DNA from: Yuukianura sp. NJ FZ-2021
Taxonomy: Eukaryota
DNA: 64,000 nucleotides
Direction of reading: 5' to 3'
NCBI GenBank assembly: GCA_046563655.1
Contig: CM102290.1
Location: forward strand, 6,448,001 to 6,512,000
Shown: one piece after another, positions 1 through 64,000 of the stretch
How positions within the stretch are numbered: position 1 is the stretch's first letter
Layout: every line of letters begins with the position of its first letter
Position numbers and translations under genes: made by a program
The notes under the pieces: generated by a model
Told to the model about the DNA's origin: nothing
What the model saw: the letters and a program-made list of their open reading frames with translations, nothing else
Databases searched by the model: none

Positions 1-3000
1 TGCGTCAAAATGGTGCTCGACATTGCCCTGGGTGGCGCACACCAACCCAAGATAAAATCCGAGGCAGAGCGGTTCATCCAGACTTTTAAGTACGCTCTAA
101 CCGGATTTAATTGCGATCTATCCACGCCAATTAAACTTGGGTTCCTGCAGAACTTTTCAGGAGGATTTCAGAAAAGTAACTCATTTTCACCCGGCATTGC
201 TACGCGTGGGAGTTTTTCGAATGATTTGTTTTGAAATAAATTTTCATAAAATAAAGTCACGAGAAGAGGGACGACACAGCAAGTGAAAGTGGGTTCCTGT
301 AGCCCTTTTTATGAGGATTTCAAAAATATAGTTGACTTTTACCCAGCATCGTTCCGGAATGCATTTCTTTTGAATTCTTTGTTTTGAAACATGAATTTTC
401 ATAAATAAAGGTAACAAGATGACTGACGACACAGCAAGTGAAAGTGGGTTCCTGTAGCACTTTTTATGAGGATTTCAAAAATGTAATTTACTTTCTGTTC
501 ATTCTCACATTTGCATGTTCATTCTCACAAATTTAAGTCGTTTTGCGTCAAAATGGTGCTCGACATTGCCCTGGGTGGCGCACACCAACCCAAGATAAAA
601 TCCGAGGCAGAGCGGTTCATCCAGACTTTTAAGTACGCTCTAACCGGATTTAATTGCGATCTATCCACGCCAATTAAACTTGGGTTCCTGTAGTACTTTT
701 CAGGAGGATTTCAGAAAAGTAACTCATTTTCACCCGGCATTGCTACGCGTGGGAGTTTTTCGAATGATTTGTTTTGAAATAAATTTTCATAAAATAAAGT
801 CACGAGAAGAGGGACGACACAGCAAGTGAAAGTGGGTTCCTGTAGCCCTTTTTATGAGGATTTCAAAAATATAGTTGACTTTTACCCAGCATCGTTCCGG
901 AATGCATTTCTTTTGAATTCTTTGTTTTGAAACATGAATTTTCATAAATAAAGGTAACAAGATGACTGACGACACAGCAACTGAAAGTGGGTTCCTGTAG
1001 CACTTTTTATGGGGATTTCAAAAATGTAATTTACTTTTTGTTCATTCTCACATTTGCATGTTCATTCTCACAAATTTAAGTCGTTTTTGCGTCAAAATGG
1101 TGCTCGACATTGCCCTGGGTGGCGCACACCAACCCAAGATAAAATCCGAGGCAGAGCGGTTCATCCAGACTTTTAAGTACGCTCTAACCGGATTTAATTG
1201 CGATCTATCCACGCCAATTAAACTTGGGTTCCTGTAGAACTTTTCAGGAGGATTTCAGAAAAGTAACTCATTTTCACCCGGCATTGCTACGCGTGGGAGT
1301 TTTTCGAATGATTTGTTTTGAAATAAATTTTCATAAAATAAAGTCACGAGAAGAGGGACGACACAGCAAGTGAAAGTGGGTTCCTGTAGCCCTTTTTATG
1401 AGGATTTCAAAAATATAGTTGACTTTTACCCAGCATCGTTCCGGAATGCATTTATTTTGAATTCTTTGTTTTGAAACATGAATTTTCATAAATAAAGGTA
1501 ACAAGATGACTGACGACACAGCAAGTGAAAGTGGGTTCCTGTAGCACTTTTTATGAGGATTTCAAAAATGTAATTTACTTTCTGTTCATTCTCACATTTG
1601 CATGTTCATTCTCACAAATTTAAGTCGTTTTGCGTCAAAATGGTGCTCGACATTGCCCTGGGTGCCGTATACCAACCCAAGATAAAATCCGAGACAGAGC
1701 GGTTCATCCAGACTTTTAGGTACACGCTAACCGGATTTAATTGCGATATATCCACGATAATTAAACTGGGGTTCCTGTAGTACTTTTCAGGAGGATTTCA
1801 GAAAAGTAACTCATTTTCACCCGGCATTGCTACGCGTGGGAGTTTTTCGAATGATTTGTTTTGAAATAAATTTTCATAAAATAAAGTCACGAGAAGAGGG
1901 ACGACACAGCAAGTGAAAGTGGGTTCCTGTAGCCCTTTTTATGAGGATTTCAAAAATATAGTTGACTTTTACCCAGCATCGTTCCGGAATGCATTTCTTT
2001 TGAATTCTTTGTTTTGAAACATGAATTTTCATAAATAAAGGTAACAAGATGACTGACGACACAGCAAGTGAAAGTGGGTTCCTGTAGCACTTTTTATGAG
2101 GATTTCAAAAATGTAATTTACTTTCTGTTCATTCTCACATTTGCATGTTCATTCTCACAAATTTAAGTCGTTTTTGCGTCAAAATGGTGCTCGACATTGC
2201 CCTGGGTGGCGCACACCAACCCAAGATAAAATCCGAGGCAGAGCGGTTCATCCAGACTTTTAAGTACGCTCTAACCGGATTTAATTGCGATCTATCCACG
2301 CCAATTAAACTTGGGTTCCTGTAGAACTTTTCAGGAGGATTTCAGAAAAGTAACTCATTTTCACCCGGCATTGCTACGCGTGGGAGTTTTTCGAATGATT
2401 TGTTTTGAAATAAATTTTCATAAAATAAAGTCACGAGAAGAGGGACGACACAGCAAGTGAAAGTGGGTTCCTGTAGCCCTTTTTATGAGGATTTCAAAAA
2501 TATAGTTGACTTTTACCCAGCATCGTTCCGGAATGCATTTCTTTTGAATTCTTTGTTTTGAAACATGAATTTTCATAAATAAAGGTAACAAGATGACTGA
2601 CGACACAGCAAGTGAAAGTGGGTTCCTGTAGCACTTTTTATGAGGATTTCAAAAATGTAATTTACTTTTTGTTCATTCTCACATTTGCATGTTCATTCTC
2701 ACAAATTTAAGTCGTTTTTGCGTCAAAATGGTGCTCGACATTGCCCTGGGTGGCGCACACCAACCCAAGATAAAATCCGAGGCAGAGCGGTTCATCCAGA
2801 CTTTTAAGTACGCTCTAACCGGATTTAATTGCGATCTATCCACGCCAATTAAACTTGGGTTCCTGTAGTACTTTTCAGGAGGATTTCAGAAAAGTAACTC
2901 ATTTTCACCCGGCATTGCTACGCGTGGGAGTTTTTCGAATGATTTGTTTTGAAATAAATTTTCATAAAATAAAGTCACGAGAAGAGGGACGACACAGCAA

Positions 3001-6000
3001 GTGAAAGTGGGTTCCTGTAGCCCTTTTTATGAGGATTTCAAAAATATAGTTGACTTTTACCCAGCATCGTTCCGGAATGCATTTATTTTGAATTCTTTGT
3101 TTTGAAACATGAATTTTCATAAATAAAAGTAACAAGATGACTGACGACACAGCAAGTGAAAGTGGGTTCCTGTAGCACTTTTTATGAGGATTTCAAAAAT
3201 GTAATTTACTTTCTGTTCATTCTCACATTTGCATGTTCATTCTCACAAATTTAAGTCGTTTTGCGTCAAAATGGTGCTCGACATTGCCCTGGGTGCCGTA
3301 TACCAACCCAAGATAAAATCCGAGACAGTGCGGTTCATCCAGACTTTTAAGTACACGCTAACCGGATTTAATTGCGATATATCCACGATAATTAAACTGG
3401 GGTTCCTGTAGTACTTTTCAGGAGGATTTCAGAAAAGTAACTCATTTTCACCCGGCATTGCTACGCGTGGGAGTTTTTCGAATGATTTGTTTTGAAATAA
3501 ATTTTCATAAAATAAAGTCACGAGAAGAGGGACGACACAGCAAGTGAAAGTGGGTTCCTGTAGCCCTTTTTATGAGGATTTCAAAAATATAGTTGACTTT
3601 TACCCAGCATCGTTCCGGAATGCATTTATTTGAATTCTTTGTTTTGAAACATGAATTTTCATAAATAAAGGTAACAAGATGACTGACGACACAGCAAGTG
3701 AAAGTGGGTTCCTGTAGCACTTTTTATGAGGATTTCAAAAATGTAATTTACTTTCTGTTCATTCTCACATTTGCATGTTCATTCTCACAAATTTAAGTCG
3801 TTTTGCGTCAAAATGGTGCTCGACATTGCCCTGGGTGCCGTATACCAACCCAAGATAAAATCCGAGACAGTGCGGTTCATCCAGACTTTTAAGTACACGC
3901 TAACCGGATTTAATTGCGATATATCCACGATAATTAAACTGGGGTTCCTGTAGTACTTTTCAGGAGGATTTCAGAAAAGTAACTCATTTTCACCCGGCAT
4001 TGCTACGCGTGGGAGTTTTTCGAATGATTTGTTTTGAAATAAATTTTCATAAAATAAAGTCACGAGAAGAGGGACGACACAGCAAGTGAAAGTGGGTTCC
4101 TGTAGCCCTTTTTATGAGGATTTCAAAAATATAGTTGACTTTTACCCAGCATCGTTCCGGAATGCATTTCTTTTGAATTCTTTGTTTTGAAACATGAATT
4201 TTCATAAATAAAGGTAACAAGATGACTGACGACACAGCAAGTGAAAGTGGGTTCCTGTAGCACTTTTTATGAGGATTTCAAAAATGTAATTTACTTTCTG
4301 TTCATTCTCACATTTGCATGTTCATTCTCACAAATTTAAGTCGTTTTGCGTCAAAATGGTGCTCGACATTGCCCTGGGTGGCGCACACCAACCCAAGATA
4401 AAATCCGAGGCAGAGCGGTTCATCCAGACTTTTAAGTACGCTCTAACCGGATTTAATTGCGATCTATCCACGCCAATTAAACTTGGGTTCCTGTAGTACT
4501 TTTCAGGAGGATTTCAGAAAAGTAACTCATTTTCTCCCGGCATTGCTAAGCGTGGGAGTTTTTCGAATGATTTGTTTTGAAATAAATTTTCATAAAATAA
4601 AGTCACGAGAAGAGGGAAGACACAGCAAGTGAAAGTGGGTTCCTGTAGCACTTTTTATGAGGATTTCAAAAATGTATTTTACTTTCTGTTCATTCTCACA
4701 TTTGCATGTTCATTCTCACAAATTTAAGTCGTTTTTGCGTCAAAATGGTGCTCGACATTGCCCTGGGTGGCGCACACCAACCCAAGATAAAATCCGAGGC
4801 AGAGCGGTTCATCCAGACTTTTAAGTACGCTCTAACCGGATTTAATTGCGATCTATCCACGCCAATTAAACTTGGGTTCCTGTAGTACTTTTCAGTAGGA
4901 TTTCAGAAAAGTAACTCATTTTCTCCCGGCATTGCTACGCGTGGGAGTTTTTCGAATGATTTGTTTTGAAATAAATTTTCATAAATATAGGTAACAAGAT
5001 GAGGGACGACACAGCAAGTGAAAGTGGGTTCCTGTAGCCCTTTTTATGAGGATTTCAAAAATATAGTTGACTTTTACCCAGCATCGTTCCGGAATGCATT
5101 TCTTTTGAATTCTTTGTTTTGAAACATGAATTTTCATAAATAAAGGTAACAAGCTGACTGACGACACAGCAACTGAAAGTGGGTTCCTGTAGCACGTTTT
5201 ATGCGGATTTCAAAAATGTAATTTACTTTTTGTTCATTCTCACATTTGCATGTTCATTCTCACAAATTTAAGTCGTTTTTGCGTCAAAATGGTGCTCGAC
5301 ATTGCCCTGGGTGCCGTATACCAACCCAACATAAAATTCGAGACAGAGCGGTTCATCCAGACTTTTAAGTACACGCTAACCGGATTTAATTGCGATATAT
5401 CCACGATAATTAAACTTGGGTTCCTGTAGTACTTTTCAGGAGGATTTCAGAAAAGTAACTCATTTTCACCCGGCATTGCTACGCGTGGGAGTTTTTCGAA
5501 TCATTTGTTTTGAAATAAATTTTCATAAAATAAAGTCACGAGATGAGGGACGACACAGCCACTGAAAGTGGGTTCCTGTAGCACGTTTTATGGGGATTTC
5601 AAAAATGTAATTTACTTTTTGTTCATTCTCACATTTGCATGTTCATTCTCACAAATTTAAGTCGTTTTTGCGTCAAAATGGTGCTCGACATTGCCCTGGG
5701 TGGCGCACACCAACCCAAGATAAAATCCGAGGCAGAGCGGTTCATCCAGACTTTTAAGTACGCTCTAACCGGATTTAATTGCGATCTATCCACGCCAATT
5801 AAACTTGGGTTCCTGTAGTACTTTTCAGGAGGATTTCAGAAAAGTAACTCATTTTCTCCCGGCATTGCTACGCGTGGGAGTTTTTCGAATGATTTGTTTT
5901 GAAATAAATTTTCATAAAATAAAGTCACGAGAAGAGGGACGACACAGCAAGTGAAAGTGGGTTCCTGTAGCCCTTTTTATGAGGATTTCAAAAATATAGT

Positions 6001-9000
6001 TGACTTTTACCCAGCATCGTTCCGGAATGCATTTATTTGAATTCTTTGTTTTGAAACATGAATTTTCATAAATAAAGGTAACAAGATGACTGACGACACA
6101 GCAAGTGAAAGTGGGTTCCTGTAGCACTTTTTATGAGGATTTCAAAAATGTAATTTACTTTCTGTTCATTCTCACATTTGCATGTTCATTCTCACAAATT
6201 TAAGTCGTTTTGCGTCAAAATGGTGCTCGACATTGCCCTGGGTGGCGCACACCAACCCAAGATAAAATCCGAGGCAGAGCGGTTCATCCAGACTTTTAAG
6301 TACGCTCTAACCGGATTTAATTGCGATCTATCCACGCCAGTTAAACTTGGGTTCCTGTAGTACTTTTCAGGAGGATTTCAGAAAAGTAACTCATTTTCTC
6401 CCGGCATTGCTACGCGTGGGAGTTTTTCGAATGATTTGTTTTGAAATAAATTTTCATAAAATAAAGTCACGAGAAGAGGGACGACACAGCAAGTGAAAGT
6501 GGGTTCCTGTAGCCCTTTTTATGAGGATTTCAAAAATATAGTTGACTTTTACCCAGCATCGTTCCGGAATGCATTTCTTTTGAATTCTTTGTTTTGAAAC
6601 ATGAATTTTCATAAATAAAGGTAACAAGATGACTGACGACACAGCAAGTGAAAGTGGGTTCCTGTAGCACTTTTTATGAGGATTTCAAAAATGTAATTTA
6701 CTTTCTGTTCATTCTCACATTTGCATGTTCATTCTCACAAATTTAAGTCGTTTTGCGTCAAAATGGTGCTCGACATTGCCCTGGGTGGCGCACACCAACC
6801 CAAGATAAAATCCGAGGCAGAGCGGTTCATCCAGACTTTTAAGTACGCTCTAACCGGATTTAATTGCGATCTATCCACGCCAATTAAACTTGGGTTCCTG
6901 TAGTACTTTTCAGGAGGATTTCAGAAAAGTAACTCATTTTCACCCGGCATTGCTACGCGTGGGAGTTTTTCGAATGATTTGTTTTGAAATAAATTTTCAT
7001 AAAATAAAGTCACGAGAAGAGGGACGACACAGCAAGTGAAAGTGGGTTCCTGTAGCCCTTTTTATGAGGATTTCAAAAATATAGTTGACTTTTACCCAGC
7101 ATCGTTCCGGAATGCATTTCTTTTGAATTCTTTGTTTTGAAACATGAATTTTCATAAATAAAGGTAACAAGATGACTGACGACACAGCAAGTGAAAGTGG
7201 GTTCCTGTAGCACTTTTTATGAGGATTTCAAAAATGTAATTTACTTTCTGTTCATTCTCACATTTGCATGTTCATTCTCACAAATTTAAGTCGTTTTTGC
7301 GTCAAAATGGTGCTCGACATTGCCCTGGGTGGCGCACACCAACCCAAGATAAAATCCGAGGCAGAGCGGTTCATCCAGACTTTTAAGTACGCTCTAACCG
7401 GATTTAATTGCGATCTATCCACGCCAATTAAACTTGGGTTCCTGTAGTACTTTTCAGGAGGATTTCAGAAAAGTAACTCATTTTCACCCGGCATTGCTAC
7501 GCGTGGGAGTTTTTCGAATGATTTGTTTTGAAATAAATTTTCATAAAATAAAGTCACGAGAAGAGGGACGACACAGCAAGTGAAAGTGGGTTCCTGTAGC
7601 CCTTTTTATGAGGATTTCAAAAATATAGTTGACTTTTACCCAGCATCGTTCCGGAATGCATTTCTTTTGAATTCTTTGTTTTGAAACATGAATTTTCATA
7701 AATAAAGGTAACAAGATGACTGACGACACAGCAACTGAAAGTGGGTTCCTGTAGCACTTTTTATGAGGATTTCAAAAATGTAATTTACTTTCTGTTCATT
7801 CTCACATTTGCATGTTCATTCTCACAAATTTAAGTCGTTTTTGCGTCAAAATGGTGCTCGACATTGCCCTGGGTGGCGCACACCAACCCAAGATAAAATC
7901 CGAGGCAGAGCGGTTCATCCAGACTTTTAAGTACGCTCTAACCGGATTTAATTGCGATCTATCCACGCCAATTAAACTTGGGTTCCTGTAGTACTTTTCA
8001 GGAGGATTTCAGAAAAGTAACTCATTTTCACCCGGCATTGCTACGCGTGGGAGTTTTTCGAATGATTTGTTTTGAAATAAATTTTCATAAAATAAAGTCA
8101 CGAGAAGAGGGACGACACAGCAAGTGAAAGTGGGTTCCTGTAGCCCTTTTTATGAGGATTTCAAAAATATAGTTGACTTTTACCCAGCATCGTTCCGGAA
8201 TGCATTTCTTTTGAATTCTTTGTTTTGAAACATGAATTTTCATAAATAAAGGTAACAAGATGACTGACGACACAGCAAGTGAAAGTGGGTTCCTGTAGCA
8301 CTTTTTATGAGGATTTCAAAAATGTAATTTACTTTCTGTTCATTCTCACATTTGCATGTTCATTCTCACAAATTTAAGTCGTTTTGCGTCAAAATGGTGC
8401 TCGACATTGCCCTGGGTGCCGTATACCAACCCAAGATAAAATCCGAGACAGAGCGGTTCATCCAGACTTTTAAGTACACGCTAACCGGATTTAATTGCGA
8501 TATATCCACGATAATTAAACTTGGGGTTCCTGTAGTACTTTTCAGGAGGATTTCAGAAAAGTAACTCATTTTCACCCGGCATTGCTACGCGTGGGAGTTT
8601 TTCGAATGATTTGTTTTGAAATAAATTTTCATAAAATAAAGTCACGAGAAGAGGGACGACACAGCAAGTGAAAGTGGGTTCCTGTAGCCCTTTTTATGAG
8701 GATTTCAAAAATATAGTTGACTTTTACCCAGCATCGTTCCGGAATGCATTTCTTTTGAATTCTTTGTTTTGAAACATGAATTTTCATAAATAAAGGTAAC
8801 AAGATGACTGACGACACAGCAAGTGAAAGTGGGTTCCTGTAGCACTTTTTATGAGGATTTCAAAAATGTAATTTACTTTCTGTTCATTCTCACATTTGCA
8901 TGTTCATTCTCACAAATTTAAGTCGTTTTGCGTCAAAATGGTGCTCGACATTGCCCTGGGTGCCGTATACCAACCCAAGATAAAATCCGAGACAGAGCGG

Positions 9001-12000
9001 TTCATCCAGACTTTTAAGTACACGCTAACCGGATTTAATTGCGATATATCCACGATAATTAAACTTGGGTTCCTGTAGTACTTTTCAGGAGGATTTCAGA
9101 AAAGTAACTCATTTTCACCCGGCATTGCTACGCGTGGGAGTTTTTCGAATGATTTGTTTTGAAATAAATTTTCATAAAATAAAGTCACGAGAAGAGGGAC
9201 GACACAGCAAGTGAAAGTGGGTTCCTGTAGCCCTTTTTATGAGGATTTCAAAAATATAGTTGACTTTTACCCAGCATCGTTCCGGAATGCATTTCTTTTG
9301 AATTCTTTGTTTTGAAACATGAATTTTCATAAATAAAGGTAACAAGATGACTGACGACACAGCAAGTGAAAGTGGGTTCCTGTAGCACTTTTTATGAGGA
9401 TTTCAAAAATGTAATTTACTTTCTGTTCATTCTCACATTTGCATGTTCATTCTCACAAATTTAAGTCGTTTTTGCGTCAAAATGGTGCTCGACATTGCCC
9501 TGGGTGGCGCACACCAACCCAAGATAAAATCCGAGGCAGAGCGGTTCATCCAGACTTTTAAGTACGCTCTAACCGGATTTAATTGCGATCTATCCACGCC
9601 AATTAAACTTGGGTTCCTGTAGTACTTTTCAGGAGGATTTCAGAAAAGTAACTCATTTTCTCCCGGCATTGCTACGCGTGGGAGTTTTTCGAATGATTTG
9701 TTTTGAAATAAATTTTCATAAAATAAAGTCACGAGAAGAGGGACGACACAGCAAGTGAAAGTGGGTTCCTGTAGCACTTTTTATGAGGATTTCAAAAATG
9801 TAATTTACTTTCTGTTCATTCTCACATTTGCATGTTCATTCTCACAAATTTAAGTCGTTTTTGCGTCAAAATGGTGCTCGACATTGCCCTGGGTGGCGCA
9901 CACCAACCCAAGATAAAATCCGAGGCAGAGCGGTTCATCCAGACTTTTAAGTACGCTCTAACCGGATTTAATTGCGATCTATCCACGCCAATTAAACTTG
10001 GGTTCCTGTAGTACTTTTCAGGAGGATTTCAGAAAAGTAACTCATTTTCTCCCGGCATTGCTACGCGTGGGAGTTTTTCGAATGATTTGTTTTGAAATAA
10101 ATTTTCATAAATAAAGGTAACGAGATGAGGGACGACACAGCAAGTGAAAGTGGGTTCCTGTAGCCCTTTTTATGAGGATTTCAAAAATATAGTTGACTTT
10201 TACCCAGCATCGTTCCGGAATGCATTTCTTTTGAATTCTTTGTTTTGAAACATGAATTTTCATAAATAAAGGTAACAAGATGACTGACGACACAGCAACT
10301 GAAAGTGGGTTCCTGTAGCACTTTTTATGAGGATTTCAAAAATGTAATTTACTTTCTGTTCATTCTCACATTTGCATGTTCATTCTCACAAATTTAAGTC
10401 GTTTTTGCGTCAAAATGGTGCTCGACATTGCCCTGGGTGCCGTATACCAACCCAAGATAAAATCCGAGACAGAGCGGTTCATCCAGACTTTTAAGTACAC
10501 GCTAACCGGATTTAATTGCGATCTATCCACGCCAAATAAACTTGGGTTCCTGTAGTACTTTTCAGGAGGATTTCAGAAAAGTAACTCATTTTCACCCGGC
10601 ATTGCTACGCGTGGGAGTTTTTCGAATGATTTGTTTTGAAATAAATTTTCATAAAATAAAGTCACGAGATGAGGGACGACACAGCAAGTGAAAGTGGGTT
10701 CCTGTAGCCCTTTTTATGAGGATTTCAAAAATGTAATTTACTTTTTGTTCATTCTCACATTTGCATGTTCATTCTCACAAATTTAAGTCGTTTTTGCGTC
10801 AAAATGGTGCTCGACATTGCCCTGGGTGGCGCACACCAACCCAAGATAAAATCCGAGGCAGAGCGGTTCATCCAGACTTTTAAGTACGCTCTAACCGGAT
10901 TTAATTGCGATCTATCCACGCCAATTAAACTTGGGTTCCTGTAGTACTTTTCAGGAGGATTTCAGAAAAGTAACTCATTTTCTCCCGGCATTGCTACGCG
11001 TGGGAGTTTTTCGAATGATTTGTTTTGAAACATGAATTTTCATAAATAAAGGTAACAAGATGAGGGACGACACAGCAAGTGAAAGTGGGTTCCTGTAGCA
11101 CTTTTTATGAGGATTTCAAAAATGTAATTTACTTTCTGTTCATTCTCACATTTGCATGTTCATTCTCACAAATTTAAGTCGTTTTTGCGTCAAAATGGTG
11201 CTCGACATTGCCCTGGGTGGCGCACACCAACCCAAGATAAAATCCGAGGCAGAGCGGTTCATCCAGACTTTTAAGTACGCTCTAACCGGATTTAATTGCG
11301 ATCTATCCACGCCAATTAAACTTGGGTTCCTGTAGTACTTTTCAGGAGGATTTCAGAAAAGTAACTCATTTTCTCCCGGCATTGCTACGCGTGGGAGTTT
11401 TTCGAATGATTTGTTTTGAAATAAATTTTCATAAAATAAAGTCACGAGAAGAGGGACGACACAGCAAGTGAAAGTGGGTTCCTGTAGCCCTTTTTATGAG
11501 GATTTCAAAAATATAGTTGACTTTTACCCAGCATCGTTCCGGAATGCATTTCTTTTGAATTCTTTGTTTTGAAACATGAATTTTCATAAATAAAGGTAAC
11601 AAGATGACTGACGACACAGCAAGTGAAAGTGGGTTCCTGTAGCACTTTTTATGAGGATTTCAAAAATGTAATTTACTTTCTGTTCATTCTCACATTTGCA
11701 TGTTCATTCTCACAAATTTAAGTCGTTTTTGCGTCAAAATGGTGCTCGACATTGCCCTGGGTGGCGCACACCAACCCAAGATAAAATCCGAGGCAGAGCG
11801 GTTCATCCAGACTTTTAAGTACGCTCTAACCGGATTTAATTGCGATCTATCCACGCCAATTAAACTTGGGTTCCTGTAGAACTTTTCAGGAGGATTTCAG
11901 AAAAGTAACTCATTTTCACCCGGCATTGCTACGCGTGGGAGTTTTTCGAATGATTTGTTTTGAAATAAATTTTCATAAAATAAAGTCACGAGAAGAGGGA

Positions 12001-15000
12001 CGACACAGCAAGTGAAAGTGGGTTCCTGTAGCCCTTTTTATGAGGATTTCAAAAATATAGTTGACTTTTACCCAGCATCGTTCCGGAATGCATTTCTTTT
12101 GAATTCTTTGTTTTGAAACATGAATTTTCATAAATAAAGGTAACAAGATGACTGACGACACAGCAAGTGAAAGTGGGTTCCTGTAGCACTTTTTATGAGG
12201 ATTTCAAAAATGTAATTTACTTTCTGTTCATTCTCACATTTGCATGTTCATTCTCACAAATTTAAGTCGTTTTTGCGTCAAAATGGTGCTCGACATTGCC
12301 CTGGGTGGCGCACACCAACCCAAGATAAAATCCGAGGCAGAGCGGTTCATCCAGACTTTTAAGTACGCTCTAACCGGATTTAATTGCGATCTATCCACGC
12401 CAATTAAACTTGGGTTCCTGTAGAACTTTTCAGGAGGATTTCAGAAAAGTAACTCATTTTCACCCGGCATTGCTACGCGTGGGAGTTTTTCGAATGATTT
12501 GTTTTGAAATAAATTTTCATAAAATAAAGTCACGAGAAGAGGGACGACACAGCAAGTGAAAGTGGGTTCCTGTAGCCCTTTTTATGAGGATTTCAAAAAT
12601 ATAGTTGACTTTTACCCAGCATCGTTCCGGAATGCATTTCTTTTGAATTCTTTGTTTTGAAACATGAATTTTCATAAATAAAGGTAACAAGATGACTGAC
12701 GACACAGCAAGTGAAAGTGGGTTCCTGTAGCACTTTTTATGAGGATTTCAAAAATGTAATTTACTTTCTGTTCATTCTCACATTTGCATGTTCATTCTCA
12801 CAAATTTAAGTCGTTTTTGCGTCAAAATGGTGCTCGACATTGCCCTGGGTGCCGTATACCAACCCAAGATAAAATCCGAGACAGTGCGGTTCATCCAGAC
12901 TTTTAAGTACACGCTAACCGGATTTAATTGCGATATATCCACGATAATTAAACTGGGGTTCCTGTAGTACTTTTCAGGAGGATTTCAGAAAAGTAACTCA
13001 TTTTCACCCGGCATTGCTACGCGTGGGAGTTTTTCGAATGATTTGTTTTGAAATAAATTTTCATAAAATAAAGTCACGAGAAGAGGGACGACACAGCAAG
13101 TGAAAGTGGGTTCCTGTAGCCCTTTTTATGAGGATTTCAAAAATATAGTTGACTTTTACCCAGCATCGTTCCGGAATGCATTTCTTTTGAATTCTTTGTT
13201 TTGAAACATGAATTTTCATAAATAAAGGTAACAAGATGACTGACGACACAGCAAGTGAAAGTGGGTTCCTGTAGCACTTTTTATGAGGATTTCAAAAATG
13301 TAATTTACTTTCTGTTCATTCTCACATTTGCATGTTCATTCTCACAAATTTAAGTCGTTTTTGCGTCAAAATGGTGCTCGACATTGCCCTGGGTGGCGCA
13401 CACCAACCCAAGATAAAATCCGAGGCAGAGCGGTTCATCCAGACTTTTAAGTACGCTCTAACCGGATTTAATTGCGATCTATCCACGCCAATTAAACTTG
13501 GGTTCCTGTAGTACTTTTCAGGAGGATTTCAGAAAAGTAACTCATTTTCACCCGGCATTGCTACGCGTGGGAGTTTTTCGAATGATTTGTTTTGAAATAA
13601 ATTTTCATAAAATAAAGTCACGAGAAGAGGGACGACACAGCAAGTGAAAGTGGGTTCCTGTAGCCCTTTTTATGAGGATTTCAAAAATATAGTTGACTTT
13701 TACCCAGCATCGTTCCGGAATGCATTTCTTTTGAATTCTTTGTTTTGAAACATGAATTTTCATAAATAAAGGTAACAAGATGACTGACGACACAGCAAGT
13801 GAAAGTGGGTTCCTGTAGCACTTTTTATGAGGATTTCAAAAATGTAATTTACTTTCTGTTCATTCTCACATTTGCATGTTCATTCTCACAAATTTAAGTC
13901 GTTTTTGCGTCAAAATGGTGCTCGACATTGCCCTGGGTGCCGTATACCAACCCAAGATAAAATCCGACACAGTGCGGTTCATCCAGACTTTTAAGTACAC
14001 GCTCTAACCGGATTTAATTGCGATATATCCACGATAATTAAACTTGGGGTTCCTGTAGTACTTTTCAGGAGGATTTCAGAAAAGTAACTCATTTTCACCC
14101 GGCATTGCTACGCGTGGGAGTTTTTCGAATGATTTGTTTTGAAATAAATTTTCATAAAATAAAGTCACGAGAAGAGGGACGACACAGCAAGTGAAAGTGG
14201 GTTCCTGTAGCCCTTTTTATGAGGATTTCAAAAATATAGTTGACTTTTACCCAGCATCGTTCCGGAATGCATTTATTTGAATTCTTTGTTTTGAAACATG
14301 AATTTTCATAAATAAAGGTAACAAGATGACTGACGACACAGCAAGTGAAAGTGGGTTCCTGTAGCACTTTTTATGAGGATTTCAAAAATGTAATTTACTT
14401 TCTGTTCATTCTCACATTTGCATGTTCATTCTCACAAATTTAAGTCGTTTTGCGTCAAAATGGTGCTCGACATTGCCCTGTGTGGCGTATACCAACCCAA
14501 GGTAAAATCCGAGGCAGAGCGGTTCATTCAGACTTGTAAGTACGCTCTAACCGGATTTAATTGCGATATATCCACGATAATTAAACTTGGGTTCCTGTAG
14601 TACTTTTCAGGAGGATTTCAGAAAAGTAACTCATTTTCACCCGGCATTGCTACGCGTGGGAGTTTTTCGAATGATTTGTTTTGAAATAAATTTTCATAAA
14701 ATAAAGTCACGAGAAGAGGGACGACACAGCAAGTGAAAGTGGGTTCCTGTAGCCCTTTTTATGAGGATTTCAAAAATATAGTTGACTTTTACCCAGCATC
14801 GTTCCGGAATGCATTTCTTTTGAATTCTTTGTTTTGAAACATGAATTTTCATAAATAAAGGTAACAAGATGACTGACGACACAGCAAGTGAAAGTGGGTT
14901 CCTGTAGCACTTTTTATGAGGATTTCAAAAATGTAATTTACTTTCTGTTCATTCTCACATTTGCATGTTCATTCTCACAAATTTAAGTCGTTTTTGCGTC

Positions 15001-18000
15001 AAAATGGTGCTCGACATTGCCCTGGGTGGCGCACACCAACCCAAGATAAAATCCGAGGCAGAGCGGTTCATCCAGACTTTTAAGTACGCTCTAACCGGAT
15101 TTAATTGCGATCTATCCACGCCAATTAAACTTGGGTTCCTGTAGTACTTTTCAGGAGGATTTCAGAAAAGTAACTCATTTTCTCCCGGCATTGCTACGCG
15201 TGGGAGTTTTTCGAATGATTTGTTTTGAAATAAATTTTCATAAAATAAAGTCACGAGAAGAGGGACGACACAGCAAGTGAAAGTGGGTTCCTGTAGCCCT
15301 TTTTATGAGGATTTCAAAAATATAGTTGACTTTTACCCAGCATCGTTCCGGAATGCATTTCTTTTGAATTCTTTGTTTTGAAACATGAATTTTCATAAAT
15401 AAAGGTAACAAGATGACTGACGACACAGCAAGTGAAAGTGGGTTCCTGTAGCACTTTTTATGAGGATTTCAAAAATGTAATTTACTTTCTGTTCATTCTC
15501 ACATTTGCATGTTCATTCTCACAAATTTAAGTCGTTTTTGCGTCAAAATGGTGCTCGACATTGCCCTGGGTGCCGTATACCAACCCAAGATAAAATCCGA
15601 GACAGAGCGGTTCATCCAGACTTTTAAGTACACGCTAACCGGATTTAATTGCGATATATCCACGATAATTAAACTGGGGTTCCTGTAGTACTTTTCAGGA
15701 GGATTTCAGAAAAGTAACTCATTTTCACCCGGCATTGCTACGCGTGGGAGTTTTTCGAATGATTTGTTTTGAAATAAATTTTCATAAAATAAAGTCACGA
15801 GAAGAGGGACGACACAGCAAGTGAAAGTGGGTTCCTGTAGCCCTTTTTATGAGGATTTCAAAAATATAGTTGACTTTTACCCAGCATCGTTCCGGAATGC
15901 ATTTCTTTTGAATTCTTTGTTTTGAAACATGAATTTTCATAAATAAAAGTAACAAGATGACTGACGACACAGCAAGTGAAAGTGGGTTCCTGTAGCACTT
16001 TTTATGAGGATTTCAAAAATGTAATTTACTTTCTGTTCATTCTCACATTTGCATGTTCATTCTCACAAATTTAAGTCGTTTTTGCGTCAAAATGGTGCTC
16101 GACATTGCCCTGGGTGGCGTATACCAACCCAAGGTAAAATCCGAGGCAGAGCGGTTCATCCAGACTTTTAAGTACGCTCCAACCGGATTTAATTGCGATC
16201 TATCCACGATAATTAAACTTGGGTTCCTGTAGTACTTTTCAGGAGGATTTCAGAAAAGTAACTCATTTTCACCCGGCATTGCTACGCGTGGGAGTTTTTC
16301 GAATGATTTGTTTTGAAATAAATTTTCATAAAATAAAGTCACGAGAAGAGGGACGACACAGCAAGTGAAAGTGGGTTCCTGTAGCCCTTTTTATGAGGAT
16401 TTCAAAAATATAGTTGACTTTTACCCAGCATCGTTCCGGAATGCATTTCCTTTGAATTCTTTGTTTTGAAACATGAATTTTCATAAATAAAGGTAACAAG
16501 ATGACTGACGACACAGCAAGTGAAAGTGGGTTCCTGTAGCACTTTTTATGAGGATTTCAAAAATGTAATTTACTTTCTGTTCATTCTCACATTTGCATGT
16601 TCATTCTCACAAATTTAAGTCGTTTTTGCGTCAAAATGGTGCTCGACATTGCCCTGGGTGGCGCACACCAACCCAAGATAAAATCCGAGGCAGAGCGGTT
16701 CATCCAGACTTTTAAGTACGCTCTAACCGGATTTAATTGCGATCTATCCACGCCAATTAAACTTGGGTTCCTGTAGTACTTTTCAGGAGGATTTCAGAAA
16801 AGTAACTCATTTTCTCCCGGCATTGCTACGCGTGGGAGTTTTTCGAATGATTTGTTTTGAAATAAATTTTCATAAAATAAAGTCACGAGAAGAGGGACGA
16901 CACAGCAAGTGAAAGTGGGTTCCTGTAGCCCTTTTTATGAGGATTTCAAAAATATAGTTGACTTTTACCCAGCATCGTTCCGGAATGCATTTCTTTTGAA
17001 TTCTTTGTTTTGAAACATGAATTTTCATAAATAAAGGTAACAAGATGACTGACGACACAGCAACTGAAAGTGGGTTCCTGTAGCACTTTTTATGAGGATT
17101 TCAAAAATGTAATTTACTTTTTGTTCATTCTCACATTTGCATGTTCATTCTCACAAATTTAAGTCGTTTTTGCGTCAAAATGGTGCTCGACATTGCCCTG
17201 GGTGGCGCACACCAACCCAAGATAAAATCCGAGGCAGAGCGGTTCATCCAGACTTTTAAGTACGCTCTAACCGGATTTAATTGCGATCTATCCACGCCAA
17301 TTAAACTTGGGTTCCTGTAGAACTTTTCAGGAGGATTTCAGAAAAGTAACTCATTTTCACCCGGCATTGCTACGCGTGGGAGTTTTTCGAATGATTTGTT
17401 TTGAAATAAATTTTCATAAAATAAAGTCACGAGAAGAGGGACGACACAGCAAGTGAAAGTGGGTTCCTGTAGCCCTTTTTATGAGGATTTCAAAAATATA
17501 GTTGACTTTTACCCAGCATCGTTCCGGAATGCATTTCTTTTGAATTCTTTGTTTTGAAACATGAATTTTCATAAATAAAGGTAACAAGATGACTGACGAC
17601 ACAGCAAGTGAAAGTGGGTTCCTGTAGCACTTTTTATGAGGATTTCAAAAATGTAATTTACTTTCTGTTCATTCTCACATTTGCATGTTCATTCTCACAA
17701 ATTTAAGTCGTTTTTGCGTCAAAATGGTGCTCGACATTGCCCTGGGTGGCGCACACCAACCCAAGATAAAATCCGAGACAGAGCGGTTCATCCAGACTTT
17801 TAAGTACACGCTAACCGGATTTAATTGCGATATATCCACGATAATTAAACTGGGGTTCCTGTAGTACTTTTCAGGAGGATTTCAGAAAAGTAACTCATTT
17901 TCACCCGGCATTGCTACGCGTGGGAGTTTTTCGAATGATTTGTTTTGAAATAAATTTTCATAAAATAAAGTCACGAGAAGAGGGACGACACAGCAAGTGA

Positions 18001-21000
18001 AAGTGGGTTCCTGTAGCCCTTTTTATGAGGATTTCAAAAATATAGTTGACTTTTACCCAGCATCGTTCCGGAATGCATTTCTTTTGAATTCTTTGTTTTG
18101 AAACATGAATTTTCATAAATAAAGGTAACAAGATGACTGACGACACAGCAAGTGAAAGTGGGTTCCTGTAGCACTTTTTATGAGGATTTCAAAAATGTAA
18201 TTTACTTTCTGTTCATTCTCACATTTGCATGTTCATTCTCACAAATTTAAGTCGTTTTGCGTCAAAATGGTGCTCGACATTGCCCTGGGTGCCGTATACC
18301 AACCCAAGATAAAATCCGAGACAGTGCGGTTCATCCAGACTTTTAAGTACACGCTAACCGGATTTAATTGCGATATATCCACGATAATTAAACTGGGGTT
18401 CCTGTAGTACTTTTCAGGAGGATTTCAGAAAAGTAACTCATTTTCACCCGGCATTGCTACGCGTGGGAGTTTTTCGAATGATTTGTTTTGAAATAAATTT
18501 TCATAAAATAAAGTCACGAGAAGAGGGACGACACAGCAAGTGAAAGTGGGTTCCTGTAGCCCTTTTTATGAGGATTTCAAAAATATAGTTGACTTTTACC
18601 CAGCATCGTTCCGGAATGCATTTCTTTTGAATTCTTTGTTTTGAAACATGAATTTTCATAAATAAAGGTAACAAGATGACTGACGACACAGCAAGTGAAA
18701 GTGGGTTCCTGTAGCACTTTTTATGAGGATTTCAAAAATGTAATTTACTTTCTGTTCATTCTCACATTTGCATGTTCATTCTCACAAATTTAAGTCGTTT
18801 TTGCGTCAAAATGGTGCTCGACATTGCCCTGGGTGGCGCACACCAACCCAAGATAAAATCCGAGGCAGAGCGGTTCATCCAGACTTTTAAGTACGCTCTA
18901 ACCGGATTTAATTGCGATCTATCCACGCCAATTAAACTTGGGTTCCTGTAGTACTTTTCAGGAGGATTTCAGAAAAGTAACTCATTTTCTCCCGGCATTG
19001 CTACGCGTGGGAGTTTTTCGAATGATTTGTTTTGAAATAAATTTTCATAAAATAAAGTCACGAGAAGAGGGACGACACAGCAAGTGAAAGTGGGTTCCTG
19101 TAGCCCTTTTTATGAGGATTTCAAAAATATAGTTGACTTTTACCCAGCATCGTTCCGGAATGCATTTCTTTTGAATTCTTTGTTTTGAAACATGAATTTT
19201 CATAAATAAAGGTAACAAGATGACTGACGACACAGCAAGTGAAAGTGGGTTCCTGTAGCACTTTTTATGAGGATTTCAAAAATGTAATTTACTTTCTGTT
19301 CATTCTCACATTTGCATGTTCATTCTCACAAATTTAAGTCGTTTTTGCGTCAAAATGGTGCTCGACATTGCCCTGGGTGGCGCACACCAACCCAAGATAA
19401 AATCCGAGGCAGAGCGGTTCATCCAGACTTTTAAGTACGCTCTAACCGGATTTAATTGCGATCTATCCACGCCAATTAAACTTGGGTTCCTGTAGTACTT
19501 TTCAGGAGGATTTCAGAAAAGTAACTCATTTTCTCCCGGCATTGCTACGCGTGGGAGTTTTTCGAATGATTTGTTTTGAAATAAATTTTCATAAAATAAA
19601 GTCACGAGAAGAGGGACGACACAGCAAGTGAAAGTGGGTTCCTGTAGCCCTTTTTATGAGGATTTCAAAAATATAGTTGACTTTTACCCAGCATCGTTCC
19701 GGAATGCATTTCTTTTGAATTCTTTGTTTTGAAACATGAATTTTCATAAATAAAGGTAACAAGATGACTGACGACACAGCAACTGAAAGTGGGTTCCTGT
19801 AGCACTTTTTATGAGGATTTCAAAAATGTAATTTACTTTCTGTTCATTCTCACATTTGCATGTTCATTCTCACAAATTTAAGTCGTTTTTGCGTCAAAAT
19901 GGTGCTCGACATTGCCCTGGGTGGCGTATACCAACCCAAGATAAAATCCGAGACAGAGCGGTTCATCCAGACTTTTAAGTACACGCTAACCGGATTTAAT
20001 TGCGATATATCCACGATAATTAAACTTGGGTTCCTGTAGTACTTTTCAGGAGGATTTCAGAAAAGTAACTCATTTTCACCCGGCATTGCTACGCGTGGGA
20101 GTTTTTCGAATGATTTGTTTTGAAATAAATTTTCATAAAATAAAGTCACGAGAAGAGGGACGACACAGCAAGTGAAAGTGGGTTCCTGTAGCCCTTTTTA
20201 TGAGGATTTCAAAAATATAGTTGACTTTTACCCAGCATCGTTCCGGAATGCATTTCTTTTGAATTCTTTGTTTTGAAACATGAATTTTCATAAATAAAGG
20301 TAACAAGATGACTGACGACACAGCAAGTGAAAGTGGGTTCCTGTAGCACTTTTTATGAGGATTTCAAAAATGTAATTTACTTTCTGTTCATTCTCACATT
20401 TGCATGTTCATTCTCACAAATTTAAGTCGTTTTTGCGTCAAAATGGTGCTCGACATTGCCCTGGGTGGCGCACACCAACCCAAGATAAAATCCGAGGCAG
20501 AGCGGTTCATCCAGACTTTTAAGTACGCTCTAACCGGATTTAATTGCGATCTATCCACGCCAATTAAACTTGGGTTCCTGTAGTACTTTTCAGGAGGATT
20601 TCAGAAAAGTAACTCATTTTCTCCCGGCATTGCTACGCGTGGGAGTTTTTCGAATGATTTGTTTTGAAATAAATTTTCATAAAATAAAGTCACGAGAAGA
20701 GGGACGACACAGCAAGTGAAAGTGGGTTCCTGTAGCCCTTTTTATGAGGATTTCAAAAATATAGTTGACTTTTACCCAGCATCGTTCCGGAATGCATTTC
20801 TTTTGAATTCTTTGTTTTGAAACATGAATTTTCATAAATAAAGGTAACAAGATGACTGACGACACAGCAACTGAAAGTGGGTTCCTGTAGCACTTTTTAT
20901 GGGGATTTCAAAAATGTAATTTACTTTTTGTTCATTCTCACATTTGCATGTTCATTCTCACAAATTTAAGTCGTTTTTGCGTCAAAATGGTGCTCGACAT

Positions 21001-23931
21001 TGCCCTGGGTGCCGTATACCAACCCAAGATAAAATCCGAGACAGAGCGGTTCATCCAGACTTTTAAGTACACGCTAACCGGATTTAATTGCGATCTATCC
21101 ACGCCAATTAAACCTTGGGTTCCTGTAGTACTTTTCAGGAGGATTTCAGAAAAGTAACTCATTTTCACCCGGCATTGCTACGCGTGGGAGTTTTTCGAAT
21201 GATTTGTTTTGAAATAAATTTTCATAAAATAAAGTCACGAGAAGAGGGACGACACAGCAAGTGAAAGTGGGTTCCTGTAGCCCTTTTTATGAGGATTTCA
21301 AAAATATAGTTGACTTTTACCCAGCATCGTTCCGGAATGCATTTCTTTTGAATTCTTTGTTTTGAAACATGAATTTTCATAAATAAAGGTAACAAGATGA
21401 CTGACGACACAGCAACTGAAAGTGGGTTCCTGTAGCACTTTTTATGGGGATTTCAAAAATGTAATTTACTTTTTGTTCATTCTCACATTTGCATGTTCAC
21501 TCTCACAAATTTAAGTCGTTTTTGCGTCAAAATGGTGCTCGACATTACCCTGGGTAGCGCATACCAACCCAAGATAAAATACGAGGCATCGTTCCGGAAT
21601 GCATTTCTTTTGAATTCTTTGTTTTGAAACATGAATTTTCATAAATAAAGGTAACAAGATGAGGGACGACACAGCAAGTGAAAGTGGGTTCCTGTAGCAC
21701 TTTTTATGAGGATTTCAAAAATGTAATTTACTTTCTGTTCATTCTCACATTTGCATGTTCATTCTCACAAATTTAAGTCGTTTTTGCGTCAAAATGGTGC
21801 TCGACATTGCCCTGGGTGGCGCATACCAACCCAAGATAAAATCCGAGGCAGAGCGTTTCATCCAGATCTTTAAGTACACGCTAACCAGATTTAATTGCGA
21901 TCTATCCACGCCAATTAAACTTGGGTTCCTGTAGTACTTTTCAGGAGGATTTCAGAAAAGTAACTCATTTTCTCCCGGCATTGCTACGCGTGGGAGTTTT
22001 TCGAATGATTTGTTTTGAAATAAATTTTCATAAATAAAGGTAACAAGATGAGGGACGACACAGCAAGTGAAAGTGGGTTCCTGTAGCCCTTTTTATGAGG
22101 ATTTCAAAAATATAGTTGACTTTTACCCAGCATCGTTCCGGAATGCATTTCTTTTGAATTCTTTGTTTTGAAACATGAATTTTCATAAATAAAGGTAACA
22201 AGATGACTGACGACACAGCAACTGAAAGTGGGTTCCTGTAGCACTTTTTATGGGGATTTCAAAAATGTAATTTACTTTCTGTTCATTCTCACATTTGCAT
22301 GTTCACTCTCACAAATTTAAGTCGTTTTTGCGTCAAAATGGTGCTCGACATTACCCTGGGTAGCGCATACCAACCCAAGATAATATACGAGGCATCGTTC
22401 CGGAATGCATTTCTTTTGAATTCTTTGTTTTGAAACATGAATTTTCATAAATAAAGGTAACAAGATGAGGGACGACACAGCAAGTGAAAGTGGGTTTCTG
22501 TAGCACTTTTTATGAGGATTTCAAAAATGTAATTTACTTTCTGTTCATTCTCACATTTGCATGTTCATTCTCACAAATTTAAGTCGTTTTTGCGTCAAAA
22601 TGGTGCTCGACATTGCCCTGGGTGCCGTATACCAACCCAAGATAAAATCCGAGACAGAGCGGTTCATCCAGACTTTTAAGTACACGCTAACCGGATTTAA
22701 TTGCGATATATCCACGATAATTAAACTTAGATTCCTGTAGTACTTTTCAGGAGGATTTCAGAAAAGTAACTCATTTTCACCCGGCATTGCTACGCGTGGG
22801 AGTTTTTCGAATGATTTGTTTTGAAATAAATTTTCATAAAATAAAGTCACGAGATGAGGGACGACACAGCAAGTGAAAGTGGGTTCCTGTAGCCCTTTTT
22901 ATGAGGATTTCAAAAATATAGTTGACTTTTACCCAGCATCGTTCCGGAATGCATTTCTTTTGAATTCTTTGTTTTGAAACATGAATTTTCATAAATAAAG
23001 GTAACAAGATGATTGACGACACAGCAACTGAAAGTGGGTTCCTGTAGCACTTTTTATGGGGATTTCAAAAATGTAATTTACTTTCTGTTCATTCTCACAT
23101 TTGCATGTTCACTCTCACAAATTTAAGTCGTTTTTGCGTCAAAATGGTGCTCGACATTACCCTGGGTAGCGCATACCAACCCAAGATATAATACGAGGCA
23201 TCGTTCCGGAATGCATTTCTTTTGAATTCTTTGTTTTGAAACATGAATTTTCATAAATAAAGGTAACAAGATGATTGACGACACAGCAACTGAAAGTGGG
23301 TTCCTGTAGCACTTTTTATGACGATTTCAAAAATGTAATTTACTTTCTGTTCATTCTCACATTTGCATGTTCATTCTCACAAATTTAAGTCGTTTTTGCG
23401 TCAAAATGGTGCTCGACATTGCCCTGGGTGCCGTATACCAAGTCCAACATAAAATCCGAGACAGAGCGGTTCATCCAGACTTTTAAGTACACGCTAACCG
23501 GATTTAATTGCGATATATCCACGATAATTAAACTTGGGTTCCTGTAGTACTTTTCAGAAGGATTTCAGAAAAGTAACTCATTTTCACCCGGCATTGCTAC
23601 GCGTGGGAGTTTTTCGAATGATTTGTTTTGAAATAAATTTTCATAAAAAAAGGTCACGAGATGAGGGACGACACAGCAACTGAAAGTGGGTTCCTGTAGC
23701 CCTGTTTATGAGGATTTCAAAAATATAGTTGACTTTTACCCAGCATCGTTCTGGAATGTATTTCTTTTGAATTCTTTGTTTTGAAACATGAATTTTCATA
23801 AATAAAGTAACAAGATGACTGACGACACAGCAACTGAAAGTGGGTTCCTGTAGCACTTTTTATGGGGATTTCAAAAATGTAATTTACTTTCTGTTCATTC
23901 TCACATTTGCATGTTCATTCTCACAAAGTCG
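1..23931. repeat. Satellite tandem array with a 543-544 bp monomer: about 39 full monomers, five ~390-bp deletion monomers and three 262-bp partial units
   Basis: Identical 62-aa shadow ORFs recur at 244, 787, 1331, 1874 and onward, with 543-544 bp spacing. Spacings of 932-933, 1324 and 806-807 mark variant units. The motif GGGTTCCTGTAG occurs three times per monomer. The array starts before the window and ends abruptly at ...tcacaaagtcg. Confidence 0.98.
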
Positions 23932-24110
23932 ATTTGCTCCAGATCCTAAAGCTGTTTCGCTCACTTCGAAATTTGGTAATCCCCCTTCGATCCAAGGCAG
24001 AACTGCTGACTGGGTTAATAGTTCCCCAGAGATCCTAGCTGCAAATTCCAGACACAACCCCCGTTGATGAGTCCCAAATTAATTCTCCATTCGCAGAGTC
24101 CGAATTTCCT

Positions 24111-27100
24111 ATGGGAATTTCTGTGGCTACATTCATGTCCCAAATTCATTCCACCCAACATTCTACGTTCCACACTGATGTAGTCTTTGTTACCCAAACC
24201 CTCCGAGTCCTGTGTGACACAGGTGCTTCCCTTTGTTGTGTCCACTCCGAATTTCTCCGAAAATTCCCCAATATCGTGTCCCAAGCGGTTGATGTGGAAC
24301 CCGTTCGTGTGAAACTGTCCTTTGGCTCGTACGTACGTTGTAATTCCCCCCAAACTACAATGATTTCTTTCTCCATTGATAGCGTCCCCTTCCAATACCC
24401 GTTCTACATTTTTCAGCACCTATCTAACCAAATCGTTTTGGGTTTTGACTTTCTCCGTTCAGAACGTTTTCTCTTAGATCCCGCTAACGAGCGCCTTGTA
24501 AAAGGTGAACTCCCCTGCACAGACCTCAGAAATGAGTACGTCTGTGTACCCAAATCCCAAGTCCCTGTTCTAAACAAATTAACATTGTCTGAAACTGAAC
24601 AAGTTTCAGATACCCCCAGCTCTCCCATTGCGTCGGGTCCAGAACCTGCGTCAAATCCCCCATGTACGGCCAAACCCCCTAAATTAGTTCATGACATGAC
24701 CCAGAATTCGTCTGATTCCCCAAAATCCCCGTCGTTACTTGACTCTGAAGTTTCCTTCGTCAGTAACTCGAATTTGTCACAAAAATCATCGCCCCCTCCG
24801 TGCCTACGTCTGGTCAGGACCATCATCATCAACCCAAGAACTATGAAACGCGTCAGCGTTAAGACAGATCTCCCTTTCACCGGGGATGTTCTTGTTTCCC
24901 CTCGTCAGGAGCTCCAGTATGCAAAACACATTGCCATTGGAAATTTTATTTCTACCCTCAAGAATGGCGCTGGAGTTACATTCCTGTGGAATTTGGGAGA
25001 CCGACCAGTTAAACTTCTGCAAAATATCTCCATAGGCACCTTCGAACCCTTCGCAGAGTCCTCAGTACTCTGTGACTTAGACGAATTTGGTCATGTGAGC
25101 CCCAATTGTGCCAATCCCCCCTCCCAGCGCACGAAATCCTCGGACTTGCAGTTGATGATGATAATGACATCGCGTCTCTGAAACTGCAAAAGAGGATTGA
25201 GGCGTTTAAAATCTCCAAGTCCCTAACCCCTGAACAGCGCCAAAAGATGCAGGATTTTCTTGTATCTAACTTGGATGTTTTTAATTTCGATCCATCAACT
25301 CTTGGCCGTACTCATTTAACGACCCACAAAATTGACACTGGAACTGCGAAGCCGATAGCATCGAATCCCCATAGAACAGGATTCACGGAGCGGAGAGAGA
25401 TCCAAAATCAAGTCGAGCGTCTTTTGGATCTTAAGGCGATAACCCCCAGCGATAGCCCTTTGTGTTCCCCAGTCCTTCTTGTTAAAAAGCCCGACAAAAG
25501 TTGGCGGTTTTGCGTTGACTTTCGCAAAGTCAACGCAGTGACAAGAAAGAATTCCTATCCCCTCCCCCGAATAGACGACACTCTGGATCGTTTAAATGGA
25601 GCCAAGTACTTTTCTTCCATGGATTGTGACCAGGCGTATTATCAAGTTGAGGTGGAACCCGAGGACAGAGAAAAAACCAGCTTCGTTACCCCAGACGGAC
25701 AGTACGAATTCGTTGTCATGCCCTTTGGTCTAACCAATGCCCAAGCGACTTGGCAGCGTCTCATTGACAATGTCCTTGGTCGTTTAAAATGGTCCATAGC
25801 ACTCGTTTACTTAGACGATGTCGTTTGTTACTCCCGTTCCTTTGAAGAACACCTACTTAAGAACACTTAGCGCAGATTTTCTGTGCTCTCCGTAAAGCTG
25901 GTCTCAGTTTAAAACCCAAAAGGTGTTACTTTGCCGAAGATTCTTTGAAATTCCTTGGTCACATTGTCTCCAGGGAAGGAATTGCAGTTGATCCCCAGAA
26001 AGCCCAAGCAGTACGTGATTTCCCTACCCCCACGACTGTTAAAAATGTCCGTTCCTTTGTTGGTCTTTGCAGTTACTACAGAAGGTTTATTAAAGGTTTC
26101 GCGGAAATTGCCCGTCCCCTCCATCTTATAATGGCTACAAAACGTGGTACCCCATTTTTCTGGACCCCTGAAGCAGAGGTAGCGTTCCAAACCTTAAAAG
26201 ACAAGTTGACTTCTCCCCCAGTCCTAGCGTTTCCCGACGAAGAAGCAGAGACGTCCGTCCATTGTGATGCGTCTGGACTTGGTTTCGGAGCAACGCTTTG
26301 TCAAATTCAAGATGGTGTGGAGAGAGTTGTAGCTTTTGCTTCGCGAGCCCTTTCCCCCTCCGAGTCGAAGTTTGGAACCCCCCAATTGGAAATGAAAGCG
26401 TTTGTTTGGGCTGTCGAGAAATTTCGACCGTATTTATACGGCCGTCATTTCAAAGTTGTCACAGACCACCATTCCCTCTGTGACATGCTAAAATTCAAAG
26501 ACCCTTATGGCCAAATTTCCCGTTGGTCCTTAGCCCTCCAGCCCTACGACTTTACAGTTGTCCATAAGAGTGGCCGTATCCACACGGATGCGGACCCGCT
26601 ATCCCGAAACCCCTTTGACCCTGCCCCTTCCGACACAGACCATTTGGCCATTACACATCATCTTCTGGCCTTAGCGGTTTCCCCTGAAGCTCCCCGGAAA
26701 GTCCGTGAGTCAAAGTTGAAGGATCTCCAACTTAAAGAGCCAGAATGGCTACCCATAATTGAGTATTTAAAAGCAGAGCAGCTAGGCCAACCCCACTCCT
26801 TAGCGGAACCGAAAAAGTTGAGCGAATTTAGTCTGCGTGATGGAGTTTTGTACGAAATGAACTACTCTGAATTTGGTAACCTTTGGCGTCTTTGTCTCCC
26901 TAAGTCCCTCAGAAAATCCTCCATGGAATCCGTCCACAATGATTCCCTTAGTCACCTTGGACTACACAAATCCTGGCATCTCCTTCGTTCCCGGTTCTAC
27001 TGGCCCCGGATGTACCGTGACTAAGTCAAATTTGTCACCTCCTGTCACGTGTGTCAAGTACATAATCGACGGAACTTCGCTCTTCCCCCAATAGCGTTGG

Positions 27101-28361
27101 CCTTGACGTTCCCGCCATTCCCTTTAACGCACTTGCTGTGGATTACCTTGGCCCATTTCCCATCACAGCGAGGAGAAATACCTATATCCTAACCATAGTT
27201 GACCTCCATACCCGTTACGTTGAAGCTTGGCCCGTTCCCTCAGCAGATTCTGCTCAAGCGATCAAAGTCCTTACCAAACATGTCTTGTATCGTCATGGGA
27301 TTTCCAATATGATTTTGTCAGACCGTGGTACGGTTCTCCAGTCCGAAGAGTTTGAGGATTTCCTTGCCCTCCATTCCATTGATCACCGTTGTACGACTGC
27401 CTATAACCCCAAGTCCAACGGTGTCTGTGAGAGACATAACGGAACGGTAAAATCTGTCATCGCCAAATTCGTAAGTGAAAATCATAAAGATTGGGATCTC
27501 CACCTTCCCAAAGCAGTTTTCTCCGTCAATTGTTCAGTTCATCGGGTAACTAATTTCTCCCCATATTTTCTTATCTATGGTCGGGAGCCGGTTTTGCCGG
27601 TAGATAAGTTATTTCCCCTTCCCCAAGACTATTTGACCCCTAATGATTCTTTCGACAGATTATTCATCGCCAACAACGTAGCCCATGAGTTGTCTCGTGA
27701 GCAACAGCTCTTACGAGTAAAAGCTCAAATGCAGATCAGATTCCCCACCTACGTTGCTGGTATGAAAGTTCTACTCCGGAACTTTCAGAGGAAAAAAGGT
27801 CACGTTGGAAAATTCACCAAGAAATGGATTGGCCCTTACAAGGTCGTTGACGTCCTTGCTAACGGAACTGTTCGTGTAACTTCGGTCCCACCTCGAAAGC
27901 CTCACGAGACAGTCGTTAACGTTCAACGACTTAAACCTTACCACCAGCGTCTTTACGATGTTTCCAATTTTGACAGTAGTTCCCGTGAGTCGTCTGACGA
28001 TGATTCTGAACCCCCTCAGTCGTTACAGGCTCCAGAAATTACCCCCGATCCAATTCCCCCTGAAATTCCGAACTTACCAATTGAAATTCCCGAAATTAGC
28101 CCTTTTATGCTTCCCGAGTTGACCCCAAATTTTGACCCCCAAAACGTTGTCGAAAATGCTCCCCCTGAAAGCCCCGCCCCAGAAATCCCAGTTCCACCAG
28201 TTTTACCCGCACAGGATTCCCTGCTCCCTGTTGCGAGCGAAAACCCCGTAATTTGCGCCCCTGCCAGCGTAAATCCCGCGATTTCTGCTCAACCAATGCG
28301 CGCGGCGCGTACAAAAGCTCTTTCATTAATTTCCCGCCTTACCAAAACTAAAAAGCGCTGA
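24111..28361 (+). pseudogene. pol: E1 pol polyprotein (aspartic protease, reverse transcriptase, RNase H, integrase), broken by frameshifts and a stop
   Basis: Protease CDTGAS; RT RFCVDFRKVN, YPLPRIDD, MPFGLTNA and YLDD; RNase H CDASG and TDHHSL; integrase HHCC interrupted by TAA at 27022, then DYLGP, SDRG and SNGVCER; GPY motif. Spread over ORFs starting at 24111, 25106, 25945 and 27138. Confidence 0.95.
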
Positions 28362-28410
28362 CTGAGTGTTTTATTTAATACTCATACTGTGTTTTTTTCT
28401 GATTTTCAGG

Positions 28411-29622
28411 ATGGACCAAACACCGGAAGACTTGATGGAACAAGGAGAAGGTGACGCTTCGGAGGGAATTGCGGAAATTGATTTGGCTGCAGAAGACGAA
28501 CTGCTGAATTCTCCGCCTCCCCGTGATACTGCTTCTCCTGGCTCTTCATCTTCGTCTTCATCTTCTTCGTCTTCTTCGCCCCCTACGACTGTCATTGCTG
28601 CTCCGATTACTCCTCGTCGTGTGGATCCGATTCCGGATGATTGGGACATGCCCTCGCTGCTGATTCCCCCCCCGAAATCCCCGAAGAAACCGGATCGTCA
28701 GTCCCCCCAAAGCTCTGGCAGTTTCCAACCCCGTTCCCCTGAGAAGAGCCTTCAGGAGATGGTTATTCCCCCAGTCCCTCGTCCAAAGCTTGCTTCGGTC
28801 GTTGTGATTCCCCCCTCGTCCCAAAATTCGCCTATGTTTCGTCGTCCCTCTGCTCCTGCGCCGAAATCCAATCCGCAAGGCCAGAAGTCTGCTGCAGCCA
28901 AGGTCGTCCCGCTTATGGATTTGAAGTTCCCGGATGGACCCTCAAAACCTCCTCAAGCTGGTACTTCTGGATCTGGTTCCCTCTCAGTCTTGGCTCGTGA
29001 CATGTCCAAAGTCACTCTGAACCCTCAAACCCCCCAAAACCCTGGACCGAGCACTTCTTCACGATCGGCTGCACCAATTCGGATTCTCGCTCGCCCAAAT
29101 CGTCCAGCTCCGTACTCTACTCGTCCCCCATTGGCTCAAAATTCGGCTCCATCTTCATCAATTCGGCCCCTTTCTTCAAATTCCCGCCAAAATTCCAGCT
29201 CCGGTTCATTTTCTTCTTCAGCTCAAGCAGTTTCCCAAGCTCCAGCAGTTCCCCCAGCCTCAGCATCAGTTCCCCAAGCCACTTCCGGTTCCTTCACCAT
29301 CCCAATCTCTGCAGCAGCTTCCAGCTCCACGTTCCAGTCAACGAATGTTCCCCCTGGACTGATCCCCATTCACGCCTACGTTCCAGCCGGCGCAACGTCA
29401 GTCACCGTAACGTGGAATACCCCCCAGGATTCACCAAACCCTGCTCCAGTTCCCCCAGCTCTTGCACAAGGACGTTTTCCTCCAGCTCCTGCACAAGGAC
29501 GTTTCCCCCCAGCCCCGAATCGGCAACAGCGACGTGCTCGTTGGTGGGCAGAGAACTCTGCAAATTGTCCACCTCCTCCCAAGCAACATCATTCCAAGGA
29601 TCCCCCACCACCATCCCAATAA
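28411..29622 (+). CDS. E1 extra ORF3: Pro/Ser-rich, probably disordered protein of unknown function (not env-like)
   Basis: Open frame of ~400 aa after pol. The ATG at 28411 is directly preceded by a polypyrimidine tract and ttttcagG. It has an acidic N-terminus and an Arg-rich C-terminus, with no transmembrane segment or furin site from this ATG. Confidence 0.65.
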   Translation: MDQTPEDLMEQGEGDASEGIAEIDLAAEDELLNSPPPRDTASPGSSSSSSSSSSSSPPTTVIAAPITPRRVDPIPDDWDMPSLLIPPPKSPKKPDRQSPQSSGSFQPRSPEKSLQEMVIPPVPRPKLASVVVIPPSSQNSPMFRRPSAPAPKSNPQGQKSAAAKVVPLMDLKFPDGPSKPPQAGTSGSGSLSVLARDMSKVTLNPQTPQNPGPSTSSRSAAPIRILARPNRPAPYSTRPPLAQNSAPSSSIRPLSSNSRQNSSSGSFSSSAQAVSQAPAVPPASASVPQATSGSFTIPISAAASSSTFQSTNVPPGLIPIHAYVPAGATSVTVTWNTPQDSPNPAPVPPALAQGRFPPAPAQGRFPPAPNRQQRRARWWAENSANCPPPPKQHHSKDPPPPSQ

Positions 29623-29686
29623 TTCCCCGAATCGCTCCGGAGTCCCTCGGTTTATCGCCGTGGCGGCTCACAGATCGCTGGGAATA

Positions 29687-30256
29687 TGTGGGGAGGTATC
29701 CCCAAACCCCTCTATAGCCTCGTGGTTCCCTCGTCCTCCTCCGCTCCACTCAACAATAGCAGCACAACAATCCCTTCGTCCCTCTGCAGTTCCGGAACCA
29801 CCAAGACCACCAGACAGCCAATCAGATGCAACAAAAGTTGCATTAGCCATCCATCTCGTCTCGTCATCATCATCTTCTTCCTCCTCCATTTTCTCTGGAC
29901 AGTCGTCCACAACATCTCACAAGGAGAAGACCTCGTCACTCCAGTTCCCAGTAGCAGCCATCTTCTTTCTTCGTGTCTGGACCCGCTACTGCCTCTATTG
30001 ACCCGGATTTGACCTCAATTCACCTCCACTGGACTTCCTGGACAGACCAGGAATACCTGGTTGATCCGACCAGGACCGCTCGTCTCTCCTACTACTACAA
30101 ATTGGCCGTAACTGTATCTTTTGTTTGTTCAATAAATTACTAATCCAATTCTTGTAGCTCCCGTGACCTCTGCCCCTTTATTTCCGTCGTCAGACGTTCT
30201 CGGGTGACCGCGAACGGGGGCCCGTTGGGGAGTTCACCCCAAGCTTTCCCTCACCA
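29687..30256 (+). repeat. Putative 3' LTR of E1
   Basis: TG start after a short purine run (GGGAATA), AATAAA at 30131, CA end with an imperfect terminal inverted repeat. Single copy only. Confidence 0.45.
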
Positions 30257-30506
30257 CTTTTTGCACCCACTTTAGTTACTTTAATTGAAGTAAGGCGAAA
30301 AAAAAGTCAAAGGTCATGCGGGTTAGGAACAACAAGTTTTTGCTTTTGTTTCGAAATTGTTTTCTAAATTGATTACTTCTGTCACACCGAGAAGAAAGCG
30401 TTCACTTCCACTTCACACAATTAGTTACAAAGCAATTTCCAGAAGTTTTTCAATCAGGATCAGGAATCCATGATCTCGTTGTGACCTTGTCACCTGTTTT
30501 TATCTA

Positions 30507-30620
30507 GCGGTGTGCTGTACACAATGTTTAGTCATGATTGATGAATTTGATAATTTCAATGTTACCGCGCGCATCATTGAAGACAATGTTCATCTGGAAT
30601 TTGCCAAAATGCCAAAAATT
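30507..30620 (+). other. Exon-like fragment resembling the C-terminal half of a ZAD (zf-AD) domain
   Basis: After the acceptor tatctag, the frame reads CCTQCLVMIDEFDNFNVTARIIE, matching the CxxC-x3-I-x2-F-x2-F helix pattern of ZAD. Confidence 0.35.
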
Positions 30621-33600
30621 CCAATTCAACAAAAGTTATACAAAGTTAAATTTCTACGGTCCGGTGGATCTTCAACAGCTTTGGACACTGGATGGTAACG
30701 TGGTAAAGCTGGTAATGCTTTCGTTTCTGAAGCAAAAACGAAAGGCGGCGGTTTATCGAAATTGTCAAAAATCGTAAGTCGCAACTGCTGTCTTCTAAAA
30801 TCCTCAATTCAACTTAATCTACAACTTCAACTTTCAAAATGTTCAAACTTTTTGTCTTTTTGGGATAACTTTTCAAAAAGTTATCCCAAAGAACTTGATT
30901 TGACCAATTAAAAAAGTTCAATTAAACATTCTAGTACTTCCCGATTGCCTGTTTGTTTTCTTTCCTTAGCTTTTACTTTTCAATTTGCAATTAACTTTCA
31001 AATTCGGATCATTCAATGTATCAGTAACGTAATCAGTTTTGTTAAATCAAGGTTTGGTTTAGCGATTCCTAACGTATTCTATTGAACTTCATCCTTCCCT
31101 GATGGAATTTTGCAAATTTTGAAGTTTGACAAGTAAAGTTAGTATGGCGGGCGCAGTGGAAGCGCAAATAGCTGGATTTCCCGCATGATTGTCAGTAGAC
31201 CGGTCGAAAGCAACGTTTCAACGTATGCTGCGTCGAGTAGACAGGCTGAAGGCAACTTGGCCGACTTAATCGGGTAGCGTAGAGCGTTGTGGTTTACGCC
31301 GGTTGAAAATCTGCTAGCCCATTGGAGTGCAAGCAATCCAGTATTATAGGTAACTTCGCTTAAGTCCATTTGAGGAGAAGAAAATGCTGAAGGTGACACG
31401 TAGAATTGCTCAACCTCAACAGACTTTAACCCGGATGTTACAAGAGTATTGAACAATCTTGGCGCAGTCTGAAATTACAACTCCATCAAAGTTATTGTTC
31501 GAAACCAATTTTTAATTTGGAAGCTTACACTTGGCATGGACTCGTCGTGTAACAGTCGATGTAAGGGGTGGGTGGATTCGTTCATAAGCAGCATTAAACT
31601 TCCTGTGACCTTGAACTAATCTTTCAGTTGACTTTCGGTCATGTCACTTGTGGTTCCAAAACCATACAAATCCTTTTGAAGATAGTCAACAACGAGCGCT
31701 TGGAACCTGGATTTGATAACCACTGGTATAATGCATATTGTTTCGTTTGTAGTCTTTGATGCCAATGGTTGTAATTCTTTCCAGCAACATTGTTTGAAGA
31801 CAATCATAAAGTCGTGCCAATTTGACGTGACCAATAGACTTAGAGCAGAGTCGGGCAGGTTCATTAGAGGACTTATTAAAGTGTGCTTGCGTTGGTCGAC
31901 CATTGCTTTAGCGTAGATAGCAACAAAGTCCGCACTTATATATCTCTTGTCCTTGAAGTGTGTAACTGCCTTTTCGACTCTGTTTGGACCCAATTGACTA
32001 CACTTCAATTTCAGAGCACTGCAAAATCAAAATCAAATAAAATAAACGTTCACTCATCTAGAATTTACACTTTGGATATAAGATGCGGGGTTACGTGAGG
32101 ATTTGTCCCATTTCCAACTCTCTAGCAACTTGGCAGTATCGCATAAATTTTTCCACAATTGCCGTTGGAATGCTCGTGCTGTCGACACTATACTCACCAG
32201 TTTCTAAAAAGTTGAAAACTCTTTGGCGTCCATACACTTGAATGACTTCTGCGTCTTTGTCGCAACACTTGGAGGCAATTAAGTCCACAGGATCTTGACT
32301 CTGTTGAATTGCTTCTCGTAATGTCACAAGGATGTCCATGAGATAGCAGAAAACAAACGTGGAGTCTTGTTTGGCAACATAATCTCTTCTGAATGCAACA
32401 GAGGACTGCTCTTTCGCGAAAATGCACAGACCAGCAACTCGGCAGAGTGGAACCCTGCAACAGTATTTAACGTGTTACCACTCTCCTCTGCGCATGGAAC
32501 ATAAGGAAGTCATACCACGTACATCGTGAATGCACATGGAGACTAGGACCAAGGCCTTAACCACTTCGAACAAAAACGTTTGTTCGCTCGAGATGTATCC
32601 AGAGTCGGCCAAGATGATATCGTAGGTTGGCGGGCCTGGTTTGTGTTGCTCCGTTGAAAATACAAGACATAGACTGGCAAGTCCTTTGGCTGGGTTTGGA
32701 CATACTCTTACTTGTCCATGCGTCACCTTCGGAAAGGCTTCAAGGAGTAAAGCCTTTGAAGTTCCCTTATACAACTGGAACACTCTATGCGCAATTACGT
32801 CAGCGCCAGGAACTGGCTTTTCACGACCCATAGCTTCCAACTGATTTCGAAGCAATAATCCTGCAGCAACTGCCTCCAAGTTCCACGGCAGCACATCGGC
32901 TGTTGCTTTTCCAACAATTAGCTTCAGTATGTGAAAGGTTAGTTCTCTCTTAGCAGAGGATCCAAAACTGATGTTATCGTAGAAAAGGATTGAAGAATTA
33001 AATGCAGATGGAGGTCGTGCCAAATTCCTCCTATATGAAAAATGAAGCGCATCCATTATATATCCTTGATGCTCACTGACCGTGCAGTACCCCTACTTAC
33101 ACATAGGCAGGAATGTATGCCGCCCGTTTGATTCCCTTCCACATGACCCATGAATTGACGTCGTCCACGCCAACGCTCCTCTCCGATGCGTCAATCTGTC
33201 CGCAAATGTTGTCATGGAGTACAAATAACGCAATTTTCGAAATAATTATATTTCGCTTACGATTCTGTGATGATGAAGTGATCCGTCATCACTTAGCTGA
33301 TACATATACATGTAGAAATTTTGTTCGTCCAAGGTCAATTCATCAAGCTCGGTGACAACGTCATCGTCAAACAGCCACCAACTGCGTAACCAAAAAATAT
33401 AAATAATTTATTTCCTAAAATGAGACAAGTATGTTATAATAATAAGTGGCGGCTTGCATGTCGTCTCTTTTGCACGTGGACACGTAGTGTCCAGCAGTTG
33501 TGGAGTGCCCAAGATGGGTGCAGACCGCCACCAAGTTATACCATGCGGGTAGACCTATTTCCGTTTTCAAATGCACCATTTCATCCTTTTTAACCTTTGT

Positions 33601-33674
33601 CGTTGTGGCGACGATGTCCAGAATTTTTTTTTGTTCAGTTTAGAGTATGAGTTTCTGGGTGGTCGCGGCTTCTC

Positions 33675-33708
33675 CCCGTGTGCACGTGCACGGGACTCCT
33701 CAGTCTAG
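33675..33708 (+). mobile_element. Helitron-like 3' terminus (hairpin plus CTAG|T)
   Basis: CCCGTG-tgcacgtg-CACGGG hairpin at 33675-33694, a 10-nt spacer, then CTAG at 33705-33708 followed by T. Confidence 0.5.
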
Positions 33709-33779
33709 TTTTAGCTCTTCTAGAGTACAGTCGCATATTTAGGAGCTCTCAGTTTCTTAGTTGTAAGTTTTTCCCTCAA

Positions 33780-34540
33780 CTTGGATTCCAACTTTTACTT
33801 TTTAATTTTTACTTTTTAATTTTTACTTTTCATCTTTCATCTTTTAACTTTTATCTTTTGATGGAAGTCGAAGGTGAAGTTGTAGTTGAGGTTGGGAGTT
33901 GGGGTTGAAGTTGAGGTTAGGTTAGGGTTAAGGTTAGGTTAGCTCTGTAATTTTCATCTTTTATCTTTCATCAGTTATTTTTCATCTTTCATTTTTTATC
34001 TTTCATTTTTCATTTTTTGTCAGTTATTTTTTACTTTTTACTTTTTACTTTTTAACTTTTAACTTTTTACTTTTAATTTTTAATTTTTTGTAAAAGATTA
34101 TTGGTTGTAAGTTCTAAGTTAATTCTTCTAGGTTAGTTTTGTCGGTTATTTAGATTCATTGTTGGGCAGTTACCTTTTTGTTAGTTATTTTTGGTCAGTT
34201 TAATTTAGTCAGGTTATTTTTATATTTGGTCAGTTTCTCAGTTATATACCCCTGTCAGCTTAGTTCGTAGGAAGAGTCTTCAGTAAACAGTCGTCGAGTA
34301 AAGACGTTCAGAAAAGTTGCTCCGCTATTGTCCTCAGTTTCTGCAAAGTTTGGTCATTCCAGTTTTTAATTTTTGCAAGCGGATTCAACTTTTAATTTTT
34401 ACTTTTTACTTTTTAATTTTTACTTTTTAACTTTTAACTTTTTGAGTTGAAGTTAATCTGAGTCAGTCCTGAGAGTTGAGTTAATTTTTAACTTTTAATT
34501 TTAACTTTCATCTTTTATCTTTTATCTTTTAACTTTGACT
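33780..34540. repeat. AT-rich low-complexity insertion (ttttta/ttttac/ttttaac runs, short GGTTA stretch) inside the USP gene
   Basis: Degenerate 6-7 bp T-rich units are directly visible, and the tract separates USP coding segments. Confidence 0.7.
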
Positions 34541-37089
34541 TTCGTCAATCATTGTGGCACGAGATTCACTGTTCGAGATTCAATTGGGATACCGTTCATT
34601 GGTAGTATCTGGCTGGCATTACAACCCAACGGATACATATTACCAACGTCTTCTTCCTCCATTGGCTGTGACGATTCAACACTTGGCGTTTCTCAGAATC
34701 GAATATTGTGCTCTTTTAATTCTGGAGTTATCAAAATTACAGTCGTCACTTTTCCGAGTGCTGAGTATCTGTATAAAGCCAAATGAAAAATATGAAAAAA
34801 AAAACTTGAGAACTTAACCTCTTGACCAATTAAAAGAAGAAAAAAGTACGCACCGTCGGAGCGTCACAATCAAGATCTGCGGAACACTTGTGACAGAAAC
34901 AGTAGTCTTTGCGTCAAGTCTAAAGGCTTTACAATTGGGACAATTCCACTCGGTGGCATGCTCTAAGAATAGGTTATCGATGGACGACTGGACACTTCCG
35001 GTAGGCTCAACTTGTAACGTGTATGCGACATCGCCGTAGGATCTTTCAAAACCGCATTTGCAGCACTTCCTAGTCGTTTTTTGTTTTTGTTCATGCATAG
35101 TTGTCAGATTCGTCTCCTCTTCATTCTTGAAAAAAAACATAAATTACGTCATGCTGCTGCCCCCATCCATAATTATTGCCGTTCATCACAAACGAACCAG
35201 TCTGCCAAACACCGCCCACTCTTGCAATTCCTGGTTAATCAACTGGCGCAAATGGAGAAGTTGCTCTTCGGCGTCATGCTGACCATTTTTAAATTGAGGC
35301 AGTTGTTCCACCAGTACTCTGTAAATATTTCTCTCTCAGTCAAATCGATAGCTATCAAAGAACAATTTTACGTACATGGAGAGTAGCCACGGACACTTGC
35401 TGTGAGCTCGGGTAGCGAAGTTGTTGTAGAACCTGCTGGATTCCGGCCGTTATAGGCTTGAACGTCGAATCAACTGATATCTCCTGGAATGCGGAAAGCA
35501 GCAAATCCGAGCTGGCCCAACATTGTAGCAACGATGACAAATAGCACGTACTCCCCAAGTTAGGTATGCCAGGCGGTATCGATTCAACTGATGGTGCACT
35601 GCTTGAGGTGCTGCTAGATTTTGAATGTTCTGGAGCTAAGGATCTTCTGGCCTTTTTAGGAAGTAATCAAATTGGCGTCTGCAGTTTTCTGCTCTGAGTT
35701 CCATCAGCAGCTCCTGCAGAAAAAAAAAGTTAGCGTATAAAACGATGTGGCGGGTTACCTGAATTGGATTCACTGCTTGCGTCTGGACTACGTGTATCAA
35801 TCTTTTCAAAGCATTTGGTGCAAACCTAGTGAATTAAAACGCAAAGGAAACATTAGATACACGTTTCCATTACTCCAGTTAGATAAGTCATACCAAGTCC
35901 TTTTCTCTGCGTTTCGAGTTGTCTACATTTGGAAACTTTTGTGTCAAATATTGTGAATAAACCTTCCATCTCCGTGGCCCGCGCACGGTGCAAATCTGAC
36001 CATAGTCAAATTGCTTACGGCAGATTGCACAGACCAAAGACAGTTGAATGGACATTTTAAGTCAACAACAAATTTTTCAAATTCTACTTTAACTCACGCC
36101 TAAAATTTTGACCTTAAATTTAGGAAAACGCCGGAAGTCACCTAACCGCCTATAAACAAAAATCACTCGTTCCTCTGAACAAACTGAACTAATAAAACCA
36201 GACAAAAGAAATAAACAATCAACAATTAAGAAAAAAAAAACTAACACCTTGGGAACTATTTTTTTTGTATAGTTTTCGTTCAGTCTACCTTCAAATTATA
36301 ATAATTTAACCTTTAATGATTATTAACCATTATTTTTGAAATTTTGCCATCATGACATCTGACCTATGACATGGACATACATGGCCGTACTATTCCCCAC
36401 AAGGACCAGTTGAAATCAACACTCCCCTGCTACGTCCATGGTCTATCCACCGCTGTACGGAAATCGATGTCGTCATGTCCATAGAGGTCAGAGGTCAACT
36501 TACACCAACTTTTGTGACAGGATGAGCCTATAAGTTCATTTAGTTTTTGGTGTTGCAGGCATTCAGATCGAGGCTGCCGTTCAAGGGCTGGGGTAGTTTG
36601 AGAACAGCGACAAAAGCTCTCGTGGTCTCTTCACTAAAAGAGCTCATTGTTATGGGTAAGGTCAAATGTTAGGATCAACAATTTACAAAACCAAAATTTG
36701 GAAAAAAAATTTTTTTAAAGTTACTTACTTTTTTTTTGAAAATTTTCTAGGGCTAGGGAGAAGTTGGGATTGAGTGGGCCTGAAAGTTGCAAATGAGACA
36801 CAAGTCGACGGCACTGAATGTAAGTAGACACAGGTTCTTATATTACCAAAAAATCAAAATTTCGACTTTTTGAAAGATTTTCCGAAATTTTCCAAAAAGT
36901 TTCTACAAATTTTCCTCCATTACATTGGTTAACACGAATCCAAGGCTTAAAAGCAACTAATTACTTTTAAACTTTTTTTCACCTTTTCAAAAAAAACTAC
37001 TGACGGGAAATTTGTTCAAATTTTGAAGAACTTGACAAAAAATTTTTTGAAAAGATTTCACCTGTGTTCTTTTTTTCAAGTTTGACAGA

Positions 37090-37410
37090 CTTCCGACCAC
37101 TTTCGGACAACACTGTCTTCCCATTACTTAGGCCAGGAGAGCGCTGGTGTCCTACAGGAGTCGATGTCATTCGAGCAGGTAATTGACAATTAACTAAAAC
37201 TTAATTAAGCAGGCTGCACACTATGTGACGTGCTTTCGTGACCTCCTATTGGTTGGATTCTTTGTTTGTGTAAGTGAACACAGGGGTGACCACAGTCAAG
37301 TTTCTTGTCACAGGCAAGGGAACAGCGAAAACAGTCTCCATAGTGACATGTGCGTGACTGGATCTGGGCGTGGTCACATTTCGTCTTCAGCGTACATCTA
37401 CAATTCACAA
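37090..37410 (-). pseudogene. Fragment with NF-X1-type Cys/His zinc-finger repeats (NFX1/NFXL1/ZNFX1-like)
   Basis: CHYGDCFRCSLACDKKLDCGHPC matches the NF-X1 repeat pattern CHxGxCxxC...CxKxLxCGHxC. Confidence 0.5.
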
Positions 37411-37534
37411 ATCAACATTTCGCATTATCTATCTTGGTCGAATTCAGCAGTACTTACCATGTGGTACCCACATGAAATAAAAATGTGGTAGCCACATGAA
37501 ATTAAAATGTGGTAGCCACATGAAATTAAAATAT

Positions 37535-38007
37535 TGTTACGGTGCGTTATTCCTCGGACGAATAACCGCACCAGAAAACGCTCCGAGTCTTCCTCCAGAA
37601 CTCCAGAAGACTCCAAATAGAAATGACTTGACCTCTTGACCTCGGTTTGACCTCGCTTGGCCTTAATGTCAAATCTTTATTGAAACTTGTAAAGAAACAT
37701 TTACAAGAGAGAACTTTGCTCACTTAGAGCTAAACATTGAATGAATTCACAAGATTCCTGACTGAGTCCAAATAATCTTTTCCAGTTAACTTGGGGTTTG
37801 GATTGGATTTGCAAAATCCACCAAAACCACCAAGTGAAACATAACTGTACCTTTGTTAATTCAATTAACCTACATTCCTACGACTAGGGGAGAAACAACA
37901 AGTAAACACGTAAACAACTTGTCCTTGAGGGGTCAAAATACTTCTCTGTACATTTCTAAACTTTGCAAAATGTAACTAAAACTTGTACCAAAAATCTCTA
38001 CATAACA
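37535..38007 (-). repeat. E2 3' LTR (473 bp)
   Basis: Direct repeat of 43762-44235, with TGTTA...TAACA termini. Confidence 0.97.
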
Positions 38008-38045
38008 GTACTCCGGGGGATCTTCAAGTCACGTCCTCGTGACTG

Positions 38046-38681
38046 CTAATTGTTGTTGTTGTTGTGGACGGCAGCAACGACGTTCACCCGGGGATTGGGG
38101 ATGTAGTGGGGATTCGGTGGGGCTCCAGGAGGTGGAAGAAGACGAGGTGGTCGCTGCACCAAACAATCTGCTGCTAAATGGCCTTGCGCCCGACAAGTGT
38201 AGCAAATCCGACGTCGTTCAGCTTGTCGGTTCCTTTGTTGACCTCGACCTTGGTTCCCGCGTCCTCTTGCATTCCCACGTCGAGCGAGTCCGCCTCCTCT
38301 CTCCCGCACTATGATGACGAGTTCTCGCCCATTCCGAAATTCACGCCATCGCGGCATCCCACGCACTGGTGGCGGCCGAACTCGCATCAATGCCACTTGG
38401 CGCTGACCTCCAGCGTGACCTCGTCGATTTCTGACGGCTGGAGCAGGTACTGCTACTACTGGAGCTGCTACTGCTACTACTGGAGCTGCTACTGCTACTA
38501 CTGGAGCTGGTACTGCTACTACTGGAGCTGCTACTGCTACTACTGCAGGCACTACTGGAGGCACATTGTCAACATTTCCTTCGTCCTCCTCATCCGTCAA
38601 CAGAATTTCAGGAATTCCTTCCGCAGGCTGGTCAACGGCCATCGGCTCATCCTCTCCGAGCAATTCCCTCTCTCGATCCAT
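38046..38681 (-). CDS. E2 extra ORF3: acidic N-terminus, (VAVAAPV)n repeat, Arg/Gly-rich region and CCHC zinc knuckle
   Basis: ATG at 38681 follows the acceptor-like tttcagG. 21-bp tandem repeats at ~38440-38545. Knuckle CYTCRAQGHLAADC. Stop lies ~40 bp before the 3' LTR. Confidence 0.7.
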   Translation of the reverse strand: MDRERELLGEDEPMAVDQPAEGIPEILLTDEEDEGNVDNVPPVVPAVVAVAAPVVAVPAPVVAVAAPVVAVAAPVVAVPAPAVRNRRGHAGGQRQVALMRVRPPPVRGMPRWREFRNGRELVIIVRERGGGLARRGNARGRGNQGRGQQRNRQAERRRICYTCRAQGHLAADCLVQRPPRLLPPPGAPPNPHYIPNPRVNVVAAVHNNNNN

Positions 38682-38918
38682 GTTCCCTGAAACATTCCAC
38701 AAAGTTAGCAAAATGGCAAACACAAAGTTAAATGAAACAATGATCTTAGACACAAAGTCTAAACAAACAACCTTTGAAAATTCTTTTCAAAACTCAAAAA
38801 TGAAAACTAATTTTTCAGAAACACTAAGTTTTAATAAAAATTTCCACTAAGGAAGTTTCTAATTATTAAAAATTCACTAAGAATTTAGCAAAGTCAGCCA
38901 ACTTACCGACCGTTGGAC

Positions 38919-41900
38919 TCACGCAGTATCCGAACAGTAACGTTTCGGTTTCCTAATCGTCCTTGCTGACCTTCTCAGTTGTACTGGAGATTTCTTGGCT
39001 TCCTTCTTCTTGTCCTTCTTGACCACTACTGACGGAGCTGGCTGCTGGACATGGACCATTTTACCAATGTCCCCTTCGTCAGTGGCAGAATCTGAGTCAA
39101 CGTGGACACTAAGTCTAACGGGACTTTTCATTGATTCTGAGGAATTAACATTCCTCTTCCTTGCAGACTGAGTCTGATTCGGAATTTCTAATTCCGATAG
39201 CGACGAACTAGATGAACTAATCTTTCTAGTGCGCTTCTTTTTCTTAATCTTTGAAGAAACAAATTCTTCATCAGAACTCGAATTGAATTCACTACGAAAG
39301 TGAAACAAATCCCTAACATGCACAATAATCGGCTTCCTACTACTACCAATCAATTTGATTTGGTAATTAACTGCCGATGTTTTCTTAGTCACCACATAGG
39401 GACCTTTGGTTTGTGCAAGTAAACATTGGGACAAGCCTTTCTTACGTACTGGCACTGAGCGCAGTACCTTATCGCCAATGTTAAAACCAACATTTTCCTT
39501 ATTCCTGTCAAAACGAACTTTTGACTTTTCATGAACTCTCCTAGAGTTCAAGGCAGCGCTCTGACTTGGCATTAAGCATACGACCCTGAGGATGGAAAGG
39601 AGACGTGAACTTGACCTTGAACTTCAGCTCCTCTTTTGCCTGTTTCACTAAGTCGGCAATGAACTGACGACCTTGGTCACAAACAAATTCTTTAGGCAAC
39701 GAATGCCTAAGAATTACCTTATCTTTTATATTAGCTACAACGCACTCAGCGGTAGCGTGTGTGACTGCTACGGACTCAACGTAGCGGGAGAAGTGATCAA
39801 TAAATATTAGCGCATATTTATTCTCCCTGTCCTTGGACTTCACAAATGGGCCAATGAAGTCAATGCCCACTCTCTCGAAAGGGGTCGTGACCTCGTCAAA
39901 GTCTTGCATAAGACCTTGCTCACGCCCTCTGCGCACTCTATGTATCTGACAGACTTTGCATCCTAGAACAAATCTACGCACGTCACGATACATTCCCTTC
40001 CAGAAAAAGCGGGATTTCACACAGCTCCACGTTCTCGTCACGCCAAAATGTCCACTTAGGTCACCTGCGTGTACCGTCTCGAGAACTCGCTTTCTCAATT
40101 CTTTAGGCACTACTAGCCTCCAAGAGCGTCCTTCAGGCTCTAAATTAGCGGAATACAAAATTCCGTCTTTTAATGTGTAATCCTCCATATGACTTATGGA
40201 CGGATTTTTCTTACCCGATCCAGAGGCGCACTCAGCTTGCTCAATGGATTCAATGACCTTCCTTATCCATGGGTCTTGACTTTGACTCTCTTTCCAGTCC
40301 ACCCCGTCTAGCACTAAGCATTCTGAGGAATCCATTGCCTCTGGTGGATCTACTGGAAACCTTGACAAGGGGTCAACGTCATTAGCGACCTTTCCAGCCC
40401 TATGGACGATGGTCATGTCCTGTGCCTGTAACACAAAGGACCATCTCGCAAGACGACCATTGGGGTCCTTCACAGAGAAGAGCCACTTCAACGCACTATG
40501 GTCTGTCACTACGGTAAAATGAGTACCGTACACATAGGGTCTGAACTTCTGTACAGCGTACACGACAGCCAAGCATTCCAACTCGCTAGAGGTGTACCTC
40601 TTTTCAATGTCCGTCATTGCTCTGCTGGCATAGGCAATGACCCGTGGTTGACCTTCCTGGATTTGCACTAAGCTTGCTCCAAGGCCAAAGCCACTTCCAT
40701 CACAATGGATCTCAAATGGAATACCCTCCATAGGAAATGCCAATATTGGACTAGTCACTAAGGCTAGTTTTAACTTTTCGAAGGCTTCATTTTGCTCAGC
40801 TCCCCACACAAAGTCCTGATCTTTTCTTAACAGAAAATTCAGTGGAGCAGCAATTTTTCCAAAACCTTTTATGAATCTCCGGTAGTACCCACACATGTTC
40901 ACAAAAGAACGAATGTGTGTTGGAGTTTTAGGTACAGGAAACTTAGTCACCGCAGACACTTTATCCTGATCTACCTCGACTCCCTCACTGGAAATGACAT
41001 GTCCAAGATACAAAATCTTTGCCAATCCAAATTTACACTTAGAAATTTTCAACGTTAAGTTAGCGTCACGAAAACGACTTAACACTGTTCTGAGGCGCAA
41101 CTGATGTTCCTCAAACGTCTTTCCCCACACAATTACGTCATCCAAATACACTAAGGTGCTCTCCCACTTAAGGTTCGACAGCACAACGTCCATTAGGTAT
41201 TGGAAACTAGAAGGACTGTTACAGAGTCCCATGGGCAGACGTCTAAATTGGTACAGACCATCCGGCGTCACAAAGGCCGTTTTCTCTTGGTCTTTTTCAT
41301 CCACTTCGATTTGGTAAAACCCAGATACCAAATCGAGTACAGTGAAGTACTTAGCGCCACCAAGGCGGTCTAGAGCGTCTTCCATTCTCGGTAACGGATA
41401 CGCATTCTTCTTCGTAATTGCGTTGATCTTCCGGAAGTCAATGCACAACCTTGATGAGCCATCCTTCTTTGGGACTAGCACAACAGGCGCGGCCCATGGG
41501 GAAATTGACTCTTCCACAATTCCCGCATCGCACAAAGCTTGGACCTTTTCCTTGATCTTCCTGCGCTCAACAAATGATGCGCGGTATGGGTGAGATCTAA
41601 TTGGAGGATGATCTCCCGTCTCTATCTTATGACGAAACAAATTCGTCTTCCCCACTTTTGATTCGTCAGTCACAAAGACATCAGAAAATTCTTTCACTAA
41701 TTTGAGGACTTCCGTCTTCTCACTTAGAGTAAGATCCTCCCCCAAATTAATTTTAAAGTCATCCTGACTTTGCTTAGGCTGGACCGTTCCCATAGTACCA
41801 TCATGATCACTTAGAAGCATGACGCTGGCTCCCTTAGCACAAGGCGAACCAAATGCAATTGTACTATTTCTGGGCAGTCTCACCTTCCCCTTATTCAGAT

Positions 41901-42813
41901 TAGTAATCCAAATATCCGTCTTTCCATCTCTAATCACAGCGTACACATAGGGCTGGATTACGTTATGTTCAAACTGTAAGCTTCTGTTCGGTGACAGGAT
42001 CACTGAACCAGAAACTATGTCAGGGCAATGAACTGTTACCCTGTGTGCTTCCCTCGGTGGAAGTACAACAGTTTGCAACAAACAAAAGTTCCACATAGGA
42101 CTAGGCTCCTCCTCTTCTTGTGACACATAGTCTTGAGGGTTACCTACAGTCTTGTCACTTAGACTTGACCTTGAACTTTGCTTCGGACTGTGTGACCTGA
42201 ATGTCCAATCCGTTCCAAGCAAAATTCTGTCTCGAAAACCTGGCATAACATGGAAACCCCACAAAGTAAGTTTACCATCGTATGTCACCATTAACTCCAC
42301 AAAGTTAGTTAATGTTGTTTGTCCCAAGGCCGTTGTCACTAAGAGCGGCGGGACTGTGTACTCCTTGTGTACAGCCTCCTTCACCTCCAGCAGAAACTCT
42401 GGACTAACAACACTAATGTTAGACCCCTCATCCACCCTCACAGAATAGGCTTTGCTACAGATAACAAATTCTGTAGTAATCCGGGGCCCTATTCGTTTAT
42501 GGCGGAAGGTTGCTGGCAGTGAATGACCTTCAACACAAGTCATCTCATTAACATCCACAGAGGATGTTGACTTCACCTTGGCTTGACCTACAAGCTTAGA
42601 GGTTGATACCAGGCACGAGGCTGGTAATGACCTCCCTTGACTTTGCTTAGAACACGTAGTTCTAATTAACTTAATTTGCTTATCTTTCTTCTCCACTGCA
42701 CTGTCAAGCACAAAGCAAGACACAGGAGAAGAACTTACTGCACTATTTTGCGTAAGAAACTTATTCTTACCAACTGCGGAGTTTTTCAGGTGACCCCGTT
42801 TCACCTTTCTCAA
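38919..42813 (-). pseudogene. pol: E2 pol (protease, RT, RNase H, integrase with an internal deletion)
   Basis: VDEGS protease-like motif; RLCIDFRKIN, LPMGLCNSP and YLDD; CDGSG and TDHSAL; HHCC, DFIGP and CDQG. After PFHPQ the sequence jumps, with a frameshift, to the GPY-containing C-terminus, so the catalytic Glu region is missing. Confidence 0.92.
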
Positions 42814-43649
42814 TCGTTTTTTGACTTAACGATTTCCTCTGCCGTCTCCGCGGCAACACCATAGACAGAAGACGACGGCTTCGGCTTCCTGTCTGGACAA
42901 TCCCTTATGAAATGATCATCCTTACGACAACCATAACACAACTTTTTAGCCGGCTTCTTAGCCGCGTCACTCGAATCACTAAGGGTCGATGACCTTGAGG
43001 AACTCGTTTCCTCCTTCGGCTTACCCACAGAGGGATTTTTGCTGACCCACTTAGGTTTGTCAGGCTTATCCGGCTTGTCCATTTTTCGCAACTTTTGCAA
43101 AAATTCAGTCGGATTTTTCGGTTCTGCGCAGTACATAATGTTGCGCAGCGTGTCGGGAAGCCCTTTGGTCAACTTTTCGACCTGCTTCTTGTCCGACATG
43201 TTCGGATCCAGCATCATAAAGATACTCAACTTTTTGCTGACGTACTCCCCAGCGGAGCTACAGTCAACAAACTTAATGGCACTGGCAGCCTTTTTCGCTT
43301 CCTTACGAACCGACTCAGGTTCGTAAAACGATTTTAATTGTTGTTTCAACAATTCCCACTTTTGATCCTTATTAGCGTCACTAAGATCGCTAATGTACTT
43401 GATCTGCGCAAATTTCCACCAATCCTGTGCTTCACCTTCCAGAAGCAAATGGAAATTTAGTAACAATAACCTGGAGTCAACTTGCTTTGTCTCCAGCGCA
43501 GCATCACATCTCACACAGAAAAGGTCTACATTCGATTTCCCATCGAATTTAGGAATTGACCTAATGACACTTTTCACATCGCTGGACATGGCAGTCGCAG
43601 CGTTAGTGCCTTTGCTTGTACTCGGATCAGTTGCCATCACAAAGTACAA
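42810..43649 (-). CDS. gag: E2 gag (capsid-like domain plus CCHC knuckle)
   Basis: IPKFDG, LLLEGEAQDWW and CYGCRKDDHFIRDC. Ends at the slippery heptamer A AAA AAC (42816-42822), overlapping the -1 pol frame. Confidence 0.9.
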   Translation of the reverse strand: MYFVMATDPSTSKGTNAATAMSSDVKSVIRSIPKFDGKSNVDLFCVRCDAALETKQVDSRLLLLNFHLLLEGEAQDWWKFAQIKYISDLSDANKDQKWELLKQQLKSFYEPESVRKEAKKAASAIKFVDCSSAGEYVSKKLSIFMMLDPNMSDKKQVEKLTKGLPDTLRNIMYCAEPKNPTEFLQKLRKMDKPDKPDKPKWVSKNPSVGKPKEETSSSRSSTLSDSSDAAKKPAKKLCYGCRKDDHFIRDCPDRKPKPSSSVYGVAAETAEEIVKSKND

Positions 43650-43761
43650 CTTCCCTTTTGATACTCAACTGAATCTTAGCACAATAACCTTACGTGAGTT
43701 CCTGAACGTATGCCCCCAATCACGAAGTTTGAAGACTAGTTCCGTTGCTCGTTCCACCAAA

Positions 43762-44235
43762 TGTTACGGTGCGTTATTCCTCGGACGAATAACCGCACCA
43801 GAAAACGCTCCGAGTCTTCCTCCAGAACTCCAGAAGACTCCAAATAGAAATGACTTGACCTCTTGACCTCGGTTTGACCTCGCTTGGCCTTAATGTCAAA
43901 TCTTTATTGAAACTTGTAAAGAAACATTTACAAGAGAGAACTTTGCTCACTTAGAGCTGAACATTGAAATGAATTCACAAGATTCCTGACTGAGTCCAAA
44001 TAATCTTTTCCAGTTAACTTGGGGTTTGGATTGGATTTGCAAAATCCACCAAAACCACCAAGTGAAACATAACTGTACCTTTGTTAATTCAATTAACCTA
44101 CATTCCTACGACTAGGGGAGAAACAACAAGTAAACACGTAAACAACTTGTCCTTGAGGGGTCAAAATACTTCTCTGTACATTTCTAAACTTTGCAAAATG
44201 TAACTAAAACTTGTACCAAAAATCTCTACATAACA
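43762..44235 (-). repeat. E2 5' LTR (474 bp)
   Basis: Direct repeat of 37535-38007, followed on the minus strand by a TGG-starting PBS. Confidence 0.97.
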
Positions 44236-44409
44236 ATATGGTAAAAACCACTTAAAATGTGGTTACATTATCAACTTTACATGACAACCACTTGATATGT
44301 GGCAACCACATGTAACATGTGGTAAATACATGGTGGCATGTTGTAGTTCCTTACAATTTCGAACAAGAAGGAGGCTTGGCCCTTCGTTCACTAATTGAGT
44401 TCAATTGGT

Positions 44410-46351
44410 TACTTCGAGTTTCGTAAACAGGTTGCGGTATAATGGCCAGTGGTTATTCTTTGGCCAATATGTGACAAATCTGTACGAACATTTTTTCGTT
44501 TCACCGGTTTTTTTCACTTCAAGGCAAATTATTTCTGAAATGTTGAGCTTTCGTGACACCTTTGTTCCTTCGGCATCAAACCTGCAAAAGAATATAAGAC
44601 AGTTAAGGAATAGTTTGAGGTTAGTCAGTCGTCATTTTAATAAGTGCTCTTACCGCTTGATACATAAAATCAAGATCGAGGGTGCGCTTTCAATTACTTT
44701 TGTCAAAATGGCTCGTTTCGACGTGCAGTGCTGACAATTGTACTCAATTGTGTCAAAGGAGAAGTACTTATCCAGCATTTGTGCAACCTAACACACACAC
44801 ACACACAAAAAAGGAGTGCTTGATTTTTCTTTCACTTTTTGTTAAATGGTTCGAAGTTATGTGAACAAAATGAATACGTCAGGAACAGTCCTGTTGGAGG
44901 ATGTTGGTAACTCACGTAATAAGCCCAGCTCAGATGAGACGGAGGTGTAGCGGTCGCTGCACTTTGTGAACATTTGGTTGTGGCGACACTTTGTGGAAAA
45001 TAGGTTACGTAGGTCAAGAAGGGTAGGTGACTTGAGGTTTAGAATAAGAGTAAAAGAAAGAGAGATAATAATAGGTAATTTAACATTTGGTGCTTCTAAT
45101 GCAAAGGTTGAGTGTCATACCTTTACTGGTGAAGTTGAAGGTCGAAATCCACAGATTTCAACTTCAAAAACGTCAAAGAGGTGGAGCAGAAATTCATGGG
45201 CATCTTGTTCCTGATTTTTTCCATATATTGACTTTGCCCCTCCTCTTGCTTTCACAAATTCCTCCTTCGAAATAACAAAGAACCTCGTTAGGTAAGGAAT
45301 ACTGTAACAATGAATATTTATTTTCTTGAGTTACGTGGAATTTTGTTTGTGACAAAGAATACGTTGTACTGCGGCCAGTTTTGAGATCATTTGTGATCTT
45401 ATCGCTCAAACTGTTGCTGACTGGTCCCATGCCTGTCGCAGACTTCAGGAAAGTTACGAACGCCGTACAAGATGTGAGGCACTGAACTGTTGCATTCAAG
45501 TAACAAGTATTCCCGATGTTTTTCAGTCCAACGGGAACTTCCTCATGTACAAGAGATGACCTGCGACGTGGTTGTAAACTATATATATATATATAAAGAA
45601 CAAACGAACCAACCATACAATTAGTAAAAAGGAAGGAAACGAATAAAAGAAACAGTAAGGAAATAAGCATACGGAGGAAGACGCGTAGGAGAAGGGGAAG
45701 TAAAATGGACGTGGAACCCTTGAAATTAATTTCATTGAAAGTGAGAAATGTACAATTGTACATGTACAATTGAAATAATGCTTTGTTACCAGAAGATGGG
45801 GTTTGGACCCGCTGTTGCTTGAGTGGAGGACTAAATTGAGTAGGCGAAAGTGTCAATGCTGTACTCTTTCTTTTGTGGGTAACAAAACCACCACAAATCT
45901 TCTTCCTTCCAAATCATTTCCCTTCTGTCTTTCACGGTTTGCAGCTCAGTTAAGTATGTTGGAGCAAGGAGGGCGTGCATGAATGCCTCTCGAGCATGTC
46001 CATGGTCACTTTCCATGTGGTCAACTAAAGGCCCCATTCTAACTCTCCCTGGTTTTGAACATAGTGGGCAATGATAAAGGCCTTTTCCGCTTAAACACCT
46101 TTTCCGCTTCTGTAAAAAGAATTTAACGTGAATTATGTTGTGTAACTTCTTAGTAGGAAATGGTTATATTTTTTCACATATAAACCTGGGAAAATTGACT
46201 GGATGAACGACGGCGTGTCTCCGTGCTGGGTTTGCATATGACTAATGATTGTTTTCAAGTCTCCTTGTCCTTCCGTACATGGTAATGTTGAGTTGGTTAC
46301 ATTGTGTGGACATTTGAATGGAGGTCCAGAGACAAGATGAGCCAAAACCAC
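44410..46351 (-). pseudogene. Second multi-exon USP (peptidase C19) gene with two upstream C2H2-like zinc fingers, truncated at the 3' end
   Basis: Cys box GLKNIGNTCYLNATVQCL (~45480-45530), QEQDAHEFL (~45187-45213), YNCQHC...APSILILCIKR|FD across an intron, and His box SHIGQRITTGHYTATC (~44428-44475, frameshifted). Fingers are FKCPH...HMQTQH and YHCPLC...HMESDH. Confidence 0.8.
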
Positions 46352-47470
46352 GTGTTGCCTGTATCAACTGTCGCTGTACTTGTGTTTTTGACAGTGGTGA
46401 CAAAATCCGATCAGCCAAGGATCAATGTTATCCTTTTCGTACCCTTTGAAGTCAAGCTTCTTATTAAGCTGAGCAAACATCTCCGGGGTAAGTTTCGACA
46501 AATATCGATACAAACCTATTAAATGAAATATCCAGAAACATTAACACAAAAACAAAATATAATGTTAAGTATGATGTTGATGATGAGAGTTATATACAGG
46601 ACTTACTCATACAGTACCATTCCGTCGTTGCATAGCGTGTCTTCAGGAGATCCTTCATTTGTTTCATTGCGGTATCGCTCTCATTTGTAGGGTCATGAAA
46701 TAGTCTAATAAAATCACTTCATTATTAATCACTTCATTAATATATAATAATTATTATATGATGATATTAATCACTTCATTTCTAGCAAGATGAAGGAGTT
46801 TTGCAGAGAGCAATCCTTCAAAAAATGCTTTTGTTGCTATTCCCTTTAAGAGCTTTGTTAGAGTCACTTCCAAGTTGAGAGCTGCAAAGTCTTCGTCAGT
46901 CACATTAAACTCTGGCAAATTTCAAAACACCTTTAGGTCATACTGGTACTGCAAAACAACGTGGGTAAATTCCTTCATTTTTTACATTCTCTGAGCAAAA
47001 TAAGGTAGTAGTAATTCACCGTAGGATTTGGTGAAGGTCCGTAGTTCCATTTGTTGTCATGTCCGCTCTCCAAAGCGTCACTCAACCGCTTGGTCGATAG
47101 ACTCCGTTTTGCCCGAACGTGAATGTCTTTGCCGATTCGTCGCAGGATCTCATTACGCACAAATTTAGTTACGGTGGACATCTCAAACGGTTGGTAGTTG
47201 GGGGTTTCCTTCTCCAATCCTTCACCTTCACCTGTTTGCGACGACTCGATGTGCGTAGTCGTACTATTTCTTTCACTTTCACCCAAAAGCGTAACCAGCT
47301 GTTCTCGAAGATTTTTCTTCCATTCTTCCCCTTGAAGTTGTTCTTTAATTTCCGCGTGTGATCTCATTTTGATGGCATTTTCACCAAACTTCTTCTTAAC
47401 TTGCTCTTCCTTGGAAAGCCCATGTGCCTAAACCAGTGTACACACAAAAATTAAAATTCTAATAATAGTA

Positions 47471-47761
47471 AGGGTAAGCAGGTTTTTCAATCTGAAATCT
47501 AGGTACATTGAAAACCAGAAATTATAATGTAGAGGAGTGAGGGTAAGCAAAATTTCCTTAAATGTAGGAGTAAATTTGAATCTAGAGGTTTGCCGCGCGA
47601 GAGTTTCTCACTTCTCTTTTGCAAAACTCCGAACTCTAGATTCAGATTCAAAAACCGAGACGAGTTTTAGGAAAAGGAGAATTGCAATGTAGATTTGAAC
47701 TCCCGCTCGCTCTACATCACAAAATCGCTCCCTAGATTTCAGATTGCAAAATGCTTACCCT
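47471..47761. mobile_element. MITE-like element (~290 bp) with ~31-bp TIRs and an internal 11-bp inverted repeat
   Basis: AGGGTAAGCA...CAATCTGAAATCTAGG at 47471 is the inverse of CCTAGATTTCAGATTG...TGCTTACCCT ending at 47761. Inner TGAATCTAGAG / CTCTAGATTCA at 47577 and 47634. No clean TSD. Confidence 0.7.
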
Positions 47762-47919
47762 GCCTAATGTTACTACGAATGGATTGCATGTAGGCTAGAA
47801 GAGTAGAAGTATATGTTTTGAACAAAGGGCTGGGAACATTATAATTGAAAAAATTTCTAAATTTTAGGGAAAATTGAAAGCAGAAGTTGATCGACAGGCG
47901 GGAGCGGTGTACTTGGTAA

Positions 47920-48874
47920 ACTTTCAAGTAAATCCTTGTGCAGGAGTTGAAGTGACGGTGGTCGCTGGTGGAGTCGCCGCGGTGTTCGAAAGACCGAAAC
48001 TGAAGACGCTCGTTGGGGTAGGTCCAGTTTCCTTTGCGTTGAATGTTATATTTGGTGAGCCAAAGGAAAAAGGAGGTGGACCCACTGCTGGTTTTTTGAA
48101 AAGGTCAATCCCGGTGGCGGTGGAAGCGGCTGAGATTCCGCCGAATGCAATTGGTGTCTGGGCAGACGAGACAGTGATGGTGGTCTGGTGGTGGCTACAT
48201 TTGGAAAATTAGTTCCCGGTTTCGTGGGTTGAGATGCTGCCGCAGATGCTGATGCTACTGTTGAACTAAATGCTGGTTTCGGTCCTCCCGAAAACAGTGG
48301 GAACTTGTACTTTGCAATATCCTCATCTCTCCATCTTTCTTTTCAGCTTTCGGCACTGGAAATGTTGGGAATTTAAGAGTTTGAGGAAGGTTTCGTTCCA
48401 TTCTCGTTTAGGATAGAAGTGTTTGGAGTCTTTCGGATGAATCCGTAAGTCCGAATCCCTTTCGGAATGCATTTGCAGACAAGGGAGTGTTTGTGGATGT
48501 TGGTTTATCACTTGACACAGCGGGAGTTTTGATTTAGAACGTAAATGCGGCGGAATTGACGAAAGTTGTTGCTGGAATTCCAAATTGGGTGGTGGTAGAT
48601 GGATTGCTCGTTCCGAATTTGAAGGCTGAAGGTACAGGATCACTGGCAGAACATAAAGACACTCCAAATTTAAAATTGGTTGAAGAGTTCTGAAGCTTTC
48701 GGTGCAGCAAAAATAAAAACGGGAAGAGAAATCACTTGATTTTGAAGTGGTTAGAGGCGGAGTACTGAATCCGAACGTAAATGCTGGTGGATCTGGTACT
48801 CTGGGAGAAGGAGAATGAGAAGGTCCTCTGGACTCTGGCACAACTGAATTAGCTCTTCGTCTTCGTCTGTCCAT
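47920..48874 (-). pseudogene. Ser/Thr/Pro-rich coding remnant with FxFG motifs (FG-nucleoporin-like), frameshifted
   Basis: Reads MDRRRRRANS...PAFTFGFS, then PPPFSFGSP and TSVFSFGLS in the downstream segment (47940-48120). Confidence 0.4.
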
Positions 48875-50558
48875 TGTAATTAAAGTACACTTGGGTGGAC
48901 CGCATTCCAAATGTGGGGAGTTGGCTATACGGAGACCTCGACAAACCAAAATCTCTTCAATATTTCACTATGCTGTTCGTGTTCATGCTAGTTTTGAAAT
49001 AATTCCTTACATGGTGATAAGGGGGGGGGGCAGTTGTTGAAGGTCGCCAGGAGGGGTGGACCAATTCTACTTCAATGGACACATTTCTCCACCATCAGGG
49101 TCACTCCACAAACGTTTCTGACAGACACGGGAAATTTAAGCAGACAGTTCAATTTTAAAAAAGCATCAAGGTCCCGGGATGCTTTTAATTTTGCAACTTT
49201 GCAGTTTTTCCACTGTTCACTTTGGTTCGCTTTTCAAACGAACCTTGCCGAACATTGAACGAAGAGAATGGCGTCTGTTACACAAGGTAGCAAACACTCT
49301 TCAATTAGTATTTTTAATTATTTGTTAACTTAACTAATTACTTGGTAGACCGCAGTGTCAGGCTCTAGGAGGACTCGCGGCAGGGACTTGTGCTACTGGC
49401 TTTGGGACTTTGTTGCCAGTGTAAGTTCTTCCTCAAACTTCATAAAACGTTTGAAACTAATCAAGTTTTCCCACACTTTTGTGAAAAATTAATAAAAGTT
49501 GATAAGTTTTTAGGAGTTGCGGTTCAATTGTGAACCAGAATCAAACGTTCATCCGAAATCCGGATTTCCCGAACAAGTATATCTTCCACCAAGCGGAAGT
49601 GACATTTGCCAAATCCGAATTTGGCGACAAATCAACACTTGCCAACTGCGCGTGCTAAGCAACAGAGAAGCAAAACACTGGAACTGTTTTGTTTTCGGTT
49701 TTTTCTGATGCCTTTTTTATTTTCATTGATTTTGGAACTTTCAGCTTTCGCTACCATTTTCGCTTTGGTTTTCATAACTTCGTTCATTTTGAAAAAGTCT
49801 TTTGGTGTTTTGTTTGAATTTTGAACAGTTTAGAGAAAAAAATGGAGCTGGTAGAAGAATTTACTGTAAGTTTGAACTAAGTTACAGTCAAATTACAGAA
49901 GCTTTCACCAAAAATTTAGTTGTGACCTTGACATAACATAACTTTGACCGTAGACCTATAATTTTTCACAAGCTCACATTCTGTATTACTGTCGTGAAGG
50001 ATACTGGCGATCCATACAAAATGTTGCTGCAGAAGGAATTGAGAAATTTCCGCACGAAATTTCGTTTCGTTTTATGCACGGATTGAGCTTTCTCTTCCAA
50101 CGCCAGTTTCCCCCAAGCCATCCGAATCCTAACTCCTCCGGTGGTAAGATTTCTCAAAAATTTTGAAAACAACCTTTCAAAATTTGAAAAATTAAACAGA
50201 AATTCTGAATTTGGCAGAGTCAACATACAGTGTATCTCGGTTCCATCCTGGCAGCCATTGATGCTCACCGTCAATTTGTCAATGTTGACGACGAAGAAGT
50301 GGAAACGCTGGAATCCAAATTTCTGATGTGTTGGGCAGTATCTGTACTATGCCGGATGTTTCTTGGTACTTTCTGGACGGTTCAAGAAATTCAAAGAGTA
50401 TTTGAACCGAGCCGTTGAGCATTCTGATGGCGACCATTTGGACTCGATGTCGCTTCTCGGCTGGGTTGAAATGCAAAGTTGCACCTCCAGGTCAAGGTCC
50501 AACTCAAATCCAAAGTTCCCGGCCAAAACGCCTTCAGACCACTTCGACAAAGAGTCAC

Positions 50559-50932
50559 TGTTGGGCGTCGCTGCGTAGGCTTAGTAGCCATAAGATTATG
50601 TCTTATTGAGATTTCGTAGAGATGCGGCGAGAGAGTCGCGGGAGTTTTGGGATGTGGCGAGGTAGAGAGAGAGATGTATTTTGTGTATAGAGTTTAGTAG
50701 TTAGTTCTGATTTGGTGTTAGAGTGAGTTGGAGATCATTTTGTCATGATCATTTTATTCAGTGTTTATATTCAGTATTTATCGATACAATAAATACATCT
50801 TCATATATTTATGTATCGACGTGTTTAGCAGTGGTGATTTTCTGGAGGTTATTTGGGTCTGTGAGCCTGTAGGCTCGGAGAGTAGTCTGGTGGTGGTGTT
50901 TCATCAGTTGTTTAGCGTCGCAGGGCGTTACA
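50559..50932 (+). repeat. E3 5' LTR (374 bp)
   Basis: Direct repeat of 58128-58503, with TG...CA ends and AATAAA at ~50788. Confidence 0.97.
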
Positions 50933-51139
50933 CATGGCGACCGTTTGCGTCCAGATCCAGTGACCTGGAAGTCACCAAAGGTCAAAAAAGATAAAAGTAA
51001 GAAATATTGTGAAAAATTTTGCATTAAAAAAGTGTACTGTGCATAAAATTAATGAATGAGAGTCGCTACCAGCGGCTTTCGCCCACTTATTCATTCTGGG
51101 AGTCACTAACAGTGGCCTCCGTTGTGTCAAAGTTCATCC

Positions 51140-52660
51140 ATGAGTGAAAAGAAAGTTCCTAGTGAACTTTCCAAGTTAAAAATCGACAAATCAGTCGCAT
51201 TCGGCGTGGAGGTAGAGGGACTATCTCCTGACGCGGAAGGACCGTTCTTGAGAAGCAAAACTTCTCCGAGTGTATCTCCAACTCCAACATCCAGTGCTAT
51301 AGTGTCAGTTCCTGCGGGTGCATCGACAATGGCAACATACAGTAAAGATGACGTGGACAGGATAGTTGCTGCTGCGGTAGCAAAAGCCATGAAAGGCGTG
51401 GAAGACAAAATAGTGTCCAGAGTGTCCACGGGAGTCGCTACTGCGGCCTCCACTGTGAGTGAAAGTGAAAGTCAGACAGAGGCGCTGATTGCTGCCTTAA
51501 AGAACGTGAAGTTTACCTCGTTGTCATCAAAGTTACCAGTTCCAAAATTCGACACAAGGAAGATGTCGGCGGCAGGATACCTTGCTGATGTAGAACGCTA
51601 CTACACAGCACAAGGACATTCAGAGCAACAGTTTTTGTACCTAGTGAAAACAGTGTTGCCAAGTGAGTCTCAGCCATGGTTTGAGCATATTTTAAATACA
51701 GTGACAACGTGGGACGAATTTAAAGATGCATTTATTGATCGTTACGACAATTGGATGGATGTGGCAGAGCGGACTAGACTCTTGCACACCCGAAGACAAC
51801 AATTACATGAACCAACTGAACATTTCATCTACGATATGGTGCGCAGTGCTAAATTAGTGTACCCACATGAAACAACAGCTGAGGCTGTTATGAGGGCGAA
51901 ACTGGCGCTATACCCTAGACTTCGTACAGCTCTAGGTACTGGCAGTTTTCCTACAGTTGAGTCATTGTTTGAAGCGTGTCGTGTTGCTCACGCTAACTTA
52001 AGTGCCGAGGATCGAATTAATCGTGAAAAATACCCAAAGCTACCACCAATTGTGAAAGTGGAATCAAAAAATTCAGAAAATGAAAAAAGTGGAAGTGATG
52101 GTGCGAGTTCCAGTGCTAATCACAAGAATAATGGAAATAACGGAAATTACTACAGAGGAAGAGGAAATTACAGTGGTGGTTACCGTGGCTCAAATTATCG
52201 TGGCAGAGGTGGCTACCATACTCAAAACCAGGAGCAAAGCCCGGTTCAGACAGCAAATGGGAGTCAGTTCACTGGCTTCCCCCCAAATCATGGTGATGTT
52301 CAAAATCAAGGTCAGAGTCAAGGTCAGAATCAGAGACCTTCTGCGGCAGACAGTTCTGTTCAAAATCAGAGTCAGTCAGTGCAGCGTGGTAGAGGTGGTT
52401 ATCGCGGAAATCGTGGTGGTAGTTCCAGTGGTCGTGGTAATGGTCGTGGGAATGGTAATTCGCAGCCAGTGAATCCAGAGGATGTCCAGAGCTACAAGTG
52501 TAGTGGTTACGGTCATCGACAGTTTCAGTGTCCTACGAACATGGGTGCGGCCTTAGGATCATTCAGTGAGGCGGCTAAAAAAGCTGTGGCTCAAAGCGAA
52601 AATGTGAACCAGGCTCAAGGGCCTTCTACTTCTACAAATATGAAAGAAAAGTTAAACTAA
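51140..52660 (+). CDS. gag: E3 gag (capsid-like domain, RGG-rich region, degenerate knuckle SYKCSGYGHRQFQC)
   Basis: PVPKFD, PWF...TTWDEFKDAFIDRY and RRQQLHEP. Stop follows the G TTA AAC heptamer at 52651, and the -1 frame is open into pol. Confidence 0.9.
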   Translation: MSEKKVPSELSKLKIDKSVAFGVEVEGLSPDAEGPFLRSKTSPSVSPTPTSSAIVSVPAGASTMATYSKDDVDRIVAAAVAKAMKGVEDKIVSRVSTGVATAASTVSESESQTEALIAALKNVKFTSLSSKLPVPKFDTRKMSAAGYLADVERYYTAQGHSEQQFLYLVKTVLPSESQPWFEHILNTVTTWDEFKDAFIDRYDNWMDVAERTRLLHTRRQQLHEPTEHFIYDMVRSAKLVYPHETTAEAVMRAKLALYPRLRTALGTGSFPTVESLFEACRVAHANLSAEDRINREKYPKLPPIVKVESKNSENEKSGSDGASSSANHKNNGNNGNYYRGRGNYSGGYRGSNYRGRGGYHTQNQEQSPVQTANGSQFTGFPPNHGDVQNQGQSQGQNQRPSAADSSVQNQSQSVQRGRGGYRGNRGGSSSGRGNGRGNGNSQPVNPEDVQSYKCSGYGHRQFQCPTNMGAALGSFSEAAKKAVAQSENVNQAQGPSTSTNMKEKLN

Positions 52661-55600
52661 AGGAGGGGAATGACGAGTCGTCCATCATTCACCCAACATT
52701 AATTCAAATCTCGGACGAAACTATACCATTTGTGAGTGTGACCGCGTACCAGTCAAAGTTCTTGGCTATTTTTGATACGGGATGTTCACAATCACTAATT
52801 GAAAGAAGTTTGTGTAAAAATTTAAATTCAGTTGTAGTGTCTTTAGAAAATAAGTCTACAACGACAATGAACAATCAGGAGCTACATTTAAGTGGTTTCA
52901 CCTTTGTGTACATAAAAATTGGAGAGAGAACGATTAGGTTTAGGTTCTTCGTGGCAGAATCTCTTCCTGTTCCGTGTGTTTTGGGTTCTGACTACATTGC
53001 TCAGAACGACATTGTGCTTCGATTAAAGTCAAAGCAGTTTTGGTTTGGTGCGAATGAGAGTCATAAATTTACTTTGGCTTTCGCCCATGGTACGACTGGT
53101 TCAGCGTACTTTGCAGTTGCTTTACCAAAAAGCAAAAACAGTGAAAGTGAAAGTGATATTCAAGAAAAAGTGCAAAAAGTGTTAAAACAGTTCCCGACTG
53201 TGGTTAGGGACGATGGGAAATTAGGAAGAACGGATTGGACTCATCATATTATTGAAGATGAAGGATACCCGCCAGCGAGGAATCCTTACAAAAAGTCACC
53301 AGCGATTCAGAAGGTGATAAATGATCAAATTGAACAGTTACTCAAGGAAGGGATAATTCGAGATTCAAGATCACCGTATGCAGCACCAGTTGTGTTAGTG
53401 CCAAAGAAAGATGGCAGCCAAAGACTCTGTGTGGATTATACTTGTTTAAATCAGCAAACGAAGACGAATGCAACTCCAATGGAAAGTGCACATTCCATTT
53501 TACATTCGATTCCTTCAAATCATTGGTATTCAGTGCTTGATTTGGACAGAGGCTACTGGCAAGTGATGTTGCATCCGGATAGTGTTGAAAAGTCAGCATT
53601 TGTGACACAGGATGGACATTATGAGTTTTTAGTGATGCCATTTGTTCTAAAAATAGTCCTAAAACGTGCCAACAGTTAATCAGAAGAGTGATTCGTGGGT
53701 TTTCTAATTTTGCGAAGGGTTATATGGATGACATCATCATTTTTAGTAAAACAGTGGATGAGCATATGGTGCATCTGTCTAAAGTGTTAACTAGGCTTAA
53801 GTTGGCAGGCCTAACCCTTAGTCGCAAAAAACTTCAGTTGTGTCAACGTGAAATTGATGTTTTAGGTCATAAGTTGTCAGGGTTTAAAAAAGTGTCCCAA
53901 AAAAGTGCAAGCGATTGTGGATTTTCCTACGCCTAAAAATGTGAAAGAAGTTCAACGATTTCATGGAATGGCTCAGTGGTACGCCAGTTTCATAGAACAT
54001 TTTGCACAAAAGGCAGAGCCTATGTACAGACTTTTAAGAAAAACTCAACCGTGGCAGTGGGGACCAGAACAACAGAAGTCATTTGAAGCAATTAAAGAAG
54101 CAATGTGCAACGATGTCATGATGTGGACTATGATCATCCAATTTTGTTAAAGTGTGATGCGTCTAAGTTAGGGTTGGGAGCAGCCTTGACGCAAGTGTTT
54201 AATGGTGTGGAGAGACCAGTTATGTTCATAAGCAAGACTCTACGAAATTCAGAAATTCGGTATCATATTTACGAGAAAGAGTTGTTTGCCATCATTTGGG
54301 CTTATCAAAAATTCAGGGAGTACATAGAAGGTCAAGAATTTACAATAATCACAGACAACAAAGCCCTGTCGTTTCTACAAAAGATGAAAGAGAGAAAACA
54401 AAAGTTACAGTTATGGGATGTGGAGATTAAGTCGTGGGGAGTGCCAATTAAACATCGAGCAGGGAAGGATAACGTGGAGTCGGACGCGCTTTCACGGGCT
54501 CCAGTTCCAGTGCAAGAAGATGATTTGGATTTTGACGACGATTCCCCAGAGTACATGTATTCGCCGATGGCCACGGCATTACTGTCATTCGACACTCCAA
54601 CATTCAAGCAGATGAAAGAAGAACAGGAGACAGATGAAGAATTGAAAAAGGTTATTCGTGCAGTGAAAAGTGGAAAAAGTGAGCAGCAGTACGTCCTGAA
54701 GAATGGGCTACTGAAAAAGAGAGTCAAAGACTTTGGCTTTCGCACCACTGTGGGAGTCTGCGGATATCCCGAAGAAGAGAGAGATGCAGAAACGGGGCCC
54801 CAAGCTTCTGACATTTCTCTAGAGAACGTTGTCCTAGCCTCTAATGGCGCAGCTCGCAGCGTATCTCAAACTCAACAAAGTGAGTTACTAGTGACAGTGG
54901 TTCCAAGGGTCTTAATCCCTAAAATTTTGCAAAATCTACACGATGTTCCAGAAGCGGCTCATCTAGGGATCAAAGCAACAAAAGTGAAAATTAAGAAGAG
55001 ATTTTTCTGGCATAATATGAACAAGGACATTAGTGAATATGTGCGTTCATGTCCAGTTTGTCAAGTAGTGAAAAGTGTTAATCATAAACCATTCGGGTTA
55101 CTTCAGGGAGCTAAGCCAGCTACCCAAGTTTTTGAAAAAATTTATGTGGACTTCTTAGGTCCGTTACCCCGCAGTTCAAATGGAAATGAATATTTGTTCG
55201 TTGTTGAAGATGACCTCTCCAAGTGGGTTGAACTTTTTCCAATTCGAAAAGCAACAGCGAATAAAGTAGTGAAAGTGCTAGTGGATGAGATATTCTGTAG
55301 ATATGGAACAGTGAAAACTATAGTGTCAGACAATGGAAGTCAGTTCATCTCTAAAACAATGGCTAAAATGACCAAAGACTGGAAAATCAATCATGTGTGC
55401 GTCAGTCCATATCACGCTCAGGCCAACTCAGTTGAAAGAGTTAATCGTGATTTAAAGCCTATGTTACAGGCCTATGTGGGTGCTAACCATAGAAGTTGGG
55501 ATATACACCTTCAAAAGTTCGCTTTAGCCCTGAGAACTACAGTGCATAGTTCAACTAAAGTGACACCTTCATTATTGAATTTAGGACGTGAGATACCATT

Positions 55601-56132
55601 ACCTATAGACAGAAGTTTACAGAGTGATCAAAGTGTAATTAATTCAGAAACAGTGGATTTAGCAAGCATTCCTAGGGAGTTAAGTGACATTGTTAGTTTT
55701 GTGCGTCAAAACATTCAAAAAGCTCATGATGCGAGTAAAAGGTACTACGACCAGCGTCACATTGAACCTACGTTTCAAGTTGGTGATTTTGTGTTAGCTA
55801 AGAGTCATGTTCAGTCTGATAAAGCCAAAGGAATTATGCAAAAATTGTCACATCGGTTCGTTGGTCCATTTCAAATTAGTGAAATTTTGACACCAGTGAC
55901 ATTCAAATTGGTTAGGTTGCCAGAAAGAACGTATTTTGGTAAGCGTCACGCGTCTGAGCTTAAGCCATATACAGTTCGCAAGTCGCAGTTCAAAGTACCG
56001 TTGGTGTCTGTCGTGTCAGAGGAATCGCCAGACCCAGACACTCTACCGGTGAGGCGAACAACAAGAAACATACAACGTGTTAACTACCGGACTTTAGCTG
56101 GTTACAGATCTTACAATTCAAGTACTAATTAG
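52651..56132 (+). pseudogene. pol: E3 pol (protease, RT, RNase H, integrase) with about three frameshifts in the RT/RH region
   Basis: FDTGCS; RLCVDY, MPF and YMDD; CDASK and TDNKAL; HHCC, DFLGP, SDNGSQF and NSVERVN; GPF motif. Confidence 0.95.
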
Positions 56133-56209
56133 ACGTTAATCATCAGTGTCTACTTTACCGTGAAGTGTCAATTGGGAGTCATAAGTGTTTGGCTTCCGTC
56201 ATTCTCAAC

Positions 56210-58084
56210 ATGCCTGGATCGATTCTGAAAGTAAGTAGTGCTAAGGAGAGGGTCCTAAGCTTTCTGCAGAAAAGGAATTTGTGTCTACGGAAGTACGGTA
56301 ATGCTAAAGAACGACCACAGGAATCTGACCCAGTTTATCTTCGTCGTGCAAGACTTCGTAATTCATGGTCAGTGTTTCCTCATAGTGTTCATCCATTTGT
56401 GGAAGATGTTGATTCTTGGAAGTTAGAGGAGTTCCTGGATACTAAACATACAGAAATCAAAGGAAAGTGGTATGAAGACCGTCGTAAGGATTTTAAGGTG
56501 ATTATAGTGGATAGTGAGCGTGCATTTCGACGTATGCTGAAGCATCTTCGTGAGTGCTCCGTCATTGCTGTGGATCTTGAGATGAGCTTCGACAAGGGAT
56601 ATATTGATAGATATATCTCACTTCTACAGTTATCGGTTCGTGGATGTGATTATCTTGTTGATACTTTCCAGTTGGTGCATCAGTGTGATCAACTTAAAGA
56701 AATTTTTCATGACAGCGAGACTTTAAAAGTTTTTCATGGAAGTGACAATGATCTACTCGCTCTACAGCTTCAATTTCAAGTTTTCATGGTTGGAATGATT
56801 GACGTTCAAGTGGTACATAAAGAGTTTTGTGGTGGTCAACCAATTGGATTTGACAAATTAGTTCATTTTTATCTCGGTTCGGAAGTGTCAGTTCCGAAAG
56901 AGTGCCAATTAAGTGACTTTCGTATTCGGCCCCTTACAAAAATGCATTCGGATATGCTAGAGTACGCTCGTAGCGATACTCATCTTCTTTTGCGAGTCTG
57001 CAGAGTGCTTCAAGTTAAGTACCCATTTGTACAGTTTAGGGATAAGTGGAAAAGTGCAGTGGACAAGTGCAATGTGATGTGTAAAAAGATGTATAAAATC
57101 AAACATCACCCTACGTCAAGTGAACTTGTTCAGCGGTTTGCTCAGGGTGGTGTCAATTCGGCTGTACTTTTGAAAATTTTTGAGTGGAGATCACAAGTAG
57201 CTCGTGCTTGTGATCGTCAACCAAGTGATGTGATTATCGACGAGTTATGTGTAAAAATAGCTACAAAGTTGCCAGTTGATTCATCAGAATTGACTAAGAT
57301 CCTTGGCAAAGTGGATCTTAGCAGTGATCATTTGTATAAGTTGTTAAAAATTACAGCTGAAAGTCAGACTGTAAATGTGGGCCCTATGGGAGTCGATTCA
57401 TCGGCCTCCGCTAGTTCAAGTGCTAATTTAGTGCCAGTAGACTACGATGACTGGGATGTACCAATGGTCATTCCTACGGTGCAGAGCCAGGTTCAAAATG
57501 ACGTTGTGCCTACTGCAAGTTCAAGTGTAAATATTAGTGACAGTGTGCCAGTGGCGGAAGACGACAAGTTATCTGTCATCTCAGATACTTCGATTTTGTC
57601 AGATGTGTCGGCTGAGCCTATGGAAGAGGACAAACCAGTGGAAGATGCAGAGGCAGATAGTGACATGACGGATGTGGAATGTGACATTGTAGAAGAGACT
57701 ATTGATGACGGAGATGCTGATGACGTATTGGAAGTCTTTGTTCCACAAGCGGATTTGGACCAGTTGGAGGAAGTACCGGAAGTTGTTGCAGTGCCTGGGA
57801 GGATAGTTGCAGAGGTAGACATTCCACAGCACAGACATGTACCAAATCCAGACCGTTGTGGGCATTGCGGTTCTTCTCGTCACTCGTGGGAGCAGTGTTT
57901 CTACCGTCGGCGTGGATTTTCTCGGGCTGAGGCCATCGCCAAGTACAAGTGGAGAAGGAAGAAAGACAATGCAAGGATCAACATTGCTCGTCGTGGGGAC
58001 TACGCTGAGCGCCAAGTTCGTCGACGGGAGAGGAGAGAGCAGAGAGACGAGGATGGAGCAGCCGCCGCCCGAGTTCGTCGCTGA
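56210..58084 (+). CDS. E3 ORF3: Rrp6/EXOSC10-like DEDDy 3'-5' exoribonuclease with HRDC domain, acidic tract, CCHC knuckle and Arg-rich tail
   Basis: ExoI IAVDLEM; LLQLS...DYLVDT; ExoII KVFHGSDND; QLSDFRIRPL; ExoIII MLEYARSDTHLLL; HRDC IFEWRSQVARACDRQPSDVI...KIATKLP; knuckle CGHCGSSRHSWEQC. Uninterrupted, intronless and inside the LTRs. Confidence 0.93.
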   Translation: MPGSILKVSSAKERVLSFLQKRNLCLRKYGNAKERPQESDPVYLRRARLRNSWSVFPHSVHPFVEDVDSWKLEEFLDTKHTEIKGKWYEDRRKDFKVIIVDSERAFRRMLKHLRECSVIAVDLEMSFDKGYIDRYISLLQLSVRGCDYLVDTFQLVHQCDQLKEIFHDSETLKVFHGSDNDLLALQLQFQVFMVGMIDVQVVHKEFCGGQPIGFDKLVHFYLGSEVSVPKECQLSDFRIRPLTKMHSDMLEYARSDTHLLLRVCRVLQVKYPFVQFRDKWKSAVDKCNVMCKKMYKIKHHPTSSELVQRFAQGGVNSAVLLKIFEWRSQVARACDRQPSDVIIDELCVKIATKLPVDSSELTKILGKVDLSSDHLYKLLKITAESQTVNVGPMGVDSSASASSSANLVPVDYDDWDVPMVIPTVQSQVQNDVVPTASSSVNISDSVPVAEDDKLSVISDTSILSDVSAEPMEEDKPVEDAEADSDMTDVECDIVEETIDDGDADDVLEVFVPQADLDQLEEVPEVVAVPGRIVAEVDIPQHRHVPNPDRCGHCGSSRHSWEQCFYRRRGFSRAEAIAKYKWRRKKDNARINIARRGDYAERQVRRRERREQRDEDGAAAARVRR

Positions 58085-58127
58085 TGGATGTCGGCCAGGG
58101 ACGACACCCATCATCTGGAGGGGAATG

Positions 58128-58503
58128 TGTTGGGCGTCGCTGCGTAGGCTTAGTAGCCATAAGATTATGTCTTATTGAGATTTCGTAGAGATGCGGCGAG
58201 AGAGTCGCGGGAGTTTTGGGATGTGGCGAGGTAGAGAGAGAGAGATGTATTTTGTGTATAGAGTTTAGTAGTTAGTTCTGATTTGGTGTTAGAGTGAGTT
58301 GGAGATCATTTTGTCATGATCATTTTATTCAGTGTTCATATTCAGTATTTATCGATACAATAAATACATGTTCATATATTTATGTATCGACGTGTTTAGC
58401 AGTGGTGATTTTCTGGAGGTTATTTGGGTCTGTGAGCCTGTAGGCTCGGAGAGTAGTCTGGTGGTGGTGTTTCATCAGTTGTTTAGCGTCGCAGGGCGTT
58501 ACA
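58128..58503 (+). repeat. E3 3' LTR (376 bp)
   Basis: Direct repeat of 50559-50932, preceded by the PPT. Confidence 0.97.
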
Positions 58504-60515
58504 TCACAGAATTTCACAATTTTGAGAATGTCAAATTTTTCAAAAACCAAAATTTTTGAAATTTAGAAACAAGAAGCATCTTGATGCTCGTTTGGGCGTG
58601 GCCAGATTCTACGAAGAGTGACTTTTCGAAAGCAGTCGAAGAACTAAACGCTATTTTGGCTTTCTTTCCTAACTGGATTCCATCTTTAGTCGAAAAAATG
58701 AAAATTGCGGTCTCCCTTGAAGAGTGGGATCAAGCATTGGAGAATGCTACAAGGTATAGAGTTCATTGACCTTTGATCTCTTCGTTGACCTTGACCTTTG
58801 ACCTCGTCTTTGAAATTTGAACTTGACCTGTCTTTCTAGAATTCTAGCTCTGTATTCAAACAATCTAGAAGTATTTCGACTTAAAATCCTCTACTCGTTT
58901 TATCGTGAAGGTGATATCAAAGAAACAACAAAAAATCTTGACCTCTTTTTCATCTTGTGCAAAAAATCAGAACCGAAAAACGCTCCATATTTTAACGAAT
59001 ACGGTCGCCTGTTTTCACAATTGGTAATTTTGAAAACATTTTCGTAATTTCAAAAATTTTTGCAAGAGAGGTTTTTTTTTCTAATTTTTTTTTGTTTCCA
59101 GTACCAGGGAAGTTTCAGTCCAGAAATCCTGGAGAAGTGCCTGGAATTTGCCCAGTTTGCATCCGAGTTGTGTCCAGACAACGGAACGTATGTTTCAGAC
59201 ATTGGTCGAATTTATCTACTGTTGAAGCAGCCAAAAGAAGCTCATGCGCAGTTCATCCGTGCTTCCAGCCTCAACAATGCTTCTCTTCCAGCCTTGTATG
59301 GTCTCATCATATGTCAGTTGGAAGAGATGAAGTTGACCTGGCAGGTCAACAACTCCAGTTTCTGCGTAACCTCTCTGGGGACACAGAGGCTACTGCGGAA
59401 TTGTTCTACTTGAATGCTGTCCTGGCCATAAAAGAAAATCGTGCTCCAGAAATCATTCTTGACAATTTGAATTCCAGCGTCCAAAGACATATTCGAGCAA
59501 TTCAAAAATTCCCGCTCAACATCCAGTTTCTCAAGGTCATCAATCCAGAATTTGTCATCAAAATTGTACGAGAGTATTTGGTGTTTGCACCACAAAAGGT
59601 GAGTTTGAAATCTCAAGGTCATTGACACCGGATCACTGAAATTTGAAATCTGAATGCTGATTGGTTGTTTTTCAGCCAATCACAAAAGGAATGCAGCCTC
59701 CGGTGGCAGTCGTTCAAGCATCACTGGTGCTTGGGATGCTGACGAAAATTTGCCCAGCACATCAAGATGCTTTTGATCATCCATGCACAAATCAAGTATC
59801 TGAGCAGAGAATTCGCTGCAGCTACACTGATTTTGAACAACCTTCTCAAAATTAGTATGATGAGAACGTTTTTCAAAAAAAAAATTCGAAGTTTTGTTCA
59901 AATTTTTTCTGTAAATTTTTTATGATTCATTATAGACAGCACTGGAACGGATTTTCATCTTCTATTGACCCAAGTCCACATTTCACAAAACGCTTGGGAC
60001 CAAGCTGCCCTTACACTGGAAGCAGCACTGAGCAACAATTTTGCTGTAAGTAAATTTCCAAATACAAAACACTTCAAAATTTTGAAATTTTTTTTGAAAC
60101 TAAGAAAATTTGGGCGAATTTTAGGTCCGACAGAATTTAAAGTACCATTTTCTGTTGGCCAAAGTTCAAGTTTCCCAGAAAGAAATCAAGGAAGCCAAGT
60201 TGACGTTGGAAACGGCTTTAAAAATCTTTGAGGAAATTGAAGCTCGACGCGTACTGCGTCGACGCAGTGCAGAATCAATGCAACCGACCACCGTTAACTT
60301 CAACATCTCCAACCAGTTTTCAGTTTACATCGAACTTATAGCAATTCTACAAACTCTTGGATTGGTTGACGAAGCAAAACGGCGAATGGACGAGGCAACT
60401 CTAAAATTTCAAGTAAAATTTATAAAACACAAATTTTTCAAATCTTTTCATTTTGTTTCAAAATTTTGAAATTTTTTGAAATTTTGAAGGGTACACATTT
60501 GGAAGGCCGTCTTAG

Positions 60516-60771
60516 CGGTTCCATGCCATTGTGTCAATTGAATTGTATCAACTGCCATTGCATCAACTGAATTGTGTCAACGCTCAATTGTATCAACGGC
60601 TACTTGTATCAACCAACGTAACCTAACCTAACCTAAGCTAAATTAAGCATTACACTCGTTGATACAATTAGTCGTTGATACAATTGGCCAGTTGATACAA
60701 TTCAAATTGACACAATTCAGTTGATGCAATGGCAGTTGATACAATTCAATTGATACAATGGCGTGCTACCG
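60516..60771. mobile_element. MITE (256 bp) with ~65-bp TIRs, CGG...CCG ends and 6-bp TSD TCTTAG, inserted in a TTC21B exon
   Basis: TCTTAG at 60510-15 and 60772-77. TIRs are built of ttgtatcaa-like subrepeats around a central (AACCT)n. Removing the element restores the frame GTHLEGRLSLTAAED. Confidence 0.92.
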
Positions 60772-61587
60772 TCTTAGCTTAACCGCCGCGGAAGATCATG
60801 TAGACAAAGGCGAAATTCCACAAGCGATGGAAATTTTGCAAAAAGTGACGCCTGACCAGCACCATTTTGTTGAAGCCCAAAAAATCATGACCGACATTTA
60901 CTTGAACTACAAGCGGGATCGACGTGCCTACACTGCATGTTTTGCCTACATACCAATTTTAAAAAATTTTCAAAATTTTCAAAATTTTCATTTTTTGACT
61001 TTGGTTTTTCAGAGAAATTGCCAAGTAATTACCCGACACCACCGAATTTGGTTTTGCTTGGAGAGGCGTACATGAGAATTCAAGAATCGGATAGAGAAAT
61101 TGAAGCATTTGAAAACGCCTTGACGAAAAATCCACTTGGCCCACTTTGACCGCCAAATTGGGAGAAGCACTGGTTCGAACACATCAATTTTCAAAGGCAA
61201 TTCATTTCTACCAAGATGCGGTCAAATCGGATGAAAATTTCCCACTCCGGCTAGAACTGGCCAATCTCCAACTAAAGCTTGGAAAATGGGATGGAGCAGA
61301 GAAAATAATTCAGCAGGCACTGGGTGACTTAAGGGACGCTGTGATTTTGATTGACGAAAATAAAAAAAAATGAAAATTGACAGGTCGCTCTAAAACTTCT
61401 TTCTTACCCACCCTTGTTCCACTCATGCGCCAAATGGGAGAAGTTGTTCTCCTCACCCTTTTGGCTAAGGTAAACAGAAATCTGTTCAAAACTCGTGAAT
61501 TTAATCCATCGAAGTCCGATTTTTCCATAAGTTAGCTTCGGTAGTCGAAAAATAGCAGGGTAGATAAAATTAGGATGATATTCGTCC

Positions 61588-61702
61588 GGTGGCTGAAATT
61601 GGATGAAAATTGGCCGAATTAGCTACTAGTGGCTGAAAATCGGCCGAATTCGTCTCTAGTGGCTGAAAATCGGTCGAAATAACCGCAAGTGGCTGAAATT
61701 TG
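61588..61702. repeat. Short intronic minisatellite (~30-bp units containing GTGGCTGAAA)
   Basis: Four GTGGCTGAAA cores spaced 30-40 bp apart within a TTC21B intron. Confidence 0.6.
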
Positions 61703-62766
61703 GATATACACCATAGCTGGATTAGAGCATTAGAGGACCTGTCAAGTGTTTTAATTTTTTTTGAAAAGGTTCAACGTGGAGCAGGAAACTACCACCAGGC
61801 GCAGCAGACTTTGATTAAAGCCAAAGATTTTCAAAGTCGTGTTTTGAAAAGAGCCCTTATGGAACAACCGTCGATTAATGAAAAAACGAAAATCCAGTAC
61901 TCCAAAATTTGTCAATTAGTTGGCGAAATTGCGGAGCGTCTGAATGAAATTGAATTTGCAATTAAAGAGCATCAAAGAGGCAATGGAGCTACGACCAGAC
62001 GACTGGGAAATTCTATTTACTTTGTGCAAAATGTATCTCAAGGTACTCAACTTCAAGAATTTCCAAAAATTCATTTTTCAAAAATATGTTACTTTTTTTG
62101 AAATTTCAGATCAGCGATTTCTCGCACTGCCAACAAGCTTGTACGCAGTTGCAAACTTTGAATCCAGACTCTGATGCAGCGATTATGCTTGGAGAGTTAT
62201 GCTACCGTCGTGGGGATTTCGTAAATTCGCAACTCCATTACCAAAACCATCTCAGTGGAAACTTTTTGCAAATTTTCGTTCAAAATTTTAAAAATTTTAT
62301 AAAATGTTAAATAAATTTCGAAAATTTAGACAAACATCCAACCCTTCCAACCCATTGGGACTCTTTAGCTTGGTACATCGAAGGAGTAGGGCCGACGCTG
62401 CAGCGTATCTCCAAAAGCAGCATCAGTCGCTGATTCACATGAACCTGGACTGGGGTCAAATTTTGGAAAATTTTGAAAAGTTTTCAAAATTTCAGTAAAA
62501 AATCTTCAATTTTTGGAGGAATTTCTTATTCTAAACAGGAATTTTCGAATGGTACAACGGAAACGTGAATTCAGCTTTGCGAAATTTGAATTTGGCGCGG
62601 CGTGATCCAGTATTTGGTCAGCGTACGATTTTACTCATGATTGAAATCTACTTAAACCCTACACGGAACAGTACTTGTAGGAGATGCACTGGAAGCAACA
62701 ACTTCAGATCAGAAGCAGCAGTAGCCAATGGGACGCTGGATGGAAGAGAAGATGCTCCCAGGGTAG

Positions 62767-64000
62767 TGTGAGGGAGCATCACCCCCCACCACCCAACTCA
62801 GCAGATCCAGCGCCAGACGAGGAAGACGGAGCGGAGGAGCAGTTTACTCCTGGAGCGGACGGCGAGGAGAGAGGACACAGGACACAGGATCATCATTTGT
62901 ATCATATTTTATATATATTATTATTATTATTATTGATTGACTGGTTTATCTTTCAATAAACCAGTATCCAGCATCTTATTCTGTGTGCCTCATTTCAGGT
63001 TCTTATTGGTTGAGAGGATCGTTTATTTCACATTGGCGACCAGTGACTACGGAACCTTCAACTTCTAACGGTCTGAGGTCTTCACTAAATCATCAGAACT
63101 ACGCATCAGAAGGTCAGAGGTCATTCCCTACACCGATCTACGCAGATCTACGCTACGCTGAAGATCCAATTGTACATCTCAGCATCTTACATCGCTTATA
63201 AGGAAGATATGTGAAATGTAGCTTAAGTCGAGGGACGATGTACACAACAATGTCCCTGCAGTGTGTCAAAGGTCAAATTAGACGTCACATAAGCTAAAGA
63301 CATGAAGTTGAGCTAGCGTAGAGAGAGCTATTGCATCAGAGCGCATGAAGGACGTTGAAAGTCATTTGAAGGTTACCATATGAGTCATTTATAACGTAAT
63401 ATGAGTGTATAGAGAAAAGATACGACAAATAACGTACCAGAGCAAAGTTAATTAACCGAATTAGCATATTGAGAGACAAATAAGTTCAAATTCAAGGTTA
63501 TAGCATAACTTACAGAGCTTAAGTCACAATACGAGTCAGTTTCAAAGTTACAAAGCCAAGTCAAACGTAATACAAAGTTATTCACACTGAACTAGCAGAG
63601 TCACAGAATATAAAGGTCAAATCAAGGTTACTTCGTGTTCGTAAGCAAATTTAAGTTTTAGTTCAGTTATTCAGATACATTTCGTGCTAAATCAAGGTTA
63701 ATCAAGGTTATTCGAAGTTAATAAGGCAGTCTAAAGATTTATTCAAGTTTCATAGACAAAATTCAAGTTAACTCAAGGTTACTCATGCACAGTCAGTTCA
63801 TAATGTCACAGTCCTACATAAAGTAAAAGAGTCAAAGTTATCAAGTCAGAGTTGAATCTAAAGGTCAATTGAGTTCGTCAGATCGACCTTCAGAGTTCAA
63901 ACTCACATTTCCTAATCAAAGTCAAGGTTAAAATTTTCTGAAAAATAGTCAAAATGAGTGATCACGAACAAGACACAGTTAATGATACTGAAAATGAAGA
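62767..64000 (+). mobile_element. LTR retrotransposon E4, 5' end only (LTR 62767-63032, PBS, long leader, possible gag ATG at 63954)
   Basis: TGTGA...TCACA termini, AATAAA at ~62955, and PBS TGGCGACC at 63034 (same core as E3). TTC21B homology stops just upstream. Confidence 0.75.

Follow-up and report, generated by a model that had tools for sequence, protein, structure and literature searches.

Each of the three Ty3/Gypsy elements in the window (the 64,000-nt stretch of Yuukianura sp. NJ FZ-2021 DNA analysed here), termed E1, E2 and E3, carries a sense ORF between the integrase and the 3' LTR. With a probability of about 0.6, we regard these third genes (ORF3s) as genuine and as not demonstrably one family, that of E3 being derived from Rrp6 and those of E1 and E2 being orphans.

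Three Gypsy elements with a third gene

PR, RT, RNase H and IN domains are found in all three elements by Pfam search. The first-pass annotation had placed a post-pol sense ORF in each, which the ORF list and Pfam bear out, and its assignment of all three to a non-env third-gene position is likewise supported. E1 pol (PR, RT, RNase H and IN; 24039..28361, plus strand) is spread over four reading frames, and because a satellite array near 24000 truncates the 5' end of the element, the E1 LTR could not be delimited. E2 lies on the minus strand between a 5' LTR at 43762..44235 and a 3' LTR at 37535..38007, which are 100% identical over 271- and 207-nt repeat pairs, and has the target-site duplication ATAT; its gag and pol (38919..43664) include a gag knuckle at 42938 and a frame broken inside the integrase. 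E3, on the plus strand, has its LTRs, also delimited by repeat pairs, at 50559..50932 and 58128..58503 (identity 99% and 95%), a TCAC target-site duplication, and gag and pol at 51110..56132, with pol in three frames in this copy. Since pol is broken in E1 and E3 and the integrase in E2, the window copies are not autonomous. The RT-RNase H regions of E1 and E2 are 41-45% identical, and by this pol comparison the two elements appear to form a second Gypsy lineage.

E3 ORF3 is a conserved Rrp6-like unit

The E3 ORF3 runs from an ATG at 56210 to a stop at 58084 (plus strand) and encodes a 624-aa Rrp6-like nuclease with a knuckle tail. A DEDD-Y 3'-5' exonuclease domain (DNA_pol_A_exo1, 56501..57016; Pfam, 6.4e-26) is followed by an HRDC domain (57161..57307; Pfam, 1.8e-5, 25.1 bits against a cut-off of 23.8), a linker with the Trp-acidic motif DDWDVP (57446..57463) and a CX2CX4HX4C zinc knuckle (57857..57898). 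The yeast Rrp6 catalytic core aligns with the protein at 2.4e-24, with 5/5 DEDD-Y residues matched. In an AlphaFold model, residues 10-388 have a pLDDT above 85 and Rrp6 cores head the PDB matches of the model (E 5.5e-21 to 1e-17), whilst the linker that contains DDWDVP (residues 389-547) has a pLDDT below 50 and is thus predicted to be disordered; the charge of its successive stretches is -5, -10, -17, then +8 and +5. Depth over ORF3 equals that over pol (132-168 versus 141-227, with 13 in the single-copy flank; X1 bins). A contig from a second organism spans 56160-57438 of E3 with 155 substitutions and no gaps, and another spans 57569-58084 with 26 substitutions and no gaps; two diverged contigs have six gaps each in the tail.

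An exhaustive search with the E3 protein gave 3427 matches at E<=0.001, headed by P0128 (8.4e-70, 37% identity), and the relatives, at 22-37% identity, are in other organisms. The family was read or aligned from 25 of the best 150 of these matches. Among these 25, 22 are proteins of 247-810 aa with the nuclease near the N-terminus, unlike cellular Rrp6; in P0136 the nuclease sits behind a fused integrase end. Members of the family are built from an exonuclease of the Rrp6 DEDD-Y type and an HRDC domain, followed by an acidic, disordered linker (about 160 aa, with the Trp-acidic motif), a knuckle and a basic tail. The knuckle residues C550, C553, H558 and C563 are invariant in all 13 aligned sequences, and a strict knuckle beyond residue 300 occurs in 13 of the 147 new proteins among the 150 matches listed. 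The pattern [DE]W[DE] is present in 5 of 21 family tails against 1.23 expected (P 0.0025), and a broader Trp-acidic pattern in 8 of 21 against 1.24 expected, a count reached by none of 2000 shuffles. From these comparisons, DDWDVP and the knuckle are thus traits of the E3-type nuclease family.

This family is linked to Gypsy integrase outside the window also. At the metagenome locus L001, the homologue P0134 begins about 325 nt past an integrase ORF with 50% identity to that of E3 (3e-75) and with the same terminal RVNYRTLAGYRS, and P0136 begins with the C-terminal end of an integrase (3e-22). Such linkage is seen in only two of the 22 transposon-type members (these two), and the remainder could be host genes. 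In a quick, unrooted tree of full-length rows that contains long branches, a branch with an SH-aLRT of 100 separates the 22 transposon-type proteins, E3 and P0014 from 23 cellular Rrp6 proteins.

The first-pass annotation had proposed that, in this host, E3 added the nuclease to a disordered scaffold shared with the other elements. This is not supported, as the whole of E3 ORF3 is a conserved unit: nuclease, HRDC, Trp-acidic linker, knuckle and basic tail occur together in other organisms and adjoin Gypsy integrase elsewhere. Because DDWDVP and the knuckle are E3-type family traits, the nuclease would not have been added here to a protein like those of E1 and E2.

The orphan ORF3s of E1 and E2

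E1 ORF3 (ATG at 28411 to a stop at 29622, plus strand) encodes a Ser/Pro-rich protein of 403 aa with an acidic N-terminus, a basic C-terminus and no Pfam domain. The 211-aa product of E2 ORF3 (minus strand, ATG at 38681 to a stop at 38046) has in order an acidic N-terminus, a (PVVAV)n repeat, an Arg-rich region, a CX2CX4HX4C zinc knuckle (38163..38204) and a Pro-rich end; the knuckle scores 19.9 bits against Pfam zf-CCHC, below the cut-off of 20.8. The net charge of the first 40 aa is -12 in E1 and -13 in E2. Database searches, some limited to near lengths, found no relatives of either protein, and both are orphan, mostly disordered, acidic-to-basic proteins. Charge profiles confirm the acidic-to-basic run that had been described for all three ORF3s, and the description of their products as largely disordered, with a knuckle beside basic sequence in E2 and E3, also holds.

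Splice-acceptor-like sites lie close to both starts. In E1, a pyrimidine tract and CAG at 28390..28409 (plus strand) end 1 nt before the ATG, one of six such sites in 6062 nt. In E2, a CTAAC branch-point-like word and TTTCAG at 38687..38710 (minus strand) lie 5 nt before the ATG, this site falling below the 78% pyrimidine filter. The same acceptor scan found no strong acceptor for E3 ORF3. Donor-like sequences are present in the leaders of E2 (GTAAGG, near 43692) and E3 (GTAAGA, near 50996). Since the acceptor-like sites stand 1-5 nt before the ATGs, E1 and E2 ORF3 are probably translated from spliced subgenomic mRNAs.

It is unlikely that the E1 and E2 ORF3s are non-genes, that is, frames open by chance in a skewed, repetitive, low-complexity 3' untranslated region. 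Such a reading would fit their lack of database relatives, the tandem PVVAV repeat of E2 and the C- or G-rich composition of the regions, in which several further open frames of 100-207 codons occur, on either strand; dinucleotide shuffles of E1 gave frames of up to 404 codons against the 418 observed. However, the observed length was reached in none of 500 shuffles for E1 and one of 500 for E2 (none of 500 for E3), and the knuckle of E2 would arise by chance with a probability of about 1e-4, a rough estimate from residue frequencies. The acceptor-like sites directly before the ATGs also argue for genes, as does a second E2-like copy that retains the ORF3 start despite a differing pol junction. 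That the ORF3s are degenerate env-like or membrane proteins is very improbable. The additional ORFs of plant Ty3/gypsy elements, like the env of insect errantiviruses, are described as lying between pol and the 3' LTR, with a subgenomic spliced RNA as the usual expression model (PMC5408684, PMC5718144), and an ORF3 behind a splice acceptor is in the classical env position; the PVVAV repeat of E2 averages 2.40 on the Kyte-Doolittle scale across 19 residues. Yet prolines recur in this repeat at intervals of about five residues, E1 has no hydrophobic segment (maximum 1.02) and the maximum in E3 (1.39) falls within the nuclease domain. The strongly acidic N-termini do not look like signal peptides, a Pfam search of the ORF3s gave no env match, and, compared by description with those parts of the literature, all three lack the transmembrane or fusion-protein features of env.

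Motif sharing among the three ORF3s

The motifs begin where the first-pass annotation had placed them: SEGIAEIDLAAEDE in E1 (28459..28500, plus strand), AEGIPEILLTDEED in E2 (38583..38624, minus strand), DDWDMP in E1 (28636..28653, plus strand), and DDWDVP as given above; the two knuckles that it named are present as well. Translation of the window in all six frames shows no other EGI.EI or DDWD.P. The sharing of EGIxEI by E1 and E2 does not go beyond chance: against 2000 composition-matched shuffles, the N-terminal match has P values of 0.23, 0.10 and 0.12 for the first 40, 50 and 60 aa. For the DDWD motif, the E1 occurrence did prove improbable by chance (P ~0.001 in shuffles), but it is the only shared motif to do so, and the analysis did not demonstrate that the three ORF3s are homologous.

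A single ancestral ORF3, disordered and motif-bearing, in all three elements, with a nuclease inserted in E3, might account for the common slot and polarity, the DDWD.P of E1 and E3, the knuckles of E2 and E3, and the marginal whole-ORF alignments (P 0.014-0.043 for E1-E3 and 0.000-0.060 for E2-E3). We consider this improbable, since the distant relatives elsewhere carry nuclease, linker, knuckle and tail as a set, the E1-E2 whole-ORF alignment is not significant (P 0.69), no similarity is found among the ORF3s at the DNA level and EGI.EI is absent from 272 other proteins compared. E1 matches none of the 21 family tails, and E2 reaches z>2 in six of 21 but in none once the knuckle is masked, so that its likeness to these tails appears to be the knuckle alone. 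Equally doubtful is the converse, that E1 and/or E2 ORF3 is an E3-type gene without its former nuclease, in which the linker motif (E1) or the knuckle (E2) persists. The Trp-acidic motif of E1 is of the family type, and the CX2CX3GHX4C of E2 is nearer the family knuckle than is E2's own gag knuckle (15.1 versus 10.8 bits; z>2 in eight versus one of 21 tails). The top matches of E1 and E2 to a family 'LEITAP' matrix coincide with the EGIxEI motifs, but are not significant (P 0.09-0.13 and 0.53-0.67, respectively). Moreover, the motif order in E1 is inverted relative to the family, and the blocks that the family conserves at the N-terminus and after the knuckle are wholly absent from E1 and E2.

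Comparison with known systems

The slot that had been called undescribed does exist, but non-env ORF3s, including DEDDy exonucleases, have been published for bdelloids. Among the accounts cited here, the nearest precedent for E3 is the DEDDy-exonuclease ORF3 of Juno and Vesta, LTR retrotransposons of bdelloid rotifers (Rodriguez et al. 2017, PMC5408684). By description, these share with E3 a non-env ORF3 past pol and an RNase D/Rrp6-type 3'-5' exonuclease, some have a Cys-His-Cys motif, and they are said to come from spliced messages. In that account DEDD has become DEED, whereas DEDD-Y is intact in E3 and in most of its relatives; the paper does not use the word HRDC, a domain that E3 has, nor does it describe the Trp-acidic linker, invariant CX2CX4HX4C and basic tail of the E3 family.

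Cellular Rrp6/EXOSC10, the nuclear exosome exonuclease, gives the top sequence and fold matches of E3 ORF3 and shares its catalytic core at 23-30% identity, namely the N-terminal wrap, the DEDD-Y exonuclease and HRDC. It differs in that PMC2NT (PF08066), present in most cellular Rrp6 matches, is not detected by Pfam in E3, and in that E3 has a knuckle and basic helix in its tail, lies across the well-supported branch and is encoded within an LTR element. Egalitarian, which has a DEDDy domain and serves as an adaptor between RNA and dynein (bioRxiv 10.1101/2025.08.03.668247), may be a functional analogue, combining a DEDDy exonuclease fold with positively charged additions for RNA binding; its chains are among the E3 fold matches (E ~2e-9), E3 being much nearer Rrp6. 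The kinesin-light-chain motif, a Trp flanked by Asp/Glu in a disordered stretch (PMC6214655), would be a functional analogy only for the Trp-acidic motif of E3.

The E3 ORF3 family is probably an old, transposon-borne one, derived from the Rrp6/EXOSC10 catalytic core by keeping the DEDD-Y exonuclease and HRDC without PMC2NT. This core would have gained the disordered acidic linker, in which the Trp-acidic sequence is a short linear motif, along with a zinc knuckle of retroviral type and a basic helix. Judging from their sequences, all three ORF3 products may bind element RNA through the basic or knuckle end and offer short motifs to host proteins at the acidic end, and the E3-type protein may also trim RNA 3' ends.

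Three Ty3/Gypsy elements, each with a third gene

In each of the three LTR retrotransposons, as the first-pass annotation had noticed, a sense ORF lies between integrase and the 3′ LTR: at 28411-29622 (+) in E1 (403 aa from the first Met), 38681-38046 (-) in E2 (211 aa) and 56210-58084 (+) in E3 (624 aa). The short motifs quoted from these post-pol ORF3s were all found in place, and their acidic-to-basic charge polarity is real. Among shuffles preserving dinucleotide content, an ORF as long as the ORF3 arose in 0 of 500 for E1, 1 of 500 for E2 and 0 of 500 for E3; the case from length is weakest for E1, because the longest ORF among its shuffles came to 404 codons against the 418 observed. Nor does any of the ORF3s look like env: none has an env match in Pfam, and Pfam and hydrophobicity together gave no signal peptide, transmembrane anchor or fusion-protein domain. 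There is no hydrophobic segment in the E1 ORF3, nor in that of E3 outside its nuclease domain, and the sole hydrophobic stretch of the E2 ORF3 is a proline-rich tandem repeat, (PVVAV)n, at 38420-38560 (-; Kyte-Doolittle 2.40 over 19 residues), which may be a recent expansion. The three post-pol ORF3s are thus a real observation.

All three elements show the PR-RT-RNaseH-IN order of Ty3/Gypsy elements in their Pfam matches. Paired TG...CA LTRs with a target-site duplication are present in E2 (37535-38007 and 43762-44235, -; 100% identical over the repeats found; ATAT) and in E3 (50559-50932 and 58128-58503, +; 95-99% identical; TCAC), while E1 is cut at its 5′ end where it meets a satellite array. 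The pol region is spread over four frames in E1 and over three in the window copy of E3, and the E2 integrase is broken between the core and the SH3-like domain; judged by sequence, none of the three copies looks capable of autonomy. The gag knuckle of E3 (52525-52566, +) has the variant form S-x2-C-x4-H-x4-C and was missed by a CX2CX4HX4C search because Ser replaces the first Cys. RT-RNaseH identity is 41-45% between E1 and E2 and 25-42% between either of these and E3; E1 and E2 therefore make up a second Gypsy lineage.

The window as a whole is AT-rich (G+C about 38%), and the elements form three stretches of raised G+C within it. Satellite units, located in a repeat scan of 20000-64000, occupy 20022-23927 (repeats of 124-300 nt at a spacing of 262-807 nt, copies 84-100% alike), and the uniform G+C of 38% over 1-24000 points to an array that takes up all of it. 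Downstream of E3, exons of a TTC21/IFT139-like gene were recognised at 58996-62098 (+) from matches to the second, third and fourth ARM_TT21 domains (1e-11 to 5e-21). About 500 nt separate the end of the E3 3′ LTR from the first exon recognised, and E3 may therefore be intronic or lie just upstream of the gene. E2 is flanked by two distinct stretches, at 35358-35666 and 45197-45913 (-), that match the N-terminal Cys-box part of the ubiquitin C-terminal hydrolase (UCH) domain and may be paralogous exons or a duplication. Genes of these kinds mark the host as a eukaryote, and most likely as a ciliated animal.

E3 ORF3 is an Rrp6-type nuclease

The E3 ORF3 encodes a DEDD-Y 3′-5′ exonuclease (PF01612, 6.4e-26) followed by an HRDC domain (PF00570, 25.1 bits against a cut-off of 23.8) that forms a helical domain at high pLDDT in the AlphaFold model. 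Its best sequence matches are the solved catalytic cores of Rrp6/EXOSC10 (2.4e-24), with whose chains all five DEDD-Y catalytic residues align intact, and the same cores are the best fold matches to the model (best E 5.5e-21). Residues 10-388 are predicted to be folded. Residues 389-547, which contain the motif DDWDVP, are predicted to be disordered (pLDDT 24-46), and residues 548-624 comprise a CX2CX4HX4C zinc knuckle, at 57857, and a long helix, both at moderate confidence.

The succession of exonuclease and HRDC is that of Rrp6/EXOSC10, but the E3 protein differs from these in lacking the N-terminal PMC2NT domain and in standing apart from cellular sequences on a quick, unrooted tree. In Rrp6, PMC2NT binds Rrp47 and tethers the enzyme to the exosome. 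Pfam gave no PMC2NT match (PF08066) in the E3 ORF3, whose nuclease begins about 100 aa after the Met; most of the cellular matches carry the domain.

A transposon-borne family

One idea considered was that E3 had recently captured its nuclease from the EXOSC10 gene of the host. A word-indexed search with the E3 ORF3 yielded cellular Rrp6 alone, with an identity of about 30%. An exhaustive search (E<=0.001) gave 3427 matches, and among the best 150, which were those listed, the closest relative of E3 is P0128, a transposon-type protein (8.4e-70, 37% identity). In a quick, unrooted maximum-likelihood tree of full-length rows, some on long branches, 22 transposon-type proteins, E3 and P0014, a protein that carries the name of the springtail Orchesella dallaii, are split from 23 cellular Rrp6 proteins with an SH-aLRT of 100; E3 stands beside P0128 inside a clade of 15 supported at 98, and does not group with cellular Rrp6/EXOSC10 orthologues. 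Recent host capture is rejected, the closest relatives among the matches listed being transposon-type proteins and not cellular Rrp6.

Twenty-five relatives from the 150 matches listed were read or aligned. The nuclease is near the N-terminus in 22 of the 25 (247-810 aa), among them P0136, in which it stands behind a fused integrase end; PMC2NT was absent from all five relatives scanned with Pfam. The family layout is an N-terminal block (RPQ[ED] ... HP ... W), exonuclease, HRDC, acidic linker, knuckle and basic tail. E3 has the N-terminal nuclease, the acidic linker, the CX2CX4HX4C knuckle and the basic tail of this layout, at 22-32% identity to the other members of a 13-sequence alignment (A1) in which the knuckle is invariant (13/13). 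Among the matches listed, a strict knuckle follows residue 300 in 13 of 147 new proteins, and two more have one of variant spacing. A subgroup of the transposon-type nucleases (P0140, P0141, P0145 and P0146) has no knuckle and carries at its end a basic block that is conserved, Y-x-x-[KR]-R-R-x-F-N-x-R-R-N; it has [DE]-V-L-E-[VI]-x-A-P in common with the knuckle-bearing members. A scan of viral contigs with the family alignment found no match.

The link to Gypsy elements is direct in three cases, in which the family ORF3 lies downstream of a Gypsy integrase: E3 itself, P0136 and the metagenome locus L001. P0136 opens with 154 residues of integrase C-terminus (32% identity, 3e-22). At L001, the homologue P0134 starts about 325 nt downstream of an integrase C-terminal ORF that is 50% identical to the E3 integrase (3e-75); both terminate in RVNYRTLAGYRS. 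Ahead of its truncated Gypsy integrase, the same locus has a 236-aa ORF on the opposite strand (435-1145, -), with a coiled-coil-like middle, a basic end and no Pfam match; it is possibly ORF1 of another retroelement.

The Trp-acidic motif of E3 also recurs in the family. The pattern [DE]W[DE] is found in 5 of 21 non-window family tails, against 1.23 in shuffles (P 0.0025), and a broader Trp-acidic pattern in 8 of 21, against 1.24, a count reached by 0 of 2000 shuffles. Together with the family layout, this enrichment means that DDWDVP and the knuckle of E3 are inherited traits of the nuclease family; on these sequence comparisons they are not relics of a scaffold common to E1 and E2. The proposal that E3 had added a nuclease to such a scaffold is contradicted in its direction, since the relatives carry nuclease, linker, knuckle and tail together.

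The E3 ORF3 is well represented in DNA sequencing runs. For organism A, bins over ORF3 have a summed depth of 132-168 in run X1, against 141-227 for pol and 13 for single-copy flank, and of 523-807 in run X2, against 825-1171 for pol and 125 for flank. Depth over ORF3 is thus about equal to that over pol, and ORF3 is therefore present in most E3 copies. Contigs of organism B cover the nuclease and HRDC (56160-57438; 155 substitutions, no gaps) and the acidic end, knuckle and basic tail (57569-58084; 26 substitutions, no gaps). An integrase piece from this organism is likewise free of gaps (95 substitutions), and for a piece spanning 53428-54304 the counts are 135 substitutions and 13 gaps. The gap-free contigs fit an ORF3 frame under constraint. 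Two diverged contigs of organism A over the E3 tail have six gaps each.

One slot or unrelated third genes?

The first-pass annotation had read the three ORF3s as possibly a single slot of disordered, motif-bearing proteins. The motifs EGI.EI and DDWD.P are confined to the ORF3s in a six-frame translation of the whole window, and CX2CX4HX4C is indeed common to E2 (38204, -) and E3 (57857). The N-termini of E1 and E2 are both strongly acidic, so composition-matched controls are needed, and under these the N-terminal motif shared by the two does not stand out: the score over the first 40, 50 and 60 residues was equalled by 23%, 10% and 12% of 2000 shuffles. EGI.EI was found in none of 272 other proteins compared. 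Whole-ORF alignments, local and semi-global, set against shuffles that keep local composition gave a P of 0.69 for E1-E2, 0.014-0.043 for E1-E3 and 0.000-0.060 for E2-E3; single BLASTP comparisons among the three gave E-values of 2.6, 0.072 and 0.012, and no DNA-level similarity below an E of 0.2 was found among the three 3′ regions. On this pairwise sequence evidence alone the sharing is marginal at best, and motifs common to acidic low-complexity proteins are to be treated with caution, as most fail composition-matched tests.

Comparison with the family separates E1 and E2 from E3. Neither shows tail similarity to the family beyond the knuckle. The E2 ORF3 scores z>2 against 6-8 of the 21 family tails (the E2 gag knuckle region against 1 of 21), and against 0 of 21 after masking of its 14 knuckle residues; for the E1 ORF3 the number is likewise 0. 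An HMM of the 21 tails matches E2 at the knuckle alone, at a low power that gives the tail of E3 itself only 11 bits, and 12-aa matrices derived de novo from the same tails have little power, scoring the E3 tail at 5.3-5.6 bits; the failure of HMM and matrices to pick up E1 and E2 is therefore weak evidence. The E1 ORF3 has no Pfam domain, and there is no zinc knuckle in it or in other frames of the E1 3′ region. The sole Pfam sign in the E2 ORF3 is a zf-CCHC knuckle, at 19.9 bits against a cut-off of 20.8. Word-indexed searches (8000 scored candidates each, of near lengths only) found no relatives of either at E<=0.01; in the ESM Atlas the best score for the E2 ORF3 was 0.77, below lead level, and a viral-contig scan with E2 pol gave no match. 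Much of the unifying interpretation thus goes unsupported. The one link that resists chance is the DDWD of E1: about 0.1% of E1 shuffles contain [DE][DE]W[DE], a generous figure, as the pattern is family-defined but was picked after E1 had been seen, and none of five gag and pol control proteins does.

A second E2-like copy bears on how the E2 ORF3 is joined to pol. E2 depth in organism A is about 1-4 times that of flank, and a contig from run X2 matches E2 to 38688 and resumes at 38967, with 24 other letters standing in place of the spacer of 278 nt and the last part of E2 pol; its return to E2 falls no more than 2 nt from the acceptor-like AG ahead of the ORF3 ATG. There is therefore a second E2-like copy or subfamily that keeps the ORF3 start and differs at the pol-ORF3 junction.

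Expression and possible roles of the ORF3 proteins

Published reports describe non-env ORF3s in plant and rotifer LTR elements (PMC5408684, PMC5718144, PMC6338049) and, in the bdelloid elements Juno and Vesta, ORF3s that are DEDDy exonucleases (PMC5408684). The suggestion that the post-pol slot is undescribed thus does not hold. The catalytic motif is DEDD in E3 and is described as DEED in Juno and Vesta (PMC5408684). In full-text searches of literature outside subscription journals and Repbase, LTR elements with an exonuclease ORF3 turned up only in rotifer-derived reports, and within the same scope no description was found of a combined Rrp6 core and HRDC, Trp-acidic linker, invariant knuckle and basic tail.

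The ORF3s of LTR elements are usually translated from subgenomic spliced RNA, according to PMC5408684, and those of E1, E2 and E3 would be expressed in the same way. A T-rich tract with CAG ends at 28409, 1 nt upstream of the E1 ORF3 ATG, and is one of only 6 such acceptor-like sites in 6062 nt. The E2 counterpart, at 38687, consists of a CTAAC word and TTTCAG, stops 5 nt short of the ATG and is below a 78% pyrimidine filter, and donor-like GTAAG words are present in the leaders of E2 (near 43692) and E3 (near 50996). The basic or knuckle end of the protein may bind RNA, and its acidic arm may offer short motifs that host proteins recognise. A protein of the E3 type would be an active 3′-5′ exoribonuclease, freed from the exosome because it is without PMC2NT, and could act on RNA ends of the element itself or on small RNAs of the host.

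A bolder reading, to which we give only about one chance in ten, is one of convergence: Gypsy lineages whose ORF3s are unrelated would each have arrived at an adaptor, encoded by the transposon, that couples RNA to a motor protein. In disordered peptides, a Trp flanked by acidic residues defines a motif that activates kinesin-1 by binding to kinesin light chain at its TPR domain (PMC6214655). DDWDMP of E1 and DDWDVP of E3 conform to its sequence definition, and the E3 site has a pLDDT below 50. Egalitarian, which combines a DEDDy fold with basic surfaces, is an RNA-to-motor adaptor whose cargoes include a retrotransposon RNA signal (bioRxiv 10.1101/2025.08.03.668247), and its chains are among the fold matches of the E3 model. 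In such an adaptor the zinc knuckle or basic end would hold the element RNA, in the E3 type together with the Rrp6-derived fold, as in Egalitarian; the Trp-acidic motif of the disordered acidic arm would recruit kinesin-1; and the ribonucleoprotein would travel along microtubules, for instance towards germ plasm or the oocyte. A further possible task of the nuclease is the trimming of small RNAs of the host or of 3′ ends of the element itself.

Accessory genes mark the divide between 'complex' retroviruses and simple retrotransposons. To our knowledge, few are known in Metaviridae other than env. E3 and its relatives provide a second kind of nuclease-bearing ORF3, apparently widespread, in which an Rrp6 core and HRDC are combined with a Trp-acidic linker and a zinc knuckle, and they place such genes in Gypsy elements outside the rotifers, where DEDDy ORF3s were first described. 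The Trp-acidic short motif of E3 is also present in an unrelated orphan ORF3 of the same genome. If motif and knuckle are functional, these proteins would open to test the ways in which LTR elements exploit or escape RNA decay in the host, silencing by small RNAs or intracellular transport.

Follow-up and report, generated by a model that had tools for sequence, protein, structure and literature searches.

Organization of the Ty3/Gypsy element

The window analyzed here is a stretch of 64,000 nucleotides from Yuukianura sp. NJ FZ-2021 (assembly GCA_046563655.1, contig CM102290.1, positions 6,448,001 to 6,512,000 of the forward strand), and all coordinates are counted from its first letter. A Ty3/Gypsy element of 7,945 bp (50559-58503) was identified in the window, with near-identical LTRs, a TCAC duplication, a PBS and a polypurine tract (PPT; Table 1). 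The two LTRs differ at 2 sites by substitution and at one by a 2-nt indel. The Pfam domain order in the element (gag, protease, RT, RNase H, integrase) is that of Ty3/Gypsy, and no Pfam family was matched by the gag ORF itself.

The single knuckle of gag in this copy has the form SxxCx4Hx4C. The pol region is collinear with its intact counterpart in a related element, L005 (38-41% identity by tblastn), and contains three frame changes, all located within 53625-54150. Since pol is broken and the gag knuckle is altered, the copy in the window cannot be autonomous. The intact pol expected of an autonomous Ty3/Gypsy copy is found instead in two other members of the family, L002 and L005. A third open reading frame, ORF3, occupies the env slot between the integrase and the 3' LTR, and only one copy of it is present in the window. 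Its location at this position, inside matched LTRs with TSD, PBS and PPT, had been proposed by a first-pass annotation of the DNA, and every one of these features could be read in the sequence.

Table 1. Features of the Ty3/Gypsy element and of its ORF3 in the window.
Feature	Position	Strand	Basis
TSD TCAC, 5' copy	50555-50558	.	Sequence read; same as 58504-58507
5' LTR, 374 bp, TG..CA ends	50559-50932	+	Repeat pair; blastn 98.9% identity to 58128-58503
PBS, TGGCGACC..., 2 nt past 5' LTR	50935-50952	+	Sequence read
gag ORF	51140-52660	+	ORF list; tblastn with L005 gag 37% identity
pol (protease, RT, RNase H, integrase with H2C2, rve, Tf2-type SH3)	52579-56132	+	ORFs, Pfam
ORF3, 624 aa, uninterrupted, Rrp6-like nuclease with RNA-binding tail (predicted)	56210-58084	+	ORF, Pfam, PDB, fold
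ORF3 residues 1-95, basic N-terminal region, family motifs RPQ, RN, HP, W	56210-56494	+	Alignment, model
DEDD-Y 3'-5' exonuclease domain, residues 98-269	56501-57016	+	Pfam PF01612 DNA_pol_A_exo1, E 5.9e-26
Single HRDC domain, Pfam residues 318-366, helices on to 388	57161-57373	+	PF00570, model, hhalign to column 381
Acidic linker, predicted disordered, residues 393-546	57386-57847	+	pLDDT <50; composition
CCHC zinc knuckle CGHCGSSRHSWEQC, residues 550-563	57857-57898	+	Regular-expression match
Arg/Lys-rich helical tail	57899-58081	+	Model helices 572-623, pLDDT about 75-88
Polypurine tract GGAGGGGAA	58117-58125	+	Sequence read
3' LTR, 376 bp, TG..CA ends	58128-58503	+	Repeat pair, blastn
TSD TCAC, 3' copy	58504-58507	.	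Sequence read

Domain architecture and predicted fold of ORF3

The ORF3 frame is open from stop to stop over 651 codons (56129-58084), and the chance of an open frame of this length is about 5e-15 at the stop-codon frequency of the window (0.049). The first ATG lies 27 codons past the upstream stop, at 56210, and gives a protein of 624 aa followed by the stop codon. From the HP motif onward, ORF3 is homologous to the linker that precedes the EXO domain in Rrp6 (the hhalign alignment starts at family column 59), and residues 11-70 were modelled with pLDDT 88-97. The first-pass annotation had recognized all DEDD-Y residues and an HRDC domain in the ORF, and the Pfam matches and the alignment to yeast Rrp6 agree with it. 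The catalytic set D122, E124, D181, Y252 and D256 is complete, and the motifs VDLE, HGSDND and YARSD align with the catalytic residues of yeast Rrp6. The HRDC domain was matched with E 1.6e-5 and 25.2 bits against a Pfam cut-off of 23.8; in the model it corresponds to helices at residues 317-388, after which disorder follows.

The C-terminal part of ORF3 is divided into two regions of opposite charge. Residues 393-546 contain 39 D+E versus 4 K+R (pI 4.05), and residues 547-624 are basic, with 25 K+R and a pI of 11.3. Composition, motif match and model thus support the acidic tract, CCHC knuckle and Arg-rich tail that had been described earlier as fused to the nuclease. The possibility that the acidic/knuckle/basic tail represents an older ORF3, of the type found in the neighbouring element (38046-38786), was considered and rejected, as BLASTP shows no similarity between them (E 1.7) and they resemble each other in general make-up only.

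Neither a signal peptide nor a membrane-spanning stretch was found in ORF3, where the highest 19-residue hydropathy is 1.39 and falls inside a strand of the EXO domain. A glycoprotein or coiled-coil fold is likewise absent from the predicted model. The AlphaFold model reaches block-mean pLDDT values of 88-98 over most of residues 11-390, with about 60-65 at residues 71-90.

Searches with sequence, profile and structure led to the same protein family. The best PDB sequence matches to ORF3 are yeast Rrp6 (2e-24), human EXOSC10 (3e-21) and RNase D (2e-9), with alignments that stop at about residue 363-383. The HMM and structure searches advised by the first-pass annotation matched DNA_pol_A_exo1 and HRDC, and Foldseek ranked Rrp6 cores best (3e-21 to 1e-19), followed by RNase D at 3e-15. 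In a profile-profile comparison, columns 59-381 of the family aligned with columns 198-523 of the canonical EXOSC10 profile at E 5e-62, and nowhere else. The alignment ends at family column 381, and no counterpart of the C-terminal exosome-binding region was found in ORF3. Identity of ORF3 to canonical Rrp6 is 23-29%. A viral structure library searched with ORF3 gave weak DEDDy matches (best 1.6e-9) and no Rrp6-like viral protein.

Both the sequence and the predicted fold therefore place ORF3 closest to the core of an Rrp6-type DEDD-Y nuclease, consisting of a linker, EXO domain and HRDC domain. Rrp6/EXOSC10 is the 3'-5' exoribonuclease of the nuclear exosome, in which the PMC2NT domain is the docking site for Rrp47/Mtr4 and the C-terminal region is the part holding Rrp6 on the exosome. 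The two proteins share the linker, the DEDD-Y EXO domain and the single HRDC domain. In contrast, ORF3 possesses neither PMC2NT nor a counterpart of the C-terminal exosome-binding region, and carries the acidic linker, CCHC knuckle and basic tail in place of these docking parts. It also differs in belonging to a separate clade and in being encoded by a mobile element.

ORF3 family and phylogenetic analysis

A total of 3,437 matches were obtained by a full HMMER scan, whereas a word-index protein search with ORF3 gave 3 distant ones only. The best of the 3,437 matches are collinear with ORF3 from the N-terminus and share its whole architecture. A phylogenetic tree was constructed from 91 rows by a quick search and contains long branches. 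The ORF3 family forms one clade of 30 rows (SH-aLRT 98); the canonical Rrp6 sequences, 51 rows in all, group apart from it (support 85) and do not include ORF3. Given the long branches and the support of 85 for the canonical group, the position of the family with respect to canonical Rrp6 should be read as provisional. Sequence identity is 25-40%, both within the family and to canonical Rrp6. The acquisition of ORF3 appears to be old, because the family is a separate, long-branched clade at this level of identity.

The DEDD-Y set of five residues is complete in 27 of the 30 members of the clade, and its third acidic position (D181) is D without exception. Catalytic residues were lost in the other three, among them the ORF3 of L002, in which E is changed to G. 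The domain order and the tail are conserved across the clade, and a CCHC knuckle is located at the same position in 16 members and missing in 14. The PMC2NT domain (PF08066) was matched by Pfam neither in ORF3 nor in the 27 scanned members of the family, compared with matches in 25 of the 43 other proteins scanned, in line with the earlier remark that this domain is not evident here.

All relatives of ORF3 that carry an organism name come from springtails. The named relatives of ORF3 and of pol point to a springtail as the probable host, and a search with a TTC21-like exon of the window gave no match. Several near-identical paralogues of the ORF3 type are encoded on different contigs of Orchesella dallaii. 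In public records, ORFs of this type are labelled "ribonuclease D", "3'-5' exonuclease domain-containing protein" or "HRDC domain-containing protein".

Genomic context of the relatives

The loci of ORF3 relatives were scanned with a 5-row alignment. The nuclease was found directly after a Gypsy integrase in three metagenome contigs (L001, L002 and L005) and two springtail gene models (P0014 and P0173). ORF3 comes immediately after an integrase ORF in L001. A complete element is present in L002, where the LTRs enclose gag, an intact pol and ORF3, and L005 contains gag, intact pol and ORF3. The gene model P0014 of O. dallaii starts with an integrase C-terminus, and the pol model P0173 of Orchesella cincta terminates in an exonuclease fragment. 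The nearest relatives of the window pol include the pols of L005 (45% identity) and L002 (42%). We conclude from the sequences that ORF3 is an old accessory gene of a retrotransposon lineage and not a one-off accident, because the same arrangement recurs in distant springtail relatives. Given the E to G change in the otherwise intact L002 element, catalysis is perhaps dispensable in some cases.

Upstream DNA of sufficient length was available for five relatives. Two of them, L003 and L004, are short, conserved exonuclease-only genes that have neither gag nor pol in their vicinity, and each is followed by a second conserved ORF. Because of these two loci, the family is not strictly tied to Gypsy elements, and genes of this type may be a domesticated offshoot. 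An Atlas search with the ORF beside the short exonuclease genes gave no usable match.

Sequence variation, selection and age

Among L003, L004 and L005, pN is 0.20-0.25 and pS is 0.81-0.90, with synonymous sites saturated. Between 95 and 519 contigs per run were placed on the stretch, at 85-100% identity. No RNA run was listed among those matching the stretch, a result that bears on expression in neither direction. All six contigs listed over ORF3 differ from it at 27-155 positions each and have no gap, and a contig over the non-coding flank has 50 differences and 23 gap letters. The diverged, indel-free copies of ORF3 come from the same sample and from a second organism. One contig joins 50549 to 58550 and resembles the empty site. 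The element in the window is thus a recent insertion that belongs to an old Ty3/Gypsy lineage and is now defective in pol.

The first-pass annotation had pointed out that ORF3 is uninterrupted while pol is frameshifted. The observation is correct, but it is not by itself a signal of selection, because with three breaks in a 7.2-kb interior, of which ORF3 makes up 26%, the chance of zero breaks in ORF3 is about 0.4.

Comparison with known systems

Exonuclease-type ORF3s have been described before in LTR elements. According to the available text of Rodriguez, Kenefick and Arkhipova 2017 (PMC5408684), DEDDy-exonuclease ORF3s are present in the bdelloid LTR elements Juno and Vesta and are shared with Athena/Terminon; a 2019 opinion paper (PMC6338049) also names a DnaQ-like exonuclease when listing the accessory domains known from LTR elements. 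These two sources contradict the statement of the first-pass annotation that no described Gypsy lineage carries such cargo. Our search for a prior description of the present family, which covered the literature, returned the rotifer work and papers citing it only.

The Juno/Vesta proteins, as described there, resemble the present ORF3 in being a third ORF after pol of Gypsy-like LTR elements, in being a 3'-5' exonuclease of DnaQ/DEDDy type, and in having no membrane-spanning or coiled-coil segment. Some of them also have a Cys-His-Cys zinc motif that may be compared with the CCHC knuckle found here. However, the rotifer ORF3s were recognized only by HHpred and called RNase D-like, whereas ORF3 here is a direct Pfam match; they have a DEED motif, whereas the third acidic residue of the present clade is D throughout; and they are reported not to group with Rrp6 (PMC5408684). 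The rotifer pol is described as carrying a dUTPase, and Pfam finds none in the pol pieces of the window. The HRDC domain, the Rrp6 linker and springtails as the named hosts further distinguish the present family. This separation of the two families follows the published description and is provisional.

Trypanosome RNase D-type nucleases (PDB 7c42-7c4c) likewise combine a DEDDy exonuclease with a CCHC knuckle, and one of these structures holds U12 RNA according to its entry title. The Atlas cluster of the trypanosome type, mostly from Euglenozoa, has PF01612 in 100% and zf-CCHC in 61% of its members. The fold match of these nucleases to ORF3 is weaker than that of Rrp6 (5e-10 versus 3e-21), and the cluster is taken to consist of cellular genes. 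The resemblance concerns design rather than any demonstrated kinship. The trypanosome nuclease of these structures presumably trims the oligo-U tails of guide RNAs. Nibbler and EXD1, which act at the 3' ends of small RNAs, belong to the same fold class as ORF3 (Foldseek 8e-10 and 2e-7). They are much more distant from it than Rrp6, are host genes, and do not have the HRDC and knuckle architecture.

Two further systems are comparable in a single respect. The Dada DNA transposases are also encoded by a mobile element and contain a DEDDy exonuclease with four acidic residues kept, as described by Kojima and Jurka 2013 (PMC3706591), but these are DNA transposons with the exonuclease domain inside the transposase, for which an action on cleaved DNA ends is proposed there. 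The errantivirus env is in the same third-ORF position of a Ty3/Gypsy element. It is a membrane fusion glycoprotein, whereas ORF3 here has no membrane segment and a predicted Rrp6-like fold.

Alternative explanations

Several other explanations of ORF3 were weighed against an accessory function at RNA ends. A host EXOSC10 mRNA might have been processed and recently copied into a single Gypsy copy without acquiring a role in the element. Rrp6 as best match, the absence of introns and the one copy in the window speak for such an event, but we give it next to no credence: ORF3 is too far diverged from canonical Rrp6, 29 other proteins group with it in a distinct clade, the gene comes after the integrase in L001, L002, L005, P0014 and P0173, and diverged copies exist both within the sample and in another organism. 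The first-pass annotation had considered its reading refuted if the ORF existed in this copy only and were nearly identical to EXOSC10, and the 30-row clade and the low identity contradict this. Its further claim that a host nuclease was captured is not supported as worded, since the recent event it implied does not agree with a separate, long-branched clade. The gene could also have been acquired long ago and be decaying cargo without function. The three members that lost catalytic residues and the intact window copy, which could be due to chance, are compatible with this, as are the rotifer ORF3s, which within a genome depart from neutrality to no significant extent according to the available text of PMC5408684. 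Nevertheless, decay is very improbable in view of five catalytic residues kept in most members at low overall identity, pN far below pS among L003, L004 and L005, the indel-free state of all six listed diverged contigs over ORF3, and the domain order and tail conserved through the clade. Equally hard to credit is the explanation that the springtail proteins are domesticated host genes and their proximity to Gypsy sequences is annotation noise. The short exonuclease-only genes of L003 and L004 would fit this explanation, but the copy in the window is flanked by paired LTRs and a target duplication, the LTRs of L002 enclose gag, pol and ORF3, and the near-identical paralogues of O. dallaii are spread over different contigs.

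Other explanations grant ORF3 a function of a different kind. As an exosome decoy or dominant negative, which the first-pass annotation had suggested, it would soak up exosome partners or substrates and weaken the surveillance of element RNA in the nucleus. In Drosophila, silencing of repeats and transposons involves the nuclear exosome and Rrp6, as indicated by the available text of two reports (PMC4577213; bioRxiv 10.64898/2025.12.16.694471), and the Rrp6 core fold is retained in the predicted model. The suggestion fits poorly, and we think such a role most doubtful, since both Rrp6 docking parts are missing (PMC2NT is absent, and homology to canonical Rrp6 stops at the HRDC domain) while the DEDD-Y residues, not needed by a pure decoy, are conserved in nearly all members. 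ORF3 might instead substitute for env and aid the exit of particles from cells or their entry, like the errantivirus ORF3. It sits in the env slot, and this formal possibility is raised for the rotifer ORF3s in the available text of PMC5408684; the lack of a signal peptide, of a membrane span and of any glycoprotein or coiled-coil fold in the model makes it extremely improbable here.

Proposed role and significance

We consider it likely that an old Gypsy lineage carries an exosome-free Rrp6 core as ORF3, selected for catalysis and serving the element at RNA 3' ends. Conservation of the active site suggests that ORF3 is kept by selection for catalysis; if so, it would act as a free-standing 3'-5' exoribonuclease, which its own knuckle and basic tail may bring to RNA. 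It would then serve the element at RNA 3' ends. Translation of ORF3 probably relies on a message of its own, which may be spliced, because ORF3 has its own ATG after the upstream stop and no fixed frame relation to pol.

Several substrates can be envisaged for this nuclease. Counter-defence, in which precursors or guides of host small RNAs would be shortened or destroyed, is a tentative first choice and covers the anti-silencing role suggested by the first-pass annotation. ORF3 may possibly act on the element's own RNA, removing destabilizing or inhibitory 3' tails or maturing that RNA, although we hold this with some doubt. Trimming of single-stranded cDNA ends seems improbable, and acting as a decoy, as discussed above, still more so. 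A broader scenario combines a Gypsy lineage that may be springtail-wide with an exosome-free Rrp6 core, catalytically intact and tethered to RNA by its own zinc knuckle, long kept as counter-defence or as a 3'-tail stripper on its own RNA, independent of the rotifer ORFs; we regard this combination as rather unlikely.

Retroelement-borne DEDDy ORF3s as such are already known from rotifers (PMC5408684, available text), and what is new here is the Rrp6-like, HRDC-bearing form. ORFs of this type could be mistaken for host exosome genes in genome annotation. Accessory genes are seldom found in retrotransposons, and they give insight into the dealings of elements with their hosts. So far, an exonuclease cargo has been described for LTR elements of bdelloid rotifers only, where it is barely recognizable by sequence. 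The present family is clearly Rrp6-like, keeps its catalytic residues, has clean domain boundaries and occurs in arthropod hosts that can be cultured in the laboratory, so that the role of a nuclease cargo becomes a directly testable question. If the counter-defence reading is true, the element would turn a type of nuclease that takes part in transposon silencing against the host. If the gene was acquired independently of the rotifer DEDDy ORFs, nuclease capture would be a recurrent strategy of retroelements.

Structure of the element and its ORF3

The Ty3/Gypsy element is bounded by LTRs of 374 and 376 bp, both with TG..CA ends (two substitutions and a single length difference of 2 nt between them), and by the target duplication TCAC. 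The PBS begins two bases past the 5' LTR and a purine run lies just 5' of the 3' LTR, so all the boundaries named in the first-pass annotation can be read in the sequence. Pfam domains follow in the order gag, protease, RT, RNase H and integrase. Two signs point to a copy that is no longer functional: pol contains three frame changes, and the sole gag knuckle lacks its first Cys. One contig from the same sample links 50549 to 58550, with a short side of only 38 letters; this single contig weakly suggests that the site is empty on a second, diverged haplotype, and therefore the insertion may be heterozygous.

Features of the window and of the metagenome-contig loci carrying ORF3 relatives
Feature	Location	Strand	Description
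Ty3/Gypsy element	50559-58503		LTRs, target duplication, PBS, purine run, gene order
gag knuckle	52489-52530		SxxCx4Hx4C, gag residues ~461-474
pol frame changes	53625-54150		all three within this stretch
ORF3 open frame	56129-58084	+	first ATG 56210; 624 aa
Host gene around element	50327-50578 and 58996-59625, with flanks		TTC21/IFT139-like (Pfam ARM_TT21_2nd, 1.4e-18)
Second Gypsy element	24039-29622	+	other lineage; extra ORF after integrase
Its extra ORF	28366-29622		Ser/Pro-rich, low-complexity; no Pfam match
Third Gypsy element	38046-43664	-	other lineage; extra ORF after integrase
Its extra ORF	38046-38786		acidic start, Val/Ala/Pro repeats, Arg-rich stretch, CCHC knuckle
UCH ORF	45194-45913	-	start of ubiquitin C-terminal hydrolase (UCH) domain; presumably host exon
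L001			integrase ORF (H2C2, rve, Tf2-type SH3) stops three bases before ORF3 frame opens
L002			complete element: LTR pieces 99% alike, gag, intact 1,214-aa pol, ORF3
L002 ORF3 (P0007)	6108-7757		
L003 exonuclease-only gene	9519-10637		
L003 conserved ORF	11600-12727		
L004 exonuclease-only gene	6059-7192		
L004 conserved ORF	8208-9338		
L005			gag, intact 1,219-aa pol, then ORF3

The ORF of about 625 aa noticed at the env position was confirmed after integrase and inside the element; the chance of an open frame this long is ~5e-15 at the window's own stop-codon frequency. Pfam assigned residues 98-269 to DNA_pol_A_exo1 (E 5.9e-26) and residues 318-366 to HRDC (E 1.6e-5, over its cut-off), with no match to PMC2NT, the N-terminal domain of canonical Rrp6. 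VDLE, HGSDND and YARSD, the motifs named in the first-pass annotation, are all there and match the catalytic residues of yeast Rrp6 (Asp, Glu, Asp, Tyr, Asp) in the alignment. The HRDC domain is followed by an acidic stretch (residues 393-546, 39 D+E vs 4 K+R), one CCHC knuckle (residues 550-563) and a basic tail (residues 547-624, pI 11.3), and no membrane-like segment was found in ORF3. The domain architecture first described, including the missing PMC2NT, the acidic tract, knuckle and basic tail, is thus borne out by Pfam, alignment, residue counts, motif and pI. That ORF3 is intact and pol broken was also correctly observed; it is a weak argument, since ORF3 would escape three breaks in a 7.2-kb interior by chance with a probability of ~0.4 by simple arithmetic.

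Searches by HMM and structure, as proposed in that annotation, and by sequence all returned an Rrp6-type nuclease. The nearest solved structures by sequence are yeast Rrp6 (2e-24), trypanosome Rrp6 (7e-22) and human EXOSC10 (3e-21), with E. coli RNase D far weaker (2e-9). An AlphaFold model made from a 20-row family alignment was mostly confident over residues 11-390 (block means of 88-98, falling to ~60-65 at residues 71-90), predicted residues 393-546 as disordered, and gave residues 550-624 as helical with moderate confidence. Foldseek placed Rrp6 catalytic cores on top (2.8e-21 to 1e-18), followed further down by RNase D (3.4e-15), Nibbler (8e-10) and EXD1 (2e-7); the best match in a viral structure library was at 1.6e-9. 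Columns 59-381 of the ORF3-family profile aligned to columns 198-523 of a profile built from 17 canonical EXOSC10 proteins (E 5e-62), with no alignment outside these limits, from which we conclude that the shared part is the linker wrapping EXO, EXO itself and a single HRDC. Nothing in ORF3 corresponds to the PMC2NT end or to any of the C-terminal part of canonical Rrp6.

The extra ORF of the third Gypsy element resembles the ORF3 tail in make-up, not in sequence (BLASTP E 1.7).

The ORF3 family and its distribution

ORF3 was run by full HMMER scan against 1.84 billion representatives and yielded 3,437 matches (E up to 1e-3), 11 of them at 1e-30 or better; the top matches are collinear with ORF3 from the first residues onward, and the closest relative is P0006 (7.8e-70, 37% identity). 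The top relatives have a common design of a basic N-terminus (RPQ, RN, HP, W), EXO, HRDC, acidic linker, CCHC knuckle and basic tail. PMC2NT was found in none of the 27 family proteins scanned and in 25 of 43 other proteins, whose EXO scores are 134-186 bits, versus 53-113 in the ORF3 family.

A tree (91 rows, 270 columns) was constructed by IQ-TREE quick search with LG+C20 and rooted on 10 RNase D-like ORFs of metagenome contigs (GC 0.62-0.73 in nine and 0.45 in one). The window ORF3 falls in a 30-row clade (SH-aLRT 98), and a second clade of 51 rows (support 85) holds the canonical proteins together with 15 short gene models. The unity of the ORF3 family is thus taken as well supported. Its clade is separate from the canonical one in this tree, a quick search with long branches, and its exact placement relative to canonical Rrp6 is tentative. 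A subclade of six proteins (P0018, P0019, P0023, P0024, P0106 and P0121; support 99) is without the CCHC knuckle, through loss, but retains the basic tail, with a common RRxFNxRRN-like motif. The first-pass annotation had named a one-off capture confined to a single copy as an outcome that would count against it; the search for relatives found instead the 30-row family. The interpretation given there is partly right, and the capture is old and lineage-wide rather than recent.

One metagenome-contig scan gave six ORF3-family loci, five of which (L001-L005) extend at least 1.6 kb upstream of the nuclease. The short genes of L003 and L004 (373-378 aa) are without acidic linker, knuckle or tail and are 60-64% identical to L005 ORF3; no gag or pol of the ORF3 Gypsy lineage was found nearby. 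About 1 kb downstream of each lies a conserved 376-aa ORF, 49% identical between both contigs, hydrophobic at either end and with several Cys, for which Pfam and Atlas gave nothing. The short gene is possibly a domesticated descendant of the family, or else belongs to an element of another type.

Among the 30 family proteins looked up, all eight clusters naming an organism named a springtail. Orchesella dallaii accounts for seven of these proteins, in at least three subclades and some with near-identical paralogues on different contigs, and Allacma fusca for one. The O. dallaii model P0014 carries an integrase C-terminus at its start. With the RNase H-integrase ORF of the window as query, the pols of L005 (45%) and L002 (42%) were among the nearest relatives, as was an Orchesella cincta "Pol polyprotein" model (39% identity) ending in an exonuclease fragment. 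These three observations indicate that pol and ORF3 travel together. Judged from these sequences, at least three springtail species harbour the ORF3-bearing lineage, and the window presumably comes from a springtail too.

Conservation and selection

Logan contigs with the stretch came from three runs of one sample and, in a separate study, from one run on a different organism. At 85% likeness or more, 95-519 contigs per run fit positions 49500-59500, across all identity classes. Six listed contigs over ORF3 show 59, 34, 55, 38, 155 and 27 differences and no gap; one of these spans the end of pol to the start of ORF3, and one gap-free contig, of 1,279 bp, is from the second organism. In contrast, a contig over the non-coding flank shows 50 differences together with 23 gap letters. 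Contigs of other copies differ in length inside the stretch of broken pol, and therefore the pol breaks are either private to the window copy or assembly errors.

All five DEDD-Y residues are kept in 27 of 30 clade rows, and D181 in every row. The exceptions are P0033, with four of the five lost, P0106, with the last catalytic Asp replaced by Glu, and P0007, in which the ExoI Glu has become Gly. P0007 is the third gene of L002, an element that is otherwise intact, with LTRs, gag and pol; the change may be confined to this copy or may mean that catalysis is sometimes dispensable. For the ORF3s of L003, L004 and L005 (60-64% protein identity), pN is 0.20-0.25 and pS 0.81-0.90; at these values the synonymous sites are saturated, and the direction of selection (purifying) is all that they indicate. 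In the window and all five loci, the ORF3 ATG follows a stop by 2-27 codons, and the frame relation to pol is not fixed; at the sequence level ORF3 is conserved as a separate cistron.

Comparison with known elements and putative function

The first-pass annotation knew of no Gypsy lineage with this cargo. DEDDy ORF3s have been in print since 2017, in the bdelloid elements Juno, Vesta and Athena (Rodriguez, Kenefick and Arkhipova 2017, PMC5408684); a later opinion paper counts the exonuclease domain among known LTR-element accessory domains (PMC6338049), and Dada DNA transposons too bear a DEDDy domain (PMC3706591). By their published description, the rotifer ORF3s differ from our family in being recognisable only by HHpred, having a DEED motif, not grouping with Rrp6 and accompanying a dUTPase-bearing pol. 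The literature searched, with Repbase and Dfam outside its scope, describes no Rrp6-type, HRDC-bearing, knuckle-tailed ORF3, and no such nuclease-carrying element in springtails. Thus the kind, a DEDDy ORF3 in an LTR element, was already published, and the Rrp6-type variant with HRDC and knuckle tail is new within the literature searched.

By its sequence, ORF3 codes for the catalytic core of an Rrp6 that lacks both docking parts and is fused to a knuckle and a basic tail. Its protein is predicted to be catalytically active as a 3'-5' exonuclease, to work without attachment to the exosome and to reach RNA through its own tail. An exosome decoy, soaking up partners or substrates of the exosome, had also been suggested; this reading is disfavoured by the absent docking parts and the conserved active-site residues. 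For the predicted exonuclease we rank counter-defence at small-RNA 3' ends first, because mobile elements usually use their accessory genes to deal with the host, and DEDD nucleases are known negative regulators of RNA silencing. A trypanosome nuclease, like ORF3, combines a DEDDy domain with a CCHC finger; it was crystallised with U12 RNA and has a tail-trimming role. Because of this enzyme and the reported restriction of LINE-1 by uridylation (PMC6191937), stripping the element's own transcripts of their 3' tails would rank second. The function of ORF3 is testable.

Public labels of family members include "ribonuclease D", "3'-5' exonuclease domain-containing protein" and "HRDC domain-containing protein". 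Retrotransposon ORFs so labelled could wrongly pass for host exosome or RNase D genes.
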